Made by a program: the position numbers and the translations under genes. From an uncultured Acidobacteriaceae bacterium (GTDB lineage Bacteria; Acidobacteriota; Terriglobia; Terriglobales; Acidobacteriaceae), in contig CAVPTB010000003.1 of assembly GCA_963708575.1 (NCBI GenBank), forward strand, positions 44,379 to 108,378: a stretch of 64,000 nt of DNA, given 5' to 3'. Below the pieces are notes generated by a model that ran no database searches, was not told where the DNA came from, and worked only from the letters and a program-made list of their open reading frames with translations. Numbering within the stretch: position 1 is the first letter of the stretch; the number at the start of each line of letters is the position of its first letter. This document shows, piece by piece, positions 1 to 64,000 of this stretch.

Positions 1-241
1 CTCTGCCCCCGGTGATGGGAATGAGCGTCGTCATCATGCGAATGAGCGTGGACTTCCCTGCTCCGTTGGGACCGAGGAGGCCGAAGATTTCGCCTTCCTT
101 CACGTTGAACGTGACGTCGTCCACAGCGGTGAAGTCGCCGTACTTCTTGACGATGTGATCGACTTCGATGGCGGTGGGCACGTTGGGATCTTCGAACTTG
201 GTGAGTTCATTCATCGCGCCGTTCGGTTTGGAGGCCGCCAT
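1..241 (-). CDS. ABC transporter ATP-binding protein (N-terminal part; gene runs off the window start)
   Basis: Reverse translation from 241 gives MAASKPNGAMNELTKFEDPNVPTAIEVDHIVKKYGDFTAVDDVTFNVKEGEIFGLLGPNGAGKSTLIRMM..., with Walker A GPNGAGKST. The start ATG shares one base with the upstream HlyD stop (TGATG). Confidence 0.9.
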   Translation of the reverse strand, partial: MAASKPNGAMNELTKFEDPNVPTAIEVDHIVKKYGDFTAVDDVTFNVKEGEIFGLLGPNGAGKSTLIRMMTTLIPITGGR

Positions 242-1335
242 CATTGCTTCTCCGCTGAGGTGCCGTCGGTTGCGACGCCCTTGAGTTGCTCGGGTGAGAC
301 CAACACTTCGGCCGTCATGCCGGGAACGTAAGCGCCTTTCGGATTGTCGAGGCGAACCTTGAGAACGATGGTCTTGATGTCGCGCTTGCGACGGTTCACG
401 TCGCGCTGCGTGGCGAAATCCGCTTCGGCCGACTTGAAGAACACTTTGCCTTGAACGACGGTTCCTCCGGGAAGACGGACCCGAAGCGTGTCGCCGAGGC
501 CGATGTGGTCAGAGTCGGTTTCGGGGATGGCGGCGCGCACCCAGGTGTCGCCGAGATCGACGATGGTCACGATCGCTTGACCGGCGTTGAGTACTTCTCC
601 TTCGCGGGCGGCGCGGACGGAAACCGTTCCGGTGACGGGCGCATAAATTTTGGTGTAGCCGAGACGAACTTCGGCCTGCTTCAGCAGGCTTTCAGCGTTG
701 GAGAGTTGAGCGCGGGTTGACTCGACCGTCTGATGAGCGGCGTGAGCCGTATTGGTGTTGGCGATAGCTGTATTCAGATCAGCCTGGGCCGCGCTGACTT
801 GCTGCTGCAAGGATTGGACGACGGCTTTCTGGGCTGCGAGATTGGTTTCGGCCTGGACGCGATCCTGATCGGAGGCGACGCCTTCTTTCGCCAGCTCGAT
901 CATGCGGCGGCTGTCACTCTCAGTGCGTTCGAGGGTGGCTTCAGCCTGAAGCAACTGCGCGCGAACGGAAGCAAGCCGGGCTTGGGCATTGGCGACGCTG
1001 CTAGTGGTCGAGCCTTGCATGGCTTGCAGCGTGGATTGGGTTTCCGCGACCTTGAATCTCTGGCTGTCGATGGTGGCGGCGGCGGCGCGTTCCTCGGCTT
1101 CGAGTTCAGAGGGATCGATGACCGCGATCAGGTCGCCTTGCTTCACCTGCGTGCCTTCGTCCACCAGCAGCTTTTGCAGGCGGCCTTCAATTTGCGGGCT
1201 GACGATGACCTGGTTCGAATCGACTGTGCCGATGAGAACGAGGTCGCGATTGCTGGGCGTGGAAAAGAAGTAGTATCCCGACGCGATGGCGAGAATAATT
1301 CCGATAAGAATTATGAATTTGTTGCGAACACTCAT
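241..1335 (-). CDS. HlyD-family membrane fusion protein / efflux adaptor
   Basis: 364-aa ORF with an N-terminal TM anchor, a long coiled-coil segment (AEATLERTESD..., QADLNTAIANT...) and a beta-barrel C-terminus. AAGGAG SD upstream. Translationally coupled to the ABC ATPase. Confidence 0.9.
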   Translation of the reverse strand: MSVRNKFIILIGIILAIASGYYFFSTPSNRDLVLIGTVDSNQVIVSPQIEGRLQKLLVDEGTQVKQGDLIAVIDPSELEAEERAAAATIDSQRFKVAETQSTLQAMQGSTTSSVANAQARLASVRAQLLQAEATLERTESDSRRMIELAKEGVASDQDRVQAETNLAAQKAVVQSLQQQVSAAQADLNTAIANTNTAHAAHQTVESTRAQLSNAESLLKQAEVRLGYTKIYAPVTGTVSVRAAREGEVLNAGQAIVTIVDLGDTWVRAAIPETDSDHIGLGDTLRVRLPGGTVVQGKVFFKSAEADFATQRDVNRRKRDIKTIVLKVRLDNPKGAYVPGMTAEVLVSPEQLKGVATDGTSAEKQ

Positions 1336-1504
1336 TTAGGCGCTCCTTGCGGCGGATAGGAATGACTTTGTGTCACGTCGTTGTTGAGCGTATCGACCTG
1401 CGGTCTGGCAGTCTCGGGCGAATCGGCCGGTGACGGCTGGGCACCGGCGGATTGGGGATCGTGGGCGAGTACATGCAAAATGTCGAAAAATTCCTGGCTC
1501 GGGC

Positions 1505-2182
1505 TCATCGCTGCACACCATGCTTTCTGGAGCCGGGCGATTGCAGAAGGACGGCAGAGACGAAATCGAGCACCGCGGCCCTTCGCTCCACGATCTTCTG
1601 GGGAGAGAGCGGGTCGATGCCACTGACCGTTTTCATCAGAGGAGCGCTGATGAAATAAAAGACCACCAGCGCCACCATGGACGGGATGAACTGTTGCGGA
1701 TCGATGGCGCGAAACTCGCCGGTAGCGATCCCTTCGCGAATGACTCCACCTAGTTTGACGTATAGGGGCTGAAAATATTGTTTGGCGATGCGCTGTAAAT
1801 GGGGCGAGCCATGGCCGGAGCGCATCATCTCCATTTGAATGAGATTACGATTTTCGCCGTGGCCGGCAATGAAGTCGAAATACGTGCCGACATAGTTGAG
1901 AACTTTGCGGGTGGGAGGAAGGTCCCTGTCGAGAGCTTCGAGGAGATGGCTGCTCATCTGCTGGAAGGCATAGTCGAGGGCGGCGCCATACAAGGTCTCT
2001 TTGTCTTTGTAGTAGTAGTAAAGCAGCGCTTTGTTGACGCGAGCGGTCTTGGCGATGGCGTCGGTGCGGGCTCCGGCGATGCCTTCCTGAGCGAACTCGC
2101 GGATAGCGGCTTGCAGGATGGCGGCGCGGGATTGTTCGGGGCGACCGCGGGAGCCGAGGCGGGGTTTGAGTTTGGCCGGCAT
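1505..2182 (-). CDS. TetR/AcrR family transcriptional regulator
   Basis: HTH signature RAAILQAAIREFAQEGIAGARTDAIAKTARVNKALLYYYYKDKETLY. Internal ATG (MPAKLKPRLG...) chosen rather than the TTG at 2269. Confidence 0.88.
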   Translation of the reverse strand: MPAKLKPRLGSRGRPEQSRAAILQAAIREFAQEGIAGARTDAIAKTARVNKALLYYYYKDKETLYGAALDYAFQQMSSHLLEALDRDLPPTRKVLNYVGTYFDFIAGHGENRNLIQMEMMRSGHGSPHLQRIAKQYFQPLYVKLGGVIREGIATGEFRAIDPQQFIPSMVALVVFYFISAPLMKTVSGIDPLSPQKIVERRAAVLDFVSAVLLQSPGSRKHGVQR

Positions 2183-2188
2183 ATTAAT

Positions 2189-2233
2189 TAACTGGTTAGT
2201 TAGATTGTATGGTAAGAGAGAGGACTGACGCAA
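2189..2233 (-). promoter_or_regulatory. Candidate tetR promoter (TTGCGT-18 nt-TACAAT) with inverted repeat TAACT-N4-AGTTA at the predicted transcription start
   Basis: Minus-strand -35 at 2228-2233, -10 at 2204-2209, palindrome arms at 2189-2193 and 2198-2202, just upstream of the tetR ATG. Pattern match only. Confidence 0.35.
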
Positions 2234-2354
2234 GCCCTGTTTGCAACCGCCCCACATGGAATCAAACAACAGTTAAAGTCCTTTACTTTCAATGCCTTTA
2301 GTGAGCTGGCGGACGGATCGGCTAACAGCGAATCTCACTGTGCGTCCAAAGGAC

Positions 2355-3436
2355 ATGCTTCGACCCGCGGCCTTGCTGCTTCTACTGTCTTCCCTGTTAG
2401 CGGCACAACAGACACCCTCACTGCCTTCGCCCACGGGGCCACATCTCGTCGGCAATTCGGCTTTTGCTGCGGATGGCGAAACCGTGATGGTCTGGTACCC
2501 GGCGCAGCAAGCCGGAACCGCTGCGCCCTACGCACCGAAGAGTCTGCTGGCCCGCATTGAGAAAGAGGGCTACTACGAGCAATCGGCCAGCACCATCGAA
2601 ACATGGGCCAACGTCAACACTCACGCGTATGCGGACGCAAAACCAATTGCGGATCGCGCGCCTTTGCTCATCTTTCTGCCGGGGCGGGAGTGTACGGCTT
2701 TCAGTACACAGCTCTGGCCGAGGAATTCGCCAGCCACGGATATGTGGTAGCGGTAGTGGATTATTTTTCTCTGCAGGCGCCCAAGCGCAGCTATGGCGAT
2801 GACGACTTTGCTGCCATGGAAAACGACATGGCGCGGGCGGCAATAGCGACCCTGAAGGCGCTGAGTTCAAGTGCGCAATGGTCCAGCCGGATTCGTCTGG
2901 ATCATGTTGGAGTCGCCGGGCATTCGATTGGTGGGGCGGCGGCGATCGCTGCCGCGCGTCTGGACCGGAGGTTTGTGGCTTCGGCTGACCTGGATGGCGC
3001 TCCTTTCGGAGAGTCGGTTCGCGGCGCGGCGTCGCCTGTGCTGGTTCTTCGCAGTAAGCCTATGTACTCCGATGCTGAACTTACCAAGCGTGGACGCTCT
3101 CGCGAACAGTGGGACAAGATGGGGCAAGAGGCGCGGAAAGTATGGACCGATTTCGAAGCGAAAAGCGGCGCTACGAAAGTGGAAGTCTGGTCGGTGCAGG
3201 GGACGGGACATTTCAGTTTCAGCGACGCTCCGTTCGTTATGCCAGACGCGATCACGCGCTTCGGAGGAAACACGACAACGGCTGAACGCGCGCAACAAGT
3301 GATCGCGGGCTGTCTGACGGAGTTTTTCGATGAGTATGTGGGATTGACTCATTCAGCGGGAAAAAGCACTCCCGGGAAATGTTCGGCTTTCCCGGAGATC
3401 GTGCCGGGGATTCCTCCGGAGGTACCTCATCGTTAG
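2355..3436 (+). pseudogene. Secreted alpha/beta hydrolase (lipase / PAF-acetylhydrolase-like, GHSIGG nucleophile elbow), frame-disrupted
   Basis: ORF 2292-2750 (signal peptide MLRPAALLLLLSSLLAAQQ ... PLLIFLPG) continues in ORF 2603-3436 in another frame (AGVYGFQYTALAEEFASHGYVVAVVDY ... GVAGHSIGGAAAI). The junction is in the G4 run at 2681-2684. Confidence 0.75.
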
Positions 3437-3444
3437 GTGTGGGG

Positions 3445-3580
3445 GAAGGCAAAAGCTATTACGACAAGGACACAGAAGCACGAGGCAAGATCAAGACTTT
3501 CACCACAAAGGACACTAAGGGAACACGAAGGAAGATCAAGGCCCCCCCCAGGGAACAGAGGGCGCGGAGGAATGCAGGTT
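3445..3580 (+). repeat. Family-1 intergenic repeat array (about 3 degenerate ~45-nt units; core CTTTCACCACnAAGGACACTAAGGrrCACGAAGGA)
   Basis: Contains ...ctttcaccacaaaggacactaagggaacacgaaggaagatcaagg..., purine-rich and T-poor on the plus strand. Lies between the convergent stops of the hydrolase and vapC. Confidence 0.8.
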
Positions 3581-3583
3581 AGG

Positions 3584-4000
3584 CTAGGCGAAGGGATTTT
3601 CAATTCGTATGCCGGCGATCAATTGTTGGGCATTCATATCTTCCGAAAGAATTCGCGTGGCTCCGGCTTTGGCGGCGGAGGCGACGATCAAGGCGTCCCA
3701 AAAACTGATGCGAGCTTCGTCCTCCAGGCGGAAGGCTACGGAGATCTCGGCTGAAGTTGTCTCGGTGGACCAGATGGAATAACTGTTGACCACGAGGCGG
3801 GCCACGTCTTTCGGCAGGGGCGCGGCGAATTTCCGAGTTACGTTCACATAGAACTCTTGCAACACTTGCGGGCTGAGAACGCCGGTGCGCTCGGTCCACA
3901 AAGTTCGCAGGACGGTTTTCGCGGCTTCATGCTTTGTCTTAGCGTCGGCGTCGTGAGCATAGATCAGGACGTTGGTGTCGACGAAGGTTCTATCGCTCAT
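3584..4000 (-). CDS. vapC: Type II toxin, PIN-domain ribonuclease VapC
   Basis: 138 aa, N-terminus FVDTNVLIYAHD (PIN acidic motif). 11-nt overlap with the upstream small antitoxin gene. Confidence 0.9.
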   Translation of the reverse strand: MSDRTFVDTNVLIYAHDADAKTKHEAAKTVLRTLWTERTGVLSPQVLQEFYVNVTRKFAAPLPKDVARLVVNSYSIWSTETTSAEISVAFRLEDEARISFWDALIVASAAKAGATRILSEDMNAQQLIAGIRIENPFA

Positions 4001-4226
4001 GCCATTGGTCGCGAGAGGCGGAAATCAGACCTCCGAGGTGAAAGCCTTGATCGAGCAGAGCCATGGCTTGGCGCTCAGCCCGTTCATAGGCCTCTTCCTC
4101 GCCTACCAAGAGCTCAATCTGCTGCGCCAGGAGGCCGGTAATGGAGGTCTCGCGCCTTGCGGCCAGGATCTTGGCTTTGCGGATCGTTTCTTTTGTCAGG
4201 CTAATCGTTATATTTTGCTTATACAT
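3990..4226 (-). CDS. vapB: Type II antitoxin (ribbon-helix-helix-like, VapB)
   Basis: 78 aa. N-terminal beta-strand/helix pattern NITISLTKETIRKAKILAARRETSITGLL. Overlaps vapC. Confidence 0.8.
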   Translation of the reverse strand: MYKQNITISLTKETIRKAKILAARRETSITGLLAQQIELLVGEEEAYERAERQAMALLDQGFHLGGLISASRDQWHER

Positions 4227-4236
4227 ACTGATATAT

Positions 4237-4270
4237 CACGTATATTACGTGTAACACGTTTTATGCGTGT
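4237..4270 (-). promoter_or_regulatory. Candidate vapBC operator: two ACGT-centred inverted repeats
   Basis: CACGTA-tat-TACGTG (4237-4251) and ACACG-N7-CGTGT (4254-4270), 11-44 nt upstream of the vapB ATG. A TTGACG hexamer lies just upstream on the minus strand. Confidence 0.4.
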
Positions 4271-4290
4271 TCGTCAAGTGCAGGTAAGGT

Positions 4291-4432
4291 CAAAGGCTTT
4301 CACCACCAAGGACACTAAGGGGCACGAAGGACAATCAAAAGCGTTACCACAGGGACACGGAGGAGCACGGGGTGGATCGGATGGCCTTTGCCGCCGAGAA
4401 CGCTAAGGAGCACGAAGGAGGATCAAGGGTTT
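4291..4432 (+). repeat. Family-1 intergenic repeat array (3 units), same orientation as 3445-3580
   Basis: Contains caaaggctttcaccaccaaggacactaaggggcacgaaggacaatc... and gcctttgccgccgagaacgctaaggagcacgaaggaggatcaaggg. Ends 12 nt before the hom stop codon. Confidence 0.8.
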
Positions 4433-4443
4433 GTCGTCGAGGG

Positions 4444-5712
4444 TTAGTCGGCGACACGCAGGATCAGGGTCCTGCCTTTCGGTTCGAGTTCGCTGACTTT
4501 CGGAAGTGCGGCGTCGATTTTTTCGCGGGAACCGGCGTGAGTCAGGATTCTTACCTGATGTTGGGTGGAGTTTCCTTTGGCCCATACGGCGGCGGCGCGG
4601 GCAACTTCGACTCCGTTGCGTTCGAGGACAGTGGTGATTGGCCCGATGGCGCTGGGATCGCCTACTTCGAAACGGAGATAGTGCTTGCTGGCGTAGTCGC
4701 GTTTGCTGGCCCCGATGTTGTTTTCCTGGACGGGACGGAATCCGCCTTGATGGCAGGCGATGTCGACCACGTCGGAGAGAACCGCGCTGGCACTGGGCAG
4801 CGGGCCTGCACCTTTACCGCAGAAGAGCATCTCGCCGACGGCGTCGCCGCGCAAGAGTACGGCATTGTTCTCGTTGCGGACGGAAGCGAGTTGATGAGCT
4901 TGCGGGAGAAGCACTGGCGCAGCACGAAGCGCGACCGAGTTATCGGATAGTTCGGCGGTGGCGATGTGCTTGATGACGTATCCGAGATCGGCAGCGGCCT
5001 GGACGTCATCGGCGGTGATTCCGGAGATACCTTCGACCTGCACCATGTCGTTGGCGACCTGGGCGTCGAAGGCAAGCTCGGCAAGGATTTTAAGTTTCTG
5101 CGCGGCGTCGTGGCCTTCCACGTCGAGTGTGGGGTCGGCCTCGGCAAAACCCTTGGCTTGGGCCTCACGCAAGGCAGCATCGAAACCGAGCTGGTCGTCC
5201 GTCATGCGGGTGAGAATGTAGTTGCAAGTGCCGTTTAAAATCCCGCTGAGGCTCTGGATGTTATTTCCCACCAGGCCATTGCGCAGGGCGCGAATGATGG
5301 GAATGCCGCCGCAAACGCTGGCTTCAAATCCCAAGCGCAGGTTGGCGGTCTCGGCAGTTTTCATCAAGGCGAAACCGTCGAGCGCGAGCAAGGCTTTGTT
5401 GGCGGTGACCACGTGTTTGCCACCGGCCAAAGATTCCTGAATGAAGCTACGGGCAGGCTCGATTCCGCCGACGAGTTCGACGACCAGGTCGCAACCATTC
5501 TGCAGGACTTTGGACGGATTGGTAGTGAGCAGAGCGGGATCGACTCCGGGACGCTCCTTGGCGAGATCGCGAACCAAAATCCGGGTAATGCTCAGGTCGA
5601 CACCAGAACGCTGACGAATCAGGGAGACATTCCGGCTAACAAGCTCAACCAAGCCGCGTCCCACGTTGCCGCAGCCGAGCAATCCGATTTTTAGTTTGCG
5701 TACCGCCATCAA
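4444..5712 (-). CDS. hom: Homoserine dehydrogenase
   Basis: 422 aa. NAD-binding N-terminus KIGLLGCGNVGRG, catalytic-domain motifs, C-terminal ACT-like domain. Confidence 0.95.
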   Translation of the reverse strand: MMAVRKLKIGLLGCGNVGRGLVELVSRNVSLIRQRSGVDLSITRILVRDLAKERPGVDPALLTTNPSKVLQNGCDLVVELVGGIEPARSFIQESLAGGKHVVTANKALLALDGFALMKTAETANLRLGFEASVCGGIPIIRALRNGLVGNNIQSLSGILNGTCNYILTRMTDDQLGFDAALREAQAKGFAEADPTLDVEGHDAAQKLKILAELAFDAQVANDMVQVEGISGITADDVQAAADLGYVIKHIATAELSDNSVALRAAPVLLPQAHQLASVRNENNAVLLRGDAVGEMLFCGKGAGPLPSASAVLSDVVDIACHQGGFRPVQENNIGASKRDYASKHYLRFEVGDPSAIGPITTVLERNGVEVARAAAVWAKGNSTQHQVRILTHAGSREKIDAALPKVSELEPKGRTLILRVAD

Positions 5713-5784
5713 TCACGTCCTTCAGAATTTCAGGGCCCACTCTAAACGCAAAGAGCGCGTTGAGAGTGGGGCATCCAAACCAGG

Positions 5785-6066
5785 TTAAGTCGCCCCTCCT
5801 GCAATGGAAGGCACCAAGAGGACTTCGTCGCCGTCCTGAAAGGCGTACTCGTTGCCTCCCAGGAATCGAATGTCTTCTTCATTCACGTAGACGTTGAGAA
5901 AGCGCCGGACCTGTCCGGCGTCGTCGCGCAGATGCGGCTTGAGTTCCGGGAACTGGGTATCGAGCACGGAAAACAGGTCAGCCAGATTGGCCGGCGAACA
6001 TTCGACTTTGCCGGTGCCTCCGGTATGGCGGCGCAGGGCTGTCGGAATTTGAATTGTGACTGTCAT
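5785..6066 (-). CDS. MoaD/ThiS-family sulfur carrier protein (C-terminus ...SIAGGAT)
   Basis: 93 aa with a ubiquitin-like beta-grasp pattern and a di-glycine near the C-terminus followed by two extra residues. Its start abuts the stop of the ThrC-like gene. Confidence 0.85.
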   Translation of the reverse strand: MTVTIQIPTALRRHTGGTGKVECSPANLADLFSVLDTQFPELKPHLRDDAGQVRRFLNVYVNEEDIRFLGGNEYAFQDGDEVLLVPSIAGGAT

Positions 6067-7336
6067 TTACGCCTCCACCGTTTCCGGAATTTCGCTTTCG
6101 CGACGATCCAAAGTGTTTGCCAGGAATGCTTCGAAATCAGCCAAGCGCGGCCGGATGGGCTCGGCCGACTGGTATTTGCCTTCGAGAACGTCGGTGGTTT
6201 TCAGGCCGTTGCCAGTGATGCAGAGGACTGTGGTCTCCTGGGGAGAGATCCGGCCTTGTTCGTAAAGCTTGCGGGCGCAGCCCACGGTAACGCCGCCGGC
6301 AGTCTCGGTAAAGATGCCTTCGGTTACGGCGAGGAGCTGGATGGACTCGACCACTTCGGGGTCGGAAACATCCTCGGACCAGCCGCCGCTGTTGCGAATC
6401 GTCTTGATGGCGTAGTGGCCGTCCGCGGGATTTCCGATGGCGAGCGAACGGGCGATGGTGGAGGGCTTTTGCGGCTCGATCTCGGCACGCGCCATTTTTA
6501 ACGGCGGTGGAAATCGGCGAACATCCGGTGGCTTGAGCACCGAAAATCTTTACCTGCTTCGGTTCGACCAGGCCGAGGTGGATGAGTTCGTCGAAGGCTT
6601 TCTTGATCTTGGTGATGAGCGACCCGCCGGCCATGGGAACTACGACGTTGTCGGGCAAGCGCCAACCGAGTTGCTCGGCGATTTCGTAGCCGACGGTCTT
6701 CGATCCCTCGGCGTAGTAAGGCCGGAGGTTGACGTTGACGAATCCCCAATTGCGCTCGTCAGCGATCTGCGAGCAGAGGCGATTCACCTGATCGTAGCTA
6801 CCGGCAATGCGGACGAGATTCGCGCCAAAAACCTGAGTGCCTAAAATCTTGGCGGGCTCAAGATCGGCGGGAATGAAGATCCAGGCCTTGAATCCATTGC
6901 GGGCAGCCTGCGCGGCAACAGAGTTGGCAAGGTTTCCGGTAGAAGAGCACGCGACGGTGTCGAAGCCGAAGGCGCGGGCCTGCGACAATGCGACTGCGAC
7001 CACGCGATCTTTAAAACTCAGGGTGGGCATGCAGACGGCGTCGTTCTTCACGTAGAGATTGGTTGAGCCGATGGACTTGGCTAACTGCGGAGCGCACAGG
7101 AGTGGCGTGAACCCGGCGGGAACGCTGGGCTGGTAGTTCTCCGGTAATGGCAGCAGCTCGGAGTATCGCCACATATTGGGGGCGCGTGAGGCGATGTGTT
7201 CACGAGTGAACGTGGCACGCACCGCGTCATAGTCGTAGAGAACTTCAAGGGGGGAGAAACAATCGTCACAAATCGACCGGGGCTGATTGCCCCAGTTCTT
7301 GCCACATTCCCGGCAACGCAATTCGTAATGAGCCAT
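6067..7336 (-). pseudogene. Threonine synthase-like PLP enzyme with N-terminal zinc ribbon, frame-disrupted (or indel error)
   Basis: ORF 6137-7336 (CRECG...CDDC zinc ribbon, PLP-lysine motif PTLSFKDR, ...GCSPISTAVKNG) continues in ORF 6067-6540 in another frame (ARAEIEPQKPSTIARSLAIGNPADGHY...). The junction is at the A5 run (plus-strand T5 at 6495-6499). Confidence 0.85.
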
Positions 7337-7395
7337 CTTGCTACTCGCTTTCTAATTCGAGCGAATAGCCGGGGACGAGCCGGAAAGAGTCCCCC

Positions 7396-7440
7396 AAAAC
7401 AACAAAGGCCTCTTTTTCCGGGAATAGGGGGAAAAGAGGC
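7396..7440 (-). terminator. Intrinsic terminator, expression platform of the SAM-I riboswitch
   Basis: Minus-strand RNA GCCUCUUUUCC-loop-GGAAAAAGAGGC followed by CUUUGUUGUUUU. Located between the aptamer and the ThrC-like start codon. Confidence 0.6.
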
Positions 7441-7474
7441 ATCGGAATGCAAAAATAAAGCTCGCATCCGAATC

Positions 7475-7581
7475 TCATGTACCCTGTTTCCAGGAGAGAG
7501 TTGGCACCTGCAACCGGAATGTATGATCCCGGATCGGTTGCCGTGGCGTCATAGGGCTCGTCCCTCAGCCACTCTGCATGA
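7475..7581 (-). promoter_or_regulatory. SAM-I (S-box) riboswitch aptamer
   Basis: Minus-strand RNA UCAUG-CAGAG-UGGCUGAGGGACGAGCCCUAUGACGCCAC-GGCAACC...GGUUGC-AGGUGCCAA-CUCUCUCCUG-GAAA-CAGGGUA-CAUGA. It has P1 UCAUG/CAUGA, the conserved GAGGGA, GCCC, AUGA, GGCAACC and GGUGCCAA blocks, and P4 with a GNRA loop. Confidence 0.75.
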
Positions 7582-7619
7582 AATTCAGGTTTGCTCCGAA
7601 GAGCAAACTTGTTCACATG

Positions 7620-7648
7620 ATAGTAGCGAGGGGGTGGGAAGGTGTCAA
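7620..7648 (-). promoter_or_regulatory. Sigma70-type promoter TTGACA-17 nt-TACTAT driving the riboswitch leader
   Basis: Minus-strand -35 at 7643-7648 and -10 at 7620-7625. The predicted start is about 30 nt upstream of P1. A perfect 8-bp UUCG hairpin (7589-7608) lies in the leader. Confidence 0.5.
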
Positions 7649-7828
7649 GAAGGAATGCTCCGGCGAAGGCTAGGAACCGTAAGTGCAGACAACTCAGCAG
7701 GATAGGGGAGAGCGGCGGGCGACAGCTGCATGTCGGCCGCATCTTTGTGATTTCATCTCTCGGGGGTCTTCGCAGCTCAGGGCGGTTTCAAACAAGTACC
7801 CCAAAAGAGCTGCCCAAGGATATTGCGG

Positions 7829-8953
7829 TTACTTGGTGTTGAGCATGATGGCGACTTTGCCCTTGTCCCAGATAGGGATGGCTAGGTCGGGGGCGCCGTC
7901 GTGGTTGAAGTCGCCGGAGGCAATCGACATCCCACCCGTAAAGTCGATGGTTTCATTGAACGGATGCGCGGGGCCGAATCCTCCCTTGCCATCGCCATAG
8001 AAGAGATACGAATCGTCTGTGTTTGGCACACAAGCAACGTCCAGTTTGTTATCTAGGTTAAAGTCTGCCACTACGCAAGCCTCCGGCGCATAGCAATTGT
8101 TGCATTCGGGAAAATGGAAGTTTGGTTTTCCGAATGTGCCATCGCCATTGTTCAAGAGCACGACCATGGCCTGAGACGAATCGGCAAGTACTAAGTCCTG
8201 TTTGCCGTTATTTCGCAGATCTGCGACTTCAACATCAGATATCCCGCCCCCGCCGGCGTCGTAGTTTATCGGGGTATTGAACTTCCCGCTGCCATCGTTC
8301 AACAATATGGAAACATATCCGCTGATGTTAGTCACCGCCAGATCGGGGTGTTTATCTCCATTTAGATCGGCAGCCGCCACTGCCCAAGGCGTTCGTCCCA
8401 GCTTGTACTTCACAGGTTTCTGTTTGAGTTTGCCAGTTCCCGTACCCATGAAAACCGTCACATAACCGCCATTGGCGGCTATCGCCAGATCTACATTGCC
8501 GTCCCCATTGAAGTCTGCGGTTGCTACCCCGGTAGGTTCAACTCCGGCTTTGTAGGATGCCGATTGTTTAAACTTTCCCGTCCCGTCCCCCAAAAAGATA
8601 GCAACGGTGCCCTCCCCGCTGCCAGTGTACTCAACCACCGCTAAGTCCTGATTGCCATCGCCATTGAAGTCAGCGACCGCTAAAGCAAGCGGACTTTGGA
8701 CTGGAAAGTGGATAGGTTTTTGAAAAGTTCCGTCGCCATTCCCCAAGAGGATTCTGACATCATTTCCAGCAAAACCGGCAATCGCAATATCAAGGTTGCC
8801 ACTTGGGGTAAAGCTATCGACAACTATGCCATATAGCAGATCGCGGGAGTTCACAGCGTAGTAAGCCGGCCGCCGGAACTGTCCAGCAGAGGCCAAGGTT
8901 GATGCAAAGATTACAGCCAAAACCGTTCTCAACACCGAATTCACGCGTGCCAT
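7829..8953 (-). CDS. Secreted FG-GAP/VCBS repeat protein (tandem paralog B)
   Basis: Signal peptide MARVNSVLRTVLAVIFASTLASAGQ and repeated ADFNGDGNxDLAV / DLNGDKHPDLAV FG-GAP motifs. About 90 percent identical by eye to the upstream gene. Confidence 0.85.
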   Translation of the reverse strand: MARVNSVLRTVLAVIFASTLASAGQFRRPAYYAVNSRDLLYGIVVDSFTPSGNLDIAIAGFAGNDVRILLGNGDGTFQKPIHFPVQSPLALAVADFNGDGNQDLAVVEYTGSGEGTVAIFLGDGTGKFKQSASYKAGVEPTGVATADFNGDGNVDLAIAANGGYVTVFMGTGTGKLKQKPVKYKLGRTPWAVAAADLNGDKHPDLAVTNISGYVSILLNDGSGKFNTPINYDAGGGGISDVEVADLRNNGKQDLVLADSSQAMVVLLNNGDGTFGKPNFHFPECNNCYAPEACVVADFNLDNKLDVACVPNTDDSYLFYGDGKGGFGPAHPFNETIDFTGGMSIASGDFNHDGAPDLAIPIWDKGKVAIMLNTK

Positions 8954-8967
8954 TTCGATCATTCTAA

Positions 8968-10092
8968 CTATTTCGCGTTGATCATGACGGCGACCTTGCC
9001 TTTGTCCCAGATGGGAATCGCCAAGTCGGGGGCTTCATCGTGGTTGAAGTCGCCCACAGCAATCGACATCCCTCCATGGAAATCTATAGTCTCATTGAAG
9101 GGATGCGCCGGGCCGAATCCTCCCTTGCCATCGCCATAAAAGAAATAAGAATCATCTATGTTTGCCACGCAAGCAACATCAAGTTTGCCATCTAAATTAA
9201 AGTCCGCTACCAAGCAAGCCTCTGGCCCTACACAATTCTTGCACTTGGGGAAATGAAACTGGGGTTTGCCAAAGGTGCCGTCTCCATTGTTCAAGAGCAC
9301 GACCATGGCCTGAGAAGTGTCGGCGAGCACTAGGTCCTGCTTGCCGTTGTCACGCAGATCTGCAACTTTGACGTCAGAAGTCGCCCCCCCTCCTGCATCG
9401 TAATTTACTGGAGTAGCGAACTTCCCGCTGCCATCGTTCAACAATATGGAAACATATCCGCTGATGTTAGTCACCGCCAGATCGGGGTGTTTATCTCCAT
9501 TTAGATCGGCAGCCGCCACTGCCCAAGGCGTTCGTCCCAGCTTGTACTTCACAGGTTTCTGTTTGAGTTTGCCAGTTCCCGTACCCATGAAAACCGTCAC
9601 ATAGCCGCCATTGGCGGCGATCGCCAAATCTACGTTGCCGTCCCCATTGAAGTCTGCGGTTGCTACCCCTGTAGGCTCTACTCCGGCGTTGTAGGAAGCC
9701 GATTGCTTGAATTTTCCCGTCCCATCCCCCAAGAAGATGGCGATGTTGCCTTGACCGCTGCCGGTGTACTCAACCACTGCTAAATCCTGATTGCCGTCGC
9801 CGTTAAAGTCAGCGACCGCTAAAGCAAGCGGACTTTGGACTGGAAAGTGTATAGGTTTTTGAAAAGTTCCGTCGCCATTCCCCAAGAGGATTCTGACATC
9901 ATTTCCAGCAAAACCGGCAATCGCAATATCAAGGTTGCCACTTGGGGTAAAGCTATCGACAACTATGCCATATAGCAGATCGCGGGAGTTCACAGCGTAG
10001 TAAGCCGGCCGCCGGAACTGTCCGGCAGAGGCCAAACTGGAAGCAAAAACTACAGCCAAAACCACCATTAAGACCGAATTCACGCGTGCCAT
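8968..10092 (-). CDS. Secreted FG-GAP/VCBS repeat protein (tandem paralog A)
   Basis: Same architecture. ATG at 10092 is preceded by a GGGGTGA SD. The nominal ORF extends to 10131. Confidence 0.85.
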   Translation of the reverse strand: MARVNSVLMVVLAVVFASSLASAGQFRRPAYYAVNSRDLLYGIVVDSFTPSGNLDIAIAGFAGNDVRILLGNGDGTFQKPIHFPVQSPLALAVADFNGDGNQDLAVVEYTGSGQGNIAIFLGDGTGKFKQSASYNAGVEPTGVATADFNGDGNVDLAIAANGGYVTVFMGTGTGKLKQKPVKYKLGRTPWAVAAADLNGDKHPDLAVTNISGYVSILLNDGSGKFATPVNYDAGGGATSDVKVADLRDNGKQDLVLADTSQAMVVLLNNGDGTFGKPQFHFPKCKNCVGPEACLVADFNLDGKLDVACVANIDDSYFFYGDGKGGFGPAHPFNETIDFHGGMSIAVGDFNHDEAPDLAIPIWDKGKVAVMINAK

Positions 10093-10336
10093 ACTGATCA
10101 CCCCAAAATACTGACGATAGTCTCCGGCCACTGCGGACGGCTGTCAAGGTGAAAGATTTTGCAAGACCTTAAAGGCTTCTTACTTAGACAGGAACCAAGA
10201 CTGTAATTCCAATTTCGTAACAAGACTCATTTTCACGTAGGCATCATGATCCATTTTGATAGCTTGGCCTCAGTCGCAAGCTGAATTAGCGACTCTCCGT
10301 TTGCCGCCAAACTGTTCACTCTAAAAATTGGAGACA

Positions 10337-12286
10337 ATGATGATTGTTAACTCTGGTCGTTGCAAAGAATATTGCCGATTCTTCAAAGTTCTCGCCCTCA
10401 GCCTCCTCGTCGCGCTCGCCGCTACGTCCCAAGCTCAATTAAGAACCCTAGGGCAGCCAGGGATCGGCACCGGCTCTGCTCTTACAACCACCCCGATGTG
10501 GCTTGACGCAACTTTGTTTCCTGGGAACGACATGTGTGCAAAGATTGCGACAGCATGCGGCTCAACAAGCACAATTCCCTTCGGAACAACCATCGACGCG
10601 CGAGGTTTCAGCGGAAATCAAGTTTGTCAAATTGCGAACGTCACCAAGATGCTCAACGATTGTGGAACCAACGGCGGTAAGCTCTTGCTTGGAATGGTTA
10701 ACGTCTACGCCGATGGGCCGGGTGTGAACGGGAATTACGCCGACGGACACGGTTCTGGCATCGGAACTCCGGCCTTCATCATTCCCAATAACTTTTGGGG
10801 AATTGAAGGAGTGAGTCGAGGTGCTGGCAGTGCCGGAATAGGTACATGGCTGTCCATCTGCACTGGTGGTCAAACTCCTGTCGGTACTGCCACAGGAAGT
10901 TTGCCTCCCGGACCTGGCTCGCCGTCATGCTCCGCATCCTTTCCGGTGCGGTCATTTGTCGTCAATTCTGCCGCGGTATCTGGCAACACGATGACAATCA
11001 ACGTTTCCCCCGGCGCAAATTTCGGAACGAACCTTTACACGGGCGAACTAGTCATGATCAAGAACAATACGATAGCGCCTGCGGAAAATGGCACGTATCG
11101 AGTTCAGAACACAAGTGGGCCGCTGATCCAGGTGACCGTCCCCCTCGGTACCCCATCCTGCACCCCAGTTATCGGCAACTGCGGGGCGATGTACGCTGGT
11201 ACGCCGATTCTGGGATTTGCCCCACGGGGGTCGAATGCCTATAACACGACCACCTGCGATGAGAATTCGAACCCCTGCTCCTCCTTCGGAATGCACATCA
11301 AAAATCTGGGCTTCAACTGCCAAGGCGCGGGGACCCAGCCGAGCGGCGACATTGAAGGATGTATGGGATGGCAAAACCTCTACGCGCAAGAGGAATCGGG
11401 AGCAGATACGTTTGAGATTACAAACTATAACTTTGTAGGATTCGACTCGCACGGCAATTTGGCGCAAAACTTCGGCCCTATCACTAACGCCGAGATCCTA
11501 ACGGGAAACGGAAACTCGAACTGCGACTTCGGCACCACTGGCGCTTATATTGACGGAATTGCGATGCGCGGGTTTGACGGCTGGACAATCAATACGCCCA
11601 CCGAGACCAACGTTCCTAGCTCGATAAATTGCGGCCACACCCCGCGTGCCGCGCTGATGCTGGACGCCGAAAATACCGAAACCAGCCAGGGACATTGCGA
11701 GAATTTTTCCGACTGCGTGCTGGTGGGAGCGAACAATCCTCACGCTTCGGGAATACACGTTACTGGAATCTCTGAGGCGAAACCGGCTAACCCTGGCTAC
11801 GACGTGGAAATCAGCGCCAATAATCCCGGACTCTCGGATTTTGTTTTGGAGAATATCCAGACCTACCGTACGGTCAGCACACCTGCGGTAAGAGACGACA
11901 TCAATAACATCACGTTACACAACCAATTCGTGGCACTCTATTCGTGGGCCAACAACGCGGGGAATGGAGCGATGAATCTGGTGACGACGGACAACGAAAT
12001 CCGCAATCAGTTCGGGAGTGGAATTCAAACCGCCAACGTGAAAACCGGTGTCACGACAAACACCGACCTGGCGGGACAGTGCACTCTTGGGTCTACCAGC
12101 TGCGGCGGTGGCGGGGGAGCCAACCAATACAATTTCAGTACAACCTATTCCACACCCCCGATCTGTACCTGCTCGGATACTTCAACCTCTCCGGTGCTGT
12201 GCGGGTTAAGCGTAACCACAACAGGAATCACCTTTAGCGGAACCAGCGCCCACAAGATGGACTATGTCTGCGTGGTTAGACAATAA
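10337..12286 (+). CDS. Secreted hypothetical protein (Cys-, Gly- and Thr-rich; possible beta-helix fold)
   Basis: Signal peptide FFKVLALSLLVALAATSQAQ. No family recognised. GGAG upstream of the ATG pair at 10337/10340. Confidence 0.65.
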   Translation: MMIVNSGRCKEYCRFFKVLALSLLVALAATSQAQLRTLGQPGIGTGSALTTTPMWLDATLFPGNDMCAKIATACGSTSTIPFGTTIDARGFSGNQVCQIANVTKMLNDCGTNGGKLLLGMVNVYADGPGVNGNYADGHGSGIGTPAFIIPNNFWGIEGVSRGAGSAGIGTWLSICTGGQTPVGTATGSLPPGPGSPSCSASFPVRSFVVNSAAVSGNTMTINVSPGANFGTNLYTGELVMIKNNTIAPAENGTYRVQNTSGPLIQVTVPLGTPSCTPVIGNCGAMYAGTPILGFAPRGSNAYNTTTCDENSNPCSSFGMHIKNLGFNCQGAGTQPSGDIEGCMGWQNLYAQEESGADTFEITNYNFVGFDSHGNLAQNFGPITNAEILTGNGNSNCDFGTTGAYIDGIAMRGFDGWTINTPTETNVPSSINCGHTPRAALMLDAENTETSQGHCENFSDCVLVGANNPHASGIHVTGISEAKPANPGYDVEISANNPGLSDFVLENIQTYRTVSTPAVRDDINNITLHNQFVALYSWANNAGNGAMNLVTTDNEIRNQFGSGIQTANVKTGVTTNTDLAGQCTLGSTSCGGGGGANQYNFSTTYSTPPICTCSDTSTSPVLCGLSVTTTGITFSGTSAHKMDYVCVVRQ

Positions 12287-12520
12287 CCTCTTTAATGGTC
12301 CTTGCCATCGCTCAGTCCGCCGCCCATGCGGCGGCCCGGACGCCCTTAGTATCCGTTCCGCCACGCAAATGGTAAACAAGCCAAATATTCCCTGCAAACT
12401 GACTGCGGTCTTGAAATCTTCTAGTCCCGCCTATCAGCCTTTATATATCACGCGGAAGTGACATTGCTTTCCCATGAGAACACGTACGGGTCACAAATCG
12501 TGCCTAAGCCCCCGTGAAAG

Positions 12521-13717
12521 TCACCGGGTGTATTGGTTCTTCTTTTTGTCCTGGTGGCGTTCGAGGCCCAAGGCGATTAACTTCTCGATCAGCGCGGGAT
12601 ACGACAGGCCGGTGGCGGCCCAGAGTTTGGGATACATGCTGATGGCGGTGAAGCCTGGCATGGTGTTGATCTCGTTCAGGTAGATTTTGCGGGTCTTTGG
12701 ATCCATCAGGAAATCGACACGAGCGAGGCCGGAGCAGTCAACCGCTTTGAAGGCTCCTATCGCCAGCTGCCGAACTTGTTTGGTTTCGGACTTGGTCAGC
12801 TTGGCGGGGATCACCAACTGCGAACCTTCGTCGAGATACTTGGCGTCGTAGTCGTAGAACTCTTTGCTGGGAACGATTTCACCGGGAACCGAAGCGGCGG
12901 GACGGTCGTTGCCGAGAACGGAACATTCGATCTCGCGGGCTTTTTGTTTGTTGCCGCCGACGCCTTGCTCGATGACGATCTTGCGATCGAACTTGGCCGC
13001 TTCGGCGATGGCGGGACCGAGTTCCTTGCGATCGTGGGCTTTGGAAATGCCGACCGACGAGCCGAGGTTGGCAGGCTTCACGAATACCGGATACTTCACC
13101 TTGCTCTCGATCAGTTTCTGCGTCTTCCTGGGCTCGGACTCCCAGTCGCTGCGGAGTATGGTGGCATGCTTCACGATAGGCAAGCCGGCGGCGCGGAAGA
13201 GGGACTTCATGACGTCTTTGTCCATGCCGGCGGCTGAGCCGAGCACGCCTGCCCCGACATAAGGAAGATCAGCGAGTTCGAGCAGTCCCTGAATAGTACC
13301 GTCTTCGCCGAAGGTACCGTGCAGGACGGGGAAGACGATATCGACGTTGATGGCGCGATCGGCGGCGCGGCGAGTCAGGCTCTGCGAAGTTGCGTCGGTT
13401 TGGAATGGGGCGAGTCCGGCGGAATGAGGTTGCGGCGGAACCACGACGGCCTGGCCATTGGCGAGCAAGGCGGCGCCGGGAGTGGTGTCGGGATCGCCAG
13501 CGCGAAGATGGCGCTCTTCCTGATGCGCGAATTCACCTTTCAGCAGGCGCTGGGCATCGGCGGCGGTGACCCATTGGCCCTGCTTGGTGATGCCGATAGG
13601 CACGACTTCGTATTTGTTCTTGTCGATGGCGTTGAAGACCGAGGCGGCGGAAAGGAGGGAGACTTCGTGCTCTCCGCTACGGCCGCCGAAAAGGATCCCG
13701 ACTCGAAGCTTGTTCAT
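12521..13717 (-). CDS. ddl: D-alanine--D-alanine ligase
   Basis: [24 protein letters not shown]..., [19 protein letters not shown]-grasp motifs, EINTMPGFT. Confidence 0.95.
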
Positions 13718-13813
13718 GGTTGGCAGAACTATTGTTGCACAGGGGTCAGGGCTCGCGCAGGTGGGCGGTTTGATACAGGTGCGGTGCCACGTTTGAAGAA
13801 GCTAGCCGGAAAT

Positions 13814-13848
13814 CCCCACCCTAGCGCAAAGTGTGCGCTGGAGTGGGG
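13814..13848 (-). terminator. GC-rich hairpin downstream of the TIGR03118-like gene (weak U-tract)
   Basis: Plus strand ccccaccctagcgca-aagtg-tgcgctggagtgggg. Imperfect stem and no clear U-run, so only a candidate. Confidence 0.3.
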
Positions 13849-13884
13849 TACCCGGGTGCTCAGTCACCGCTAACTGAGCAATGG

Positions 13885-15456
13885 CTACTGTACGTTGAGC
13901 GTGATGTTGGTGGTGTGAACGTCGGAGCCGGCAGTCGCTGTGACCATGACTGTGGCGGTTCCGCGGGTTGCCGCATTCATGCTGCCTCCGCCGCAACCTA
14001 CCGCGAAGAATGTCACGCATAGCAGTACCAGCAAGCCAGCGCCGTACGTCAGCAGTCGCTTCCCGCGCTTCCGTCTCTTGTCAGAGCCGATCACGACTGT
14101 TCCGAGGAGACCTAATCCAGACATGGCCATCCAGGTCCCAAAGATCGAGCGATATTGGGTTCCGCCCGAGGGTGCAGCGGTCGCGAGAGTCATGGTGGTG
14201 TTGGCGGCCCCGCCACTGGGCGTGACTGTGGACGGATTGAAGCTGCAACTGATTCCGGTCGGAGCCGAGCAGGTGAAGGTTACCGCGCTCGAGAAACCGT
14301 TTTCCGGAGTCACGCTTAGCTGGAACGTGGCGGCCGCACCCGCGGTTACGGTTGCGCTTTGCGGTGAGGCTGCAAAGGTGAAATCGCCTCCGCCGTTGCC
14401 GCCACTCTGACCAGCTTCCAACGTCGCGAACAGACCATGACTTTCACCGGCGATGCCGGCAGTGAAGTACATGGTGCTGGGGTCTCCGGTACCACCCGCG
14501 CCGAAGACCATTGCCCAGAGACCCGAGTTGACGATCACTTTTCCGTTCGGATCCTTCAATTGACCGAGAAATTTTCCGGTCGTGTCGAAGGCGTTGATGG
14601 TGCCGTCGTCAAAATTGCCAACGAGGACGTCGCCGCCGAATGCTCCGAAGCCGGCGGGGGCCATCACGACTCCCCATGGCGAGTTGAGTGTGCCATTCGA
14701 GGCGAAGCGCTTCACGAAGTTTCCGTTGAGATCGAAGATACTGACGAAGCCATTGCCGGCGCCGGCCACGGGATCGTGCTTGGCGGAATCCTGCAGGGCG
14801 TAGGTGACGTAGATTTGATTGCCGATAGGCTGAACGCCAAAGGCGGCGAAGCCCGCGGGCAACGTGGGATCGGTGAACGATCCCTGAAGAGTGGTGAGGG
14901 CAAACTTATCGTCGAACACTTCTACCTGGCCGGTACGAAAGTTTGTGGCCAGGAGAAAATTACTGTTGTTGCTGGTGATCATGGCCAGACCTTTGTACAC
15001 CGCGCCCGCGCCAACCTTCGAGCGATCGACGGCGAGAATCGCGCTGGTGCCGGTGCCATTCCAGCCGGAGATGGTTCCATCTTCGGTGTCGAAGATGAAC
15101 AGGCTCGGGCCGGAGCCGACGACGAAACCGGGCGTACCGTTAATCACGGTGCCGGTGGGCGTTGCGGTTGCATTGCTTCCCTGCGGAGGCGGAATGGTTA
15201 TGGTCGGCTGCTGGCTGTTGCCTTGGGCATCGTACAGCGTGGAGAAGCCGCTGTTGTTATCCGCGATCCAGAAGGGCTGACCGGGGAAGAACGAGATGCC
15301 CCACGGATTCACCAATTTTGGATCGGTATGGGTCGCCATGCCGGAGACGTCAGAGACGAGGTTGGTTTGTTGGTAGGAATTGGTCTGCGCGACCGCATGG
15401 TTCGCCGTGATGGCTGCAATCGCGCTCAGGATCAAAATGGCAAATTTGGTTTTCAC
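13885..15456 (-). CDS. TIGR03118-like secreted beta-propeller protein with C-terminal Ig-like region
   Basis: N-terminus YQQTNLVSDVSGMATHTDPKLVNPWGISFFPGQPFWIADNNSGFSTLYD, as I recall for the TIGR03118 family. GTG at 15456 is preceded by AAGGAG at 7-nt spacing. Signal peptide VKTKFAILILSAIAAITANHAVAQ. Confidence 0.8.
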   Translation of the reverse strand: MKTKFAILILSAIAAITANHAVAQTNSYQQTNLVSDVSGMATHTDPKLVNPWGISFFPGQPFWIADNNSGFSTLYDAQGNSQQPTITIPPPQGSNATATPTGTVINGTPGFVVGSGPSLFIFDTEDGTISGWNGTGTSAILAVDRSKVGAGAVYKGLAMITSNNSNFLLATNFRTGQVEVFDDKFALTTLQGSFTDPTLPAGFAAFGVQPIGNQIYVTYALQDSAKHDPVAGAGNGFVSIFDLNGNFVKRFASNGTLNSPWGVVMAPAGFGAFGGDVLVGNFDDGTINAFDTTGKFLGQLKDPNGKVIVNSGLWAMVFGAGGTGDPSTMYFTAGIAGESHGLFATLEAGQSGGNGGGDFTFAASPQSATVTAGAAATFQLSVTPENGFSSAVTFTCSAPTGISCSFNPSTVTPSGGAANTTMTLATAAPSGGTQYRSIFGTWMAMSGLGLLGTVVIGSDKRRKRGKRLLTYGAGLLVLLCVTFFAVGCGGGSMNAATRGTATVMVTATAGSDVHTTNITLNVQ

Positions 15457-15562
15457 TGCTTCGCTCCTTTGAATTAGCACTGAAGTCAGGTTAAGGAGCG
15501 TGAAACTTTACATTGTCAGGATGGAGTAAAGAGGTCGTCAAAGTCTTTTCAATGCGCGCATG

Positions 15563-15590
15563 AAAAAAGCCGCCCACGGCGATGGGCGGC
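15563..15590 (-). terminator. Intrinsic terminator after the glycoside hydrolase gene
   Basis: Minus-strand GCCGCCCA-UCGCCG-UGGGCGGC followed by UUUUUU. Confidence 0.8.
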
Positions 15591-15612
15591 CCAGTTCGAT
15601 CAAGAAGCACCC

Positions 15613-17127
15613 TCAGTTTTCGACCAGAATCGGGATCAATCCAATTGGAACTTTGCCGCCAGAGATGGTGTGAGTGTTTCCATAAAGGTCGCGATACTGA
15701 GTGGCCCAACCGGGCGCCGAGCGCAGCACCGTGTTGCAAACGCCGCCGGTGTTGTCGCAGCTTTGAGAAACGTCCCACGCGGCCTCGGCCTTGTATCCAG
15801 CAGAGCCGGTGAAGTTGCAGGTCCAGACACCCACCGGGGAAACCAGCGCGGCACAGGGAGCGGTGGGAGTGATTCCGGTGAGCCAATTGGTGAGATACAT
15901 GTAGGCATAGCCCGCCGGAGTGAGGCTGGTGTTCCAGAAGTTGCCGGTACTCGAGAGGCCGCCGCTGACGAAGTCCCAGCCATACCAACTGAATCCCGCC
16001 ATGCTGTTGCACGGAGTAGGTTGGCAAGCAGTGTTGCTGGCTTGAACGAGATAGTAGATGCCGGTGAAGGCGCGCTCCTGTGTATCGGCGGTTTGAGGAG
16101 CGGTTGGATAAGCGATCCAGGTGTTGGGGTCGAAGGTGCATCCGGTCGGCTTGCAGTTGGCTCCCCAACTTCCTTCGGTGTCGTAAATTTGCTTGGTTGT
16201 GTAGGCAGAGACGACGCTTTGAACATTGGCAACGAGCGATGCGACACAGACCGCGCCGGATGCGGGGTCGGGATTGGTCGACTCCGTGCCCTGAGCGGGG
16301 ATCGCGACGTACCCGTGAAAGCCGATGATGTCGGCATACTGGGGAATGATGTTGGTTGAGCCTCCGAGTTTTTGACCCAATAACGTGTTGAGATAGTTTG
16401 CGATTTTCGACGGGCTGGCGATGCAGTCAACCGCCGGGGGCACTGGCTGCGCAGAGGTTGGCGGCGGGCTGATGATGAGCACGCCGGAATCGATCGCCTT
16501 CGCCGTGATATTCGCGTCTTCGGTGAGTCTTGCCAACGCGGCCTGAGTGCAATTGTGTGAGGCATTGCATTCGGTCGAAACATTGGGCTCGTTCCACACT
16601 TCGATGTACTTGATCAACCCCGTACCGAAGGTGGTGACCACGTGGTTCATCAACGTGGAGATGAAGGTTTTCCAAATCGTATCCGTGCCCGTTCCGTCGG
16701 TGTTCACGTCGGTGGGCAGATCACAGCCGCTGGGCTGAGAGGCGAACGCGCACGATGTATCGCCACTCGTTCCGGTGTAGGCGGTAAAACATTCGGGGGT
16801 GTAATACGCCGTGAACATCACGACCTGACCGTTGTTCTTGGCCAAGGTCAGCCACTTGTCCAAATTCGTCCAGGTGTACTGCCCGCTGGTGCAGTTGTAC
16901 ACGTCTGCCCACTTGATCGAACTGCCGAGCGTCCGATAAGTGCCGAATGTAATTCCTGTCACCGTGGAAGGCCATGGATCAGAACTGTTGTTGGCATTGA
17001 TGTCCATCGCGAAGAAACTATTCGTAACGGATGGCGGCTTAATGACGAGATCCTGGCTGAAAGCTGGTACAGCAAGGATTGCGCCTAAGATGAGCCCGAC
17101 GACAACTGCACGGGTCCCGTTTTTCAT
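15613..17127 (-). CDS. Secreted glycoside hydrolase, clan GH-A (TIM barrel; GH5/GH39-like)
   Basis: Signal peptide plus IKYIEVWNEPN (the clan GH-A NEP acid/base motif). AAGGAG SD. Confidence 0.75.
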   Translation of the reverse strand: MKNGTRAVVVGLILGAILAVPAFSQDLVIKPPSVTNSFFAMDINANNSSDPWPSTVTGITFGTYRTLGSSIKWADVYNCTSGQYTWTNLDKWLTLAKNNGQVVMFTAYYTPECFTAYTGTSGDTSCAFASQPSGCDLPTDVNTDGTGTDTIWKTFISTLMNHVVTTFGTGLIKYIEVWNEPNVSTECNASHNCTQAALARLTEDANITAKAIDSGVLIISPPPTSAQPVPPAVDCIASPSKIANYLNTLLGQKLGGSTNIIPQYADIIGFHGYVAIPAQGTESTNPDPASGAVCVASLVANVQSVVSAYTTKQIYDTEGSWGANCKPTGCTFDPNTWIAYPTAPQTADTQERAFTGIYYLVQASNTACQPTPCNSMAGFSWYGWDFVSGGLSSTGNFWNTSLTPAGYAYMYLTNWLTGITPTAPCAALVSPVGVWTCNFTGSAGYKAEAAWDVSQSCDNTGGVCNTVLRSAPGWATQYRDLYGNTHTISGGKVPIGLIPILVEN

Positions 17128-17319
17128 GGTGATTCTCCTTAGATTTTGAGTTGACGATCGTGGGACGAAATCAGTGGGTGCGGAATGCTAGCTCGACCCG
17201 GAGTGTGCAAAAAGAATCGGAAGGGACCATCCGCGAAAAACGGACAGAGTTGATTTCAAAGGGGGAGTTCGGGTGAGGTTCAGATGTGTTTCTGGATTCG
17301 AGAAACGGAGAATCCAAGG

Positions 17320-17354
17320 ACGAGATTAATAAGCGAAATCCGGAACGATTTCGC
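17320..17354 (-). terminator. Hairpin after the arginase gene (candidate terminator)
   Basis: GCGAAAUC-loop-GAUUUCGC followed by UUAUUAAUCU on the minus strand. A second hairpin UGGAUUC/GAAUCCA lies at 17292-17316. Confidence 0.4.
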
Positions 17355-17373
17355 GGGCGACAGCAATCCTGGC

Positions 17374-18312
17374 TTAGAGAATCTTTTTTCCGAAAGCCGA
17401 CAAGGTCAGTTCGACGGCTAGATCGGCAGTCTGATTGTGCTCGTCGATGACGGGGTTGACCTCGACGATTTCGAGGCTCAACATGCGGCCGTGGTCGGAA
17501 ATGATCTCCATGGCCAAGTGCGCTTCGCGATAAGTGGCGCCGCCCCAGACTGGGGTACCGACACCGGGGGCGTCTTCGGGATCGATCCAGTCCATGTCGA
17601 GCGAGACGTGATAGCCGGCAGTCCCGCGTCCAGCCATGCGCAGGGCTTCCTCCATGACGGAGCGCATGCCACGCTCGTCAATGTCGCGCATGGTGAAGAC
17701 TTCGACCCCGGCTTTGCGGATGTTTTCCTTTTCGTGGGAATCGACGTCGCGAATACCGACGAGGACACAATTTTCGGCTTCAATCTTGGGCGAGAATCCG
17801 CCGATATTGGCCAACTCTGCAGGACCGAGTCCGACGATCGCGGCCAGAGGCATGCCATGCACGTTGCCGCTGGGAGAAGTTTCCGGTGTGTTGATGTCGC
17901 TGTGCGCGTCAATCCAGATGAGACCGATTTTCTGATCCTTCTTACGGTAGAAGTCGGCAACGCCGGTAACGGTGCCGACGGCGATGGAGTGATCTCCACC
18001 GAGAACGAGTGGCACCTGGCCGGACTCAAGCGTTTTGGCCACCAGTTCCGCCTGCTTGGTGCAGGTGGCAGTAATTTCTTTGAGATATTTTGCGTTGGGG
18101 TCGCCTTCTTTTTTCAGTTCAGCCATGGCGACGGGGACGTTGCCTCCATCTTCGACGATGTGGCCGAGGGCTTCGAGGCGCGCCTCGAGGCCAGCAACAC
18201 GAACGGCGGAGGGCCCCATGTCAACTCCTCGACGAGATTGGCCGAGATCGAGGGGAACACCGATCACACGAATTTTGCGAGGAACAATGTTGGAATGAGA
18301 TCGAGTAGGCAT
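17374..18312 (-). CDS. rocF: Arginase (ureohydrolase family)
   Basis: Mn-binding motifs GGDHSIAVG, DAHSDINT, SLDMDWIDP. Confidence 0.9.
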   Translation of the reverse strand: MPTRSHSNIVPRKIRVIGVPLDLGQSRRGVDMGPSAVRVAGLEARLEALGHIVEDGGNVPVAMAELKKEGDPNAKYLKEITATCTKQAELVAKTLESGQVPLVLGGDHSIAVGTVTGVADFYRKKDQKIGLIWIDAHSDINTPETSPSGNVHGMPLAAIVGLGPAELANIGGFSPKIEAENCVLVGIRDVDSHEKENIRKAGVEVFTMRDIDERGMRSVMEEALRMAGRGTAGYHVSLDMDWIDPEDAPGVGTPVWGGATYREAHLAMEIISDHGRMLSLEIVEVNPVIDEHNQTADLAVELTLSAFGKKIL

Positions 18313-18327
18313 AGGGTTATTTTAGAG

Positions 18328-18364
18328 GGCGTTCACCGCCGAGAGCGCAGAGGTCGCCGAGACA
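18328..18364 (+). repeat. Family-1-related repeat, GC-rich variant (GGCGTTCACCGCCGAGAGCGCAGAGGTCGCCGAG), copy 1
   Basis: Direct repeat of 18440-18470. Reverse complement of 18911-18944 with one mismatch. Confidence 0.8.
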
Positions 18365-18438
18365 ATCATTTATAAAGGCTTTCGCTGAACTTCGTCTCAG
18401 GACTCTTTTCCATTCCTCGTTCTTATCCGCCGTTCCAG

Positions 18439-18475
18439 AGCGTTCACCGCCGAGAGCGCAGAGGTCGCCGCGACA
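18439..18475 (+). repeat. Same repeat, copy 2, 21 nt below the GxxExxY stop
   Basis: gcgttcaccgccgagagcgcagaggtcgccg is identical to copy 1 over 31 nt. Confidence 0.8.
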
Positions 18476-18495
18476 AATAACCCAGAAGGTGCTTC

Positions 18496-18909
18496 TCAGT
18501 TCCGCATCAAGGTCGAGTCGGGGAATTCGTTCACTATTCCTTTCAGACCGTCTTTCAAGATGCGCACGTGAGAGTTGAGTAACAGTCCGACCCGTTTACC
18601 CGACAGCTTAAGGTACGAAAGCAACTGCGCATCGTGAATCGGCGCAAGGTGCTCGATCGCTTTGACCTCCACGATGACCGAATCATCGACCAGCAAATCC
18701 AGCCGATACCCGCAATCCAGTTTCACTTGCTTGTAAGTTATCGGCAATGGCAGTTGTTGTTCCACCTTGAAGCCAAGCTCACGCAATTCATACGCCAGGC
18801 AGACCTCGTATGCTGATTCGAGGAGGCCCGGCCCAAGAGCCTTATGCACCTCGGCTGCCGCGCCAATGATGCCTCGGGTGATCGAGTCGAGCCTGTTCTT
18901 TTCTTCCAT
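18496..18909 (-). CDS. GxxExxY protein (PD-(D/E)XK nuclease-like; family known from 23S rRNA intervening sequences)
   Basis: 137 aa. ...GPGLLESAYEVCLAYEL (GxxExxY), ...DLLVDDSVIVEVKA (D...ExK). Confidence 0.9.
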   Translation of the reverse strand: MEEKNRLDSITRGIIGAAAEVHKALGPGLLESAYEVCLAYELRELGFKVEQQLPLPITYKQVKLDCGYRLDLLVDDSVIVEVKAIEHLAPIHDAQLLSYLKLSGKRVGLLLNSHVRILKDGLKGIVNEFPDSTLMRN

Positions 18910-18910
18910 C

Positions 18911-18944
18911 CTCGGCGCCCTCTGCGCTCTCGGCGGTGAACGCC
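18911..18944 (-). repeat. Same repeat, inverted copy, filling the gap between the asnS stop and the GxxExxY start
   Basis: The reverse complement of ctcggcgccctctgcgctctcggcggtgaacgcc is ggcgttcaccgccgagagcgcagagggcgccgag. Confidence 0.8.
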
Positions 18945-18945
18945 A

Positions 18946-20269
18946 CTACGGATACAGCCGGTTCAGCGTTCTGGGGAACGGAATGGTTTCTCGGACATGC
19001 TCCAAGCCGCAGATCCAGGCCACGGCGCGCTCAATGCCCATGCCGAAACCGGCGTGGGGAACGCCGCCAAATTTTCGCAGGTCGAGATACCAGTTGAAGG
19101 CTTCTTCGGGCAAGCCATGTTCGTGAATGCGCTGGAGGAGCAGGTCGTAGGACGCCATACGCTGCGATCCTCCGATAATTTCTCCGTAGCCTTCGGGGGC
19201 CAGAACATCGACACAGAGCGCAAGGTCCGGGACGTTTCGGATCGGGCTCCATGTAAAACGCTTTGACCTTGGCGGGATAGCGATGCACCATCACCGGCTT
19301 GTCGAATTGCGAGGAGATGTAAGTTTCGTCGGGCGAGCCGAGGTCTCCGCCCCATTCAAAATTGTTTTCGAGCGCACCTTTGGCGTGGGCGTCTTGCAGC
19401 ATCTTGACGGCCTCGTCGTAGGTGATGCGAGGGAACGGGGCCTCGATCTTTTCCAGCTTCGCAACATCGCGGCCGATAGTCTGCAGGTCGGGACGGCGCT
19501 TTTCGAGGCAGCGCTTGACGATGAAGCTGATGAAGTTCTCGGCGAGTTCCATGATGTCGTCGAGTTCGCCGTACGCGACCTCGGGTTCGACCATCCAGAA
19601 TTCGGTGAGGTGACGGCGGGTCTTGGACTTTTCCGCGCGAAACGTGGGTCCGAAAGAATAGACCTTGCCCAGTGCCATAGCGGTTGCTTCGATATAGAGC
19701 TGGCCGGATTGAGTGAGGAAAGCCTGTTCCTCGAAGTAATCGACGGGGAATAGCGTCGTGGTGCCTTCGCAAGCGGCAGGCGTGAGGATCGGCGGATCGG
19801 TGAGGGTGAAGCCGCGTTCGTCGAAGAAGTCGCGAGCGGCTTTGATGATTTCGGCGCGGACACGCAGGATCGCAGCTTGCCGCAGGGAGCGCACCCAGAG
19901 GTGGCGATGCTCCATGAGGAATTCGGTGCCGTGCTCTTTAGGAGTAATTGGGTAAGGCGTCGATTCCGGGACCCGTTGCACAATCTGGACATTCGATACG
20001 TCGAGCTCGAAGCCCCCGGGGGCGCGTTTGTCAGCCCGAACCTTGCCTTCGACTATGACGCTCGATTCCTGGGTGAGGGTCTTGATGGCGTCGAAGACTT
20101 CGGGAGCGACGGCATTCTTGGGAACGACTCCCTGAATCACTCCGGAGCCATCGCGAAATTGGGGGAAGAGCAATTTGCCACTCTCCCGCAGGTTGTACAG
20201 CCAGCCTCGGATAGTAACGGTCTGGCCATCATGTTTACCGATATCAACGATCGTGGTGACAGGAGACAT
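18946..20269 (-). pseudogene. asnS: Asparagine--tRNA ligase, frame-disrupted (or indel error)
   Basis: ORF 19031-20269 carries class II motifs ([21 protein letters not shown]) up to ...KAFYMEPDP. The C-terminus ([29 protein letters not shown]...[15 protein letters not shown]...[10 protein letters not shown]) is in the frame of ORF 18946-19158. The junction is at about 19222-19245. Confidence 0.9.
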
Positions 20270-20282
20270 AAGAATTTATAAT

Positions 20283-20412
20283 TTTGTGATTCGATTGAGT
20301 AATTTGTAATCGGCAATTGAGCAATTGGAAAGCGCGCAGTTCAATTACAAATACAGATCGAAAGTCACAGATCTTCCAATTTACCCAATCCAACAATTAC
20401 GCAATCGCCCAA
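20283..20412. repeat. Family-2 AT-rich palindromic repeat (heptamer-like AATTACn units in inverted arms)
   Basis: cgattgagtaatttgtaatcggcaattgagcaattgg ... tcaattacaaatac ... ccaatttacccaatccaacaattacgcaatcg. Lies between the asnS start and the downstream gene stop. Confidence 0.7.
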
Positions 20413-20415
20413 ATT

Positions 20416-21237
20416 TTAAGCTGCATCCAGCTTGTCGAAGGTTTCTTTCATCTTCTCGACCGGATTTACCTTTTCGTCTTCTTCAATCTCAAGCAGCAAT
20501 GGCGGGGTATGCGGCGAGGAACGCAGCAATTCCATGGATTGCTTCCAGTCGATGGTTCCTGCTCCGGGCCATAAGTGCGAATCGCGATCTTTAGAATTAT
20601 CGTGGACATGCGTCGAGCGAATGTAGTCCTTCAGGGTCTCAAAGGCCTGGGGAATATCGCTCATGATGTGGGCGTGGCCAAGATCGAAGCATACGCCGAC
20701 ATCGTCGAAGTGGGCCGCCCGTATAAATTCGACGAGGCGCTCGGGCGTGCTCATTTCGTTGGGAATGTTCTCCACCAGGACGCGCACCCCGAGAGGCTTG
20801 GCGAAGGCGCGAAGATGTTCGACGGAGGTCATGGCGGCTTCGAACTTGCGTTCATCGAAGGACTCGTCGGGAACGCCGAGATGTTGAATCAGGAAGCGGA
20901 ATGGAATTTGTTCAGCAATTTCAAGAGCGCGCTTGATCTCGTCCATGGCCTCGATGCGGCCGGCGCGATCGGTGGAAGCAACGTTGATGGGTGGCGCGCC
21001 GGCGCGTCCCCACTCGAAGTCAGCGTAGAGCGGAGCGTGCACGGAACTGAGGGGAACCCCGCTGCCGCGAAACCAGTCGGCAAGCTCGCGAACATGCTGC
21101 TTGCGGTTCGCGTAGTCCACGTGTTGGCGGGCAGCAAAAATTTCGATGGCCTGGGCTCCGCCGCGCACCAGTCCATCGAGCAGGCCGGGATGCAGGCGTT
21201 CTTTGACATAAATAAAGGTGGAGATCGCCTTTAACAT
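20416..21237 (-). CDS. Sugar phosphate isomerase/epimerase (xylose isomerase-like TIM barrel)
   Basis: 273 aa with typical AP-endonuclease-2/TIM pattern (...VLVENIPNE..., CFDLGHAHI..., HVHDN). Confidence 0.85.
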   Translation of the reverse strand: MLKAISTFIYVKERLHPGLLDGLVRGGAQAIEIFAARQHVDYANRKQHVRELADWFRGSGVPLSSVHAPLYADFEWGRAGAPPINVASTDRAGRIEAMDEIKRALEIAEQIPFRFLIQHLGVPDESFDERKFEAAMTSVEHLRAFAKPLGVRVLVENIPNEMSTPERLVEFIRAAHFDDVGVCFDLGHAHIMSDIPQAFETLKDYIRSTHVHDNSKDRDSHLWPGAGTIDWKQSMELLRSSPHTPPLLLEIEEDEKVNPVEKMKETFDKLDAA

Positions 21238-21239
21238 TC

Positions 21240-22994
21240 TCAGTACCCTACTGCCTTTCCGTTATTCCTGATATCGCTGGCCCCCAAACGCTCGCCGGTC
21301 TTTTCATCGATGGCGATGCACTCGCCGTCGCTCCAGTAGGCTTCCCAATTTTCTCCTTCACCGTCGCCGAGTTTGACCTGGTATCCCATTCTCTCGAGCA
21401 ATTTCACCGTGTCGGGGGAAAACCGCTGCTCCACGTTCAGCTCATCCGGCAACCACTGCTGGTGAAATCGCAGAGCATTCACCGCCTCCTGGATGTTCAG
21501 GCCGTAATCAATGACTCCTACTAGTATATTGGCAACCGTGGTAATGATCATGGGGCCGCCCGGAGACCCGAGGACCAGAAACAGTTTCCCATCTTTCAGG
21601 ACAAGGGTGGGAGTCATGGCAGAGAGCGGCCGCTTGGCTGGCCCAATCGAGTTGGCGGGACCCTGGATGAGGCCGTAGATATTAGGGACGCCTTGCTTGG
21701 TGGCGAAATCGTCCATCTCGTCGTTTAGCAAGAAGCCCAGACCTTCGGCGGTGACGCGCGAGCCGAAGCCGTCGTTCAAGGTCGTCGTAACGGCGACTGC
21801 ATTTCCGCCGGAATCTACGACGGAGTAGTGCGTGGTGTGTTGCGGCTCCAGCAGCGCGGTTGGCTGGGGATGTTCGGCGGCGTATTGCTCGAGTTCCGTG
21901 AAGATCTCGGGGCGCTTCAGAAGCGTACTGGGCGTGGCGTGCTGCAACTCGATCGATTCGCGCCAGGCTGCGCCATATCTTTTGTCGATCAACTGAGCGA
22001 CGGGAATTTTAGCGAAGTCGGGATCTCCGAGGAATTCGGCGCGATCGAAGAATGCGCGACGAAAGGCTTCGGCAGTGAAATGCACCGAGTCCGCGGAACG
22101 GTCGCCGGTTTTGGTGAGGTCGTAGCCCTCGAGAATATTCAAGATCTCGATGAGCGCGACTCCGCCCGAGGAGGGCGGCGGAGCGCTGATAACTTCGTAT
22201 CCGCGATAGGTGCCGCGGACAGGCTCGCGCTCTTTAACCTCGTAGCCGGCCAGGTCTTCGGTGGTAATCAAGCCTCCGCCTTTGTGCATGGCAGCAGCGA
22301 GCTGGCGGGCCATGGCCCCGTGGTAGAAGTCGTCGGGATCCTTAGAGATTTTCTCCAGAGTGCGCGCCAGGTCAGGCTGACGAAAGATCTCACCCGGCGC
22401 ATAGTACTGACCATTGCGTTGGAAGATACGGCGCGACTCGGGAAATGTGGCGAGATCTTTGTCTTTGAAATCCTTGGCATCGGACCACGCCAGCGGGTAG
22501 CCATTTTTCGCGAGTTGGATGGCAGGGGCCATCACTCGTGCCAATCCGAGTTTCCCATATTTCTTTTCCGCAAAGACCATGCCGGCGACGGAACCGGGCA
22601 CAGCGATGGCTTTGTATCCGACAACGCTGGCGTTGCTGATCACGTTGCCTTGAGCGTCAAGATACATATTCGCAGTGGCGGCTGCGGGCGCCTTTTCGCG
22701 GTAATCGACGAAATGGATTTTGCCGTCGGCCATGCGAATGAGCATGAATCCGCCGCCGCCCAGATTTCCAGCCTGCGGATACACCACGGCCAACGCGAAA
22801 CCGGTGGCGACGGCTGCGTCAATGGCGTTACCGCCGGCTTTCATGACTTCCACGCCAGCCCGTGACGCAAGTTCGTGCACACTCACGACCATGGCGTGTT
22901 GCGCATGAACCGGTTCCACCCCGCCCACGGCAGGCATGGCCATGAGCAGGAAAGCCGTAAACGCCGCGATGATCGAGGTGAAATTCGTTTTCAT
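21240..22994 (-). CDS. ggt: Gamma-glutamyltranspeptidase
   Basis: 584 aa. Signal peptide, GGNAIDAAVA, autoprocessing site ...SAMTPTLV, GSPGG. Confidence 0.95.
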   Translation of the reverse strand: MKTNFTSIIAAFTAFLLMAMPAVGGVEPVHAQHAMVVSVHELASRAGVEVMKAGGNAIDAAVATGFALAVVYPQAGNLGGGGFMLIRMADGKIHFVDYREKAPAAATANMYLDAQGNVISNASVVGYKAIAVPGSVAGMVFAEKKYGKLGLARVMAPAIQLAKNGYPLAWSDAKDFKDKDLATFPESRRIFQRNGQYYAPGEIFRQPDLARTLEKISKDPDDFYHGAMARQLAAAMHKGGGLITTEDLAGYEVKEREPVRGTYRGYEVISAPPPSSGGVALIEILNILEGYDLTKTGDRSADSVHFTAEAFRRAFFDRAEFLGDPDFAKIPVAQLIDKRYGAAWRESIELQHATPSTLLKRPEIFTELEQYAAEHPQPTALLEPQHTTHYSVVDSGGNAVAVTTTLNDGFGSRVTAEGLGFLLNDEMDDFATKQGVPNIYGLIQGPANSIGPAKRPLSAMTPTLVLKDGKLFLVLGSPGGPMIITTVANILVGVIDYGLNIQEAVNALRFHQQWLPDELNVEQRFSPDTVKLLERMGYQVKLGDGEGENWEAYWSDGECIAIDEKTGERLGASDIRNNGKAVGY

Positions 22995-23151
22995 GAAGCA
23001 GTTGATGCGCGGAGAGTGTGAGCAGCGCAGGATCTCCGATGGATGATTTTCTGGTCAGGTTCGGAGCAAGCTCTGAACGGACTTCTGAGGCTAGCGTAGC
23101 AAATGAGGGAGAGTCAAATCAGAGATATCAGAAGATCGCAAATGGCTGGAC

Positions 23152-23523
23152 TTATCGTTTAGGACCCGGCTGCTTTTTGGGCTTCTTTTTCTTTTGTTTT
23201 TTGGCCGGAGATTTCGCTACTACCATTTCATAGGATTGCCGGATCAGGTTCTGTAGTTCCGCCGAGGGGAGCACGTCCAGGCGATCCATCATGACCCACT
23301 TGTAGCGTCCGACGTAGGGTGCGGGGTGGATATCTTCGTACTCGCAGAGTTCGGCAAACGTTTCGGGCGTGCATTTGAAACAGAGGCGCTGCGGGACGGA
23401 GTCGAGACCGAGCATGGTGAAGATCTTCTTATTCACTTTGAAACAAAGGTCATCGCCCCATTGCAGATTTTCGGTTGCTCCGGGAAGAGAAAGACAGTAT
23501 TTGCGAACCCAATCAGTGTTCAT
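23152..23523 (-). CDS. MmcQ/YjbR family DNA-binding protein
   Basis: MNTDWVRKYCLSLPGATENLQWGDDLCFKVNKKIFTML..., plus a lysine-rich tail. Confidence 0.8.
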   Translation of the reverse strand: MNTDWVRKYCLSLPGATENLQWGDDLCFKVNKKIFTMLGLDSVPQRLCFKCTPETFAELCEYEDIHPAPYVGRYKWVMMDRLDVLPSAELQNLIRQSYEMVVAKSPAKKQKKKKPKKQPGPKR

Positions 23524-23582
23524 GGCAGAAACAGGAATCCGATTTACCTCTCAGGGAATCATAGGATCGTAAGGAGATTGAA

Positions 23583-24551
23583 ATGCAAACCAGGCAACTT
23601 GGCAACTCTGATTTGAAAATCACGCCCGTCGGCTACGGTGCGTGGGCCATCGGCGGATCGGGATGGCAGTTCGGCTGGGGATCGCAGGATGATGGCGAGG
23701 CGGTGGCAGCGATTCATCGTTCGCTGGAATTGGGGGTGAACTGGATCGATACGGCGGCGGTCTACGGGCTGGGACATTCAGAAGAGGTGGTGGCGCGTGC
23801 TCTGAAGGAATGGTCCGGGCCCCAGCCTTATGTGTTCACCAAGTGCGTGCTGCGCTGGGACGATAAAGGAAACGTCATCAAAGTTCATAAGCGGGAATCG
23901 ATCCGGCGCGAAATTGAAGAGAGCTTGCGGCGATTGCAGCGGGACGTGATCGATTTGTATCAGATTCACTGGCCACCCGATCCGGATTCTCCGGATTTGG
24001 AAGAGGCGTGGGGGACGATGGCGGATTTGAAACAAGAGGGCAAAGTGCGCTGGATTGGGGTTTCGAATTTCGATGTTGCGCAGATGAAGCGGGCACAGAA
24101 GATTGCGCCGATTACTTCGCTGCAGCCGCCGTATTCGCTGGTTCATCGCGAAGTAGAAGAGGACATTCTGCCTTACTGCCTGCGCGCGGGAATTGGCGTG
24201 ATCGTTTATTCGCCGATGGCTTCCGGGCTTTTGACTGGCGCGATGACTCGCGAGCGTGTAGCGAAACTTCCGAAGGACGATTGGCGGAGCGGGGCCGAGG
24301 ACTTCAAAGAACCGAAACTTTCACGCAATCTTGAGTTGGTGGAACGTTTGCGGGAAATCGCGAAGCGCCATGGGCGCGGAATTGGAGAAGTGGCGATTGC
24401 CTGGACGTTGCGAAATCCGGCGGTAACGGGGGCGATCGTTGGCGCGCGGAACGCTCGTCAGGCGGAAGGCGTGATGAAAGCCGGAGACTTGAAATTGAGC
24501 GACAAAGAAGTGAATGAGATTGAGGAGTTCTTTGAGGAGACGGCAGCGTAG
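23583..24551 (+). CDS. Aldo/keto reductase
   Basis: MQTRQLGNSDLKITPVGYGAWAIGG..., INWIDTAAVYG, GVSNF. AAGGAG SD. Confidence 0.95.
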   Translation: MQTRQLGNSDLKITPVGYGAWAIGGSGWQFGWGSQDDGEAVAAIHRSLELGVNWIDTAAVYGLGHSEEVVARALKEWSGPQPYVFTKCVLRWDDKGNVIKVHKRESIRREIEESLRRLQRDVIDLYQIHWPPDPDSPDLEEAWGTMADLKQEGKVRWIGVSNFDVAQMKRAQKIAPITSLQPPYSLVHREVEEDILPYCLRAGIGVIVYSPMASGLLTGAMTRERVAKLPKDDWRSGAEDFKEPKLSRNLELVERLREIAKRHGRGIGEVAIAWTLRNPAVTGAIVGARNARQAEGVMKAGDLKLSDKEVNEIEEFFEETAA

Positions 24552-24598
24552 CGATGTGAGATACCTCGTTGGCTGACGCAATGCTAGAGAAGATCGAT

Positions 24599-24627
24599 GG
24601 CGCGGCTTTGCAGCCGCGCCTTTTTTT
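24599..24627 (+). terminator. Intrinsic terminator between convergent genes
   Basis: GGCGCGGC-tttgca-GCCGCGCC followed by TTTTTTT. Confidence 0.8.
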
Positions 24628-24637
24628 ACCTCACTTG

Positions 24638-25468
24638 TTATTTACCGACCTCTGCGAGCGGCTTGAGCATGGTGGCCTTACTGTAAGCGACATGAAAACC
24701 AAGACGCTGGGCGTTGCGCTGCGATGTGGTGCCGCCTTGGGTGACGATGACGGCGAACTCGCATCCGGCATCGGCTGCGGCTCTCATTCGGGCTCGGAGT
24801 AGTGCGGTTTGGAATCCCTGGCGGCGAAACTGGGGGAGGGTTCCTGCTCCGAACAGGGCGACGATTTTGTGGTCGGGAATGATGAGACCGGCGCCGCAGG
24901 CTACTGCCGTTCCCTCCACTTCGGCGACGAACAGCAGCACTCCTTCGAATTGAAACATGGGCGTCAGCATAGGAAGGAAATCTTCGGGCGCGCCGCCGTC
25001 GGGGAAGAAGCTCTGACGCAGGATTTTGGAGAAGGCCCCGGCCTCGTCGATGCATCCGGGGCGAAGGTTGGCGGGAAGTTCGACTTGAAGGGTCTCGTCA
25101 TTCCTCTGCAGTGGGCGGAAGAGCACGTTGTTTAGCTCTGCCATCGTGTACCGGCGCTCTTTGAGCATTTCGATTAGGGGCGGGTCGGTGAGCGGGCAAA
25201 CATCGATCTGCGAGGGGGCTCCATGGGCGGAGTAGAAGGTTTCCATCCGGTCGAGGTCTGTAGGGGTCAGCGATCCGTCGAAACCGGCACCCACGGTGCG
25301 TCCGATCATAGAGTTGAGTCCGGCAAAGATCATGTGGCCTCCGCAGAATGGTTCGACGGCGGCGCCGATCCCGGGGCGAAGGGTCTTGTACAAATTTGCG
25401 TACTGCACTTGCGGCATCTCTTCCGCGGCTTCAAAACGGCGCGCGAGTGCCTTGTCCACGAAATTCAT
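24638..25468 (-). CDS. GNAT family N-acetyltransferase
   Basis: C-terminal acetyl-CoA motif LPQFRRQGFQTALLRARMRAAADAGC. Confidence 0.8.
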   Translation of the reverse strand: MNFVDKALARRFEAAEEMPQVQYANLYKTLRPGIGAAVEPFCGGHMIFAGLNSMIGRTVGAGFDGSLTPTDLDRMETFYSAHGAPSQIDVCPLTDPPLIEMLKERRYTMAELNNVLFRPLQRNDETLQVELPANLRPGCIDEAGAFSKILRQSFFPDGGAPEDFLPMLTPMFQFEGVLLFVAEVEGTAVACGAGLIIPDHKIVALFGAGTLPQFRRQGFQTALLRARMRAAADAGCEFAVIVTQGGTTSQRNAQRLGFHVAYSKATMLKPLAEVGK

Positions 25469-25624
25469 TGGGAATCATCCTTTTCTGGTTGAAAGAGTTT
25501 TGTGGGCACACCTCGGGCTTGCCTTCGAGGGTGCGAACCAGAACGCGGGCTAGCGGACGGCAGTCATAGGCAGAGCGCTACGGTATCTTCATTCCGGGGC
25601 AAAGTCAAAAGATTTGAAAAACGG

Positions 25625-25710
25625 GGGCAGAGCTTTTACCACCAAGGACACCAAGGTACACGAAGGGGCAGAAGCTTTTACCACAGGGGGCACGGGGGAT
25701 CACAGAGGTC
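25625..25710 (+). repeat. Family-1 repeat (2 units)
   Basis: gcagagcttttaccaccaaggacaccaaggtacacgaaggggcag / aagcttttaccacagggggcacgggggatcacagagg. Abuts or overlaps the HtrA stop codon. Confidence 0.75.
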
Positions 25711-26848
25711 ACACCTGGTCTCTGGCTTCTCCTAGCGTGACCTGGACTTGCATTTTCTTCTTGGCTCGGTAGATGTCGACTCTCACGGTGTCTCCGGCGC
25801 GGTGCTTGTTCATGATCTGCGCGAGATCCTGCTGGCTTTCGATTTTCTGTTCGTCGATGCCGACGATGAGATCTCCGCCAACCATGATGGGGATGTTGCC
25901 GAGGAAAGCGCGTTCGTTGCCGCCGCGCAGTCCGGCTTTGTCCGCGGCGCCTCCGGGCACGGCTTGGACGATGAGCAGACCATAATCGGCAGCCAGACCC
26001 AACTGGTCCGCGAGATCCGGATCGATGGGAATCGTGCGCACGGAAAGGGCGGGGCGGCGTACCCGGCCAATCGTCAGGAGGTCGTTGATGACAGCTTTGG
26101 CGGTGTTGATGGGTATGGCAAATCCGATGCCGGCGCTCTGGCCGACATTCGACGCGATCATGGTGTTGATGCCGATGACGTCGCCGTGCCAGTTCAGCAG
26201 CGGCCCTCCGGAATTTCCGGGATTGATGGCAGCATCGGTCTGAATGGCTTCATCGATCATCATGCCGTCGGGCTCTTGCACCTGGCGGATCGAGCTAACG
26301 ATGCCGCGAGTCAGCGTTCCAGCGAGGCCGAAGGGATTTCCGATGGCGTAAACTTTCTGCCCTACTTGAAGATTCGTCGAGTCGCCAAGAACCATGGGTT
26401 GCAGGTCGGGAGCCTTGATCTGGATAACTGCGAGATCATGCGATCGGTCGGTACCGACAATATTGGCACGATATTTCTTGCGATTGTGCAGCGTGACTTC
26501 GATCTGCCGGGCCTCGGCGATGACGTGATAGTTGGTGAGAATGTGGCCATCTTTGTCGATGAGAAAGCCGGAGCCTTGACCTTCTTCGGGAACCAGCCCG
26601 TAGAAGAAATCGAAGGTGACTGCCTTCGACGTGATGTTCACGACCGAGCCAATATTCTTTCGGTAGACGCTGATGTTGTTTTGTTCTTCGGCGTCGAGGG
26701 CATCGGTGGTAGCGGCCTGGCTGATTTCGAGCTGCGCCGGATGGCTGACCCAGGTGCCCGGCCAAGTCCGGCCAGCCCGGTAGGTAGTGAAGTAGAAAAA
26801 CGCGCCCGCCAGAACGATGGCAAGAATGATGGGTCGCAGCAGTCTCAT
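25709..26848 (-). CDS. HtrA/DegP-family serine protease with PDZ domain
   Basis: Triad contexts LTNYHVI, DLAVIQI, GNSGGPLLN. C-terminal PDZ. N-terminal TM anchor. Confidence 0.9.
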   Translation of the reverse strand: MRLLRPIILAIVLAGAFFYFTTYRAGRTWPGTWVSHPAQLEISQAATTDALDAEEQNNISVYRKNIGSVVNITSKAVTFDFFYGLVPEEGQGSGFLIDKDGHILTNYHVIAEARQIEVTLHNRKKYRANIVGTDRSHDLAVIQIKAPDLQPMVLGDSTNLQVGQKVYAIGNPFGLAGTLTRGIVSSIRQVQEPDGMMIDEAIQTDAAINPGNSGGPLLNWHGDVIGINTMIASNVGQSAGIGFAIPINTAKAVINDLLTIGRVRRPALSVRTIPIDPDLADQLGLAADYGLLIVQAVPGGAADKAGLRGGNERAFLGNIPIMVGGDLIVGIDEQKIESQQDLAQIMNKHRAGDTVRVDIYRAKKKMQVQVTLGEARDQV

Positions 26849-26960
26849 GATTAAGGAAACCTTCCGCTTATAAAGGGCTACTTAGATTGTAGTGAAATCC
26901 GGGCCGGGTGAAAATCGGCGGGGTTTTCAGTCGGCCGGCGTGGCAGGGGCGCGGAAAACC

Positions 26961-27590
26961 CTAAGCGGCTCTCTTCAAGGCTTCAAAAATCTTCTTAACC
27001 TGGTCCCGGGTCTCGTCCAGCGAGCCAGAGTTGTCGATTACGTAATCGGCGGCCTTGATCTTTTCTTCGTCGGGGAGTTGGGCGGCCATGCGACGAGTGA
27101 CTTCGCGGCGAGCGGTCTCTTCGTCCACGTGAACGCGCGCGGCCCAGCGTGGGATGCGCTGCTCGGGACGGCAGGTGACCACGATCAGACGATCAAAGCG
27201 CTGGCCCACTCCTGCTTCCAGCATCAACGCAGCTTCCACGATGGCAACGGCTTTGGGATCGTCTCTGCCGGTTTCTTCCATCCATTCTTCCTGGCGACGG
27301 ATTACCGCGGGGTGGACGATGCGATTGAGTTCTTCGATGCGCGAAGGCTTGTTGGCTTTCGCATCGCCAAAAGCGGCTTCGGCGAGGCGACCACGATTCA
27401 CGGTTGCATCGGGGTTCAGGATCTCGCGGCCAAAACGCTTTACAACTTCTTGGTAAACAGGTTCGCCGGGCTGCATCAGTTGATGGGCGATGGAATCGGC
27501 CTGGATGAGATGGGCTCCGAGAGCCACGAACATTTCTCCGGCGACGGATTTTCCCGCGGCGATGCCACCGGTTAGGCCGACTTTCAGCAA
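26961..27590 (-). CDS. coaE: Dephospho-CoA kinase
   Basis: (TTG)LKVGLTGGIAAGKS P-loop. 209 aa. Confidence 0.9.
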   Translation of the reverse strand: MLKVGLTGGIAAGKSVAGEMFVALGAHLIQADSIAHQLMQPGEPVYQEVVKRFGREILNPDATVNRGRLAEAAFGDAKANKPSRIEELNRIVHPAVIRRQEEWMEETGRDDPKAVAIVEAALMLEAGVGQRFDRLIVVTCRPEQRIPRWAARVHVDEETARREVTRRMAAQLPDEEKIKAADYVIDNSGSLDETRDQVKKIFEALKRAA

Positions 27591-27608
27591 GAGGGCTCCT
27601 GGTAACGA

Positions 27609-27640
27609 GGGTTCACCGACGAGGACGCCGAGGAGGGGAT
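27609..27640 (+). repeat. Family-1-related single unit (GTTCACCGACGAGGACGCCGAGGAGGGG)
   Basis: Same TTCACCnnCnAG...AGG architecture as 18331-18360. Lies between the folD stop and the coaE start. Confidence 0.5.
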
Positions 27641-27723
27641 GAAAATAAAAGCGGGGAACTTCCTCGCGCCAAAAGCGGGCACCAGGGACAAGCGTTGGAT
27701 ATGCCGGTTGTTTTCTTTATTCA

Positions 27724-28665
27724 TTAGATTTTGGATAGCTCCGGGATTTGGCTTCCTCTTCGCAGCTTGGCCGCCCGAACTGTATTGGACATCAGCATGG
27801 CGATGGTGAGCGGGCCGACGCCACCCGGAACCGGAGTTATCGCGCCAGCGACTTGCGCTACTTCGGGATGAACGTCTCCGACAAGTGTTGATCCCTTCGT
27901 CCGAAAGGTTTCTTCGCGCTTGGCGTTGCCGGCAAAGAGGCGTTCGAACTCAGCGCGGTCGGTGACCTTGTTCATTCCGACGTCGATCACGGTCGCGCCG
28001 GGTTTCACGAAATCGCGGGTGATCATGCCGGCGCGGCCGATCGCGGCAACCAAAATGTCAGCGCGGCGACAGACGCCGGGCAGGTCGCGAGTCTTCGAAT
28101 GGCAAACCGTGACGGTCGCGTTGGCATTGATGAGCAACATGGCTACGGGCTTGCCGACGATGTCGCTGCGTCCCACGACCACAGCTTCCTGCCCTGCAAC
28201 TGGGATGTGGCTGCGTTTCAGAATTTCCATGACCCCGGCGGGCGTGCACGGAACGAGACCGGGGCGCTGGGTAGAGAGAAATCCTACGTTCATGGGATGG
28301 AAGCCGTCGACGTCCTTGGCGGGATCGACTGCGATCAGAACTGTCTTGGAGTCGACCTGCGGGGGCAGCGGGAGTTGTACCAGGATGCCGTCAATTTCAT
28401 CGCGGCGGTTCAGGTCGGCGATCAATTCCAACAACTCCTCGGTGGTAGCGCTTTCCGACGGCGTGTGTTGCTCGCTGTAGATGCCGACCTCTTCGCAGGC
28501 TTTGACCTTGCCGCGCACATAGACTTCCGAGGCGGGATTATGGCCAACCAGAACGACCGCGAGGCCAGGCCGCATGCCGGCGGCACTTAAGGCCTTTACC
28601 TCGGTGGCGACTTCGGCGCGGATTTCACTGGCGATTTTTGTGCCGTCGAGAACAACTGCTGCCAT
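27724..28665 (-). CDS. folD: Bifunctional methylenetetrahydrofolate dehydrogenase/cyclohydrolase
   Basis: MAAVVLDGTKIASEIR..., VVVGRSDIVGKPVA, PVPGGVGPLTIAML. Confidence 0.95.
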   Translation of the reverse strand: MAAVVLDGTKIASEIRAEVATEVKALSAAGMRPGLAVVLVGHNPASEVYVRGKVKACEEVGIYSEQHTPSESATTEELLELIADLNRRDEIDGILVQLPLPPQVDSKTVLIAVDPAKDVDGFHPMNVGFLSTQRPGLVPCTPAGVMEILKRSHIPVAGQEAVVVGRSDIVGKPVAMLLINANATVTVCHSKTRDLPGVCRRADILVAAIGRAGMITRDFVKPGATVIDVGMNKVTDRAEFERLFAGNAKREETFRTKGSTLVGDVHPEVAQVAGAITPVPGGVGPLTIAMLMSNTVRAAKLRRGSQIPELSKI

Positions 28666-28749
28666 GGATCCTCTTTCTGTTGTGGATATAAAAATTGTAA
28701 ATGAAAGAAGGCTTGCTTAGAGGCGTCACTCCGCAAAACCGGATAAGAC

Positions 28750-29496
28750 TTACCGCCCAGGGGGGATGGGAAACTCCGGACCACCCACATTCCTGACGTT
28801 GGCTACGGCGAAATCTCGGACGCGGTCAAGAGCGGATTGTAGTTCGGCGTGCGAGTGTTCTTTTTGTGCGTCGTCGGCATCGGCGGGGACCGTGATTCTT
28901 CGACTCACTCGCAACAAGGCTTTGGAAAAAGGCTTAGGGAGCAACGAACGATCCCATGTGTTGAGAACCCATGCCTTTTCGATTGCGATATGGAATGCAA
29001 CCATGGGAGCGCCGGTGGCGCGGGCGAGCACAACCGGTCCGGGCTTGGCGACGTAGCGGGGTCCGCGAGGACCATCGATGGTGAAGGCAACCGTCGCACC
29101 TTGCTCCACTTCCCGCCGCATGGCGAGCAATGCGCGAACGGCGCCTTTGCTGCTCGATCCTCGAACCTTCACAAAGCCGAACTTGCGGATAATGCGTCCG
29201 GTGTACTCACCGTCGAAGCTGTCGCTGCTCATGACGCGGATTTGCAGGTTCCTCCAAATATAGGTCGCGGGGAAGATGCAGTCGTGCCAGAAAGAAAGAA
29301 TCATGGGCCGGACATTCATCGATTCGGGCGCGCCGTCTTCGAACGAGACGGCAACGCGTAGGGTAGGACCGATGAGGCGGATGGCGAGAAATCCCGCCCA
29401 AGTGATCGCCCACAACTGCGCTTGCTGCCAAGGTGTGAACTTGGGCAGAGATTCGGCGGCTTCCGATGAAACCGGCTCGGTTGCAGAGGTGCTCAC
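28750..29496 (-). CDS. DUF374 / lysophospholipid acyltransferase-like protein
   Basis: FWHDCIF..., FTIDGPRGPRY motif. Confidence 0.8.
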   Translation of the reverse strand: MSTSATEPVSSEAAESLPKFTPWQQAQLWAITWAGFLAIRLIGPTLRVAVSFEDGAPESMNVRPMILSFWHDCIFPATYIWRNLQIRVMSSDSFDGEYTGRIIRKFGFVKVRGSSSKGAVRALLAMRREVEQGATVAFTIDGPRGPRYVAKPGPVVLARATGAPMVAFHIAIEKAWVLNTWDRSLLPKPFSKALLRVSRRITVPADADDAQKEHSHAELQSALDRVRDFAVANVRNVGGPEFPIPPGR

Positions 29497-29571
29497 AGCG
29501 GTATTGTACCGTCCACGTCTCTATATCTTTAGGACAACAACCCCAACCGCTACTCTGGAATCCAAGTGCGG

Positions 29572-30363
29572 ATGTCCAGCCACTCGATCCAGGAAGAAGT
29601 TGTCGAAACCAAGCGCATGACCGCGCCGCAGATTTTTCATGCGGCAGTGGAGAATGCTCGTGAAGAGGTGAAGCGATCGGCCAGCACGCTGGCGTTTTCA
29701 GGGGTGGCGGGAGGCGTGACGCTGGGAATCACCGGATTGAGTGTGGCGTCGGTACGCGCGCTGATTGGAAACGGCGGTTGGCAAGAACTGGTTTCTTATC
29801 TTATTTACCCGGTCGGGTTCATCGCGGTGATTATTGGCCGGGCACAACTATTCACCGAGAACACCCTCTATCCCGTTGTTCTGATTCTCGATGAGCGACG
29901 GTATTTCCTGGTGACATTGCGGCTGTGGGCGGTCGTGTTTGCCTCGAATATTCTGGGTGCGTTCCTATTCGCTCTGTTGATTGTGAGGTCGGGGGCGCTG
30001 CGGCCGGAGGTTTTGGAGCAGTTGGTGCATCTGGGAATTGAAGCCTCGTCGGGTACGGCGGGGCACATATTCTGGAGCGGTGTGATTGGCGGCTGGCTGA
30101 TTGCGCTGGTGGCATGGGTGGTGACGGCGAGCCACTGGACGATCGGGCAGTTAGTGATGGTTTGGCTGCTGACGTTCGTGGTGGGAGTCGGTAAATTTGC
30201 TCATTGTATTGTGACAAGCGGCGAGATTCTGTCAGCGGTATGGGCAGGGATGCTTCCGGTTTCCACGTATTTGCATTGGCTACTACCGGCGACGGCGGGA
30301 AACATCATCGGAGGGGTGGTGATTGTCAGCTTGTTGAATTATGGACAGGTGCGAGCGGAGTAG
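29572..30363 (+). CDS. Formate/nitrite transporter (FNT) family protein
   Basis: Six TM segments. YPVGFIAVIIGRAQLFTENTL resembles the FNT signature. The nominal GTG at 29566 is an alternative start. Confidence 0.8.
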   Translation: MSSHSIQEEVVETKRMTAPQIFHAAVENAREEVKRSASTLAFSGVAGGVTLGITGLSVASVRALIGNGGWQELVSYLIYPVGFIAVIIGRAQLFTENTLYPVVLILDERRYFLVTLRLWAVVFASNILGAFLFALLIVRSGALRPEVLEQLVHLGIEASSGTAGHIFWSGVIGGWLIALVAWVVTASHWTIGQLVMVWLLTFVVGVGKFAHCIVTSGEILSAVWAGMLPVSTYLHWLLPATAGNIIGGVVIVSLLNYGQVRAE

Positions 30364-30463
30364 CGGCACCGAGACCGCCTTGCATCCTTCTTGTGATCCA
30401 GCTATGCTTGCGCCGCTCGGGGCGAGCCATCTTTAAATTTCACCCCGGCCTGGAGGATTCTCT

Positions 30464-30928
30464 ATGGGCCGTCGATGTTTTCTGCTGACAAATCTCACAA
30501 TCATGTTGCTGTTTGCGGTGGGTAATGCCGCGGCGACGGATCGCGCCGCGGATGAAAAGGCGATTCGCGCGCTGGACGCCGCCTGGGTTCAGGCAGCGCA
30601 GGCCAAGGACGCGGACAAAGCCACCGCCGTCTACGCGGACGACGCCTCCATGCTTCCCGCAGGTGCACCGATCGCAACTGGCAAGGCGCAGATTCATGCG
30701 GCGTGGGCTCATTTCATGTCGCTGCCGGGCTATGGGATTGACTTTCAGCCGACGAAGATTGTTGTGTCGAAGGCTGGGGATATGGCTTACGACATGGGCA
30801 CAACGAAATTCACGATGAATGACGATAAAGGCCAGCCCATGACGTCTGTGGGAAAGTATGTGGTGACCTGGCAGAAGCAAGGCGGGCAGTGGAAAGTGGT
30901 GGCGGATATTTTCAACGATGATAAGTAG
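30464..30928 (+). CDS. Secreted SnoaL-like / DUF4440 (NTF2 fold) protein
   Basis: Signal peptide, then ADEKAIRALDAAWVQAAQAKDADKATAVYADDASMLP...WKVVADIFN. Confidence 0.75.
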   Translation: MGRRCFLLTNLTIMLLFAVGNAAATDRAADEKAIRALDAAWVQAAQAKDADKATAVYADDASMLPAGAPIATGKAQIHAAWAHFMSLPGYGIDFQPTKIVVSKAGDMAYDMGTTKFTMNDDKGQPMTSVGKYVVTWQKQGGQWKVVADIFNDDK

Positions 30929-31000
30929 GGATTGGCGTGGGTTGAAACCGCTGCGCCGCCCAGGAGGGGTTGAAATGGCGTGGAGGGCGGCGGCCGGAAA

Positions 31001-31045
31001 GCGATTACCACAAGGGCAGTGAGGGACCGCTAAGCGGGTGGAGAG
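31001..31045 (+). repeat. Degenerate family-1 unit
   Basis: gcgattaccacaagggcagtgagggaccgctaagcgggtggagagg. Confidence 0.45.
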
Positions 31046-31103
31046 GCGTTATCTCCACCCAGGGTAGTGGTATCGCTTTCGGGGTTCAACGCATCTAAGC
31101 GGC

Positions 31104-31629
31104 ATGAGTACTTCTAAAAGTTTGGCGCTCGCGGCTGGACTGGGTGCGCTGGCGGGACTTCGGACCTTCACACCGCCGGCAGTAATAAGTCAGGCCGCTC
31201 ACCGCAATTTAATTCCAGTCCGACGTTCTCCCTTTAGGTTCTTACGATCTCCCATCAGCGCCAACAGCTTCGCTGCGTTGGCTGCTGGTGAACTGGTCGG
31301 CGATAAGTTGCCGTTCATGCCGAGCCGGCTGGAAGTCGGGGGGTTGGCAGGGCGGGCAGCATCTGGCGCGTTGTGCGGAGCCGCGATGGTTGCGGCAACC
31401 CGGGAGCGCGACAGCAAGCTCACTGGCAACCGGTGCAGTTTTAGGTGCGGTGGGGGCGATTGCAGGGGCTTTTGCCGGGTATCACCTGAGGCGGGAACTG
31501 GGTAAGCGCCTCGATATCCCCGATCCTGCGGTCGCTATTGTCGAAGACATGATAGCTGTCGGCGGCTCGATCGCACTGGTACGGCGCGGAGTCAGTATGC
31601 GGGCCGTGGTTAGCAGGGGGCGCTGGTAA
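31104..31629 (+). pseudogene. DUF4126-like membrane protein, frame-disrupted (or indel error)
   Basis: ORF 31104-31505 (...GAAMVAATRERDSK) continues in ORF 31288-31629 in another frame (LATGAVLGAVGAIAGAFAGYHLRRELGKRLDIPDPAVAIVEDMIAVGG). The junction is at about 31415-31432. Confidence 0.7.
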
Positions 31630-31774
31630 GGTTTAGAACGCTTGCCACGCGGCTACATTTCGTTCACGTGGGTACACTTGCTGGGTCCGCAACATCGATT
31701 CCACTTTAGGTTGTAAGATTTTCTTACGGTTCGCTGACGTTCCGCGAGCCCTCAGCGTTCAGGAGAATTGTTTT

Positions 31775-33415
31775 TTGCCACTCTCGCAGGATCCTCTCTG
31801 GTACAAAGACGCGGTCATCTATCAGGTGCACGTGCGCGGGTTCTGCGATACCAGCGGCGATGGCATCGGAGATTTTCGCGGGCTGGCGCTGAAACTCGAT
31901 TACCTGCAGGACCTGGGGATTAACACCATCTGGCTGATGCCATTCTTCCCTTCTCCTTTGCGGGATGACGGGTACGATATCGCGGATTACCGCAATGTCC
32001 ACAAGAACTACGGCACTCTCGATGACTTCAAGGAGTTTCTGAATGCGGCCCACGACCGGGGCATTCGCGTCATCATCGAGATGGTGCTGAACCACACCTC
32101 GGACCAGCATCCGTGGTTTCAGGAGTCGCGCAGTTCCCGCGACAATCCGAAGCGAGATTGGTATGTGTGGAGCGATACTGACACAAGATATGCGGGCACG
32201 CGAATCATCTTCCTAGATACGGAGCTTTCGAACTGGGCGTGGGACCCGGTTTCGAAGCAGTACTACTGGCACCGTTTCTTCAGTCACCAGCCCGATTTGA
32301 ATTACGACAATCCCGCGGTTCGTGAAGAGATGTGGGACATCATGCGGTTCTGGCTGGAAATGGGAGTGGACGGTTTCCGGCTGGACGCAGTTCCCTATCT
32401 GGTGGAGCGCGAGGGCACGAACTGCGAAAATCTGCCTGAGACTCACGCCATCATCAAAGACTTACGGGCGCGGCTGGACAAAGAATTTCCGGGAAGACTG
32501 CTGTTGGCCGAGGCGAACCAGTGGCCTACTGATTTGCGTCCGTATTTTGGAAACTCCGATGAGTTTCACATGGCCTTCCACTTTCCGCTCATGCCGCGGA
32601 TGTTTATGGGTTTGAAGTTGGAAGACCGCAAGCCGATTACCGAGATTTTGCAGCAGACGCCGGCGATTCCAGAGAACTGCCAATGGAGTCTGTTCCTCCG
32701 CAACCATGACGAATTGACGCTCGAGATGGTCACTGACATGGAGCGCGATTACATGTACGACGAGTACGCGAACGACCGGAGCATGCGGATCAATCTGGGG
32801 ATCCGGCGGCGACTCGCTCCGCTACTCGACAACGACAGGCGAAAGATCGAACTGATGAACGGAATGCTGATGTCGCTGCCAGGCACTCCTATCATTTACT
32901 ACGGCGACGAAATCGGGATGGGAGACAACGTCAATCTGGGCGACCGCAATGGGGTGCGCACGCCCATGCAATGGGATGGCGGGTGGAACGGCGGATTTTC
33001 GCCGGCCGATCCGGAAAAGCTGTATTCGCCGCTTATGCTGAATCCGGTTTACGGCTTTCAAGCGGTGAATGTGTCTTCCCAGAAACGGTTTGAACACTCT
33101 CTTCTTTCGTGGATGAAGCGCATCATAAAGATCCGGAAATCGACTCCGGTGTTTGGAAGAGGTTCGATTGAGTTTCTCTACCCTGCCAATCACCGGGTGC
33201 TGGCGTACGTCCGGCAATATGGGAAGGAAGCGATTCTGGTGGTGAACAACCTGTCGAGTGCGGCGCAGGCGGTGGAACTGGATCTGCAGCGCTACAAGGG
33301 CAACATTCTGGTGGAGATGTTCGGGCGCAACATTTTTCCCCGTATCGGCGATATACCTTACCTTCTAACCATGGGGCCATACCAGTTTTATTGGTTTCGG
33401 CTGCGAAAGATCTGA
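31775..33415 (+). CDS. treS: Trehalose synthase / maltose alpha-D-glucosyltransferase (GH13)
   Basis: [51 protein letters not shown] start with AGGAG upstream. Confidence 0.9.
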
Positions 33416-33468
33416 AATGCTGCAAACCCTGATGGCATCGACGCCATCATTCAGCGGGGAGGATTTGC

Positions 33469-34737
33469 TTGCCGGAAGAAACCATTCTTTCTGACGGCTT
33501 TCTTCGTGAACTGATGAATGTGGGTGAAGTCGACATAGTAGTCGGCGTCCCGACATTCAATCACGCGGCCACCATCGGCCAGGTGGTGCAGACCGTGCGT
33601 GCCGGCCTGCTGCAGTATTTTCCGCGAAAGCGCGCGGTGATCATCAATGCCGACGGGGGATCGACCGACGCTACCCCTGACCTGGTGCGGGCGGCTTCCA
33701 TCAACGACGCACAACATGCGCCCGGCGTCAGCACATTGCGCACACTTCATTCCATCAGCACGCGGCACGACGGGGGACCGTCGAGCGGCAAGGCGCTTTA
33801 CTCGATTCTGGCCGCGGCGGATTTGCTGCAGGCTTCGAGTTGCGCGATCGTGGCTCCGGATTCGACCAGCATCGAACCGGATTGGATCTCTCGTTTATTG
33901 CGGCCGGTTCTGCAGGAAAGCGTGGATCTTGTCCTACCGATGTACCGGCGTCACAAGTTCGATGGGTTGCTGGTTCGCAACCTGGTTTACCCGGTGTGTC
34001 GTGCGGTGTATGGACAGCAGGTGCGAGAGCCGTATCCCTCGGATTTTGCATTCTCGGGGCGGTTGGGATCACATTTTTTCGCACAGGACGTTTGGGAGCA
34101 GGAATTTGGCTGCACCGGGGTGGAACTGCTGCTGACGATCTGCGGAATGTCAGAAAAGTTCAAGCTGGTGCAAACTTTTCTGGGTACGAAGTTGCGCGTG
34201 GATCATGCTCCCGCGGACCTAGTGCCGGCAATGCGGCAGACCGTGAGCCCGCTGTTTTCGTCGCTGGAGAGGAATGGATCGAGTTGGACGAGTACTTCCG
34301 AAACGGTGCCCGTGCCCATGATCGGCGGAGAGCCCGAGGTCACGCTGGAGCCTTTACGGGTCAATCGCGAACGTCTGCACGAAATGTTCACGCATGGCGT
34401 ATCGGAACTGGGTCCGATTTTGAAGGCGATTCTGTCGAGCGGGACTCTGAGCGAGCTGCAGCGGGTGGCGACGCTGCCAGAGGGAGAGGGCTGTTATAGC
34501 AACGACTTATGGGTGCGAACGGTTTATGAGTTCGCGGCATCCTACCGGCGGGCGGTCATCAGTCGTGATCACATCATCCAAGCACTAGCCCCTCTATACA
34601 GAGGCAAGACTTACACCTTTCTTTTGCAGAATGAAAATGCCACGGGAGGCGAAATCGAGGCAAACGTAGAAGATCTGTGCCAGAGCTTCGAAAAATCGAA
34701 ACCGTACCTGCTGGAGTTGTGGGACGGCGGGAAGTGA
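33469..34737 (+). CDS. GT-A fold glycosyltransferase (possibly a compatible-solute, glucosylglycerate-synthase-like enzyme)
   Basis: VDIVVGVPTFNHAATIGQVVQTVRAGL...VIINADGGSTDAT (GT-A DxD-type N-terminus). TTG start 6 nt after GGAGG. The specific function is an inference. Confidence 0.6.
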   Translation: MPEETILSDGFLRELMNVGEVDIVVGVPTFNHAATIGQVVQTVRAGLLQYFPRKRAVIINADGGSTDATPDLVRAASINDAQHAPGVSTLRTLHSISTRHDGGPSSGKALYSILAAADLLQASSCAIVAPDSTSIEPDWISRLLRPVLQESVDLVLPMYRRHKFDGLLVRNLVYPVCRAVYGQQVREPYPSDFAFSGRLGSHFFAQDVWEQEFGCTGVELLLTICGMSEKFKLVQTFLGTKLRVDHAPADLVPAMRQTVSPLFSSLERNGSSWTSTSETVPVPMIGGEPEVTLEPLRVNRERLHEMFTHGVSELGPILKAILSSGTLSELQRVATLPEGEGCYSNDLWVRTVYEFAASYRRAVISRDHIIQALAPLYRGKTYTFLLQNENATGGEIEANVEDLCQSFEKSKPYLLELWDGGK

Positions 34738-34744
34738 GGGCCGT

Positions 34745-35449
34745 ATGTGGGAGAAATTTGTAACCGAACTGACACAAGCGACGCAGGAAATCGTGCGCAG
34801 CATCGCGCATTTTCTGCCGCGCCTGATGGTGATGCTGATCATCGTTTTGCTGGGGTGGGTGGTGGCGTATGCCATCAAGGCTTTCCTGCGCAGCATCCTG
34901 CGGCTGGCAAAGTTTGACCGGCTCTCCGAGGATGCGGGCGCTACCCAATTCTTGCGCCGGGCGGCGCTTCCCTCGTCGACCGAACTGGTCAGCCGGTTCG
35001 TGTTCTGGGTGGCGTGGCTGGGATTCATTCTGGTCGGAATCAATGTTCTGGGCATTATGGCCCTGCAAGAACACATCTCCAGTTTCTTCGGATTTCTGCC
35101 ACGGCTATTTGCTTCGCTGTTCGTATTGTTTTTTGGATTGCTGGCCGCGACTTTTTTCTCGCGGGCGGCATTACTGGCTTCGGTGAATGCGGGGTTGCCT
35201 TCGCCGGGACTGATCGCTTCCACTATCAGGACCGTGATCATTGTGTTTGCGGTATCGATGGCGCTGGAAGAATTGGGCATGGGCGAGCGCACGGTTCTGG
35301 TGGCATTTACCATCATCTTCGGAGCGTTAATGCTAGGCTTGGCCATCGCGTTTGGTTTGGGCGGGCGCGACTTGGCCCGACATTTTCTGGAAAGAAGGTT
35401 TTCCCATCAACACCGGGAGGAGCGAGAAGACGAACTCTCTCCTTTGTGA
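34745..35449 (+). CDS. Membrane protein with conserved-TM-helix repeats (mechanosensitive-channel-associated type)
   Basis: 234 aa with four hydrophobic helices. The N-terminus FLPRLMVMLIIVLLGWVVAYAIKAFLRSIL is typical of the TM_helix repeat as I recall it. Confidence 0.65.
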   Translation: MWEKFVTELTQATQEIVRSIAHFLPRLMVMLIIVLLGWVVAYAIKAFLRSILRLAKFDRLSEDAGATQFLRRAALPSSTELVSRFVFWVAWLGFILVGINVLGIMALQEHISSFFGFLPRLFASLFVLFFGLLAATFFSRAALLASVNAGLPSPGLIASTIRTVIIVFAVSMALEELGMGERTVLVAFTIIFGALMLGLAIAFGLGGRDLARHFLERRFSHQHREEREDELSPL

Positions 35450-35514
35450 AACCACGCTTGAGAAGGAACTGTTCCTCATCCCGAAATAGCGCCCGCGGAG
35501 CCAGCGAAACCGCG

Positions 35515-36288
35515 ATGGCGGCGGCGTTTTTACTTCTGCTTTTGGCGCAGGTGAATTTGTGCATCGCAGAGCCCGAGGCTCCGCTGGTGCTGACCGCTGA
35601 CGCCGTGGTTCAGAAGCTCATGGTGGCGAATGCGCGGCGGGCGCAAGCGTTGCGTTCCTACCGGGGATTGCGGCATTACCACTTGGAGTATCGCGGCATC
35701 CTGGGAAGCCATCCAGCCGACATGGATGTCGAGGCCACCTACATCGCACCGGATAAGAAAACGTTTCGCGTCATCTCCCACACCGGTTCGAACCTTCTGT
35801 ACAACCGGGTACTGGTAAACCTGCTCAGCAGCGAGCAGGAAGCGCAGCAGGAAAAGGTGCGCAAGGAACTGGAGATTTCGCCGGCCAACTACAACTTCAA
35901 GCTGGACGGCTACCAGCAGACATCGGACTGCAATTGTTACGTGCTCGAACTCGCTCCGAAGAACAAGAATAAATATGTTTATCGCGGCAAGATCTGGGTC
36001 GACTCGCAAGACTTTGCCGTAGTGCGAATGCAGGGAGAACCGGCGCAACGGCCGTCGTTCTGGGTATCGCACACAGTGGTCGAATTTAACTGGCAGAAGA
36101 ACGGGTTGTTCTGGCTGCCGATCCACAATGAATCAGTTACGGACGTGCGCCTGGGTGGGACGGCGAAGCTTACGATCGATTACAGCAACTACCAGGTGAC
36201 GGCGATGAATCCGGGAACGAAGGATCCGGAGAATGAGGAACGGCAGGGTGTTCCCGAGCCGGGGAGCATGAGCGCGGACCCGCACTAG
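35515..36288 (+). CDS. Secreted LolA/RseB-like (outer-membrane lipoprotein-sorting fold) protein
   Basis: ATG at 35515 followed by signal peptide MAAAFLLLLLAQVNLCIA. CYVLELAPKNKNKYVYRGKIWVDSQDFAVVRMQGEP resembles LolA-like family members. The upstream 167 codons of the nominal ORF overlap the preceding gene. Confidence 0.6.
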   Translation: MAAAFLLLLLAQVNLCIAEPEAPLVLTADAVVQKLMVANARRAQALRSYRGLRHYHLEYRGILGSHPADMDVEATYIAPDKKTFRVISHTGSNLLYNRVLVNLLSSEQEAQQEKVRKELEISPANYNFKLDGYQQTSDCNCYVLELAPKNKNKYVYRGKIWVDSQDFAVVRMQGEPAQRPSFWVSHTVVEFNWQKNGLFWLPIHNESVTDVRLGGTAKLTIDYSNYQVTAMNPGTKDPENEERQGVPEPGSMSADPH

Positions 36289-36485
36289 TTTTTGAAGAAG
36301 GTTCTGGCCACTCTTCGAAAATCGCGAAGGGCGCGGCCGCGTCGGTTTGAGCCCTCACTATGGACGTTTGTCCCTATTGACTCCTCCGCTTTTTTCCATA
36401 TAGTTCATAGGCCGACTTTGGGCACCCCTCCGGGCATCTCCGTTGTGGGGACGACAGTCGGGAATTTTTCTGTGGGGTCAATCGC

Positions 36486-37352
36486 ATGAAACAAATCGGG
36501 ACTGGTCTTCTCTTGGGAATGCTTTTTTGCTGCGCTTCGATTGCCGCTGAAGCGCCGAAACTGACCTTCAAATATACGACGGTGCAGGTGAAGAACTCGC
36601 AAGACACTCGCGTCTACGCGGTGAACAACTCGGGAACCATGGTTGGGCAATACATCGATTCGGGTGGCATCGCTCACGGCATGAAACTGGCGAGTGGCAA
36701 ACTGACGACGATTGACGATCCCAACGGCTCTAACACCTTCTGCATCGGCATCAATTCAAAGGGTGCCATCGTCGGCTATTACTACACCGCCAGCAACGTA
36801 CAAACGGGATTTCTTTTCAAAGGTGGGAAATTTACCGATATTGCGCCAAGCGGAGCCATCGGCACGACGGCCCAAGGGATCAACGACAGTGGAACGGTCG
36901 TGGGGCAATATGAGGATTCGAGCGGAGTGGGGCATGGTTTTACCTGGAATGGAAAGAAGTACAAGAGCTTCGATGCGCCCAAGGCCACTCTTACTTCCGG
37001 ATATGGAATCAACAACTCCGGACTGATTACGGTGCAATGGGTCGATTCCGTGGGGAATTACGAATCGTCGCTCTACGACGGGAAGAAATTCACCAAGATC
37101 AATGTGCCGGGCGCGGTCAGCAGTTATGCGCACGATATCGATACCGCAGGCGACGTCGTGTATTCCTGGACCGATTCTAACGGCTTGTTTCATGGAGCTC
37201 TGCGGACGGGCGGGAAAGTCTACAAGTTCGACGATCCCAAAGGAACCAACGGAACCTATGGAGACGGGATCAACGACAAGAAGCTAGTCGTTGGAGTGAT
37301 TCATAACAATGGCGGGAATACCGCGCTGGGGTTCAAGGCAACGTATAAATAG
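36486..37352 (+). CDS. Secreted repeat protein, HAF-like extracellular repeats (six units)
   Basis: Signal peptide plus six copies of the G-I-N-(N/D)-S-G-x-(V/I)-V-G...G-x-x-H-G-F pattern. Confidence 0.75.
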   Translation: MKQIGTGLLLGMLFCCASIAAEAPKLTFKYTTVQVKNSQDTRVYAVNNSGTMVGQYIDSGGIAHGMKLASGKLTTIDDPNGSNTFCIGINSKGAIVGYYYTASNVQTGFLFKGGKFTDIAPSGAIGTTAQGINDSGTVVGQYEDSSGVGHGFTWNGKKYKSFDAPKATLTSGYGINNSGLITVQWVDSVGNYESSLYDGKKFTKINVPGAVSSYAHDIDTAGDVVYSWTDSNGLFHGALRTGGKVYKFDDPKGTNGTYGDGINDKKLVVGVIHNNGGNTALGFKATYK

Positions 37353-37551
37353 GGCCGAGCACAAGAGCGGAACCGGGCTTTGCCACCACGGTGCTGACCT
37401 TTTTCATTGCCGGTCTCCTTTTTATCTGTGCTTCGAGCACGTCGATAACTTGGGAGCGTACGCCGCATCCCATCCGGAGACCGGCCTTCTCATCCCACCT
37501 GATTACGTTAGTTGTAGAGCGGAAAACCCGTACAGGCTAAGCGAAATAAGA

Positions 37552-37842
37552 TCAGCGCACTTTGGCACCGCAGTGTGGGCATTGCTCTTTCCGAGGTCTA
37601 AATCGACTCAGAAAATGATCACACACTGGACAGCGGTAAATGGCCAAGGTTAATACGAATGCTGCGGAAAAGATGCCAGCGCCCACGAGCTCGATCATGC
37701 TCGCTGTCACATCCGAGATAGGCTCGCGGGGTAACGTGCCAAGTATTGCCCCGAGAAAGAACCAAGCTATACCTAACCTGAAAAGATAGTTGCAAATGCG
37801 GTATCGCCATCTCACCGCCTTAACGACATCTTCATCATTCAC
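37552..37842 (-). CDS. Small membrane protein with C-terminal zinc ribbon
   Basis: 96 aa, two TM helices, then CPVCDHF...CPHCGAKVR. Confidence 0.5.
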   Translation of the reverse strand: MNDEDVVKAVRWRYRICNYLFRLGIAWFFLGAILGTLPREPISDVTASMIELVGAGIFSAAFVLTLAIYRCPVCDHFLSRFRPRKEQCPHCGAKVR

Positions 37843-37899
37843 CTTGCATCTCCACGCCCGCGACAGAATTTTACATTTAGGTTCAGATCAAGTTTCGGA

Positions 37900-39347
37900 T
37901 AGGCGTCGCAGCATCGGATTACCCTCATCGACGCTCGGGCAGGGTTTTGAGTGTAATCGCCTGTTCACGGAGGTGGGCTGTCCAGTGGCACTCAAGGGTT
38001 CAGTTTCAACAGTCACCCGAGCTGTAGTAGTCGTTCCCGCCGCTGGCATAGTGCCGTAAAGATTTACAGATGAATCAGAATCAAATAGGAGGAATAGGCA
38101 CCATCTTGACCATGCGTGAAGTCATGAAGTACCCTTTGATTCCACTTTTTCCTGGTTGGTGTCAGTTTATATACAACCCCAGGTTTAGGATTGCTGTTGC
38201 CGCTTGTTCCGCCGTATAGCAGTCGTCCCATATAGGTTTCCCACGCTGTAAAACACCACTCCAGCCGAAGGAGTTGCCCGTCCTTGCCGTCAAAGATGTA
38301 AATCGGATTCAGCTTCCAGCTTCCATCCTTGTGTGGGTGTAGCAGGAAGACGATGCCACACCCGTTCTCGCAATCGGTCCAATCGCCACCTTCGCTGGCG
38401 GTGCTATATAGATTTCCCAATGAATCGAAGGTCACTCCCGCTATGGGCTCCTTGCCGTCGTTTCCACCTCGAAAACTGTGCAGCACTTTCTCACTCCAAG
38501 TGCCCCCCGAGGAAGTCAGTTCAAAAACAGTACCGACGCCAAAGACGCCACCTTCCCAAGTGGTCCCGTATAGGTTGGCATCGGTTCCGAAAGCAACGCC
38601 AGCAAAGGGGTGAGAACCATCAGCACCGTTGAACGTATGCAGAGTCTCTATGCTCCATGTGCCCCCGTCAGCTGACAGCTCAAAAACGGTACCGAAATTG
38701 GATTGCCCTCCCCGGAGTGTGGTTCCATACAAATTGCCGGAGTGGTCGAGAATGAGAGTTCCGTGTGGATTCCCACCATCGGCGTATCCCTGAAAGCTGT
38801 AGAGTGTGATTTCGTTCCAAGGACCCGATTGTGTTGGCAAAGTCGTATACTGTTCCGTCGGAATACGCTCCACCGATTGCTGTAGTTCCGTAAAGATTGC
38901 CCTCATTATCCAGAACAAGTGCGCCGGATGGCTCGGACCCATCGGCATTTCCAGCAAAAATGTGAATGATCATGTATGAGTACCCGCTGCTTGTTCGCTT
39001 AACTCGAACGCAACGCCGTGACACCCTTGACACGAGGCACTTGCAGTTACGCCGTAGAGGTTGCCCGCTGTGTCGGAAGCCAGCCCCGACAGCGGCACCT
39101 CAGCCGGTTTTCCTTCGAAGGAATGAAGTACTGTTTCTAGGGTTGCCCGAACGCCGTCGATGTGAAGATGACGAGGGCAATTGAAAATGCGAACAGTCTG
39201 CGCTGGATCATAGCGAGCCCCAGATTCTGCGGAAAGGTAAGCCGCAGTCTTCGGCCACGCCAAGCCATTGTACATCAATCGGAAAACGTGATTCTCCCCG
39301 GTTGATTGTTGAAACATCCCGATTACACTCATCGCCACGCCGAGCAA
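37900..39347 (-). pseudogene. GloVer-type tandem-repeat secreted protein, multiply frame-disrupted
   Basis: The repeats (L/F)HSF...DG..P..GL..D..GNLYGTT..GG...G(T/V)VFEL are read across ORFs 38970-39347, 38680-39033 and 38064-38957. Shifts are at about 38998-39005 and 38822-38835. Repeat-like coding (LLFDSDSSVNLYGT...) continues in another frame past the stop at 38064. Confidence 0.7.
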
Positions 39348-39362
39348 TGACCGTGAGTGCGT

Positions 39363-39473
39363 TTACAGCACGTAAATCCGGAGCATCCACCAGATCAGGA
39401 ATATCGCGACGATGGCTCCGGCGATGTGAACGATCCAGTCGCCAGTGGTTTTCGGCCTGCCAAAATTGAACAT
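39363..39473 (-). CDS. Possible 36-aa hydrophobic peptide (MFNFGRPKTTGDWIVHIAGAIVAIFLIWWMLRIYVL)
   Basis: ATG-to-TAA ORF with one clear TM helix. No SD and no family recognised. Confidence 0.2.
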   Translation of the reverse strand: MFNFGRPKTTGDWIVHIAGAIVAIFLIWWMLRIYVL

Positions 39474-40087
39474 CACGTCATGGTAGCAGCCACCCGTGCC
39501 GGAGCAAATCTCCAGCTATCGAGGCCCGAGTGCCCCAGGTTCGCGCGTTCTCTTCGGGACGACAATCCGGGTCACAGCCGAGCGGCCGTGGTGTCCGAAT
39601 ACGGAAGTCACAGTCTTCCGCAGCAATTCTCCTCCTTATCCGTGACAACCAATACAGACTTCCCTTGCCGTCGGCGCGAGAATGTCTCTGGGTAGAGCTG
39701 GGAAAAAGTGTCCTCGGGTGGGGAAGCCCTGGCCGATCATCCCGCGTCCCCGCTAAGTGATTGATAAGTAAATATTTTAGCTTTAACTCCTTATTACTCA
39801 AAGATCTGGGAGCCCGAGTGGCGCTAAATCTTTGATAACAAAAGATCGAGAGAAATCTAGGGGGAGGGGTACCCCGGGCACCTGGGCTGAAGGCGAGAAG
39901 GGCGAGCGTTTGTGAAGCTGAAGCTGGCGGACAGATCCTGATGCTCAACGCCCGACCAAACGCCTCAACGGCCGGGTTACCATCGGAGTGGGATATCGGA
40001 ACATCATTGCTCGTAGCTAGCGCATCTTAGGAATATAATGTGATCACTTCCAAGGAAGTGAGTCCCTTTCCGAGAAGACGAATCCGA

Positions 40088-41305
40088 ATGTCCTTAAAAT
40101 TGAAGGCTCTGATCTTAGTTCCCTCTGCCGCTGTGCTGTTATTCATGGTTGTCGGAGGACTGGACGGCGTTCGCGCGTCCAGCAACGATGGTGCTTACCG
40201 GCAACTCCAGGTTTATAGCGAAGTGCTTTCGCGGGTGCGGAGCGAGTATGTCGAAGACCCCAACATTCCCGCAGTCACGGATGGCGCTTTGCACGGGCTG
40301 CTCGAGTCGCTCGACGCAAACTCCAGCTACCTAACGGCAGCCGAATATAAAGACTACAAGGCGCACAAGGACAGCGGCACGGCTGACATCGGAGCAGCAG
40401 TTTCGAAGCGCTTCGGCTACGCGTCGGTCATCTCGGTCATTCCGGGAGGTCCTGCCGATAAAGCCGGCTTGCAGGACACCGACATCATTGAGGCGATCGA
40501 AGGCAAGAGCACGCACGAGATGTCACTGGCGGAAGTTCATAACCTGCTCTCCGGCCAGCCGGGCTCGAATGTCACGGTGGCTGTGGTGCGGGCGCGGCGA
40601 GCCCAGCCGGACAAAATCGTCATTACCCGAACCGTGGTTGCAATTCCTCCGGCCAGCGACAAGATGCTGGAAGACGGGATCGCCGAAATTCACGTGGATG
40701 CTCTGACCAAGGGCATGACTCAGGAGATTGCGGCAAAGATCAAGAGCGCTCAGAAAGACGGCGCCAAGAAGCTGATTCTCGATCTGCGGAACGTCGCGGA
40801 AGGAGAAGAGTCAGAGGGGATCGCAACGGCGAATCTTTTCCTGAATCACGGGACGATTACCTACTTGCAAGGACAGAAGTATCCGCGGGAAGCTTTCAAC
40901 GCGGAGGCATCCAAGGACATCACGACGTTGCCTTTGGTTGTCCTGGTGAATCGGGGAACGGCGGGACCGGCCGAGATCGTGGCGGCCGCCATTCTGGAGA
41001 ACGCTCGCGGGGACGTTGTGGGCGACAAGACGTTTGGCGACGGGTCGGTGCAGAAGGTTTTGGATTTGCCGGATGGCGGGGCGCTGATTCTCTCAGTTGC
41101 CAAGTACTATTCGCCGAGCGGCAAGGCCATCCAGGACGCAGCGGTCACGCCAAATGTGCTGGTAGCTGACGCGCCGGATGACGGTGGAGTGCCAGATGAA
41201 GATGAAAGCGCGGCGCCCGCGGACCAGCAAAAGAAGGCGCAACCACCCCAACAGGATGATCAGTTGCAAAAGGCCATTCAGGTTCTGAAAAGCCACAACG
41301 GTTAA
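40088..41305 (+). CDS. S41-family (C-terminal processing peptidase-like) protein with PDZ domain; catalytic residues apparently substituted
   Basis: PDZ (VISVIPGGPADKAGL) and S41 core (LVVLVNRGTAGPAEIVAAAI...GDKTFGDGSVQ). ATG at 40088 precedes a TM/signal segment. The nominal GTG at 40040 is an alternative start. Confidence 0.85.
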   Translation: MSLKLKALILVPSAAVLLFMVVGGLDGVRASSNDGAYRQLQVYSEVLSRVRSEYVEDPNIPAVTDGALHGLLESLDANSSYLTAAEYKDYKAHKDSGTADIGAAVSKRFGYASVISVIPGGPADKAGLQDTDIIEAIEGKSTHEMSLAEVHNLLSGQPGSNVTVAVVRARRAQPDKIVITRTVVAIPPASDKMLEDGIAEIHVDALTKGMTQEIAAKIKSAQKDGAKKLILDLRNVAEGEESEGIATANLFLNHGTITYLQGQKYPREAFNAEASKDITTLPLVVLVNRGTAGPAEIVAAAILENARGDVVGDKTFGDGSVQKVLDLPDGGALILSVAKYYSPSGKAIQDAAVTPNVLVADAPDDGGVPDEDESAAPADQQKKAQPPQQDDQLQKAIQVLKSHNG

Positions 41306-41328
41306 AATCCAAAAATAGGACTTCGCAA

Positions 41329-41358
41329 CGCGCCCGAAAAAAGGGCGCGTTTTTCTTT
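41329..41358 (+). terminator. Intrinsic terminator after the S41 gene
   Basis: CGCGCCC-gaaaaaa-GGGCGCG followed by TTTTTCTTT. Confidence 0.85.
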
Positions 41359-41750
41359 GCCTGCGTGTATGCTGGGGCATCCCTGTAGATGAAACTAGGT
41401 ACTTCCGGAGTTTGGTTATGGTAGGCCAACAACGGGAGACGCGGCCGTTGCATCAATTGTGAGGCATGGCAGAGCAATTCATTATCGGGAGCAGTCACTT
41501 CCATCCGAGAGTGATTCGGGTGCTGCGTAGCGAGCCACCGTGTTCGACGCGACGAGATGATCTGATTTGGAAATGCGTCGGCGCGTTGACCGCGGGGACC
41601 ATCAGTGCGGCGGGTTGGTTCATCGTGGTGGCTGCGACTATGCGGGTGCTGCGCTAGAATTTCCTGCCGGTTCGTTTGGCGGGGCGTGGGCGTGGGGATC
41701 TGTTCGCTCTCCGAGCCAGGACGACAATTTCTGAATACTATCCCAAATAT

Positions 41751-42302
41751 TTATTTGTCGTAATGCAGCAGTGAGAAGACGTCCTGCCCTTTCAGCTTGT
41801 CCCTGCCATTTAGAAAATCCAGCTCGACCACGAATCCCAACCCGACAATTTCAGCTCCGAGTGAACTCGCCAAGTGGGTGGTGGCTTCGGCGGTGCCTCC
41901 GGTAGCGAGGAGATCGTCGACGATCACTACGCGTTGACCCTTCTGGATTGCGTCCTTGTGAATCTCAAGAGTGTTGGTGCCATACTCGAGCGCGTAGTCA
42001 TATTTGGCGGTGGCGGCGGGAAGTTTGCCGGGCTTGCGGACGGGAATGAATCCGGCGTTCAGGCGATAGGCGAGAGCAGGGCCGAAGATGAAGCCGCGGG
42101 CTTCCATGCCGAGAACCAGGTCGATGTCGTGCTCAATGTAGTGTTCCGCGAGCGCATCGATCAGCATGGAGAATCCCTGCTTGTCTTTCAAGAGCGTGGT
42201 GATGTCGTAGAAGAGAATGCCGGGCTTGGGAAAGTCGGGGACTTCGCGGATCAGTTTTTTCAGCGGCTCACAATTGACATTCACGGGAGATGCGTTCGGC
42301 AT
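41751..42302 (-). CDS. apt: Adenine phosphoribosyltransferase
   Basis: [33 protein letters not shown] motif. Confidence 0.95.
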
Positions 42303-42607
42303 TACCAGGCTCCTTCGATACGAAACGTTGTATGACCGGAAACGGGCTCGGTCTCGATCTCTTCTACATTGTCCACTCGGGCGGCGCGAGGACCTTGCTG
42401 TAATTTGGCGCGCAGAGCGGAAAGCTGTTCACGAGTGCCAATGGCCAGCACTTCGACACTGCTATCGGCGTTATTGCGGACCCACCCGGCAATGCCGAGG
42501 ATGTGCGCTTCACGCTCGACGAACCAGCGGAAGCCGACGCCCTGGACGCGTCCGCGAACGATGAAGCGGCGGGCCAGAATCGGAGATTGAACTTTACTGG
42601 AAGCCAC
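42302..42607 (-). CDS. acyP: Acylphosphatase
   Basis: [13 protein letters not shown] signature. GTG at 42607 chosen because the 16 upstream codons of the nominal ORF lie inside the family-2 repeat. The stop overlaps the apt start. Confidence 0.85.
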
Positions 42608-42611
42608 AGTT

Positions 42612-42716
42612 ATGTAATTGGCAATTTGTGATTTGTAATTTGAAACCAAACACACCCAGCCGACAGCCTCTCAGGCGGCCGACTTCAATTACCAATTACA
42701 AATTACCCAATCCCAC
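42612..42716. repeat. Family-2 AT-rich palindromic repeat forming a long imperfect hairpin
   Basis: Left arm ggcaatttgtgatttgtaatttgaa versus the reverse complement of the right arm ggtaatttgtaattggtaattgaag. GC-rich central loop. Confidence 0.7.
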
Positions 42717-42730
42717 ATTGCCAAAGCCTT

Positions 42731-43291
42731 CTATGCTCGAGACAGATACGTGCCTTCGGCGGTGTCTACTTTGATTTTTTCGCCTTCGTTGATGAAGGGC
42801 GGCACCTGCACGACCAGGCCGGTATCGGTCTTGGCTGGCTTGGTGACGCTGGACGCGGTGGCGCTCTTGAGCCCCGGTTCGGTCTCGACTACGGTCAGAA
42901 TCACGGTCTGGGGCAGTTCGATGCCCACGGCCTTGCCATCAAAGAACTCGACTTTGATTTGCAGGTTGGGTATCAGATAATCCACCGCGTCTCCGAGAGT
43001 ATCTCGTGTGAGGTGAGTCTGCTCGAAGTTGGTCGTGTCCATGAAGTAGTAGCTGTCGCCGTCGGCGTACAGGAATTCCATATCCTGTTCATCGACCTGA
43101 ATCTTTTCGATGGGATCGGGCGAGCGGAAACGGTGCTCGAACATGGCGCCGGTGCGCAGGTTGCGCAGTTTGGCCTGGATGAAGGCGCGCAGGTTGCCCG
43201 GCGTACGGTGCTCGACACTGAACACGGAATGGAGATCATTGTTGTGCTTGATGATCATGCCGGGACGAAGCTGGGTCGCGGGTATAGACAT
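42731..43291 (-). CDS. efp: Elongation factor P
   Basis: MSIPATQLRPGMIIKHNNDLHSV...KPAKTDTGLVVQVPPFI. AAAGGAG SD before the internal ATG at 43291. Confidence 0.95.
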   Translation of the reverse strand: MSIPATQLRPGMIIKHNNDLHSVFSVEHRTPGNLRAFIQAKLRNLRTGAMFEHRFRSPDPIEKIQVDEQDMEFLYADGDSYYFMDTTNFEQTHLTRDTLGDAVDYLIPNLQIKVEFFDGKAVGIELPQTVILTVVETEPGLKSATASSVTKPAKTDTGLVVQVPPFINEGEKIKVDTAEGTYLSRA

Positions 43292-43435
43292 TGCGGAATC
43301 AATCTCCTTTAAATTGCGGGTAGCCGGCGGAAACAGGCGGACTCTTGGTCCCGCCGCACACAAGGCTCAAACAGCTTATTTTACAGGAGTTGAAAAGATG
43401 TGGGAAGGAGGGTCGGACGTTCCTTGGGTACGGGC

Positions 43436-43556
43436 AAAGGGCTCTCACCACCAAGGGCACTAAGGTTGACTAAGGAAATTCGTGGAAGGAATATCCTGGT
43501 CGCTAAGGGCGCTTCGACAAGCTTTAGTCACAAAAGACACTAAGGTTCAGCAAGGC
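43436..43556 (+). repeat. Family-1 repeat array (degenerate)
   Basis: caaagggctctcaccaccaagggcactaaggttgactaagg ... ctttagtcacaaaagacactaaggttcagcaagg. Confidence 0.7.
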
Positions 43557-43614
43557 AGCTAGAATAGGGGAAGACGAATCAAAGATTGAATTCTAATTTC
43601 AATGAGGTGTCTTT

Positions 43615-43908
43615 ATGCGTGAAGGAAAATATGAAGCTTCGCAACGTGGCGGAGTAGGAACAGCGGTTACGTTTTTGTTGATCGGACTGGGTGCGGGCGC
43701 TTTGGTCGGGCTGATGTTCGCTCCCAAGGCCGGGAAGCAGATGCGGAAGGAAATGCGCAAGCGGTATGACGATGCGCGCGAGAATCTGGGCGACTGGGCG
43801 GATGACGCCAAGGACGTAGCCGACGAAGTTCTCGAGCGCGGCGCGGAATTAGCGGACGAATTGCGGGAGCGCGTGGCTCCCTTGGCGAAGAATCTGCGGC
43901 GGCGCTAG
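43615..43908 (+). CDS. YtxH domain-containing protein
   Basis: TM segment then FAPKAGKQMRKEMRKRYDDA... Confidence 0.8.
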   Translation: MREGKYEASQRGGVGTAVTFLLIGLGAGALVGLMFAPKAGKQMRKEMRKRYDDARENLGDWADDAKDVADEVLERGAELADELRERVAPLAKNLRRR

Positions 43909-43909
43909 G

Positions 43910-45286
43910 TTATCCGAAAAGCGAAGAGAAAAAGCCTTTGACCTTGCCGAAAAAGCCGCGATGAGCTGGCTTGGGGTCGATCTGCACTGTCGGGAGTGCT
44001 GAGTTTTGCGAAGACACGTGCAGCGGGCGAAGGGGTAGATTCTCAGCTTCCTGCACGGGCGCCGGCTGGGCTGGCGGAGGATCGTCGCCGCGAAATACGA
44101 ATGGCGCTTCTACTTCAACGTGAACGTCATTTGGTTTCGATGGCGGAAGGGGCGCCATTTCTTTTGCGCCGGCAGTTATCGGCAGTTGCGAAGGTGTGCC
44201 GTCCATTGCGGCCGGTTGTGAGGCTGGGCTGGAACTTCCGAGATTCATCGACTGCGGCGCCGTGGTCGCAAGTGGTTCCGCGGGCACGGCTGCTCTCAAG
44301 ATGGGAACCGGTGCTGGGGGGCATCCGCACGCGGCGGGAACGGCTGAGTCCACATCTCTCAGTCGGCCGGAATGGAATAGTACCTGCTGGTTGGGCTTCA
44401 CCTGATAAGTGCCGTCCCCTAACAATTCAGAAACAATGGCAGATGCCGTGTTCCCCGGCAGCGCGCGTACGCAAGTGTTGCCGCGCGTGTCCACGCTCAC
44501 CGCGTAGTGAAATTCTCCGGGACCGGGAAGCTGGATGCGGAAGTCGGGCGTGAGGATGGAGTCGGCGGCGGCATCGAGATAGTAGTGAGTCTCTAATGCT
44601 CCAGTGCTCATACCCAGCATGAGCGCGTGGCCGTTCTGCGAGGAAGTCAACGAGACGGTGGTACCGGGGCAGACCCGCACTTCACCACCGCGGCCGAGAC
44701 GCATGATGGCAGTATCGGCGCCGGCTGTCACGGACGATCCGGGAAGAACTTTCGCTCCCGACAGGGAAATGTCTCTGAGCTCAGACGAGTTCATGGGAAC
44801 AGCCAATGGCTGTGCTCCGGCCGTCAGGGCTGGAGCTGTGGGCGGCTTGGCATGGACCTGCGCAGTAGCGCGCAAACGAATCATCAACCGATTGCCGGCC
44901 GCGTCCCAACCGTAGTCGAGCGGGCTCGTCAAATCCAATACGATGCGCGCGGTGGGCGGAGCATTCTGGTATTGATTGATCCGGACTCGCTTGATCTGTT
45001 CGTTGCTGAAAGCGCTGGACTTCGCGCTGGATGAGAGAACGGAGTTGGGCAGGTCGATCACAAGACGCGAGGGATGCTCGAGTTTCTGGAAGGCGGGAAC
45101 TACGGGACGACTGGCGAGGACCTCGATTGCGGGACCGTCGGGCGCCTGAATAACCTGCACGGAACGGACGGTAGCTACGTCCGTACTGGCGAGCAGTTGT
45201 GGCGGAGATTGAGCCAGGGCGTCAAGCAAGAGCGGCGATAGCAGCGCGAGCGCTGCCGTGAAGACGCGGGTGCGCAAACCAAACAT
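43910..45286 (-). CDS. AMIN domain-containing secreted protein with Pro-rich C-terminal region
   Basis: Internal ATG followed by signal peptide MFGLRTRVFTAALALLSPLLLDALAQ. AMIN-like segment VRSVQVIQAPDGPAIEVLASRPV...RLVIDLPN...RIVLDL. Confidence 0.75.
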   Translation of the reverse strand: MFGLRTRVFTAALALLSPLLLDALAQSPPQLLASTDVATVRSVQVIQAPDGPAIEVLASRPVVPAFQKLEHPSRLVIDLPNSVLSSSAKSSAFSNEQIKRVRINQYQNAPPTARIVLDLTSPLDYGWDAAGNRLMIRLRATAQVHAKPPTAPALTAGAQPLAVPMNSSELRDISLSGAKVLPGSSVTAGADTAIMRLGRGGEVRVCPGTTVSLTSSQNGHALMLGMSTGALETHYYLDAAADSILTPDFRIQLPGPGEFHYAVSVDTRGNTCVRALPGNTASAIVSELLGDGTYQVKPNQQVLFHSGRLRDVDSAVPAACGCPPAPVPILRAAVPAEPLATTAPQSMNLGSSSPASQPAAMDGTPSQLPITAGAKEMAPLPPSKPNDVHVEVEAPFVFRGDDPPPAQPAPVQEAENLPLRPLHVSSQNSALPTVQIDPKPAHRGFFGKVKGFFSSLFG

Positions 45287-45407
45287 GCTTCTGGGAGTTA
45301 TCTCTATGGGAACGATATCACTCGTCGGGATGGAGAGAGAAGTACTACAGAGAATCTGAAATTCCCCCAGGAGCCCGAGCGGACAGGAATGTCCGCGGCT
45401 ACCATGT

Positions 45408-45737
45408 TTAAGGTTCGGAGAGGAACTCGTATTCGTCGATGACGGCAGCAACTGCGACTTTTCCGTCGGGAGCGGCTTGATCGACGCGAACGACTTTGCC
45501 TTTGCAGCGGACACGGATGCTTTCCGTCAAGGTGATCTCGGGAGGGAGCGTCAAGGTGAACTCGATGGAGGCGCCAGCCTCGATGGACTGATCCACGTAG
45601 AAGCAAATGCCACGCGCGCTCACATCCCGCGTCTGGGCAGTCTTTTCGTGGGAGCCATTGTCCGTGTAGTTAACAGAAACCGGCAGCCGCAACGCGAAAC
45701 GACGGGTTGCGCGCTTTTCCTGCTGGGCTTCAGGCAT
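45408..45737 (-). CDS. PilZ domain-containing protein
   Basis: RATRRFALRLPV (RxxxR) ... DVSARGICF (D/NxSxxG). Start at MPEAQQ preceded by GGAGGA. The nominal TTG at 45785 is an alternative start. Confidence 0.8.
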   Translation of the reverse strand: MPEAQQEKRATRRFALRLPVSVNYTDNGSHEKTAQTRDVSARGICFYVDQSIEAGASIEFTLTLPPEITLTESIRVRCKGKVVRVDQAAPDGKVAVAAVIDEYEFLSEP

Positions 45738-45891
45738 ACGTCCTCCGGAAGCCTGTAGCATCGCCTGTCGCGTGAAGCCTGTCAAGGAGGTACTTGGGCT
45801 GGTGGCCTGGGCGCAGCGGAATCGTTGGAGGCGTCTTCCGCGCCTTTTCTTCGGTTTCAGCTTTTGAGATACCCTGTTTCCAGGCGTTCCT

Positions 45892-46467
45892 ATGGTGTTT
45901 GTGCTCGATAACTACGACTCTTTTACCTATAACCTGGTTCAATATATGGGCGAACTGGGAGCCGAGGTGGTGGTTCGCCGCAACGACGAGGTCACGATCG
46001 CGGAGGTTGAAGAACTAGGACCAGAGCGGATCGTGGTGTCGCCGGGTCCATGTACGCCGCGCGAGGCCGGGATCAGCGTGGAATTGATCCGGCACTTTGC
46101 GGGGAAGGTTCCAGTGCTGGGAGTTTGCCTGGGACATCAGGCGATTGGCGAAGCGTTTGGGGGACGGGTAATTCGCGCAGCTCACTTGATGCACGGTAAG
46201 ACCAGCGAAGTGCAGCACGATGGCAAAACGGTTTTTGCGAAGCTTCCAAGCCCGATGAAGGCTACCCGGTATCACTCGTTGATCGTGCAGGAAGAAGGAT
46301 TGCCGGCTGAATTGGAAGTAAGCGCCTGGACGACCGAGCGGGATGGATCGCGAACGATCATGGGATTGCGTCACAAAAAATTCCCGGTCGAGGGAGTGCA
46401 GTTCCATCCGGAGAGCGTGCTGACCGAGCAAGGGAAAAAGTTAGTGGGGAATTTCCTGGGGATGTAA
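45892..46467 (+). CDS. trpG: Anthranilate/aminodeoxychorismate synthase glutamine amidotransferase component
   Basis: [26 protein letters not shown]. Confidence 0.9.
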
Positions 46468-46482
46468 GGGTCCTACTACGGA

Positions 46483-46540
46483 AGGCAAGATCTCACCGCA
46501 AAGCTCGCAGAGAGAATCCGCTAAGAACACCAAGGCTCCG
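46483..46540 (+). repeat. Degenerate family-1 unit between convergent stops
   Basis: aagatctcaccgcaaagctcgcagagagaatccgctaagaacaccaaggctcc. Confidence 0.5.
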
Positions 46541-46906
46541 CTATTTTTTGGCTCCGAACATGATGCGATGGCCGTCTGCGGTAACCAGGCCGAATTCCCT
46601 CATGCCCCACGGTTCGTTTCGAATTGCTTTGCAGATCTTGACGCCGGAGGCCACAACCGAGTCGTAAAACGTATCGATCTCGTCGATTTGCAGATAGGCG
46701 AAGTAGGAGTGGTCTCCCAGTTCGCGAGGAGGGATGGCGTCGGGGCACTGCCCGGCCATGATGGTGCATTCGCCCGAGGTGTAGAAGAGCCAGCCAGGGT
46801 CAGGGATGGTATGGACGGTAAAACCTAAAATGTCCCGGTAGAATGCGGCGGAGACTTTCAAATCCGGGACGGCGATCACGAAGCGAGTTGCGGAGATGTT
46901 GGGCAT
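46541..46906 (-). CDS. VOC family (glyoxalase/bleomycin-resistance fold) protein
   Basis: MPNISATRFVIAVPDLKVSAAFYRDILGF... Internal ATG chosen. Confidence 0.8.
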   Translation of the reverse strand: MPNISATRFVIAVPDLKVSAAFYRDILGFTVHTIPDPGWLFYTSGECTIMAGQCPDAIPPRELGDHSYFAYLQIDEIDTFYDSVVASGVKICKAIRNEPWGMREFGLVTADGHRIMFGAKK

Positions 46907-46957
46907 AAGAAATCCAAGGAAGCAGTTGCGGACATTGCCGGGAAGGAATTGCAACCA

Positions 46958-48436
46958 TCAACCGGCTTCTCTTGCGGCTTCTACAGCTTTCAGAACGGCT
47001 TTCGCTTTGTTCACACACTCTTGAAATTCGCTGATTGGATTGGAATCGGCCACGATTCCAGCGCCAGCTTGCAGGTAGGCGCGCTTCCCTTTCATCAGCA
47101 TGGTTCGGATGGCGATGCAGGAGTCGAGATTGCCGGCAAAGTCGGCGTAGAGGACGGAGCCTCCGTAGATGGCGCGGCGGGTGGGTTCGAGATCTTCGAT
47201 GATCTGCATGGCACGAACTTTGGGTGCGCCGGTGAGGGTGCCGGCGGGAAAACACGCAGCGAAGGCGTCGAGCACGTCGAGTTCGGCACGAAGTTTGGAC
47301 TCGAGAGCAGAGACGATGTGCATGACGTGCGAGTAGCGTTCGACGTACATCAAGTTTTGAACCTTGACGGAGCCATATTCACTGACGCGGCCGAGATCGT
47401 TGCGGCCGAGGTCAACCAGCATGACGTGCTCGGCTCGTTCTTTTTCATCAGACAGCATGGATTTTTCGAGTTGCTGATCTTCGGCTTCGCTGGCTCCGCG
47501 CCGGTGGGTTCCTGCGATGGGGCGATACTCCAGTTTCCTTCCTGTAGCCCGAACCAGCATTTCTGGAGAAGATCCGAGAACGTGCGTGTCGCCCATGCGC
47601 AGGAAGTACATGTAGGGCGAGGGATTCACGGTGCGCAAGGAGCGATAGATGTCAAAGGCATCGACCTGCGGAGTGAAATCGAAGCGCTGAGATAGGACGA
47701 CCTGGAAGATGTCTCCGGCGGCAATGTATTCTTTGCAGCGCTCGACGGATTTCGTGAAGCGCTGGCGGCTGGTTCCGGAAGAGATGGGCAGTTTCCCGGG
47801 ATGCGATGCGTTTCGCTTCCATTGCTTGGGGCGCAGGCCGGAAGCCAGCTTCTTTTCGATGGTCTCGATGTCAGCGACGGCGCGGTCATAGGCTCGGCGG
47901 GGTGACTCGAAGGAGACATCGGCTGTCGCGATGATGTGGATCTGGTGGCGGACGTGATCGAAGGCGAGCAGGCGGTCGAAGAACATCAGGACGGCGTCGG
48001 GAAGCTGGAGATCGTCTTTGGCATGATTACCGATCTTCTCTAACGTGCGAACGATGTCGTAGGAGCAATATCCCACGGCGCCGGCGGTGAAGGGCGGAAG
48101 ACCGTCAATATGGGCGGGGCTATGCTGGCGCAGCAATTCTTTCAGAACGTCGAGCAGGCTGGCTTCCCGGGTTTCGCGCTTCCTGCCACGTTGAATCACG
48201 ACGCGATTATTGGACGCCTGAACCTGCATGTAAGGCCTGGCGCCGAGGAACGTGTAGCGTCCAACTTGCTCTCCGCGTTCGACGGATTCGAGGAGAAAGG
48301 CGTAGGGCTCATCGCCGGCAACGGCCAAGAAGGCCGAGACCGGGGTGAGTAGGTCGGCCATCACGGACTTCACGACCGGAATCAGGGTGTGCTGGCGGGA
48401 GAGATGCAGAAACTGCTTGTAATCAGGACGCGTCAT
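46958..48436 (-). CDS. trpE: Anthranilate synthase component I
   Basis: 492 aa. LLESVERGE, chorismate-binding C-terminus GAPKVRAMQIIEDLE, GGSVLY. Confidence 0.95.
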   Translation of the reverse strand: MTRPDYKQFLHLSRQHTLIPVVKSVMADLLTPVSAFLAVAGDEPYAFLLESVERGEQVGRYTFLGARPYMQVQASNNRVVIQRGRKRETREASLLDVLKELLRQHSPAHIDGLPPFTAGAVGYCSYDIVRTLEKIGNHAKDDLQLPDAVLMFFDRLLAFDHVRHQIHIIATADVSFESPRRAYDRAVADIETIEKKLASGLRPKQWKRNASHPGKLPISSGTSRQRFTKSVERCKEYIAAGDIFQVVLSQRFDFTPQVDAFDIYRSLRTVNPSPYMYFLRMGDTHVLGSSPEMLVRATGRKLEYRPIAGTHRRGASEAEDQQLEKSMLSDEKERAEHVMLVDLGRNDLGRVSEYGSVKVQNLMYVERYSHVMHIVSALESKLRAELDVLDAFAACFPAGTLTGAPKVRAMQIIEDLEPTRRAIYGGSVLYADFAGNLDSCIAIRTMLMKGKRAYLQAGAGIVADSNPISEFQECVNKAKAVLKAVEAAREAG

Positions 48437-48667
48437 CTTAGGAGGTCTTGGGGGAAATTATAGGGGAAGCGATGGGCCCCCACTGGAAACAGGGGAATTT
48501 TGGCCTCAGGGAGCATGGAGGTTAACGGGGGATTCTTGGGGCCGCCCGTTGGGGCACGGACTTTTGACCGGGCTTCTTATTACCTTCGTAAGGGGTAGAA
48601 GAATTGACGGGAGGGGCGGGGCAGAAGAAGATGACACTTTGGCCAGCAAAGGTGCCGCTGGAGGCCT

Positions 48668-49513
48668 ATGCGTATCACTTTCTGGGGAGTACGGGGATCG
48701 ACGCCGGCTCCTCAGCCAGAAAACATGCGCTATGGAGGGAATACCTCCTGCGTCGAGGTGCGCCTTGGCGACCAAGTCTTCATTTTTGACTGTGGGACGG
48801 GGCTGCGCGTTCTGGGGCAGGCCTTGCGGCGAGAGTTCCAGGAACAGCCGGTTTCCGCACACATCTTTGTTTCACACTTCCACTGGGACCACATCCAAGG
48901 TCTGCCGTTTTTCGGGCCGCTGTACGACAACCGCAAGAGCGAATTTCAATTTCACTGTTCGAATCGAACCCGCAGTCTGAAGCGCGCACTGGAAGAGCAA
49001 ATGGCTTCGCCCTATTTTCCGGTGGGCTTGACGGAGATGCAGGCCAAACAAAATTTCTACGACCTGGAGCAAGGACGAGTTGATCTGGGCGGGGCCAAGC
49101 TGCAGACGATGTGGCTGAATCATCCGCAGGGATGCATGGGGTTCCGTCTGGAAACGCCGGAAGGCGTTGTCGTGTATGCGACCGATAATGAGCCAGGCGA
49201 TCCGACATTCGATAAGAACGTCCGAACTCTGGCGGCGGGCGCGGATGTGTTGATCTACGACGCGCAGTATCTGCCCGAGGAATATGAAGCGCGGCGGCGA
49301 GGCTGGGGACACAGTCACTGGCGCGAAGCAGTGAACATTGTGATGGAGAGCGGGGCGAAGGAACTGATTCTGTTCCACCACGACCCGGAACATGACGATG
49401 AATGCATCGACAAAGTGGTGAAGGAAGCGCGCAATTACTATCCCAAGGTGCGTGCGGCCGCTGAAGGGATGCAAGTGGAAACCTCCATTCGCCGAGCGGC
49501 GAAAGCGAAGTAA
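48668..49513 (+). CDS. MBL-fold metallo-hydrolase
   Basis: FVSHFHWDHIQG (HxHxDH). Confidence 0.85.
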   Translation: MRITFWGVRGSTPAPQPENMRYGGNTSCVEVRLGDQVFIFDCGTGLRVLGQALRREFQEQPVSAHIFVSHFHWDHIQGLPFFGPLYDNRKSEFQFHCSNRTRSLKRALEEQMASPYFPVGLTEMQAKQNFYDLEQGRVDLGGAKLQTMWLNHPQGCMGFRLETPEGVVVYATDNEPGDPTFDKNVRTLAAGADVLIYDAQYLPEEYEARRRGWGHSHWREAVNIVMESGAKELILFHHDPEHDDECIDKVVKEARNYYPKVRAAAEGMQVETSIRRAAKAK

Positions 49514-49518
49514 CCACC

Positions 49519-49550
49519 GATTGTCACCTGTGGACAATCTTTTTGATTTG
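49519..49550 (+). terminator. Intrinsic terminator after the MBL-fold gene
   Basis: GATTGTC-acctgtg-GACAATC followed by TTTTTGATTTG. Confidence 0.8.
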
Positions 49551-49617
49551 ATTCCTGCATTACAATGAAAAACAGGGTCCGGAATCCTGCGGCTTACATG
49601 TCGAAAGGGGCTCCTGA

Positions 49618-50508
49618 GTGACGCAGATCGCAACGCTGTGGCCACACGTTTCGGTGATTTCGATCATCGACATCGTTTTGGTAGCGGCGATCATCTACGA
49701 GTTCTTCGCCTTGATCAAAGGCACGCGCGCGTCGCTCATGCTAATTGGCGCGGTGGCGCTGGCTCTCGCGTTCTACCTGTCGCGCCTGGGTGACTTTGCC
49801 ACTCTGAATTGGCTCATCAGCACACTCTTGCCATACACGGTTTTTGCGTTGATTGTGGTTTTCGCACCCGAACTGCGCCAGGCTTTGGCGCGGATGGGAC
49901 GGCGGGTGACGCTGAGCCGGTCAAGCGCTTCGGGGGCGGATGCGTATGACGACATCGTTCTCGCGGCCAATCTGTTTTGCCAGAACCAGACGGGCGCTCT
50001 GATCGTGATCGAACGCGAGATTGGATTGCGCACCTACATTGAAAGCGGAGTGCCGCTGGACGCTCATCTTTCATACGATTTGCTGGCGACAGTGTTTCGA
50101 CCAAGCGCTCCGTTGCATGATGGAGCGGTGATTGTGCAGAACGACCGGATTGCCGCAGCAGCATGTTTTCTTCCCTTGTCGATGAATCCGGTGCTCTCGA
50201 CGCAGTTGGGAACCCGGCACCGGGCCGGAATCGGCATCACGGAAGAAACCGATGCCATTGCGGTGATTGTCTCGGAAGAGACGGGCAGCATCAGTCTGGC
50301 GGTGGGCGGCGCGATCGAGCGTGACCTGACGGTAGAGCAGTTACGTGACCGGTTGGGGACGCTGATGCGGCGGTATGTGGCGTCTTCGACGCTGCCTACG
50401 CCGATCAGCAATGGGGAAGGCACGCTGAGCGATCTGGACGATGAGCCACAACGGTCTTCACTATCCCGTCAGACGGACGAGCGCGTCAACCGAGAGATGG
50501 AAAACTAA
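49618..50508 (+). CDS. cdaA: Diadenylate cyclase CdaA
   Basis: Three N-terminal TM helices. DAC motifs LHDGAVIV and GTRHRAGIG. GTG start. Confidence 0.9.
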   Translation: MTQIATLWPHVSVISIIDIVLVAAIIYEFFALIKGTRASLMLIGAVALALAFYLSRLGDFATLNWLISTLLPYTVFALIVVFAPELRQALARMGRRVTLSRSSASGADAYDDIVLAANLFCQNQTGALIVIEREIGLRTYIESGVPLDAHLSYDLLATVFRPSAPLHDGAVIVQNDRIAAAACFLPLSMNPVLSTQLGTRHRAGIGITEETDAIAVIVSEETGSISLAVGGAIERDLTVEQLRDRLGTLMRRYVASSTLPTPISNGEGTLSDLDDEPQRSSLSRQTDERVNREMEN

Positions 50509-50510
50509 CC

Positions 50511-51200
50511 ATGCTCAACTTCCTGCGCCGGTTTTTTCTCCACAATATCTGGCTCAAGCTCATGTCGCTGGGGCTGGCGGTGATTTTGTGGTTTCTGGTG
50601 GCGCGCGACCCGGTGGCGGTAGTCGCTGTCGATGTTCCGATCGAATTCAGCGGCATACCGGATAATCTCGAAATCAGTTCAGAAGTCGTTCCCCGGTCGC
50701 AGATCAGGCTACGCGGCCCCGAGCATGTGATTCGAGGGATGCAAGCGGCGGACGTTTACGCGCAGGTGGATTTGAGTGGTATTCGGCCGGGCGAGAGAGT
50801 TTTCAATCTAACCTCAAACCAGATCCACAAGCCAGCCGAGCTGGAGATTGTGCAGGTCCTGCCCAGCCAATTTCACATCGCGTTCGATCAGCGCGTGACC
50901 CGACAAGTCCCGATTCAGCCCAGGGTCGTGGGTACATTTGCCGACGGGTACCAGGTCGGACAGATTTCAGTGGACCCGGCCACGGTTACGATCAGCGGGC
51001 CCAAGAAGCATGTGGATGCGGTGGAGGCTGCGATCACCGATCCAATCGACATTAGCGGGGTGATGAGCAAGGTAAGTTTTTCACGTCATCCTTACGTTTC
51101 CGACGCACTCATTCAAGTGGCAACTCCGGATCCGGTACGAATCACGGTTATGATGAACAAAGGGTCAGGCACGAATCATGGCGATGGCACCTCAAACTAA
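50511..51200 (+). CDS. cdaR: CdaR / YbbR-like domain protein
   Basis: N-terminal TM and YbbR-type repeats. Positioned between cdaA and glmM. Confidence 0.8.
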   Translation: MLNFLRRFFLHNIWLKLMSLGLAVILWFLVARDPVAVVAVDVPIEFSGIPDNLEISSEVVPRSQIRLRGPEHVIRGMQAADVYAQVDLSGIRPGERVFNLTSNQIHKPAELEIVQVLPSQFHIAFDQRVTRQVPIQPRVVGTFADGYQVGQISVDPATVTISGPKKHVDAVEAAITDPIDISGVMSKVSFSRHPYVSDALIQVATPDPVRITVMMNKGSGTNHGDGTSN

Positions 51201-51201
51201 G

Positions 51202-52578
51202 ATGGCGACCACCAAACGACAATTGTTTGGCACGGACGGGATTCGAGGCGTAGCGGGCGAGTTTCCGTTAACGCAAGAGAGCACGTTCTTAATTGGAAGA
51301 GCTCTGGGACACGATTTGATTCGGACGAATGCGCGGGCGCGGGTAGTGATTGGGCAGGACACGCGAGAATCGAGCGCATGGATCGCGGACCGGGTGGCTC
51401 TGGGATTGGCCTCCTGCGGCTGCGAGGTACATAGCGCGGGGGTGATTACGACTCCCGGGGTCGCTTTTCTAGCACGGTCGCGCGGATATGCCGCCGGGGT
51501 GGTAATTTCCGCTTCGCACAATCCGTGGACCGACAACGGAATCAAAGTGTTTTCAGCGGACGGCTACAAGCTGCCCGATGCGCGAGAACTGGCGATCGAG
51601 AAGGAAATATTCGATCTGCTGCAGCATCCTGCGAATCATCCGGTGCCGCAGAAGAACCCAGCGCCGAGTTTGCCGGGAGAAGCGGTATTGCGGCAGTCCT
51701 ATATTGAGTGGCTGGCCGAGAATGTGAAGACCGACTTGAGCCAACTGCGGGTTCTGGTGGATTGTGCTCATGGCGCGGCCACCGCAGAGGCCCCAGAACT
51801 GTTCCGTGAGTGCGGACTGGCGGCGACGTTTATGCATTCGGCTCCGGATGGTAAGAACATCAATGAGACGTGCGGAGCGCTGCATCCTGAAGTACTGGCG
51901 CGGACGATCAGCGAAAATCCGGGAAAGTACGATTTGGGGATTACGTTTGATGGGGACGCGGACCGCGCGCTGTTCAGTGATGCCGAGGGACGAGTGGTGA
52001 ACGGAGATGCAGTCCTGCTGATGGCGGCACGCGACATGCAAGGGCGAGGAATACTGGCAGGGTCGACGGTGGTGGCGACCACCATGTCGAACATGGGGCT
52101 TGAGATTGCGTTCCGGCACTCCGGGATTCGGATGCTGCGCGCCAACGTGGGCGACAAGTATGTCCTAGAGGAGATGCAGAAGACCGGCGCAGTGCTGGGC
52201 GGAGAGCAATCGGGACACATCATTTTTCGCGATGGAGATGCCACCACCGGCGACGGATTGTTAACGGCCTTGCGGGTGATGGAAGTCATGGCGCGTAGCG
52301 GTGAATCGCTGGGGACGCTGGTCGGCGATTTGAAAGTGCTTCCCCAGCGGATCATCAACGTCGCGGTTCGTGAGAAAAAGCCGTTCGCAGAGGTTAGCGA
52401 GATCCAAAAGGCGATTGATGCGGCGGAACGCGAACTGAATGGCAATGGGCGGGTGGTGGTGCGATATTCGGGAACCGAGGCGTTGGCCCGGGTGATGGTT
52501 GAAGCGGAGTCTGAGGAGAAAATGCGACGGCTCGCCGAGAATATTGCCGGAACCATCAAGAACGCGCTGGGCGCGTAA
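51202..52578 (+). CDS. glmM: Phosphoglucosamine mutase
   Basis: LFGTDGIRG, SASHNPWTDNGIK, GEQSGH. ATG at 51202 chosen. The nominal ATG at 51178 would overlap cdaR. Confidence 0.95.
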   Translation: MATTKRQLFGTDGIRGVAGEFPLTQESTFLIGRALGHDLIRTNARARVVIGQDTRESSAWIADRVALGLASCGCEVHSAGVITTPGVAFLARSRGYAAGVVISASHNPWTDNGIKVFSADGYKLPDARELAIEKEIFDLLQHPANHPVPQKNPAPSLPGEAVLRQSYIEWLAENVKTDLSQLRVLVDCAHGAATAEAPELFRECGLAATFMHSAPDGKNINETCGALHPEVLARTISENPGKYDLGITFDGDADRALFSDAEGRVVNGDAVLLMAARDMQGRGILAGSTVVATTMSNMGLEIAFRHSGIRMLRANVGDKYVLEEMQKTGAVLGGEQSGHIIFRDGDATTGDGLLTALRVMEVMARSGESLGTLVGDLKVLPQRIINVAVREKKPFAEVSEIQKAIDAAERELNGNGRVVVRYSGTEALARVMVEAESEEKMRRLAENIAGTIKNALGA

Positions 52579-52585
52579 GGAATTT

Positions 52586-52768
52586 GTGAATTTTCTGAGC
52601 AGCTTCGCCGCGGTCTGGAATTTACTGCTGCTGTTTGCAGTGGCCGTCGTTTTGGTTTGGTTCTTGTATTGGTTCGGACTTCGCAGGATGATCCGGATGA
52701 GGAAGATTGCCGGAGCTCGGGACCGCAGGCTGTTGCGCGAGGCGGCAGAGCGGCATGGGAATGGGTGA
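52586..52768 (+). CDS. Possible small single-pass membrane protein
   Basis: GTG 4 nt after AAGGA. VNFLSSFAAVWNLLLLFAVAVVLVWFLYWFGLRRMIRMRK... No family recognised. Confidence 0.3.
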   Translation: MNFLSSFAAVWNLLLLFAVAVVLVWFLYWFGLRRMIRMRKIAGARDRRLLREAAERHGNG

Positions 52769-52784
52769 GGGGCGTTTAGCTTGG

Positions 52785-52912
52785 TCTTTCACCTTCCGTG
52801 GTACCCCAAGGCACCCTAATTCGCTTCGTTATCAAGGTTGCCGTTCCCAAGGCGGCGAAAAGCTCAACCACTAAGGGGTCCGAGGGTTGCGCTAAGGACG
52901 CTATAGGGGTTC
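52785..52912 (+). repeat. Family-1 repeat array (degenerate)
   Basis: gtctttcaccttccgtggtaccccaaggcaccctaa ... agctcaaccactaaggggtccgagggttgcgctaaggacgc. Ends about 10 nt from the polA stop. Confidence 0.65.
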
Positions 52913-52922
52913 GCGAAAAGTT

Positions 52923-55739
52923 TTATTCCAGGTCGCGCCAGTTCTGGCCTACCCCGATTTCAACTAACAACGGCACCTTCAGGGGATGAACGTTTTCCAT
53001 CTGATCACGAACCAGCGATTTCATCGCGTCAATTTCTGATTCAGGGACTTCGAAAACGAGTTCGTCGTGAACCTGGAGCGTCATGACGGATTTGAGGTGT
53101 TGTTCGCGAAGGGCTTTGTCGATGCGGATCATGGCGATCTTGATCAGGTCGGCAGCGGTGCCTTGCAGCGGGGTGTTAACGGCAGTGCGTTCGGCGAAAC
53201 CGCGGAGGTTCGAGTTCTTGCTATTGATGTCGGGAATGGGGCGGATGCGGCCAAAGAGGGTTTTTACTTTTTGATCGCGACGTGCTTCTTCGAGCGTCTG
53301 ATCGATGAATTTTCGGACGCCGGCATATTTTTCAAAATAAGCGCTGATGAATTGTTTGGCCTCTCCGGGCTGAATGCCCAGATTCTGGGAAAGGCCGAAC
53401 GCCGAGAGTCCGTAGACAATTCCAAAGTTTACGACTTTGGCCTGGCGGCGATGATCGGGAGTTACCATCAGCGGCGGCACACCGAACACTTGTGAGGCGG
53501 TCAGGGTGTGAATGTCATCGCCCCGGCGGTAGGCTTCGACGAGCAGGGGGTCTTCGGAGAAGTGCGCCAGCAGGCGCAACTCAATCTGCGAGTAATCGGC
53601 AGCGAGCAGGACGTGGCCAGGATCAGCGGTAAAGGCGGCGCGAATTTCGCGGCCGAGTTCGGTGCGAATCGGAATATTTTGCAGATTGGGATTGGTGGAA
53701 GACAGGCGTCCGGTGGCGGTTCCAGTCTGGCCGAACGTGGTGTGCAGGCGCCCACTGTGCGGGTTCAGAAGAGCAGGTAACGCGTCCACGTAAGTGGACT
53801 TCAGTTTTGTGAGCTGGCGATATTCGAGGACCATTCGCGGAGCCAGATGTTCTTCCGCGAGACTTTCGAGCACGTCGACGGCGGTGGATATGGTTTTTCC
53901 CTTGCCGTACTTGACGGGCTTGGGGAGGTTCAAGCGATTGAAGAGGACATCGCCCAGTTGTTTGGGAGAGCCGATGTTGAACTCGATGCCACAACATTCG
54001 TAAATCTCTTTGGCTTTGGCTGCGATCTCGCCCTCGAGGCGGGAGGACATCTCAGCCAGAGTCTGACGATCAATTCGCACACCGGATTGCTCCATGCGGG
54101 TGAGCACTGGGACGAGCGGCAGATCGATCTCTTCATAGACCTTGAGAAGTCCGGCTTGCTCGACGCTGTGGCGAAGCGCGGCTGCGAGGCGGCCAGTGAT
54201 GTCGGCGGATTCGGCCAAGGACCCACTTAGCTTTAGATTGAAGTGACGGAGGGCGACATCCGGCAAAGCGTGTGAGGAGTAGGTGGGATCGAGCAAGTAC
54301 GAATACAGCATGGGATCGTGCTCGACGCGGGAAAGCAGAATCTCGTGTTGTTTGAGCGCGTGGGCTGCGGCCTTCCAGCCATGGACTGATTTGGGTAGTG
54401 CGGGGTTCGAGAGCACGGCTCGCAAGGCGTCAGAGATTTCACCGGTGTTCGTGACCGCGGAGGTGACGGCAACGCCCGCTTCGGCTGAAATGGCGATGGC
54501 CATCGCCCTTTGAACAGCAGGTTCCTGCGGGGACAGCGGTAGCATTCCGGTTTGAGGTTCGGCGTCGGCTTCTACATCTTCAATCTCTGCTTCCACGAGC
54601 GTGGTGTCAACGGCGACGGCCAGCGGAACGTTCAGGGCGCCTGCCTGGTCAGCAAGTTTCTGAAGATCAGCGGGCGAAGCGGCTTCCGAGTACTGGGTCT
54701 CGCTGACTTCAGTGACCGGGAGGAGCTCTTTCAAGAGCGAAGTGAATTCGAGTTCGGTGAACAAGGCGCGAAGGGTTTCGACGTCGGGAGCGCCGGCCTT
54801 CATGGCGTCCACATCGAGTTCAACCGGCACGTTGCTGTCGATGGTTGCGAGCTGCTTGCTGAGCAGTACGATGTCGCGGTTGTTCAACAGCGACTCACGA
54901 TAGGTTTTCTTTTCTACTTCTTCGGCATGGTCCAATGCGGCTTCGACGGTGCCAAAACGCTTGATCAGCTCGACTGAACCCTTATCGCCGATACCGGGCG
55001 CTCCGGGAATGTTGTCGATGGTATCTCCGCGAAGCGCCATGACGTCGACCACTCGTTCGGGAGGAACTCCCAAAATCTCTTCGACTTTTTGCGGATCGCA
55101 GATCAGGTTGTCTTTGGGTGGATTTAGAACCTGCACGCGATCATTGACCAGCTGCAACATATCTTTGTCGCTGGAGACGACGTAGACGGAGTGTCCCCGA
55201 TCCACAGCTTTTCTTGCGAGAGTACCGATCACGTCGTCGGCTTCAAATCCCGCGAGTTCGAGTATCGGGATGCGATAGGCCTCGAGGGCACGACGGATGT
55301 AGGGCACCTGCTGAACCAGGTCGGCGGGCATTTCGGAGCGAGTGGCCTTGTATCCGTGATAGTCGATTTCCTGGAAGGTCTGGGTTTTTAGATCGAACTT
55401 GCGGACCTTGGTGATGGCTCCGGCCTGCTGGTCACGAAAGGTGGGGGCAGCGACGTCAAATACGGCGGCCAAGTAATGCGGGGAGAAGTCGTCACGAAGC
55501 TTCCGCAACATGTTGACGAAGACATAGGTGGCGGCGGTGGGAAGGCCAGTCTTGGTAGACATTCCGCGCTGGCGAGCCATGGCATGGTACGCACGGAAAA
55601 TGAACGACATGGTGTCGATCAGGAAAATGCGGTCGGACTCGCTCTGCACCCTCTTCGGTTTGGGAACGGGCGTGGGTTTGGGCGTGACGGCCATGGGCTC
55701 GTCAACAGCGACACTCGAGGATTTTCGTTTGGCGGGCAA
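52923..55739 (-). CDS. polA: DNA polymerase I
   Basis: 5-prime nuclease domain, polymerase motifs LLAADYSQIELR, RRQAKVVNFGIVYG, QVHDELVFE. The nominal start is TTG; ATG at 55694 is an alternative. Confidence 0.95.
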   Translation of the reverse strand: MPAKRKSSSVAVDEPMAVTPKPTPVPKPKRVQSESDRIFLIDTMSFIFRAYHAMARQRGMSTKTGLPTAATYVFVNMLRKLRDDFSPHYLAAVFDVAAPTFRDQQAGAITKVRKFDLKTQTFQEIDYHGYKATRSEMPADLVQQVPYIRRALEAYRIPILELAGFEADDVIGTLARKAVDRGHSVYVVSSDKDMLQLVNDRVQVLNPPKDNLICDPQKVEEILGVPPERVVDVMALRGDTIDNIPGAPGIGDKGSVELIKRFGTVEAALDHAEEVEKKTYRESLLNNRDIVLLSKQLATIDSNVPVELDVDAMKAGAPDVETLRALFTELEFTSLLKELLPVTEVSETQYSEAASPADLQKLADQAGALNVPLAVAVDTTLVEAEIEDVEADAEPQTGMLPLSPQEPAVQRAMAIAISAEAGVAVTSAVTNTGEISDALRAVLSNPALPKSVHGWKAAAHALKQHEILLSRVEHDPMLYSYLLDPTYSSHALPDVALRHFNLKLSGSLAESADITGRLAAALRHSVEQAGLLKVYEEIDLPLVPVLTRMEQSGVRIDRQTLAEMSSRLEGEIAAKAKEIYECCGIEFNIGSPKQLGDVLFNRLNLPKPVKYGKGKTISTAVDVLESLAEEHLAPRMVLEYRQLTKLKSTYVDALPALLNPHSGRLHTTFGQTGTATGRLSSTNPNLQNIPIRTELGREIRAAFTADPGHVLLAADYSQIELRLLAHFSEDPLLVEAYRRGDDIHTLTASQVFGVPPLMVTPDHRRQAKVVNFGIVYGLSAFGLSQNLGIQPGEAKQFISAYFEKYAGVRKFIDQTLEEARRDQKVKTLFGRIRPIPDINSKNSNLRGFAERTAVNTPLQGTAADLIKIAMIRIDKALREQHLKSVMTLQVHDELVFEVPESEIDAMKSLVRDQMENVHPLKVPLLVEIGVGQNWRDLE

Positions 55740-55782
55740 CGATCTAGTTTAGCAGTGGAAAGGCCCAGCGGGGCGGAGTGGG

Positions 55783-56517
55783 CTATTCGAAGCTGACAGT
55801 GAAATCGGCGTCGACCACGGCGGCAGTACGAGCGTCGTTGCTGAAGATCAAGTGGTACTCCTGCGCTTCGTCATGGGTGGGCGGCAGAGCGTACCTGACA
55901 TCTGCACGAGGGGCGGGATCTGCGCCGAAGGTGGCGCCGCCTTCCTTGTGAAGCACGTAGTCACTGTATTCCTGGCGGTTCATTAGCAAAAATCCAACCT
56001 GGCCGGGCCGGGAGGTGGAGCTGCCATCTTGGAGAAAGGCACGAAACTTGCCGTGCAATTGCGGATTCATCTGGTGAGAAGGAACCACAAAGGCGAAGTT
56101 GCTGGTCCGTTTCAGCGTGAACCGCTGGTGCAAGAAATGCTGGGCAGCGGGCGTGGGGGTGATGTCGACGTGATCAGACGCTGAAACCTCTTGGGCTTCC
56201 TGGGCCTGCTGTTGTTCGGGGGTTTCGACAGGTTTTTCTTTATGAGCTTTGGCTTCGGCTTCTTTCATCCAGATGGAGAGCGGTCCGACGATGCGCGTGT
56301 AGAGGGAAGTATCTTCGGGAGTCGCGGAGAGGGGCTGAGATTTGTCTTCTTCCTTGGTTTCAGGTGGAGCGGATTGGGCAGGAGCGTGCGAAGCCGGCTG
56401 CTGTGCCTGTGACTGCGTAGGTTTCGGAGGATGATGGCGCGGGGTTCTAAGTTCGAAATAACCAAATGTGAGTAGAAGCGAAGTTGAGACGACCAGAGCG
56501 AGGGACCGCCAAATCAT
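55783..56517 (-). CDS. Membrane-anchored hypothetical protein with a low-complexity Q/P/A/E linker
   Basis: N-terminal TM (LALVVSTSLLLTFGYF). No family recognised. Confidence 0.6.
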   Translation of the reverse strand: MIWRSLALVVSTSLLLTFGYFELRTPRHHPPKPTQSQAQQPASHAPAQSAPPETKEEDKSQPLSATPEDTSLYTRIVGPLSIWMKEAEAKAHKEKPVETPEQQQAQEAQEVSASDHVDITPTPAAQHFLHQRFTLKRTSNFAFVVPSHQMNPQLHGKFRAFLQDGSSTSRPGQVGFLLMNRQEYSDYVLHKEGGATFGADPAPRADVRYALPPTHDEAQEYHLIFSNDARTAAVVDADFTVSFE

Positions 56518-56591
56518 TCGCGACCTCTTAAAGTGGCGTACCTTCTAATTTTTCGCCAACATGGCGACACTCTCAAGTAACCGAGGTCACA

Positions 56592-57176
56592 TCACTTTTT
56601 TGAATTGCCGTACTCGGTGGTGTAGTGCAACTGGATCTCGCCGCAAGTGCCCTGTTCCGGAGAGTAGACGATGCAACTATCAAAGGGTCGGGAATAGACG
56701 TGCAGGCTGACCGCCCGCTGCTCGAAGTGACGAGGGTTGTAGACGCGATGGACTGGGTCGTTGGGATCCACGGCGCAAGGATGGTCGGGGTTCATTTCCA
56801 CGGTGTCTGCCACTTCCAGCTTGCAGGTGCCGGATTCGAGGTTCTGCGCGATGAGATGGAAGTTTTCGACCATCAACTTGCCGATAGGAACTGCCATCCA
56901 GCAATTCTGGTCCTGGTGATTATGGACGGAACTGGCCTGACCGACTTCCCAACAGATGGCGATGAGTTCGTAGAAGGGCGTCTTGTCGATGAGGTTGCGG
57001 GTGTAGTGCTGGCGGTCCCAAGTCAGGTATGGGGTCAGGGTGTCCGGGGATACCGGAGTGGTTTGGAGGTAGCGGATGACCTGGCTGGTGGTCTCGAAGG
57101 CCTGCTCGGGAAACCTGCGGAGACCGGCGACGAAATCGTCGATGGATACGGGATGGGTTGCTGCCTGGGCCGTCAT
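56592..57176 (-). CDS. Cysteine dioxygenase type I-like cupin
   Basis: WEVGQASSVHNHQ..., VSLHVYSRPFDSC. Confidence 0.75.
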   Translation of the reverse strand: MTAQAATHPVSIDDFVAGLRRFPEQAFETTSQVIRYLQTTPVSPDTLTPYLTWDRQHYTRNLIDKTPFYELIAICWEVGQASSVHNHQDQNCWMAVPIGKLMVENFHLIAQNLESGTCKLEVADTVEMNPDHPCAVDPNDPVHRVYNPRHFEQRAVSLHVYSRPFDSCIVYSPEQGTCGEIQLHYTTEYGNSKK

Positions 57177-57311
57177 TCCTCACCTCACAAAACCTTCCAG
57201 TATAGCGGAGGTTGGGAATTTGACGGGAGGGCCTTCGCTTTTTCTAAAGTTAGGGCGAGGCCCGGGGGCCGCAGCGCTACGTTGGATACGGCGCTACTTT
57301 ATTACTCGTAA

Positions 57312-58415
57312 TTATTCGTAGGCTAGGGCGTCTATCGGGTCTTTTTGAGCGGCTTTGTAGGCCGGGTAGAGGGCTCCGAGGATGGCACCAATGATGGCGA
57401 TGAGAGTGGCCCGCAGGATCCATCCACCGGAGACGACGACCGGTAGGGTCGGTAAGCGGCTGTGAATTCCGACCCGCGCAAGCAGACTGATGACGACGCC
57501 AGCGATGACACCGCCGATGGCGAGCAAAACGGTTTCCCGAAGGACGACATTGACGATGTAGAGCTTGGAGGCGCCCAAGGATTTCAGGATGCCGATCTCG
57601 CGGGTGCGTTCCATCACAGCCGTGTACATAGCCTGAAAGATCACGATAAAGCCGATGATGATGGAGATCCCGACGACGAAATCGATGAACTTGGATAGGC
57701 CGGGATAATTGGAGGTCGTCATCATTGACAGGTAATAGGCCATAGAGGAAGCGACGTAACGCTCCATGCCGGGGACTTTCTTGATCTCATTGACAATCTC
57801 ATCAGCGTTGGCGGGGTTGTCAGCCTTGATATAAAACACTGAAGCTTTGTTTTGCGCGCCGTTCAAATCCTGAAGAGTGGAGATCGGCAGGAATTTGCGG
57901 GCGCCTCTGCCCGGTTCGACGATTCCGGCGATGCGAAAGCTGTTGTTCAGGATTTCGATGGTGTCGCCAACTTTGACTTTCTTGGATTTAGCGAAGAAAT
58001 CGTCAACCAAGGCGTCGTTGGGACCTTGAAAAGGCCCGCCATCAATGTACCGGAAAGGGCCACCTAGGGCCTGGTAGCTCTGAAGATCGATTCCCGCGAT
58101 CATTTCCAAAGTGCCGCTGGTGGAGATCAGGGTAACGACAGGAGCGACTACGGCGACGTGCGGGAGTTTGGCAAGAATGTCACCGATCTTGATCGACATG
58201 GGCGAACCGGTAAGGCCGACGATGTACGACGATCCCGGAGGCATGACGATGACATCCGCTCCGATTCCCGCCTGGCGGCTGCGGCTGTCATTCAGCATGC
58301 CGAGGCACAGACCGACGATCAAGAGAATCAAGGTAACTTCAAGCGCGATGGCGATGACGCTGATAAGCGAGCGGACCGGCCGGTAAGTCAGATTGGCAAA
58401 AACCATCTTGTTCAT
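57312..58415 (-). CDS. ABC transporter permease (FtsX/MacB-like)
   Basis: N-terminal TM, large periplasmic domain, C-terminal FtsX-type three-TM bundle (REIGILKSLGA). Confidence 0.9.
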   Translation of the reverse strand: MNKMVFANLTYRPVRSLISVIAIALEVTLILLIVGLCLGMLNDSRSRQAGIGADVIVMPPGSSYIVGLTGSPMSIKIGDILAKLPHVAVVAPVVTLISTSGTLEMIAGIDLQSYQALGGPFRYIDGGPFQGPNDALVDDFFAKSKKVKVGDTIEILNNSFRIAGIVEPGRGARKFLPISTLQDLNGAQNKASVFYIKADNPANADEIVNEIKKVPGMERYVASSMAYYLSMMTTSNYPGLSKFIDFVVGISIIIGFIVIFQAMYTAVMERTREIGILKSLGASKLYIVNVVLRETVLLAIGGVIAGVVISLLARVGIHSRLPTLPVVVSGGWILRATLIAIIGAILGALYPAYKAAQKDPIDALAYE

Positions 58416-58450
58416 GAGTTGAACTTTCCGCTGTTTAACAAGCTTTGATT

Positions 58451-59383
58451 CTACCGGATGGCGCCGCCTGATGGCGCGGGAGCGGGCGATGCCTGGGGCT
58501 GGTCGAGGTGAACGATTGAGGCTCCGGGGGGCTGCTCCAGAGCGAACTTGTCATCGGTGAGAGGCAGGTTGAGATCCAGCTTCACGATGGTGAGGGTGAT
58601 GTCGTATTCCTCCTGAGGGCGAGAAATATCGATTTGCCAGGGGAAGTTCACCCCGTTGGCGTCCTTGTAATTTTGATACATGGCGTTGGTGGCGACATTT
58701 CCTTTGTCGTCGTAGAGCAGCTGACGATGAGGCAGAAGATCGTTGCGGCTGAAAACAACTTTGCGGGACAAGCGCCAACCCTGGTCGGTTTTGGCGATGA
58801 CGTCGATGATGTAGTCAGCGCGGCTGACCGCACGGCTTTTGGGGTCGGAAGGAATTTCAGTGTCGTTCTCGAGGACGGCGATCTCCTTCTCCGGATCGAT
58901 GCGGCGCAACAGCAAAGCATCGTAAAGGTGCTGGGGACGAAGGTTTTCCAGGGGCTGCGCGGGGTTGTAGCTGGGGATGTCATTGCGTCCGACGACGAAA
59001 CGGTTCTTCGGCGGGATCCAGAGCTTGAACTCGCTACCGTCGCTGACCATGTCAAAAGCCTTGTTACGCACGATTGGCATGAGACCAATCATGCGCAGCA
59101 TGGCGGGCTTGCGGGCCAGGACGTAGCCACGAATCTGCTCGTAGTCAGTTACCTTGCCCTTCTTCACTCCGCCGACCGTGGTGTCGATGTCAACAGTGGC
59201 TTGGAGGCTCTGGACGCGCTGGGCCTGAGTATTGATGTAGTCGATAAGCTGCTGTTGAGTTGCAGTCTTGAACTGAGTGATGTCGAAGGGTTGTTCCACC
59301 TTCCGGGAGCGGAAAAGGCATCCGCTCAAGGGGAAGACGGCGAGACACATCAAAATGAGGCGGTATCGGGTAACCCACGACAT
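58451..59383 (-). CDS. Lipoprotein, LolA/LolB-like fold (outer-membrane lipoprotein-sorting family)
   Basis: Lipobox LAVFPLSGC. The fold assignment is a recollection-based guess. Confidence 0.6.
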   Translation of the reverse strand: MSWVTRYRLILMCLAVFPLSGCLFRSRKVEQPFDITQFKTATQQQLIDYINTQAQRVQSLQATVDIDTTVGGVKKGKVTDYEQIRGYVLARKPAMLRMIGLMPIVRNKAFDMVSDGSEFKLWIPPKNRFVVGRNDIPSYNPAQPLENLRPQHLYDALLLRRIDPEKEIAVLENDTEIPSDPKSRAVSRADYIIDVIAKTDQGWRLSRKVVFSRNDLLPHRQLLYDDKGNVATNAMYQNYKDANGVNFPWQIDISRPQEEYDITLTIVKLDLNLPLTDDKFALEQPPGASIVHLDQPQASPAPAPSGGAIR

Positions 59384-59481
59384 CAGATTCTTAGATCCAA
59401 GCGGTTCGGGATTTTGATGAGTATAAAGGAAAATGGGATGCGGTATCTGCGGCTGAGCTGGATTAGTGGTGGAGTGGAAGG

Positions 59482-60462
59482 CTATTTGCCGGTGGTTAGT
59501 TTGCGATAGGCAGCGACGTTGCGATTGTGCTCTTCGAGAGTGTGGGCAAAGCGGTGATGGCCATTGCCGTTGCTGACGAAGTAGAGGTAGTCCGTGACAG
59601 CGGGATGCATGGCGGCTTCAAGGGAACTCTTGCCAGGGTTGGCGATGGGCCCGGGAGGCAGGCCGGGGTGGGTGTAGGTATTGTAGGCGGAATCGAACTT
59701 CATGTCTTCGTGATGCAAGGCCCCGGTGTAAGCGTTCTGTAAAAGCTCCGCATAGATGACGCTGGGATCGGCCTGGAGAGGGATACGCTGATTCAGCCGG
59801 TTGTAGTAAACGCTGGCAACTTCGGGACGTTCTTCAGGGGCTCCGGTCTCCTTTTCGATGATTGAGGCCATAGCGACTGTCTCGGGGATATTGGTGATGA
59901 GACCAATCTCCCTGGCTGTCTGGCGGAACTGATGGACCATGGCGGCGGCCATCTCTTCCATGGTCTGAGTTCGAGTGAATTCATAGGTATTGGGAAAGAG
60001 GTAGCCTTCGAGAGAGGTGGCCTGGGGAGCGAGATCGGATATGAGAGTGACGTCAGTGGTCGCGACCTTTAGGAAATCTTCTTTCGAACCCAGACCGGCT
60101 TGGGCAATCGCGTCAGCGATGTCGAACAGATTGAATCCTTCGGGGATAATGACGGTGTGGACGTAGATGTCACCGCGAACGAGGCGGCTGTGAATATCCA
60201 GAGCGGTGGCAGGCTTATCGAAAAGATATTCTCCGGCTTTCAGGGAGCGGCGGCGATGAAGATAGTGCCATAAGATAAAAGCGTCGGCGCTGCGGATGAG
60301 GCCGGCAGATTTCAGTTCGGTGGCGATGCGCCGGGTGGAGTATCCGGGATGCAGCAGAACGAAGGTCTGAGTGGCGGGGGTCACGGGCGAAAGAAGAGCC
60401 CAGGCCAGCCATCCGCCAGTGGCGAGGATGACAAGCAATAGAAGTGTGACAAAAGTACGCAC
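59482..60462 (-). CDS. mltG: Endolytic murein transglycosylase MltG (YceG-like)
   Basis: N-terminal TM, ...ASIIEKETG..., YNTYTHPGLPPGPIANPG. Confidence 0.9.
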   Translation of the reverse strand: MRTFVTLLLLVILATGGWLAWALLSPVTPATQTFVLLHPGYSTRRIATELKSAGLIRSADAFILWHYLHRRRSLKAGEYLFDKPATALDIHSRLVRGDIYVHTVIIPEGFNLFDIADAIAQAGLGSKEDFLKVATTDVTLISDLAPQATSLEGYLFPNTYEFTRTQTMEEMAAAMVHQFRQTAREIGLITNIPETVAMASIIEKETGAPEERPEVASVYYNRLNQRIPLQADPSVIYAELLQNAYTGALHHEDMKFDSAYNTYTHPGLPPGPIANPGKSSLEAAMHPAVTDYLYFVSNGNGHHRFAHTLEEHNRNVAAYRKLTTGK

Positions 60463-60597
60463 CGTGTGGATAGTTTAGACGAAGAAGGGGCATTGCTCGT
60501 TCACACCAAAGTTACCTATTGGCGTCAGTCGTCGGTCTTCGGCGGGTGGTCGTCGGCTGTCGGTCATGGTTGAAGGGTGAAAGGAATGGGGTCATTT

Positions 60598-61566
60598 ATG
60601 AAAGGAATCCAAGTAAAAATTGTGGGCGGTCCAGAGGCGATGGAACTTGTGGATTTGCCAGTTCCGCAACCTAAGCCGAATGAAGCGGTGGTGAAGTTGG
60701 CGGCGTCGGGAGTGAACTTCATCGATGTTTATCAACGGGAAGGCCGGTACAAGTTGCCGCTGCCATTCGTCCCAGGGCAAGAAGGAGCGGGAACGGTAAC
60801 AGCGATAGGGGCGGAAGTGTCCGGCGTGAAGACCGGGGACCGGGTGGCGTGGGCGTCGGTATTGGGATCTTATGCGGAGTATGCGGCGGTTGCGGCGGAC
60901 CGGCTGGTGGCAATTCCGGAGGGAGTGACCGAGCAGCAGGCTGCGGCAGTGATGCTGCAGGGCATGACCGCGCACTACTTGTGCTACGACACGTTTCCCG
61001 TGAAACGAGGACAAACGGTTCTGGTTCACGCTGCGGCGGGCGGAGCGGGGTCGCTCTTGGTACAGATGGTGCACAACATTGGGGCTCGGGTGATTGGCAC
61101 GGTATCGACGGAAGAAAAGGCCAAGATCGCGCGCGAAGCGGGAGCCGACGAAATTATTTTTTATACCAAGGTTGATTTTGAAGAAGAGACGAAGCGGCTT
61201 ACCGGCGGGAAAGGCGTCGATGTGGTTTTTGACAGCGTAGGCAAAACGACTTTCGAAAAGGGTCTGAACGTGTTGCGACCGCGGGGATACATGGTTTTGT
61301 TTGGGGGATCGAGTGGGGCGGTGCCTCCGTTTGATTTGATTCAGTTGTCGCAGAAGGGATCGTTGTATGTGACGCGACCCACTCTGGTGCAGTACATTGC
61401 CACGCGAGAGGAGCTGGAGAGGCGGTCGGGGGACGTGTTCAAGATGATTCGCGAAGGCAAGCTGAAGGTGAGGATCGCGCATACGTATCCGTTGGCGGAG
61501 GCACGCCGGGCGCATGAGGACCTGGAAGGGCGGAAGACTACGGGAAAGTTGCTGCTGATCCCGTAA
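60598..61566 (+). CDS. qor: NADPH:quinone oxidoreductase (zeta-crystallin-like MDR)
   Basis: MKGIQVKIVGGPEAMELVDLPVP, GVNFIDVY, AAAGGAGS. The nominal GTG at 60577 is an alternative start. Confidence 0.9.
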   Translation: MKGIQVKIVGGPEAMELVDLPVPQPKPNEAVVKLAASGVNFIDVYQREGRYKLPLPFVPGQEGAGTVTAIGAEVSGVKTGDRVAWASVLGSYAEYAAVAADRLVAIPEGVTEQQAAAVMLQGMTAHYLCYDTFPVKRGQTVLVHAAAGGAGSLLVQMVHNIGARVIGTVSTEEKAKIAREAGADEIIFYTKVDFEEETKRLTGGKGVDVVFDSVGKTTFEKGLNVLRPRGYMVLFGGSSGAVPPFDLIQLSQKGSLYVTRPTLVQYIATREELERRSGDVFKMIREGKLKVRIAHTYPLAEARRAHEDLEGRKTTGKLLLIP

Positions 61567-61568
61567 GA

Positions 61569-61982
61569 TCAGATTAAGCGAAGCTCGGAAAAATCTTGCC
61601 TGTATCTGGTGGCATCCAGCGTCATCAGTCGATCCGCGGAGATGGAGGCGTGTGCCGCAATGATGAAATCAGCCGGCAAACGTTTGGGGACTCTCACTTT
61701 GGAGCTACGTCGTCGGTCAGCATAATTTGCGAATGCTTTGGCGGCTCTCAGCCAGACTAATTGCCCGAGATCAAAATCGACCACGATGTTGGTATCGAGC
61801 AGGAATTGATCGACAAAGCTGACGGTAACCTTTGGGTGCGCCAACAGTTCCGCATAGACTGGAGCGGAGATGACAAGTCCACCTTCCGCATAGGCTGAGT
61901 CCAACTGTCCTTCGATCTGGGAGGCGGTGGGTTCACCGGACCAGAGCGCCGAAAGAACACTTGTATCAAGCGCAGTTCTCAC
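61569..61982 (-). CDS. vapC: Type II toxin, PIN-domain VapC
   Basis: ALDTSVLSALW N-terminal PIN motif. 4-nt overlap with the antitoxin gene. Confidence 0.9.
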   Translation of the reverse strand: MRTALDTSVLSALWSGEPTASQIEGQLDSAYAEGGLVISAPVYAELLAHPKVTVSFVDQFLLDTNIVVDFDLGQLVWLRAAKAFANYADRRRSSKVRVPKRLPADFIIAAHASISADRLMTLDATRYRQDFSELRLI

Positions 61983-62230
61983 GAATTCGGCTCTTCGTCG
62001 CGAAGGTCACGCACCCACGCGTTGATCTCTTCAGGACCTTCGGGGAAGGTCCTGAGGACTCCTTTATATTTCTCGAACATTTTGGGAGCGGAACGAGCTG
62101 GACGAATCACAGTCTTGTCATCTTCGATCACGAACTCCACTCGATCACCCGGAGAAAGGCCGAGGCGATGGCGGATTTCCTGAGGCACGGTGACCTGTCC
62201 TTTGGCGCTGATAGAACTGGAGTACTTCAT
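61979..62230 (-). CDS. vapB: AbrB/MazE/SpoVT-family antitoxin (VapB)
   Basis: SAKGQVTVPQEIRHRLGLSPGDRVEF swapped-hairpin motif. Confidence 0.85.
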   Translation of the reverse strand: MKYSSSISAKGQVTVPQEIRHRLGLSPGDRVEFVIEDDKTVIRPARSAPKMFEKYKGVLRTFPEGPEEINAWVRDLRDEEPNS

Positions 62231-62279
62231 TCTTTACCATTATGACATAAAGTAAAGAACTGCGGTAAACCTATCTAAA

Positions 62280-62951
62280 CTACAATATTTTGTTATGCTT
62301 ACGGGAATACCTTATCGCGTATGTCGGAGTCTTTGTGAATTCTGCCAGGCGCGGGTCGTTGATGGGATCTCCGGCGGTTATCTCTAAAGGAATGACTCCG
62401 GCCCAAGTGGGAAATGAGTAGTCCTCTTCGTCGTCGATGGGATCGCCCTGACGAACTTTGGCGGAGAATTCGTCAATCGGCAGACGCAGGACGGAAGTCG
62501 CTTTCAATTCTTTTTCGTTGGGCTGGCGCGACTCGACCCAGCGTCCCGGCAGGATGTGCTCGGAGAGCAGGCGCAGGGCCTCTAACTTTTCTGCGGGGTC
62601 ATCGACCAAAACCGCATTCCCCAAGATCACGACCGAGCGGTAGTTCATCGAGTGATTGAAGATGGAGCGGGCGAGAACCAATCCATCGAGAATGGTGACG
62701 GTCACGCAAACCGGGAGACCGCGATCGAGGTGGCGCAGCATGCGGCTGGCAGCGGATCCGTGAATGTATAAGTTGTCGCCGACGCGTCCGTAGCCAGTGG
62801 GAATGACGAATGGCTGGCCATCGGACACGAAACCGACGTGGCAGATGAAACCTTCGTCGAGGATTTGGTAAGCGGCGGCGCGATCGTAGATGGCTCGTTG
62901 AGGCTCGCGGACGACACGGGTGCGAGCAGTTGGTGCGTTGGATTCGGGCAT
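62280..62951 (-). CDS. Pyridoxamine 5'-phosphate oxidase family (FMN-binding split barrel) protein
   Basis: CHVGFVSDGQPFVIPTGYGRVGDNLYIHGS. Confidence 0.85.
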   Translation of the reverse strand: MPESNAPTARTRVVREPQRAIYDRAAAYQILDEGFICHVGFVSDGQPFVIPTGYGRVGDNLYIHGSAASRMLRHLDRGLPVCVTVTILDGLVLARSIFNHSMNYRSVVILGNAVLVDDPAEKLEALRLLSEHILPGRWVESRQPNEKELKATSVLRLPIDEFSAKVRQGDPIDDEEDYSFPTWAGVIPLEITAGDPINDPRLAEFTKTPTYAIRYSRKHNKIL

Positions 62952-63011
62952 CGCGGAGTGGGCTCCCAGGCAATCGCCAAGAATGTTGAGAGTTTAGCAG
63001 GAAGTGGGAAA

Positions 63012-63080
63012 AGCTTGACACAGAGGACACCGGGTCAAACCTTTCACCACCAAGGACACTAAGGAGCACTAAGGAAGCTT
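63012..63080 (+). repeat. Family-1 repeat
   Basis: gcttgacacagaggacaccgggtcaaacctttcaccaccaaggacactaaggagcactaaggaagc. About 18 nt from the CPBP stop. Confidence 0.75.
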
Positions 63081-63098
63081 TGGCCGGAACTTAGTTTG

Positions 63099-64000
63099 CT
63101 AGAGAGAGCGATAGCGAGCTTGCTGATAGCGACGGCTGAAGAGTATGGCGCTTATTGCCAAGGCGACGGGAGTGAAGACACTGGCTTCGGGACCCACGGT
63201 GCCTCCGGTCAGCCAGCGGGCTCCGGCAAAGGTGGAATTAAGCAGGTTGTGATAGGGCAAGATACCGCTATCCGGGACACCGTAGAAGAAGGTTTGTCCC
63301 CAATCCCAGCCAGCGTGGAATCCGATGGCAAACCAAAGATCGCCAGTGCGGCGGATGAACAAGCAGAACAATAAACCGAAGAGGACAACGGACAACAGTC
63401 CGAAGATGGTTTCGCCGTTGTTGCCCAGATGAGCGAGGCCGAACAAGGCCGAGAGCGCAAAAGCTGCGGGCCAGTAGCCGATGCCGCTGGCTAAGGTGAA
63501 CTGGGTGTATCCGCGAAAAGAGAACTCCTCGGCGAGTCCGACGATCAGGAAGGTGACGGCCCAGGCGGCGGTCGCTGCGATTATGGTGGCTCCGTGAATA
63601 GCTAACCCGGTAACGCGGAAGCCGTGGAATGCGAAGATCGCGAGCAGTGTGCCGGAGATGGAGAGGAATCCCCAGACAGTTCCCTTCCAGAAATCCTTGC
63701 CTAAAGCGCCGGACCACGGGAGACCGTACTGGGAAAACTTGCGGTGTTCGATCCTCGACATGATGAGCGCGGGGATGACGGCGAGGAAAAAGATGGTTGC
63801 TTCCGAGATGCCCAGACCTAGCGGCGTGAGTTGGGAGGCAGCGAGCTGACCCCGATTTGCCAGGTGCGCGACCGCCGCAGCCATCAGCGACAGAGCCGCA
63901 ATGGCAAACATGAAAGCAAAATAGAGGAGCAGGCGCCATCCCGCGCGCAGGCCGTTGGGACCGGTGAAGATGGTGTATTTGGGTGAAGGCGGCGCGGGCT
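63099..64000 (-). CDS. CPBP family intramembrane glutamic endopeptidase (partial; open to the window end)
   Basis: GLAEEFSFRGY and FGLAHL motifs. The frame stays open upstream of the ATG at 63911 (...PNGLRAGWRLLLYFAF). Confidence 0.8.
   Translation of the reverse strand, partial: PAPPSPKYTIFTGPNGLRAGWRLLLYFAFMFAIAALSLMAAAVAHLANRGQLAASQLTPLGLGISEATIFFLAVIPALIMSRIEHRKFSQYGLPWSGALGKDFWKGTVWGFLSISGTLLAIFAFHGFRVTGLAIHGATIIAATAAWAVTFLIVGLAEEFSFRGYTQFTLASGIGYWPAAFALSALFGLAHLGNNGETIFGLLSVVLFGLLFCLFIRRTGDLWFAIGFHAGWDWGQTFFYGVPDSGILPYHNLLNSTFAGARWLTGGTVGPEASVFTPVALAISAILFSRRYQQARYRSL

Follow-up and report, generated by a model that had tools for sequence, protein, structure and literature searches.

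The window is a 64,000-nt stretch of DNA from an uncultured Acidobacteriaceae bacterium (contig CAVPTB010000003.1, positions 44,379 to 108,378), and all coordinates given here refer to it. The repeats, the candidate copies and the genes enclosed by them are as follows:

3445-3580, plus strand: array B, three tandem direct units of about 45 nt each (external model, E 9e-8)
3584-4226, minus strand: vapBC toxin-antitoxin pair (PIN-domain VapC, 3584-4000; small antitoxin, 3990-4226)
4288-4432, plus strand: array A, three tandem direct units (external model, E 5.5e-8)
18328-18364, plus strand: distal 3' GC-type arm, TTCACCGCCGAGAGCGCAGAGGTCGCCGAG (repeat family D4, inverted pair I1; external model, E 6.9e-6)
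18439-18475, plus strand: proximal 3' GC-type arm (inverted pair I3; external model, E 4.3e-5)
18496-18909, minus strand: GxxExxY gene, 137 aa (PF13366 PDDEXK_3, E 1e-38; TIGR04256, E 4e-41)
18911-18944, minus strand: 5' GC-type arm (I1; external model, E 1.5e-5)
25622-25711, plus strand: HtrA-side array, two tandem direct units (external model, E 4e-6)
27613-27634, plus strand: weak GC-type candidate between coaE and folD (E 0.32, non-significant alone)
43431-43559, plus strand: efp/ytxH array, units 43431-43479 and 43514-43559, 34 nt apart
46493-46537, plus strand: weak degenerate candidate copy (E 0.6-2, non-significant alone)
52859-52876, plus strand: weak candidate unit near the polA stop at 52923 (E 3.4, non-significant alone)
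63006-63078, plus strand: CPBP-side array, a degenerate unit followed by the canonical 63032-63078 (external model, E 4e-8)

The motif CACNAAGGR was found 15 times in the window (3.5 expected), a count of 15 or more was reached in 0 of 100 shuffles, and 14 of the 15 matches were on the plus strand. A repeat search of the window returned a direct repeat family (D2) of eight 46-nt copies, the GC-rich family D4, and an inverted pair (I1, 18328-18361/18911-18944) that is 97% complementary. An HMM was trained on the window copies and then run on the window; it gave eight strong matches, plus strand throughout (3490-3535, 4288-4334, 4376-4422, 25622-25667, 25667-25711, 43431-43479, 43514-43559 and 63032-63078). 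These eight significant units of ca. 45 nt make up five intergenic arrays, and their purine-rich strand is always plus. External models, i.e. those trained solely on arms from other genomes, recovered the plus-strand copies 63038-63076, 4293-4330, 3495-3526, 25631-25667 and 43445-43476 (E 4e-8 to 2e-5), as well as GC-type arms at 18333-18362 (plus), 18444-18473 (plus) and 18911-18939 (minus). Three window copies contain exact matches to a cross-phylum 22-mer, TTCACCACNAAGGACACNAAGG.

A sequence-only reading of the window had described a dense, strand-asymmetric intergenic repeat family with a 9-10-nt sub-period, and the motif counts, repeat search and HMMs confirmed this. The placement, which it called strictly intergenic, holds for all significant copies: none lies in coding sequence on a gene map whose neighbouring genes are supported by Pfam/NCBIfam, and 7 of the 45 intergenic regions carry such copies. 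The single minus-strand copy is the GC-type arm 18911-18944, and the HMM matches place the remaining purine strands on plus, as had been said. Some of the proposed copies fared less well. Those at 52785-52912, 27609-27640 and 46483-46540 were recovered only as the weak candidates listed above, and the one at 31001-31045 had no external-model support and a non-significant E of 3.9 with the window-trained model.

Array B sits between two stops, those of an alpha/beta-hydrolase gene (2603-3436, plus strand) and of vapC (3584). Its unit is a 35-nt arm with an ATCAAGR spacer; 3490-3535 is canonical, and both outer units are degenerate. In array A, 4288-4334 is canonical, 4344-4369 is degenerate, and 4376-4422 is intermediate between the AT and GC types. 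The hom stop (4444) is 12 nt from the start of this array, which is downstream of hom and is followed by the vapB promoter region. Arrays A and B, in direct orientation, bracket vapBC. At the HtrA side, 25622-25667 is canonical and 25667-25711 is a degenerate unit of the CACAGGGG/CACGGGGG type; the latter overlaps the stop codon of an HtrA-like protease gene (25709-26848, minus strand). Unit 43431-43479 was detected with an external model (E 2e-5), whereas 43514-43559 was significant with the window-trained model only; the divergent genes efp (42731-43363, minus strand) and a ytxH-like gene (43615-43908, plus strand) flank the pair. The stop of the CPBP/Rce1-like protease gene (63099-63911, minus strand) is 20 nt from array 63006-63078, and candidate 46493-46537 adjoins the stop of a VOC-family gene (46541-46954, minus strand). 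Proximity to minus-strand stops, proposed for most copies, was found at hom (4444), vapC (3584), HtrA (25709), CPBP (63099) and GxxExxY (18496), but not at array 43431-43559. In relatives with 77-85% identical hom, neither arrays nor vapBC were present downstream of hom. Because the hom-downstream arrays are missing from close relatives, they are taken as recent gains, and the CACNAAGG arrays of this Terriglobales genome appear to be recent, lineage-specific gains just past stop codons.

Each arm consists of a TTCACC head and three or four 9-nt units with the consensus CRC-N-RAG-R-N, of which CAC-N-AAGG-A is the window version. A/G transitions are the sole difference between the GC-rich CGC-N-GAG copies and the CACNAAGG copies, and their joint consensus is TTCACC RC N RAG R N CRC N RAG. 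A complete element is ordered as a purine arm, a PD-(D/E)XK GxxExxY gene of ca. 125 aa, and an inverted pyrimidine arm ending in GGTGAA. One complete cassette is present in the window, at 18328-18944, between asnS and arginase. Its ORF occupies the “loop” between the inverted arms. The 5' arm (18911-18944) has its purine strand in the gene sense, and its end abuts the GxxExxY ATG; at the other side, 21 nt separate the stop codon from the proximal arm 18439-18475, and 18328-18364, pyrimidine in the GxxExxY sense, is the distal of two tandem 3' arms. The GC-rich copies at 18.3-18.9 kb had been treated as a side variant. They are not: they share the consensus, form the cassette and are the key to the family. 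Most plausibly, the solo window copies derive from the GxxExxY cassette that the GC-rich arms make.

The exact 22-mer was found in at least 119 genome contigs, against ca. 1 expected by chance in 596 Gb. Its hosts include Acidobacteriota, Alpha-, Beta-, Gamma- and Deltaproteobacteria, Chloroflexota, Planctomycetota, Verrucomicrobiota, Lentisphaerota, Chlamydiota and Bacteroidota; Roseiarcus fermentans and Methylobacter svalbardensis are among the cultured ones, and 17 viral-contig stretches also carry it. The repeat family occurs in more than ten bacterial phyla. In 856 kb from outside the window, 237 arms were counted, among them 98 solo arms and ca. 60 inverted pairs in purine-first order; none arose in shuffled sequence. 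Three forms of the element were distinguished: the complete cassette, the far commoner ORF-less inverted pair, and solo arms or tandem direct arrays, the form seen in the window. For each ORF-bearing hairpin there are more than ten without an ORF. In the hairpin copies, the 5' flank is often A-rich and the 3' flank T-rich, and no target-site duplication was present at 39 inverted-arm elements. Apart from the GC-rich variant, the copies had been called not self-complementary and unlike REP/BIME hairpins or MITEs. This stands for the window arrays, whose predicted folding on both strands did not surpass that of shuffles (z +0.6 to +2.1), except for a small hairpin within 63005-63098 on the minus strand (z -3.1); it does not stand outside the window, where an arm is mostly paired with an inverted partner, the two forming a long hairpin, and where inverted arms also enclose GxxExxY genes, as they do in the window. 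Searches of Rfam yielded nothing at the gathering threshold and nothing at E≤1 on hairpin copies, and no description of the family was found in the literature searched. The earlier statement that no function is described agrees with these searches.

GxxExxY genes were directly flanked by arms in 5 of 5 cases among the arm-selected loci and the window. When such genes were sampled by protein alone (plasmids and viral contigs), arms lay beside 5 of 9, and canonical arms were absent from the other four. Among protein-chosen samples, arm-flanked genes were present in Bacteroides finegoldii (architecture TTCACCACAGAGGACGCAGAGG ... CTCTGTGTCCTCTGTGGTGAA), Bernardetia, Sphingomonas (between fabD and fabG), Gemmatirosa and a viral contig. 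Nearly all of 80 metagenome loci chosen by protein were arm-flanked, most of them representing one syntenic asnS-GxxExxY-arginase site. CRCNRAG arms go with those members that have the GxGLLES[AT]Y motif (at least ca. 38-55% identity), and divergent Treponema and Fusobacteria members have another flank motif, ACACGGATT, in common; flank type follows the protein clade. Only about 2% of arms adjoin a GxxExxY gene, and the link of solo arms to it is therefore through sequence family, not adjacency. The sole GxxExxY gene of the window has arms of the GC type, not the CACNAAGG type. The GxxExxY protein has no sequence relative in the PDB, and the AlphaFold model is poor (pLDDT 57).

Orthologous asnS sites were compared at 21 loci. 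Amino-acid identity was 0.82, and 4-fold sites were saturated (0.33 identical). Arm motif positions were identical at 0.95 (5') and 0.90 (3'), arm variable positions at 0.61 and 0.54, and the variable columns were unpaired in 6-17 of 23 sequences. Since motif positions are conserved and variable columns are often unpaired, the constraint is mainly on the motif within each arm. Paired or compensatory cells were in weak excess (18 vs. 9.3 in shuffles), so that some selection for pairing may act as well. The gene at this site is inherited vertically and strongly conserved, and it resembles a domesticated host gene rather than a mobile element that is still active.

With respect to transcription, solo arms are unbiased (28 : 27 against flanking-gene direction; 15 between convergent and six between divergent genes). 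They do lie preferentially on the G-rich (leading) strand, at 41 : 22, a moderate replication-strand bias (p 0.02) inferred from the GC skew of 8-kb pieces; where |skew| exceeded 0.04, the ratio was 21 : 5 (p 0.0025). The plus strand of the window is G-rich within genes of either orientation and carries the purine strand of every solo arm.

The reading that we favor, tentatively and at somewhat less than an even chance, is that the window repeats are orphan or non-autonomous arms of a nuclease-associated, REP-RAYT-like cassette. Each arm would be an array of short, 9-bp protein-recognition sites for which base-pairing is not required, and their most probable reader would be the GxxExxY nuclease. 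Copying or maintenance of the arms may occur in trans, in the way that RAYT transposases serve REPs/REPINs. This assumes a cognate paralogue for the CACNAAGG-type arms elsewhere in the genome. The G-rich strand preferred by solo arms would be the one exposed as lagging-strand template; from this preference and the lack of target-site duplications, some step probably takes place on single-stranded DNA at the replication fork.

It is also possible, though rather unlikely, that the arms belong to a separate family of host or selfish hairpins (for example terminator- or REP-like ones maintained by another factor) and that GxxExxY is a homing-type gene that enters their loops by preference. The nuclease would then neither make nor maintain solo copies, and the arms would be its landing pad and homology. 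The excess of ORF-less hairpins, the invariable loop position of the ORF, the resemblance of the A-rich/T-rich flanks to bidirectional terminators, and the location of GxxExxY between co-oriented housekeeping genes, like free-standing homing genes, are all consistent with this. The PD-(D/E)XK fold also occurs in at least one homing endonuclease, I-Ssp6803I. A mere landing pad, however, would not be expected to co-vary with the protein clade, nor to remain conserved in its motif positions at the ancient asnS site while pairing is not strict, and the window's solo arrays cannot form terminator hairpins.

It seems improbable that the copies in the window are inert remnants, either palindromes that lost one half or MITE-like hairpins, for which 3' intergenic space is the only tolerated place. 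Long palindromes are unstable and lose one arm, the arrays have numerous degenerate units and are missing in relatives, and arms are depleted between divergent genes, as purifying selection on promoters predicts; the one-strand orientation would have arisen by chance or as a side effect of palindromes being deleted asymmetrically at replication. Yet three exact 22-mer copies, together with absence in relatives, mark the copies as young rather than decaying. Half-deletion of a hairpin cannot give two- or three-unit tandem direct arrays, independent genomes show the same strand bias, and the motif positions are under selection wherever measurable.

We consider it very unlikely that the solo arrays function as RNA when transcribed into the 3' UTRs of genes on the minus strand, in the manner of a Rho loading (rut) site. 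Their transcripts would be rich in C/U, poor in G and unstructured (predicted transcripts are less structured than shuffles, z up to +2.1), most window arrays begin within about 20 nt of a minus-strand stop, the CCUU repeats are similar to the anti-Shine-Dalgarno sequence, and the 9-10-nt spacing of pyrimidine patches matches that of Rho primary sites. Against this stand the even split relative to flanking genes in the wider sample (28 : 27), the window array between divergent genes, exact conservation across phyla far beyond the needs of a rut site, and arm variants in Bacteroidota, which are not known to depend on Shine-Dalgarno pairing. Polar chromosome-architecture motifs like KOPS/SRS (FtsK/SpoIIIE) or Chi (RecBCD/AddAB), of which one strand is read in the direction of replication, would fit the G-rich-strand bias and include purine-rich octamers (GGGNAGGG, GAGAAGGG) that resemble arm units, but this identity is barely credible for arms that are confined to intergenic DNA instead of being spread through coding sequence, whose frequent inverted pairs would cancel polarity, and that bracket a nuclease gene.

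Among known systems, the short tandemly repeated repetitive (STRR) heptamers of cyanobacteria also form intergenic arrays with a short sub-period that give spurious repetitive peptides in ORF callers; they are long simple heptamer arrays that are not known outside cyanobacteria, nor known to have a head, inverted-pair form or associated gene. In the ORF-bearing intervening sequences of 23S rRNA and the “four helix bundle protein” genes (PF05635), long inverted repeats likewise enclose a small ORF with no assigned function, and many copies are scattered among housekeeping genes over the same wide range of phyla. They belong to a different protein family, and an rRNA context is lacking here. IS200/IS605 elements, with strand-specific transposition of the IS608 type, likewise leave no target-site duplication and share an orientation bias relative to replication that is consistent with action on the lagging-strand template. 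That family, however, has subterminal hairpins and an HUH transposase without terminal inverted repeats, whereas here there is no HUH gene and the window copies lack hairpins. MITEs and their parent insertion sequences are alike in having an autonomous form with terminal inverted repeats around an ORF (ca. 500-650 bp) and far more ORF-less forms with inverted arms around a short loop (60-200 bp). Unlike them, the present family has no target-site duplications, no DDE or other known transposase and an ORF of only ca. 125 aa, and strong purifying selection acts on one cassette that is passed on vertically at a syntenic site.

REP/REPIN sequences and their RAYT transposases (TnpA-REP, HUH Y1) share with the present family high-copy, short intergenic repeats, mostly at gene 3' ends, a conserved “head” plus body, a nuclease gene in one or few copies between inverted copies of the same repeat, the lack of target-site duplication, and a suspected tie to single-stranded DNA and replication. 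In contrast to the HUH Y1 transposase of RAYTs, the gene here is a PD-(D/E)XK nuclease (PF13366). The head is TTCACC rather than GTAG or CGTC, and the arms, 30-40 nt long, repeat a 9-nt unit that has a free position instead of being simple imperfect palindromes. Here, arms often occur solo or in tandem direct arrays, and the same sequence is maintained in more than ten phyla, in contrast to the species-specific REPs.

Motif counts, repeat finding and hidden Markov models (HMMs) concurred on a genuine intergenic repeat family in the window, as the sequence-only reading had proposed. CACNAAGGR was matched 15 times against 3.5 expected (0 of 100 shuffled sequences reached 15), and 14 of the 15 matches lay on the plus strand. 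Repeat finding returned a direct family of eight 46-nt copies, a GC-rich family of four copies, and an inverted pair, 18328-18361 and 18911-18944, of 34 nt and 97% complementarity. An HMM trained on the window copies gave eight strong matches, every one on the plus strand, which bears out the strand asymmetry noted earlier. HMMs trained solely on arms from other genomes (an arm being the ca. 35-nt repeat of a TTCACC head followed by 9-nt units) recovered 63038-63076, 4293-4330, 3495-3526, 25631-25667 and 43445-43476 (E 4e-8 to 2e-5), together with three GC-type arms at 18.3-18.9 kb. The main arrays originally listed were thus upheld; 52785-52912, 46483-46540 and 27609-27640 gave non-significant HMM matches only, and 31001-31045 was unsupported by the external models and reached only a non-significant E of 3.9 with the window-trained one. 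All significant copies were intergenic, as had been claimed, according to our own gene map with neighbours supported by Pfam/NCBIfam, and they occupied 7 of the 45 intergenic regions of the window. The unit architecture also stood as first described: a ca. 35-nt arm, CTTTCACCAC-N-AAGGACAC-N-AAGGGRCAC-N-AAGGA, is followed by a 7-10 nt spacer, and two or three such units, divergent from one another, form tandem direct arrays dispersed over many loci. When folded on both strands, the arrays were no more stable than shuffled sequence (z +0.6 to +2.1), save for one small hairpin on the minus strand at 63005-63098.

At least 119 stretches of a one-genome-per-species collection contain the pattern TTCACCACNAAGGACACNAAGG without mismatch; with 20 specified bases and ca. 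1.2e12 positions searched, about one match is expected by chance. Among the matches listed, the hosts were mostly Acidobacteriota, and others belonged to the Alpha-, Beta-, Gamma- and Deltaproteobacteria, Chloroflexota, Planctomycetota, Verrucomicrobiota, Lentisphaerota, Chlamydiota, Bacteroidota, Binatia and Methylomirabilales; cultured hosts included Roseiarcus fermentans DSM 24875 and Methylobacter svalbardensis. Seventeen stretches of viral contigs also carried the pattern. All four bases occurred at the free position N, and the remaining arm positions were nearly invariant. The head TTCACC(A/G)C was present in every copy, and the unit variants (CACAGAGG, CGCAGAGG, CACGGAGG and CGCCGAG) all reduced to a single consensus, CRC-N-RAG-R-N, after a TTCACC(R)C head. 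The GC-rich copies, which had been set apart as a variant, therefore belong to the same family as the AT type (CAC-N-AAGG) and differ from it by A/G transitions only. The window arms have the TTCACC(R)C head and at least two to three CRC-N-RAG units at 9-10 nt spacing, and are members of this cross-phylum family.

In 856 kb of loci selected by the exact arm pattern (among the matches listed), 237 arms were counted, and shuffled sequence yielded none. About 60 inverted pairs had the purine arm first, about 10 pairs were tail-to-tail, and 98 arms were solo, i.e. unpaired. The purine-first pairs formed perfect or near-perfect hairpins of 60-200 nt terminating in GTGGTGAA; tandem direct arrays like those of the window were also present in five stretches from elsewhere (L011, L034, L042, L061 and L112). 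A consensus hairpin searched against plasmids gave no match, probably an effect of low-complexity filtering. Terminal inverted repeats were found in the cassette at 18328-18944 (a gene between inverted arms) and in the hairpin copies (ORF-less inverted arm pairs) of other genomes, and were absent from the solo and tandem arrays of the window. Because an arm elsewhere is usually one of two in an inverted pair, the earlier contrast with REPs and MITEs, drawn from a lack of self-complementarity, is valid for the window arrays but not beyond them.

Other periodic tracts were also observed. A second periodic-arm family occurs at 42613-42712 and 20293-20400 as hairpin-like inverted arms of 7-nt units (GTAATTG / CAATTAC); the example upstream of efp reads TGTAATTGGCAATTTGTGATTTGTAATTTGAA ... 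TTCAATTACCAATTACAAATTACCCAAT, and asnS is separated from the next gene by a related copy. In some other genomes (L020 and L112), 7-nt periodic tracts (TGCCGAT repeats) stand directly 5' of the TTCACC head. Six IMG/VR contigs (L214, L216, L219, L220, L222 and L227) constitute a (pro)phage-like family of 66-68% GC in which a hairpin with 4-unit arms follows many genes, at up to five copies per 14 kb, each hairpin being preceded by another periodic tract of CAGTGAGA repeats.

Arms of this family are linked to GxxExxY genes both physically and in evolution. The gene of the window cassette is as follows.

18496-18909, minus strand, GxxExxY gene (PF13366 PDDEXK_3, E 1e-38; TIGR04256, E 4e-41), enclosed by inverted GC-type arms

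A purine arm in the sense orientation abuts its ATG, and past its stop come two pyrimidine arms in tandem. A profile search of the arm-selected loci (among the matches listed) recovered four further GxxExxY genes, in L017, L061, L093 and L110, each directly bordered by CACNAAGG-type arms; L023 holds an apparent decayed copy. GxxExxY was the only recurrent ORF enclosed by arms; no recognised transposase was encoded there. In a plasmid and chromid sample selected by the protein, with arms ignored, the arm-ORF-arm architecture was present in 4 of the 8 retrieved. It reads TTCACCACAGAGGACGCAGAGGACACGGAG - ORF - CTCTGTGACCTCTGTGTCCTCTGTGGTGAA in Bacteroides finegoldii and recurs in Bernardetia, Gemmatirosa and Sphingomonas (in the last between fabD and fabG). 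Inverted arms bracket GxxExxY in these four (L200-L203) and likewise in the sole viral-contig relative found by protein (L229). Both arms were present in nearly all of 80 metagenome loci; since most of these are a single syntenic site (asnS - cassette - arginase), the set amounts to one ancient insertion and a handful more.

Clustered at 50% identity, the GxxExxY family comprises about 20,900 groups, with more than 7,000 clusters at E<1e-10, and the only survey found to name GxxExxY/PF13366 gives its function as unknown (PMC3424549). Members with the signature GxGLLES[AT]Y (at least about 38-55% identical) had CRCNRAG arms in four phyla, and divergent members from Treponema and Fusobacteria had in common an alternative flank motif, ACACGGATT; protein clade and flank type go together. 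The AlphaFold model of the protein was poor (pLDDT 57) and unfit for fold search. Neither sequence nor profile searches of the PDB returned a relative, PADLOC gave one marginal Cas4 match, and PHROGs gave no match. Arm-encoded peptide signatures, an insensitive proxy, were detected in the N- or C-terminal extensions of 8 of 150 family representatives. Many relatives consist of two genes in tandem or of a single product of 265-295 aa with two matched stretches, apparently a two-domain fusion (e.g. P0241-P0248 and others, L160, L170, L175, L180-L182 and L189), with a pyrimidine arm of its own after each copy.

The adjoining asnS (18946-20269, minus strand) is interrupted by a single-base frameshift near 19130-19140. 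Residues to about 298 lie in one frame and the C-terminal ca. 109 (ending ...RLYP*) in another, and both parts are 81-87% identical to the asnS of a relative; the frameshift probably reflects an assembly indel, unless the gene is a pseudogene. A C8 homopolymer is located at 3544-3551, within the degenerate third unit of one array (array B). Together, these two features suggest that long-read-type indel errors may distort the fine detail of degenerate units.

Constraint on the arms was assessed from orthologous cassettes at the asnS site.

Pairwise identity by site class in 21 orthologous asnS-site cassettes
Amino acids (protein): 0.82
4-fold degenerate sites: 0.33 (saturated)
5' arm, motif positions: 0.95
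3' arm, motif positions: 0.90
5' arm, variable positions: 0.61
3' arm, variable positions: 0.54

Since motif positions were kept while 4-fold sites were saturated, the arms are selected or continually homogenised, and we conclude that gene-adjacent arms are under selection at their motif positions. Motif pairs between the two arms were invariant. The variable columns of the 5' and 3' arms differed, mostly without compensation, and were unpaired in 6-17 of 23 sequences; double changes were in weak excess (18 cells vs. 9.3 in shuffles), and the spacer positions of ORF-less hairpins matched only as if both arms were independent. Strict hairpin covariation of the 5' and 3' arms was rejected on the grounds of the mostly unpaired variable columns and the weakness of the double-change excess. 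With variable columns unpaired and the motif fixed, the constraint falls mainly on the motif of each arm, and this favours rows of short recognition sites over an obligatory pairing structure. A protein-coding reading, in which the N of ACN is a third codon position, was also discarded: copies occur in both orientations to genes, other synonymous positions are invariant, and stops flank the arms.

Target-site duplications were absent from 29 of 39 inverted-arm elements, and the 1-3 nt seen in the rest is at chance level. The search for a conserved insertion target before the head showed nothing beyond a weak run of A-rich sequence at -8 to -4. A short AAGCTT-like palindrome at the head, considered as a cleavage site, occurred in at most 13 of 230 arms at any centre and was dismissed as not general. 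Solo arms of the arm-selected loci had no preference with respect to transcription (flanking genes 28 (-,-) : 27 (+,+)) and were depleted between divergent genes (15 in convergent regions, 6 in divergent). They were oriented toward the G-rich strand of the local GC skew by 41:22 (p 0.02), and by 21:5 where the absolute skew exceeded 0.04 (p 0.0025). The plus strand of the window is G-rich in genes of either orientation, third codon positions included, which by the usual criterion makes it the leading strand; the purine strand of the window's solo arms is always on it and would thus be exposed on the lagging-strand template. Relatives with a hom 77-85% identical have a TetR gene immediately downstream of hom and lack both the arrays and vapBC, and three window copies retain the exact 22-mer. 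The absence from relatives and the three exact cross-phylum matches mark the arrays as recent gains, not conserved parts of neighbouring genes. The solo arms are thus young in this Terriglobales genome and biased to one replication strand.

The vapBC pair (within 3584-4290) lies between two direct arrays, at a site where relatives have no vapBC; upstream of vapB are three tandem copies of the 9-nt TATATCACG and ACGT-rich palindromes, likely an antitoxin operator. In the hom-downstream spacer of a relative (L208, 4260-4650), other interspersed repeats, GGCGCGGGCGCCCCCGCCCGCC-like GC hairpins and GTCATCCCGAGCGTAGCGAGGGATCTGCAG, are found where the window has CACNAAGG arrays. The spacer looks like a hot spot for repeats of different families.

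We tentatively favour a joint reading in which the GxxExxY nuclease, or a partner, would read the 9-nt units, ORF-less arms would be copied or maintained in trans in the fashion of REP/REPIN-RAYT, and some step would occur on single-stranded DNA at the replication fork. From the co-variation of clade and flank and the conservation of the arm motif we infer that the nuclease may recognise or process the arms. A broader claim is possible and rather more doubtful: GxxExxY would be the nuclease of a new pan-bacterial repeat class, reading TTCACC + CRC-N-RAG arms, probably as lagging-strand ssDNA, and copying or maintaining hundreds of ORF-less arms per genome, a PD-(D/E)XK analogue of REP-RAYT with one code across more than 10 phyla.

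In the main rival account the hairpins would be an element in their own right, and the GxxExxY gene would only home into their loops; hairpins do occur without an ORF, flank type goes with protein clade, and we regard this account as unlikely. The unpaired arms of the window are young and strand-biased; that they are inert relics of half-deleted palindromes strikes us as improbable. A role as 3'-UTR or Rho-loading elements, which the enrichment at 3' ends favours and the indifference of solo arms to transcription opposes, is very improbable; an intrinsic terminator, for its part, is a GC-rich stem-loop with a U tract, whereas the window arrays are without stable stems and the hairpin copies elsewhere have a partial T-rich 3' flank only. 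KOPS/SRS and Chi are skewed between strands in line with replication, as the preference of solo arms for the G-rich strand may be, but they are spread through the chromosome, coding sequence included, whereas the window copies are intergenic only, and a polar motif of this kind is scarcely credible.

If GxxExxY does act on the arms, the small nucleases of PF13366/TIGR04256, a family both very large and widespread, would gain a first functional context, and a repeat family would be defined that fills a sizeable intergenic share in soil Acidobacteriota (about 15% of regions in the window) and recurs across phyla. A recognition sequence near-constant from Bacteroidota to Proteobacteria implies a strongly constrained protein-DNA or protein-RNA code, and the replication-strand bias would be a second, non-HUH instance of repeat dynamics tied to the replication fork. 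Arms also give rise to repetitive ORFs that are spurious (FTTKDTKGHEG, SPRRTRR, FVSFVV) and contaminate protein databases, and a family model would allow masking.

Rfam at the gathering threshold gave no match to the arms of the window, where a SAM riboswitch was the sole hit; at E<=1, eight hairpin-bearing loci gave generic microRNA-hairpin matches only, below threshold. The riboswitch and a nearby gene pair are as follows.

7472-7584, minus strand, SAM riboswitch (RF00162, 71 bits, E 1e-14), upstream of the minus-strand ORF 6137-7336
7829-10131, minus strand, a pair of neighbouring paralogues (377 and 387 aa) with 79% identity across 300 nt

The riboswitch region also holds hom and ThiS/PALP-type sulfur and methionine genes; the paralogues contain an internal ca. 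153-156-nt periodic repeat and are putatively of the FG-GAP/VCBS type by appearance. The FopS sRNAs of Bacteroides were considered and set aside: they are promoter-driven, restricted to Bacteroidaceae and deposited in Rfam, yet Rfam gave no match. In the literature covered, most subscription journals lying outside it so that a prior description is possible, exact arms, variant arms and arm-encoded peptides were not found except in unrelated primers; GxxExxY/PF13366 appeared as "unknown" or in passing mention only, and a REP-oriented search returned nothing relevant.

In functional likeness the arms come closest to REP-RAYT or MITE-IS pairs, of which the defining features, namely a palindromic unit (in the window), a GTAG head, an HUH or DDE enzyme and a target-site duplication, were all absent. 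The REP/RAYT unit is an imperfect palindrome of 20-40 bp, whereas the window arrays fold no better than shuffles and a hairpin in other genomes needs two separate inverted arms; the REP head is GTAG or CGTC, and the arm head is TTCACC(A/G)C. The RAYT is an HUH Y1 transposase flanked by inverted repeats, whereas the arms flank a PF13366/TIGR04256 PD-(D/E)XK nuclease, and no Y1_Tnp gene was seen among the scanned genes. MITE/IS elements have target-site duplications and a transposase parent; the arms are without duplication and the ORF that they enclose is GxxExxY. CRISPR loci feature regularly spaced identical repeats, unique spacers of similar length and usually cas genes, whereas here two or three units that diverge from one another, set 7-10 nt apart, are dispersed over many loci, and the scanned neighbours included no cas genes. 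What the arms share with REPs is a large number of copies, an extragenic location and enrichment at 3' ends (7 of 45 intergenic regions, with depletion between divergent genes). We class them as nuclease-associated interspersed repeats that are unusual in their 9-nt periodic code, their solo and tandem forms, their PD-(D/E)XK partner and their cross-phylum conservation.

Follow-up and report, generated by a model that had tools for sequence, protein, structure and literature searches.

In Mycobacterium tuberculosis, the CysM/CysO/Mec/MoeZ system makes cysteine from O-phosphoserine and the CysO thiocarboxylate. A protein-thiocarboxylate pathway for methionine, HcyS/HcyD/HcyF/MetY, has been described for Wolinella succinogenes (Krishnamoorthy and Begley, 2011). 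In Streptomyces albulus, according to papers that cite the original study, MetM/MetO/Mec/MoeZ convert O-phosphohomoserine to homocysteine and metM lies behind a SAM riboswitch (Hasebe et al., 2024, Appl Environ Microbiol 90:e01247-24); the Streptomyces route named in an earlier note on this DNA is real. GapMind already includes the MetM/MetO route and calls MetM 'often misannotated' as threonine synthase. For a cyanobacterial member of the lineage, a Microcystis protein 51.6% identical to MetM, threonine synthase and deaminase activity has been reported in vitro. The literature searched on the MetM/MetO route makes no mention of Acidobacteria; the earlier note was not aware of a characterisation of the route in Acidobacteriota.

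The window, the whole 64-kb stretch of DNA that was analysed, comes from an uncultured Acidobacteriaceae bacterium and carries an operon that is an acidobacterial copy of the methionine-synthesis system known from Streptomyces since 2024. We read the locus, with a probability of roughly 0.8, as a SAM-repressed metM-metO-hom operon serving the MetM/MetO thiocarboxylate route to homocysteine. What is directly observed is a conserved RNA element, the order of the genes, the families to which they are assigned and the separation of the enzyme from canonical ThrC. The features, in the order of transcription, are:

7620..7648, minus strand: sigma-70-type promoter (-35 TTGACA at 7643-7648, 17-nt spacer, -10 TACTAT at 7620-7625)
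7589..7608, minus strand: conserved 5' hairpin GUUUGCUC-UUCG-GAGCAAAC, downstream of the transcription start and ahead of P1
7472..7584, minus strand: SAM-I (S-box) aptamer with helices P1-P4 (RF00162)
7442..7471, minus strand: small hairpin of the expression platform, in the interval between P1 and the terminator, from predicted folds
7396..7440, minus strand: intrinsic terminator, hairpin GCCUCUUUUCC...GGAAAAAGAGGC at 7408-7440 and U-tract CUUUGUUGUUUU at 7396-7407
7372..7381, minus strand: conserved 10-mer GGCUCGUCCC, complement of the P2 hairpin
6067..7336, minus strand: MetM-like gene for a ThrC-family PLP enzyme that has a Zn ribbon at its N-terminus, split by a 1-nt insertion
6488..6499, minus strand: stretch holding the extra base, either the A5 run 6495-6499 or GGCGCG 6488-6493
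5785..6066, minus strand: MetO-like sulfur-carrier gene of the CysO/MoaD/ThiS beta-grasp family
5736..5770, minus strand: 13-bp hairpin in the metO-hom spacer, without a U-tract
4444..5709, minus strand: hom, homoserine dehydrogenase, 421 aa from the ATG at 5709

The SAM-I leader and its expression platform

The SAM-I leader claimed in the earlier note was upheld by the RF00162 search, in which 7472-7584 (minus strand) matched the full model (1-108) at E 1.1e-14, scoring 71.3 bits where the gathering score is 44.4. At least 415 species-level genomes have a confirmed orthologue of the enzyme; the best 80 were taken for examination, and nearly all of these are Terriglobales. The aptamer lies upstream of the enzyme orthologue in 77 of these 80 genomes; at the remaining three loci the contigs end before the upstream region. 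Aptamer, enzyme and carrier are conserved across about 80 Terriglobales species genomes, again the best 80 of at least 415. Among 63 distinct sequences, P1-P4 show compensatory changes at 10 pairs, 98.2% of cells are paired compared with 38-48% in slid controls, and none of 500 shuffles reached the observed score. With one relative, identity is 99% in the aptamer compared with only 81% in coding DNA.

The promoter singled out by the earlier note, TTGACA-17-TACTAT at 7648..7620 (minus strand), matches at 10 of 12 positions; one match of this type was found and 1.1 are expected by chance. Its -35 element TTGAC is kept in the upstream regions of all 15 relatives compared (15/15), which are divergent elsewhere, and a TAnnAT-like -10 follows in relatives at unchanged spacing from the -35. 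The 5' hairpin at 7589..7608 is conserved in sequence, with compensatory changes in loci L074 and L025, and possibly stabilises the leader. Downstream of the aptamer, the small hairpin at 7442..7471 has a counterpart at the same position in relatives. The terminator hairpin (7408-7440) has a 9+2 bp stem of -12.8 kcal/mol, followed by the U-tract, and a generic terminator scan missed it because its loop is 10 nt long. A CCUCUUUUCC/GGAAAAG(A/G)GG hairpin with a U-rich tail was found again in most relatives; the intrinsic terminator that had been described with an 11-bp stem and a U-tract is present, in 9+2 bp form, and conserved.

With the terminating met S-box of Bacillus subtilis the leader has in common the four-helix P1-P4 aptamer and a downstream U-tract terminator. 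It differs by two extra conserved elements, the hairpin at the 5' end and, past the terminator, a complement of P2, and by the lack of a clear antiterminator in folding: when an antiterminator helix was sought by constrained folding of the leader, no convincing one was obtained. The P2 complement, the 10-mer GGCUCGUCCC (7372-7381), lies downstream of the terminator, 36 nt ahead of the start codon, and is perfectly complementary to the aptamer P2 hairpin GGGACGAGCC. It is present with at most two mismatches in 74 of 77 leaders, and the long-range helix between it and the P2 hairpin forms in the minimum-free-energy fold of the full leader. This additional conserved anti-P2 element distinguishes the acidobacterial leader from that of S. 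albulus. It is doubtful, though worth considering, that the Terriglobales SAM-I leader holds an undescribed second control layer in this post-terminator segment. If it does, the anti-P2 segment, which has the 10-mer as its core, lies immediately ahead of the ribosome-binding region and is complementary to the aptamer's 5' half, could unfold the aptamer in read-through transcripts. The mRNA would then be locked in the 'on' state or its translation modulated, and the leader would be a dual transcription/post-transcription device.

A ThrC-family enzyme paired with a CysO-type carrier

The enzyme matches Pfam PALP (E 1e-65) and scores 268.6 bits with TIGR00260, above the cut-off of 167.1; the closest model, NF006050, falls just below its cut-off (296.3 against 303 bits). 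Its N-terminus contains CxxC-x11-CxxC, with all four Cys conserved across the clade. The earlier note's description of a ThrC-family PLP enzyme with a zinc ribbon holds in both respects; overlooked there was that the gene is frameshifted. Canonical ThrCs of known structure (PDB 1UIM, 2ZSJ, 6CGQ, 2D1F) share with the enzyme the fold, the PLP lysine motif SFKDR and the presumed substrate O-phosphohomoserine, with E-values of ~1e-46, and identity to these four is only 32-36%. Identity reaches 49-51% with Micromonosporaceae homologues and 55% with a Nonomuraea homologue, both groups lying downstream of SAM-I aptamers, and in a rough neighbour-joining tree the enzyme groups with these riboswitch-linked actinobacterial homologues. 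Clustering inside canonical ThrC, part of what the earlier note would have taken as a refutation, was not seen; judged by sequence, the enzyme is a lineage apart.

Canonical ThrC lacks the extra N-terminal Zn ribbon and is threonine-pathway-controlled, whereas the enzyme gene here would be SAM-controlled. The four ThrC hallmark motifs (PTGSFKDRG, STGNT, NSVNPxR, GNAGN) are all altered in the enzyme: PTGSFKDRGM is replaced by PTLSFKDRVV, STGNT by STGNL, SVNPxRxEGQKT by NVNLRPYYAEGSKT and PVGNAGNIT by PMAGGSLIT, and GAAP becomes GCSP. The replacements are identical in kind across the riboswitch-linked actinobacterial clade. Work on T. thermophilus ThrC is said to have tied these motif residues to phosphate binding.

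The carrier gene abuts the enzyme gene, TAA being followed by ATG, and the 93-aa product matches Pfam ThiS (E 1.5e-12), just as had been stated for a MoaD/ThiS-like carrier. Of 83 loci, 81 have the carrier gene next after that of the enzyme. The protein shares 44% identity with M. tuberculosis CysO (3DWG match, E 8e-20) and on this sequence relationship is a CysO-type thiocarboxylate carrier; its identity to the Nonomuraea carrier is 41%. Its C-terminus, ...VPSIAGG-AT, ends in GG-AT rather than GG, a feature unnoticed in the earlier note; VPSIAGG is invariant across the 81 carriers and the tail after it is variable, from 0 to 24 aa. The hom gene, also placed correctly before at 72 bp beyond the carrier gene, begins 72-75 nt past the stop codon of the carrier and matches NF004976 with 455.9 bits.

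As far as the S. albulus system is described in the citing papers, the likeness comprises a ThrC-homologous PLP enzyme beside a small sulfur-carrier gene, a SAM riboswitch upstream, a requirement for C-terminal maturation of the carrier, and the database label 'threonine synthase' on the enzyme. The link to MetM/MetO is transitive, through the Nonomuraea enzyme (55% identical to that of the window) and the Microcystis protein (51.6% identical to MetM) as proxies; Nonomuraea has the same design, its enzyme and carrier being 55% and 41% identical to those of the window. The window differs from S. albulus in phylum, here Acidobacteriota (Terriglobales), in the addition of hom to the operon in the acidobacterial sub-lineage, and in the variable carrier tail past Gly-Gly, which is Ala-Thr in the window carrier. 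The M. tuberculosis system resembles it in the 44% carrier identity and in its logic, in which a fold-type II PLP enzyme acts on a phosphorylated hydroxy-amino acid with sulfur from a carrier thiocarboxylate; the window enzyme is a ThrC-family rather than a CysM/CysK protein, its presumed substrate is one carbon longer, and CysO stops at Gly-Gly whereas the window carrier has two more residues. The W. succinogenes pathway likewise uses a ubiquitin-like carrier thiocarboxylate as sulfur donor for homocysteine, but acts on O-acetylhomoserine with a MetY-type (fold-type I) sulfhydrylase instead of a ThrC-type enzyme with O-phosphohomoserine. The C-terminal extension of its carrier is reportedly cut off by a JAMM peptidase.

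Proposed route to homocysteine and competing functions

Substrate, product, sulfur donor and partner enzymes of the proposed route are those expected by analogy with S. albulus MetM/MetO and M. tuberculosis CysM/CysO/Mec/MoeZ. Transcription would begin at the promoter at 7620-7648. With SAM plentiful, its binding to the SAM-I aptamer would stabilise P1, and the hairpin and U-tract would then end transcription ahead of the genes; with SAM scarce, RNA polymerase would read through. Hom would supply homoserine, from which a homoserine kinase encoded elsewhere would form O-phosphohomoserine. The MetM-like PLP enzyme, predicted to be an O-phosphohomoserine-dependent homocysteine synthase, would eliminate the phosphate and add sulfur at C-gamma, taken from the thiocarboxylate at the C-terminus of the MetO-like carrier, to yield homocysteine, the precursor of methionine and SAM. 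The two extra C-terminal residues of the carrier (Ala-Thr) would have to be removed first, presumably by a JAMM/Mec-type peptidase, and a MoeZ-type E1 would have to adenylate and sulfurate the carrier. The two partners would be encoded outside the window; a search of the 64 kb found no E1, JAMM peptidase or thrB. The earlier note's idea of a homocysteine synthase that uses the thiocarboxylated carrier is supported by the comparative evidence of aptamer, CysO-like carrier and a clade apart from canonical ThrC.

A genuine or bifunctional threonine synthase, with the carrier incidental or kept for another purpose, would fit the TIGR00260 thrC score (268.6 bits, cut-off 167), the label 'threonine synthase' on all homologues, and the ThrC kinetics of the Microcystis homologue of MetM on O-phosphohomoserine in vitro. 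It would also fit the result that no second thrC was seen in the 64-kb window or in the flanks examined in Terriglobales relatives. However, SAM repression of a sole ThrC would be physiologically senseless, and a SAM riboswitch precedes the gene in 77 of 80 genomes (the best 80 of at least 415) and in two actinobacterial families. In 81 of 83 loci the CysO-type carrier gene abuts that of the enzyme, suggesting translational coupling, the ThrC hallmark motifs are replaced, and NF006050 stays below its cut-off. Nonomuraea, which has the same three-part locus of aptamer, enzyme and abutting carrier, keeps a separate canonical thrC, and GapMind regards MetM as commonly misannotated as ThrC. We therefore consider a threonine synthase very unlikely. 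That Terriglobales MetM makes both threonine and homocysteine, as the sole O-phosphohomoserine user there, is less likely than the second control layer considered above. The closest solved relatives of the carrier, namely CysO of the CysM complex (3DWG) and the carrier of the BexX complex (4N6E), could point to another sulfur product, either cysteine from O-phosphoserine as in CysM/CysO or a thio-metabolite as in BexX/CysO. This is more improbable than a threonine synthase: the enzyme is in the ThrC family and not CysM/CysK, with best PDB and NCBIfam matches that are all ThrC, the cysteate synthase model gives 53 bits against a cut-off of 325, and the SAM riboswitch and co-transcribed hom indicate the homoserine-to-methionine branch.

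Homocysteine synthesis by the operon would extend the 2024 Streptomyces methionine route to a major soil phylum, with no change to what is understood of the working of these systems; the earlier note over-rated the interest of the locus, since the pathway had by then been published and taken up in an annotation tool. The orthologues are now all labelled 'threonine synthase' and need re-annotation, without which metabolic reconstructions and auxotrophy predictions for Acidobacteriota would misplace threonine and methionine synthesis. The conserved riboswitch provides an independent, RNA-based marker of MetM versus ThrC.

The single-base interruption of metM

The metM-like gene is 1270 nt long (3n+1), not 1269, and its two halves are in different frames: residues 1-282 are read in one frame down to 6491, and the next frame runs from 6501 to the stop at 6067. 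Removal of one base at 6488-6499 gives ...STAVKNGRAEIEPQKP..., colinear with the orthologues, and most substitutions past the shift still hit the third position of codons read in the orthologous frame (19/11/71). The interruption is most likely an assembly or sequencing error, an indel error being the likelier cause because a class-II aminoacyl-tRNA synthetase gene in the window has a 1-nt insertion of the same type.

Taken at face value, a 1270-nt gene with halves in different frames, and a shift found in no orthologue, could describe a freshly inactivated pseudogene, in which case the route would be dead and methionine would come from another pathway or from uptake. This is unlikely, as the 143 downstream codons are stop-free and show a purifying-selection pattern in the orthologous frame, and riboswitch, carrier gene and hom are all intact. 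The like insertion in the essential synthetase gene speaks for sequence-quality indels, and a related MAG assembly likewise has a split gene (L002 vs L001). The chance that the GUU-AAA-AAU run programmes a +1 ribosomal frameshift is negligible. A tRNA-Lys decoding AAA could slip onto the AAA of the +1 frame and pair again, and the product ..AVK-MARAEIEPQ.. would, by inspection, align colinearly with the orthologues, but the conserved Gly of ..(A/T/S)G.. would disappear. The zero frame presents neither a stop nor a rare codon at the site, and a stimulatory element is lacking. More than 200 close orthologues are single-frame, so that such a shift would be unconserved, and the same defect occurs in a second, unrelated gene, that of the aminoacyl-tRNA synthetase.

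The SAM-I leader and its expression platform

All the elements listed in the earlier note, which had proposed from the sequence a SAM-I riboswitch leading into an operon for homocysteine synthesis, were found on the minus strand, running from 7648 to 4444. The leader contains the following features.

7648 to 7620, minus strand: promoter TTGACA-17-TACTAT, a motif match
7589-7608, minus strand: conserved and covarying hairpin GUUUGCUC-UUCG-GAGCAAAC, between the transcription start and aptamer helix P1
7472-7584, minus strand: SAM-I aptamer (RF00162)
7442-7471, minus strand: small hairpin between aptamer and terminator
7408-7440, minus strand: terminator hairpin GCCUCUUUUCC...GGAAAAAGAGGC, 9+2 bp, -12.8 kcal/mol
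7372-7381, minus strand: conserved 10-mer GGCUCGUCCC, between the terminator and the start codon, 36 nt from the latter

The aptamer matched the full RF00162 model strongly, scoring 71.3 bits (gathering score 44.4; E 1.1e-14), and was the sole Rfam match across the 64-kb window. A covariance model built on this aptamer and applied to 80 loci of the enzyme gene placed a same-strand aptamer 5' of the gene in 77 of them; the three remaining contigs have less than 200 nt of upstream sequence. The alignment contains compensatory changes at 10 base pairs, 98.2% of its cells are paired as compared with 38-48% when the partners are slid, and no shuffle reached its covariation score. Against one relative, the aptamer is 99% identical where the coding DNA is 81% identical. 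The hairpin preceding P1 lies outside the Rfam SAM-I model and shows compensatory changes in two relatives. Finding a single promoter match in 3.6 kb does not exceed chance expectation (1.1). The -35 element TTGAC is invariant in the otherwise unalignable upstream regions of 15 of 15 relatives, with a TAnnAT-like -10 element at identical spacing.

The intrinsic terminator is likewise present, its hairpin being followed by CUUUGUUGUUUU; a generic scan missed it because the loop is 10 nt. When the sequences are read, most relatives' leaders contain the corresponding hairpin, CCUCUUUUCC/GGAAAAG(A/G)GG, with a U-rich tail, and the counts returned by a regular expression and a heuristic (29/65 and 44/66, respectively) are under-counts. 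One sub-group of relatives (L005-L013, L018, and L023) has a weaker version, which looks degenerate in their leaders (about 7820-8000), and may use a different expression platform. Most members of this sub-group have hom after the carrier gene, and their enzymes, at 433-447 aa, apparently have an N-terminal extension from an earlier start. Constrained folding of the leader revealed no robust alternative helix that could act as antiterminator.

The 10-mer GGCUCGUCCC is fully complementary to the invariant P2 hairpin of the aptamer, GGGACGAGCC, and occurs with at most two mismatches in 74 of 77 leaders. By rough arithmetic, a given conserved 10-mer would be complementary to some part of the 113-nt aptamer by chance with a probability of ∼1e-4. 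When the full leader is folded without constraints, the minimum-free-energy structure pairs the 10-mer with P2 for the window and for roughly half of 15 relatives; for most of the remaining relatives, enforcing the helix gives a fold within ∼1 kcal/mol of the minimum. That minimum exceeds the ligand-free fold of the aptamer in stability by ∼12 kcal/mol on average. This anti-P2 element has a clear effect on the predicted accessibility of the ribosome-binding site in the window (0.36 vs 0.54 unpaired), and the same prediction is inconsistent over the 15 relatives (0.41 vs 0.46). The element may provide a second, post-termination layer of control.

The ThrC-like enzyme, its reading frame, and its carrier

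The genes downstream of the leader are arranged as follows.

6067-7336, minus strand: ThrC-like (metM-like) gene, product a PLP enzyme (fold-type II, threonine synthase family)
5785-6066, minus strand: carrier gene (metO), ThiS/MoaD family, 93 aa, adjoining the enzyme stop
5736-5770, minus strand: 13-bp hairpin without a U-tract in the metO-hom spacer
4444-5709, minus strand: hom, homoserine dehydrogenase (NF004976, 455.9 bits)

The enzyme matches Pfam PALP (E 1e-65) and TIGR00260 (268.6 bits, above the cut-off), and falls just under the cut-off of 303 for NF006050 (296.3 bits). It contains an N-terminal CxxC-x11-CxxC motif, the four cysteines of which are kept through the clade. The family and the motif are as the earlier note described them; the gene is not a single open reading frame, and the note had overlooked the frameshift. 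The gene is 1270 nt long (3n+1), with residues 1–282 encoded in one frame to 6491 and the other 143 codons in the next frame, which reaches the stop at 6067. Close orthologues read through this region in a single frame, ...STAVKAG(R/N)AEIEPQKP..., and removal of one base from AAAAATGGCGCG (6488-6499) yields the colinear ...STAVKNGRAEIEPQKP....

A second interruption lies elsewhere in the window.

∼18949-20272, minus strand: class-II aminoacyl-tRNA synthetase gene with a single-base insertion, junction near 19211-19275

Residues 1–353 of the synthetase are in one frame and 333–441 in the next, and the protein of one relative (L001) is intact at 441 aa. The gene is expected to be essential, and its split suggests that indels from assembly or sequencing are present in the window. 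Altogether, two of the 13 genes comparable with a relative are interrupted, and one related metagenome-assembled genome (MAG) contains a similar split gene. After the shift in the ThrC-like gene, differences from an 81%-identical orthologue still fall mainly at third codon positions (19/11/71), which means that purifying selection was acting on the downstream part, in the orthologous frame, until very recently. Given this codon-position pattern, the synthetase insertion, and the split gene in the related MAG, both interruptions are read as assembly or sequencing indels. That the shift is real and marks a very recent pseudogene is unlikely. Programmed +1 frameshifting is very unlikely since no orthologue has it, and was rejected for this lack of conservation and of any stimulatory context.

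The carrier gene abuts the enzyme gene as proposed, the enzyme stop TAA being followed directly by ATG, and lies 3' of the enzyme gene in 81 of 83 loci. Among solved structures, the carrier is closest to M. tuberculosis CysO (3DWG chain C; 44% identity, E 8e-20) and to a CysO-type carrier of Amycolatopsis (4N6E); the sequence matches of the locus proteins to solved ThrC and CysO structures are unambiguous. The carrier ends in Gly-Gly-Ala-Thr rather than Gly-Gly (tail at 5785-5790, minus strand). An invariant VPSIAGG in the carriers is followed by a tail of 0–24 residues, mostly two, that is conserved in neither sequence nor length. The protein is read as a putative ubiquitin-like sulfur carrier whose Gly-Gly end would need exposure by a peptidase. 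In three loci (L035, L045, and L074), the tail extends 17 residues towards hom.

A protein search returned thousands of homologues. The best 120 are intact Terriglobales proteins of 417–447 aa with 81–91% identity, and every named one is called 'threonine synthase'. A scan of species-representative genomes confirmed at least 415 relatives; the best 80 loci, taken with their flanks, come almost entirely from Terriglobales MAGs (77–86% identity). One orthologue with its riboswitch, 82% identical to a Terriglobales protein, is on a 2257-bp contig binned as Verrucomicrobiia (L053, DATMRE010000035.1), which is probably mis-binned.

The proposed MetM/MetO route and the separation from threonine synthase

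The enzyme is 32–36% identical to four ThrCs of solved structure (T. thermophilus, A. aeolicus, B. subtilis, and M. tuberculosis), 49–51% to Micromonosporaceae homologues, and 55% to that of Nonomuraea gerenzanensis. In a rough neighbour-joining tree it groups with the actinobacterial homologues, and the canonical ThrCs stand well apart from this clade. Hallmark motifs of ThrC are replaced alike in the Terriglobales and actinobacterial proteins: PTGSFKDRGM by PT(L/H)SFKDRVV, STGNT by STGNL, SVNPxRxEGQKT by NVNLRPYYAEGSKT, PVGNAGNIT by PMA(G/S)G(S/E)LxT, and GAAP by GCxP. In T. thermophilus ThrC, several of these positions probably bind the phosphate that is released and that steers water to C-beta. 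Their loss would fit a switch to gamma-replacement.

The actinobacterial genes also lie behind SAM riboswitches. The aptamer of Actinoplanes derwentensis (L084, 5852-6001; 72.7 bits) leaves 10 nt to the start codon of the MetM-like gene, which makes translational control probable in this species; this gene has no adjoining carrier gene, unlike that of Nonomuraea. The Nonomuraea locus, found through a plasmid collection, has an aptamer of 68.7 bits and, starting 25 nt past the enzyme gene, a 91-aa carrier that ends exactly in ...AVAGG. The Nonomuraea chromosome carries a canonical thrC 9 Mb away (64.5% identical to M. tuberculosis ThrC), and the riboswitch-linked gene is an extra paralogue. A search for the Streptomyces MetM seeded with a Micromonosporaceae homologue returned Micromonosporaceae matches only.

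The thiocarboxylate route that the earlier note named for Streptomyces has been published (Hasebe, Adachi, Maruyama and Hamano, 2024, Appl Environ Microbiol 90:e01247-24; PMC11497804). According to two papers that cite this work, MetM is a homocysteine synthase that depends on MetO-thiocarboxylate and uses O-phosphohomoserine; the carrier MetO is matured by Mec and loaded with sulfur by MoeZ, steps included in GapMind (2026); and S. albulus metM has a SAM riboswitch upstream. Further reported identities are 51.6% between a Microcystis homologue and MetM, 47% between its neighbour and MetO, and 33% between B. subtilis ThrC and MetM; the identities of the window enzyme split into these two classes as well. 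The locus shares with the S. albulus type a ThrC-like enzyme apart from ThrC, an adjoining Gly-Gly carrier, and a SAM riboswitch. On these three defining features, the suggestion that the gene encodes a thiocarboxylate-dependent homocysteine synthase appears sound.

The rival reading, that the Terriglobales enzyme is a threonine synthase, is unlikely. For its MetM homologue, the Microcystis paper describes in vitro activity both as threonine synthase and as threonine deaminase, and it argues that the canonical enzyme was lost from the cyanobacterial lineage; members of the clade may therefore still carry out ThrC chemistry if a thiocarboxylate is lacking. For the Terriglobales genes, the universal SAM riboswitch and the carrier, apparently coupled to the enzyme in translation, argue that the physiological product lies in the methionine branch; it would make no sense for SAM to repress the only threonine synthase. 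No canonical thrC was found in the window or in ∼1.2 Mb of Terriglobales flanks, an uninformative result, and no E1, JAMM, thrB, second thrC, or other met genes were found within the 64-kb window.

As a homocysteine pathway, the system would work as follows. High SAM would stabilise P1, and the terminator would form and stop transcription before the genes; at low SAM, transcription would continue into the genes, and MetM, MetO, and, in the window's sub-lineage, Hom would be made. Hom would enlarge the homoserine supply, ThrB encoded elsewhere would provide O-phosphohomoserine, and MetM would swap the phosphate for the sulfur of MetO-COSH, giving homocysteine. The locus is real, and Acidobacteriota is a new phylum for a system published in 2024 and already in an annotation tool; none of the papers searched connects Acidobacteria with the MetM/MetO route or with the pairing of a SAM riboswitch and threonine synthase. 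The main practical value is the re-annotation of hundreds of acidobacterial 'threonine synthases'.

hom and the neighbouring genes

The homoserine dehydrogenase gene, which the earlier note placed 72 bp past the carrier gene, follows it after 75 nt. It lies 3' of the carrier gene in only ∼19–22 loci, among the nearer relatives of the window; most loci without hom have a TetR/HlyD/ABC transporter cluster nearby. The metO-hom spacers of relatives contain unrelated GC-rich hairpins, or are 10–30 nt long without a hairpin. Other genes in the window are listed below.

2603-3436, plus strand: alpha/beta hydrolase gene
3584-4000, minus strand: gene for a PIN-domain (VapC-like) protein
7829-10131, minus strand: two tandem paralogous genes for FG-GAP/VCBS-repeat proteins, 377 and 387 aa
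61569-61982, minus strand: second PIN-domain open reading frame

The extra genes at 2603-4406 separate hom from the TetR gene; in the closest relatives, hom is followed directly by TetR-HlyD-ABC. The FG-GAP/VCBS-repeat pair is directly upstream of the riboswitch promoter, a position occupied in the closest relatives, which lack the pair, by ddl.

Follow-up and report, generated by a model that had tools for sequence, protein, structure and literature searches.

Inverted triple-heptamer arms enclose a GxxExxY nuclease-fold gene between asnS and rocF in an acidobacterial genome

In the 64,000-nucleotide stretch of DNA from an uncultured Acidobacteriaceae bacterium that was analysed here (the window), a gene for a GxxExxY-family nuclease-fold protein lies between asnS and rocF and is enclosed by inverted copies of a 31-nt repeat. 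The explanation that we prefer, and to which we give about an even chance, is that the locus is a GxxExxY cassette of the intervening-sequence (IVS) type residing in an mRNA operon, with arms that pair and are cut by RNase III, and with a long history of vertical inheritance in Terriglobia. The packaging of an IVS, namely an inverted stem, tandem heptamers before a small ORF, and sense orientation, is now seen in ordinary operons, around the genes of a very large, uncharacterised family of nuclease-fold proteins that spans many phyla. Where ORF-bearing 23S IVSs come from and what they do, a long-standing question, becomes open to study in cultivable soil bacteria through simple assays of RNA and protein. 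The features of the locus are as follows.

17374..18312, minus strand: rocF, arginase, the downstream host gene, from profile matches
18326..18365, minus strand: distal 3' arm, assigned to a decayed second cassette
18366..18436, minus strand: body of the decayed second mini-cassette, from alignment to the intact second hairpin element of orthologues
18437..18476 (core 18440-18470), minus strand: proximal 3' arm, the reverse complement of the 5' arm at 30/31 positions
18496..18909, minus strand: GxxExxY/PDDEXK_3 nuclease-fold ORF of 137 aa, from profile matches, invariant columns and a dN/dS of 0.056 among orthologues
18911..18944, minus strand: 5' arm of the cassette, which reads on this strand GGCGTTCACC followed by CGCCGAG-AG-CGCAGAG-GG-CGCCGAG, its last base 1 nt before the ATG
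18946..20269, minus strand: asnS, asparagine-tRNA ligase, the upstream host gene, with a +1 frameshift near 19226-19232

The 31-nt repeat (GCGTTCACCGCCGAGAGCGCAGAGGTCGCCG) is present in exact copies on the plus strand at 18329-18359 and 18440-18470, and a third copy, on the minus strand at 18913-18943, differs by one mismatch. No chance match was obtained in 100 dinucleotide shuffles. The first-pass annotation had described a near-perfect 31-nt inverted repeat around the gene, and this holds, with the pair 18440-18470/18913-18943 being 97% complementary over its 31 nt. The 40-nt distal 3' arm (18326-18365) is a direct repeat of 18437-18476 (95% identical, spacing 111 nt), and 34 nt of it (18328-18361) are 97% complementary to the 5' arm at 18911-18944. 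The arms share one plan, (TTC)ACC and then three phased heptamers of the form C-R-C-N-R-A-G, which in the 5' arm are the tandem CGCCGAG, CGCAGAG and CGCCGAG that run up to the start codon. This repeat and the family-1 element of the window both consist of TTCACC and three ~9-nt units, CGC-N-GAG or CAC-N-AAGG, in line with the earlier view of the repeat as a GC-rich relative of family-1. Dispersed relatives of the repeat occur about once per 5 kb in the window, mostly in the CAC-N-AAGG dialect, unlike the arms of this gene. An Rfam search of 17000-20500 gave no match, either to the arms or to the spacer. In pooled loci, solo arms show no preference in orientation relative to transcription (16 versus 15), although 12/13 copies in the window lie on one strand.

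By its profile matches and its residues, the ORF is a genuine member of the GxxExxY family in which the catalytic residues are conserved. It matches PF13366 PDDEXK_3 (E 1e-38, 132.7 bits, cut-off 22) and TIGR04256 GxxExxY (E 4e-41, 140.1 bits, cut-off 35), the only matches in Pfam and NCBIfam. The GxxExxY motif reads G28-L-L-E31-S-A-Y34 (GLLESAY) and the PD-(D/E)XK catalytic signature reads D71 ... E81-V-K83; both are invariant or nearly so among 51-80 homologues, and also across phyla. At 50% identity the family falls into ~20,900 clusters, which are spread over many phyla. Pfam, NCBIfam and PDB searches matched the protein to no transposase or homing-endonuclease family, sequence and profile searches of PDB and a PHROGs search gave no match, and PADLOC returned only marginal Cas4 matches (E ~0.01). 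AlphaFold2 models built with 51 and 80 homologues as input reached a mean pLDDT of only 50 because the available homologues are all at least 60% identical, and Foldseek with such a model found no match in the PDB at E < 1. The searchable literature yielded no report on what the GxxExxY/PDDEXK_3 family (PF13366) does or what flanks it, none on the repeat strings, and no account of a GxxExxY gene within inverted triple-heptamer arms.

The arms fit closely between the neighboring genes. The 36-nt gap between the asnS stop codon (18946-18948) and the GxxExxY ATG (18907-18909) contains the 34-nt 5' arm, and the proximal 3' arm lies 25 nt beyond the GxxExxY stop codon, which confirms the placement of the architecture between asnS and the arginase gene that had been proposed. 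No promoter-like or terminator-like sites were found between asnS and rocF, and a terminator-like hairpin is located 3' of rocF at 17333-17354. Among the orthologous loci (n=49), 3-15 nt separate the asnS stop from the 5' arm and 0-25 nt separate that arm from the start codon, and in many lineages the arms touch the start codon and overlap the final codons of the ORF. At the diverse loci the upstream gene is co-oriented in 33/41 cases, often just 15-130 nt away, a proportion (80%) that is not clearly above the bacterial background.

The packaging extends well beyond this locus. Inverted arms were found at 33/37 orthologous and 34/43 diverse GxxExxY loci, 67/80 in total, as compared with 1/229 control ORFs, and the armed loci come from Acidobacteriota, Chloroflexota, Planctomycetota, Bacteroidota, Proteobacteria, Myxococcota, Gemmatimonadota and Chlamydiota. 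Inverted-arm packaging is the rule for GxxExxY genes; the first-pass annotation had named, as evidence against its reading, other GxxExxY copies that lack flanking inverted repeats, and the counts go the other way. In several Bacteroidota the polarity of the arms around the ORF is reversed. Since the polarity can be reversed, no single arm is a universal ribosome-binding element, and the idea that the 5' arm serves everywhere as a Shine-Dalgarno array is ruled out.

In the RNA fold predicted for 18300-18960 on the minus strand, the 5' and proximal 3' arms form a stem that holds the entire ORF in its loop (MFE -264.8 kcal/mol, z = -5.0 against 20 shuffles), which agrees with the stem of about 30 bp around the ORF that had been anticipated. 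Comparison of the arms shows 91.1% of arm cells paired versus 88.8% in shuffles, with 0/500 shuffles reaching the observed value. Seven pairs change on both sides (4/500 shuffles), the covariation score is 0.085 versus 0.048, and a second complementarity test gave p = 0.003. The heptamer dialects (CGCCGAG, CACAGAG, CGCAAAG and others) switch on both arms together, and dialect does not track the G+C content of the host. Most of the arm-to-arm similarity comes from invariant heptamers; pairing of the 2-nt spacers is close to the chance level. G-U-compatible mismatches are not in excess on the sense strand (53 versus 52), so the mismatches carry no RNA-specific signature; the same pattern would also arise from DNA sites bound by a symmetric protein. 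The arms are conserved mainly as sequence motifs, with a modest extra complementarity, and purifying selection acts on the heptamers as well as on the ORF.

All close homologues (60-81% identity) are located in the same asnS-rocF spacer of Terriglobia, and identical proteins on 45 contigs (21 and 24) have a single context, always asnS-rocF; in neither set was a recent copy found in a different genomic context. The dN/dS of the GxxExxY gene is 0.056 versus 0.067 for arginase, the dN values of the two genes are correlated (r = 0.73), and synonymous sites of the neighboring genes are saturated at this depth. Because the close homologues are syntenic, the identical proteins occur in one context, and the gene co-diverges with arginase, the copy at asnS-rocF is an old, vertically inherited resident that has been repeatedly lost, and not a recent insertion. 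The synteny and the contexts of the exact protein rule out a recent insertion or an active transposon at the locus, and the idea of a mobile cassette does not apply to this copy. The cassette is missing or internally deleted in many relatives. We saw no duplicated target site, and no close background offered an empty site to set against an occupied one; the 35 empty asnS-rocF spacers were all too diverged for the junction to be defined. That the gene has been kept at one site while synonymous sites saturate implies a real function, either for the host or for the element.

The additional copy of the repeat at 18326..18365 had been read as a possible scar of another insertion or excision. It is instead the 3' arm of a second tandem cassette that has undergone an internal deletion. 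The adjoining body, 18366..18436, aligns with an intact second hairpin element in the orthologues L004, L012, L016, L022, L026, L038 and L107, and the second cassette retains a degenerate 5' arm at ~18410-18434 (AACGGCGGATAAGAACGAGGAATG), a residual ATG at 18411-18413, and a trace of the 3' end of the ORF. An analogous mini-cassette was inserted independently in L063 as compared with L062, with no clear duplication apart from the arm itself. The decay products observed are internally deleted mini-cassettes, solo arms and tandem minis; tandem minis have been added beside full cassettes independently in Acidobacteriota and Proteobacteria. MITE-like, internally deleted derivatives are seen in L111, L129 and L003, and frameshifted or internally deleted copies in L098, L102, L115, L111 and L129. 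The mini-cassettes keep ORF stubs, and therefore the arms and the gene form one unit. No significant match to further GxxExxY remnants was found in the window.

The closest described system is the 23S rRNA IVS with an ORF, as in Leptospira, Coxiella, Xanthomonas and Brucella, where the cargo is an S23p four-helix-bundle protein. Like the cassette, such an IVS is a 0.4-0.7-kb insert of sporadic distribution in which inverted repeats form a long stem that loops out a small ORF, itself in sense orientation relative to the host transcript. The likeness drawn by the first-pass annotation is apt in detail, as the Coxiella 23S IVS has, besides its inverted-repeat stem, three tandem heptamers (GACAGAT) directly upstream of the ORF start, and the RNase III cleavage site, midway along the stem, falls at the first of them (PMC4990558). 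IVSs of this kind have been known since ~1990, and their origin and function have gone unexplained for more than 30 years (PMC4990558). The bounding inverted repeats, with a stem that loops out the insert, are present here in the sequence and in the predicted fold. The insertion site is not that of an IVS (23S rRNA helix 25 or 45); the host transcript is the asnS-rocF mRNA operon as opposed to rRNA, and the cargo is a PD-(D/E)XK protein as opposed to S23p. The statement that GxxExxY genes are cargo of 23S IVSs found no counterpart in our loci, as 0/40 diverse loci were in or beside rRNA. In addition, the ORF of the Coxiella IVS is decaying and its protein is apparently not made (PMC4990558), whereas purifying selection on the cassette ORF is strong, and to that extent the analogy falls short.

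In the IVS-type reading, the cassette would be co-transcribed with asnS and rocF, and the arms of the transcript would pair to form an interrupted stem of ~30 bp, built of 7-bp helices and 2-nt internal loops, which would loop out the ORF and bury its start region. By analogy with the 23S rRNA IVSs, for which such cutting has been demonstrated experimentally, a double-strand-specific RNase, presumably RNase III, would cut this stem at the asnS-rocF locus. Such cleavage would detach the RNA of the cassette from the messages of its host genes and would act as a gate on nuclease expression. Since the heptamers are kept as sequence and not merely as pairs, a sequence-specific reader probably acts on the arms as well, and the most economical candidate, though a speculative one, may be the encoded nuclease.

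The conservation of the heptamers can also be read at the level of DNA, a possibility that we consider real but rather unlikely. The arms would then be terminal inverted repeats with three binding sites each, comparable to the ends of Mu and Tn7 or the REPs around RAYT, and the GxxExxY nuclease would cut or move them, through transposition or through homing, in which the ORF would enter empty hairpins by way of the homologous arms. The copy at asnS-rocF would have been fixed and domesticated, and would serve as the master copy by which mini-elements at other places in the genome are maintained. Heptamers that are invariant on both arms while spacers drift and neighboring synonymous sites saturate are typical of protein-binding sites, and the lack of a strand-specific wobble signature, the MITE-like derivatives, the independent gains of tandem minis, the dispersed relatives of the repeat, and the long arrays of alternating arms found in Bacteroidota are all consistent with a DNA element. 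The very large multi-phylum family, with 55-65% identity between phyla, suggests horizontal spread, and vertical inheritance of a single flanked gene is also a feature of RAYTs. However, no recent movement is evident from the 45 contigs of one context and the syntenic homologues, and neither a target-site duplication nor a close empty/occupied pair was detected. The dispersed repeats of the window are mostly of the other dialect, and the protein lacks a match to known transposase or homing-endonuclease families. Finally, other small cargo genes unrelated to GxxExxY are found inside the same arms, so that the enzyme responsible for mobility need not be the cargo.

The comparison with REP/REPIN-RAYT systems is similarly divided. 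In both cases a single gene lies between inverted copies of a short repeat, and RAYTs and GxxExxY genes share vertical inheritance and purifying selection. REPs are also dispersed in intergenic regions as hairpin doublets and arrays, and the same may hold for the repeat of the cassette. Here the inverted flanks are present and, within the 64-kb window, the dispersed relatives are mostly of another dialect. RAYTs, however, are HUH (IS200/IS605-type) tyrosine transposases, whereas the cassette protein has a PD-(D/E)XK fold and is no HUH Y1 transposase; the arms hold three phased heptamers where a REP is a single palindrome; and the GxxExxY family has many paralogues and is found across phyla, unlike the RAYT system.

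We think it unlikely that the arms are ordinary REP-like intergenic hairpins, acting as mRNA stabilisers, attenuators or terminators, at which small genes gather with no specific function in processing or mobility. Such a role would fit the many empty asnS-rocF spacers that carry another hairpin of like design, with arms of 3-4 tandem 7-10-nt units (AATTACC, CAGTTCY or CATTGAGT), the unrelated inserts that the same spacer takes (an LmbE-like gene, a BrnT/BrnA-like pair and a membrane protein), and the 19% of control ORFs that have some arm nearby. It is at odds with the extreme association of paired arms with GxxExxY genes over controls, with arms that in many lineages adjoin the start codon and extend into the final codons, and with the ORF stubs of the mini-cassettes. 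The Correia elements of Neisseria and the enterobacterial ERIC sequences are MITEs, inverted-repeat elements inserted in transcribed intergenic regions that affect expression of their neighbors, and Correia RNA stems are cut by RNase III. These are non-coding and ~100-150 bp long, whereas the full form of the cassette carries a conserved gene and the minis are its deletion derivatives.

A free-standing homing endonuclease that targets the conserved asnS 3' end and spreads into this one site, in cycles of invasion, decay and loss, would account for occupied sites that are patchy on the arginase tree beside empty sister lineages, for the frameshifted and deleted copies, and for a cassette that begins a few bases past a highly conserved coding end, but it is highly improbable, as cassettes with the same arms occur in at least 30 other genomic contexts, so that the arms and not asnS are the common denominator, and the co-divergence with arginase and the strong purifying selection fit vertical descent with losses.

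On the scale of all bacteria, we offer only tentatively the proposal that GxxExxY genes with triple-heptamer arms may constitute an unrecognised pan-bacterial class of self-contained cassettes, the nuclease counterpart of REP/RAYT, which travel within host transcripts and give rise to mini-elements and arrays of hairpins. The 23S IVSs with an ORF would be only the rRNA-resident subset of this class, and the nuclease would read the heptamers, as DNA or RNA, and maintain or spread them. Integron cassettes are likewise promoter-less single-gene units with imperfect inverted-repeat bounds, tandem stacking and varied cargo. That identity is ruled out, as there is no integrase, attC-like consensus or attI-Pc platform and the cassettes are scattered singly between housekeeping genes. 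The arms also leave a trace in gene annotation. The odd repetitive N- and C-terminal tails that gene callers add to these proteins (FTAEHAENAE..., ...SAFSASSAVN) are accounted for by the arms, as are many spurious small ORFs in such genomes.

The asnS-rocF spacer contains a cassette, in which a GxxExxY open reading frame lies between inverted arms. Its features are listed by window position, the minus strand being the gene strand.

Features of the asnS-rocF interval
17374-18312, minus: arginase gene (rocF), downstream neighbour, same strand as the ORF
18329-18359, plus: 31-nt repeat GCGTTCACCGCCGAGAGCGCAGAGGTCGCCG, exact copy
18440-18470, plus: the same 31-nt repeat, exact copy
18496-18909, minus: GxxExxY ORF, 137 aa, between the inverted copies; PF13366 PDDEXK_3 (1e-38), TIGR04256 GxxExxY (4e-41)
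18913-18943, minus: the 31-nt repeat with 1 mismatch
18946-20269, minus: asnS, upstream neighbour, same strand as the ORF
18440-18470 / 18913-18943: inverted pair, 31 nt, 97% complementary (repeat finder)
18328-18361 / 18911-18944: inverted pair, 34 nt, 97% complementary (repeat finder)
18326-18365 / 18437-18476: direct repeat, 40 nt, 95% identical, 111 nt apart (repeat finder)

The encoded protein clearly belongs to the GxxExxY/PDDEXK_3 family. The 36-nt gap between asnS and the ORF contains the 5′ arm (18911..18944), and 100 shuffles gave zero matches to the 31-nt repeat. When 18300-18960 is folded as minus-strand RNA, the 5′ arm pairs with the proximal 3′ arm (18437..18476) and the ORF is looped out (z = -5.0). 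Repeat search, profiles and fold thus bear out every detail of the repeat-enclosed gene described in the first-pass annotation. No promoter-like or terminator-like site was found in the interval from asnS to rocF. The asnS gene itself has a +1 frameshift at 19226-19232 (minus; …CGTCCCGGACCTTGCG…), which places its C-terminal 95 aa in another frame; asnS is likewise in two pieces in a sister long-read assembly (L162), and the frameshift probably stems from an error (assembly or homopolymer), not from pseudogenisation.

The inverted-arm architecture is the rule for the GxxExxY gene family, which numbers at least 8000 proteins at E < 1e-10 and 20,900 clusters at 50% identity (E <= 1e-3). Our motif scan covered 80 loci, one genome per species (37 orthologous, 43 diverse), with genes in these loci called crudely as longest ORFs. 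In 33 of the 37 orthologous and 27 of the 43 diverse loci, a 5′ arm precedes the start and its inverted 3′ counterpart lies on the stop or beyond it; a further 7 of the 43 had reversed polarity, bringing the arm-flanked diverse loci to 34/43, as against only 1/229 control ORFs from the same 80 loci. The diverse loci span Acidobacteriota, Chloroflexota, Planctomycetota, Bacteroidota, Proteobacteria, Myxococcota, Gemmatimonadota, Chlamydiota and Verrucomicrobiota, and in Bacteroidota the genes sit within long arrays of alternating arms. The arms even appear in proteins: ...NEFPDSAFSASSAVN forms the C terminus of many homologues, and some carry an N-terminal ...FTAEHAENAE..., these tails being the translated 3′ and 5′ arms, respectively. 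A few other small genes without Pfam matches are enclosed by similar arms (L023:1277-1888, L036:673-1065 and L052:2441-2938, L-numbers denoting fetched comparison loci), sometimes next to a GxxExxY cassette in a tandem arrangement, so the arm frame is not strictly bound to a single cargo. The best-scoring representatives (proteins P0189-P0196 and P0121) are 260-295 aa long with two GxxExxY domains, and represent tandem cassettes either truly fused or merged by gene callers. Structure prediction of the GxxExxY protein reached a pLDDT of 50, too low to use, and sequence and profile searches of the PDB found no structure for the family.

On the gene strand, the sequence of the 5′ arm is (GGCG)TTCACC, followed by CGCCGAG-AG-CGCAGAG-GG-CGCCGAG and G-ATG; its unit is the heptamer C-R-C-N-R-A-G, repeated three times with a 9-nt period, and the 3′ arms carry the reverse complement of the 5′ arm. 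Heptamer "dialects" differ by lineage (CGCCGAG, CACAGAG, CGCAAAG/CGCGAAG, CGCGGAG, CACGGAG, CACCAAG), with one dialect per cassette common to both arms. They do not correspond to host G+C, CACAGAG being found from 30% to 66%. In a set of 34 non-redundant orthologues, there is essentially no variation at the heptamer positions of either arm, the 2-nt spacers are free to vary, with arm-to-arm matching near chance, and the N position matches somewhat above expectation. Arms of one locus differ by a mean of 2.8 mismatches, versus 3.3 with arms swapped between loci (p = 0.003), and in a fixed 27-bp helix of 22 sequences 91.1% of cells are paired (88.8% in shuffles; 0/500 reach the observed value), 7 pairs are changed on both sides (4.3 in the control; 4/500) and the covariation score is 0.085 (0.048 in the control; 0/500), these permutation p-values being optimistic because of the relatedness among the loci. 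The comparisons argue for strong constraint on the heptamer sequence itself, with complementarity suggesting a modest additional constraint, or gene conversion. The mismatches have no RNA-strand-specific signature, as 53 transitions give G-U in the sense RNA and 52 only in the antisense RNA. The arm data would therefore be compatible both with an RNA stem in which the 5′ half additionally plays a sequence-specific part and with a pair of DNA ends recognised by one protein.

The copy in this position is ancient and has been passed on vertically. Homologues at 60-81% identity in the genome collection (L002-L038) all lie between asnS and rocF, and two exact proteins, P0040 (21 contigs) and P0167 (24 contigs), occur in a single context throughout, ggt - AP_endonuc_2 - asnS - GxxExxY - rocF - ddl, which is the window's gene order. 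These distributions point to an old, vertically inherited copy and away from the mobile alternative in the first-pass annotation, which proposed a mobile or RNase III-processed mini-cassette. A metagenome scan with arginase as query gave 58 loci in which asnS and rocF could both be placed. The spacer holds the GxxExxY gene in 11 (3 of them frameshifted), arms only in 8, other inserts without arms in 4, and no trace of the cassette in 35, where it spans 15-288 nt. Two of the arms-only loci, L111 and L129, are internally deleted mini-cassettes, that of L111 having intact arms around the first 10 and last 17 codons. In an arginase NJ tree, occupied spacers are scattered among empty ones. The dN values of GxxExxY and arginase are correlated over 38 intact orthologues (r = 0.73), and dN/dS is 0.056 and 0.067, respectively, with dS around 1 or saturated. 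The simplest reading would be an ancient insertion, many losses, and purifying selection where the cassette is still present. Inserts found in this spacer in other lineages include a BrnT/BrnA-like toxin-antitoxin pair (L142), a small membrane protein (L112) and an LmbE-like deacetylase gene (L097, L104, L150), preceded in L097 and L104 by a hairpin resembling family-1, the window's dispersed repeat.

Eight orthologues (L004, L012, L016, L022, L026, L038, L107 and L003) have a second small element downstream of the full cassette, consisting of a 5′ arm, 25-40 nt and a 3′ arm; the L003 minis retain ORF stubs (MNDKGKLDL... / ...FPDSAFSATSAVN). Window positions 18366-18436 align with this element; in the window its 5′ arm has decayed to AACGGCGGATAAGAACGAGGAATG and its 3′ arm (18326-18365) survives intact. 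The distal copy, which the first-pass annotation read as a solo copy and possible scar, therefore belongs, as the 3′ arm, to a tandem mini-cassette that has decayed. A proteobacterial pair went through this event independently: relative to L062, L063 has 158 nt inserted, consisting of spacer, 5′ arm, a body ending like the ORF 3′ end, and 3′ arm. The window's inverted repeat has 1 mismatch, against an orthologue median of 2-3 in 27, and is unusually perfect because all three arms have the same spacer variants, suggesting that the locus was homogenised recently.

Among experimentally studied elements, the ORF-bearing intervening sequence (IVS) of 23S rRNA comes closest to the cassette. The 428-nt Coxiella burnetii element has a stem formed by inverted repeats and cut by RNase III; on the 5′ side the cut is made at the first heptamer of a tandem trio (GACAGAT) that extends to the internal ORF's start codon (PMC4990558). 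Our cassette has this layout, but inside an operon; it would behave like an IVS, yet being outside rRNA it is not an IVS by definition, and 0/40 diverse loci adjoin rRNA. The first-pass annotation's statement that GxxExxY genes are known IVS cargo could not be confirmed. Given the shared layout, we favour, at roughly an even chance, co-transcription of the cassette with asnS and rocF, followed by pairing of the arms into an interrupted stem of ~30 bp that RNase III would cleave. The cut would release the cassette RNA and, because the stem encloses the start region, would probably regulate nuclease translation. In the chief competing reading, possible if rather unlikely, the arms would work at the DNA level as inverted ends with several sites each, on which the encoded PD-(D/E)XK nuclease acts, as in REP/RAYT or homing systems; the cassette is alike to REP/RAYT in logic and different in enzyme. 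This reading draws support from the invariant heptamers, from the MITE-like derivatives, from arrays and tandem additions, and from the spread of the family across phyla; it is weakened because this lineage shows no recent movement and the arms also enclose unrelated cargo. RNA processing and DNA ends are not mutually exclusive. The locus is an ordinary member of an apparently widespread class; we found no paper on the function or flanks of the GxxExxY family in the searchable literature, where the class, with its triple-heptamer arms and IVS link, seems undescribed.

Family-1 is built on the same plan as the arms (TTCACCACCAAGGACACTAAGGxxCACGAAGG). A degenerate scan found 13 copies of the triple-unit repeat in the window, 13/13 intergenic, with 12 on the plus strand and the cassette's 5′ arm the sole minus copy; pooled loci have no strand bias (16 vs 15). 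The plus-strand family-1 copies (3499, 4299, 4387, 25635, 25677, 27612, 43444, 43524, 63014, 63043) mostly form direct tandem pairs (spacing 42-111 nt) between minus-strand genes, and are thus in "3′-arm" orientation relative to transcription. Direct copies at 3499 and 4299/4387 flank a PIN-domain toxin (3584-4000, minus) and a small antitoxin-like gene (3990-4226, minus). Beside the copy at 43444, CACGAATTTCC (43458-43484, minus) resembles, in a statistically non-significant match, the conserved ...NEFP... codons preceding the GxxExxY 3′ arm, and a lost cassette may have left it behind. A second, AT-rich hairpin family has arms of 3-4 tandem 7-10-nt units, AATTACC/TTGGTAATT, with variants CAGTTCY and CATTGAGT. 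It occurs in the window at 20292-20407, just upstream of the asnS start, and at 42685-42712, and occupies many "empty" asnS-rocF spacers (L083, L095, L099, L110, L113, L116-L119, L123, L125-L127, L136, L144). Finally, a coding region at 7830-9821 contains a 300-nt direct repeat (79%) and a 44-nt unit present eight times at spacings of 153-156 nt, and looks like a repeat-domain protein, possibly FG-GAP/VCBS-like.
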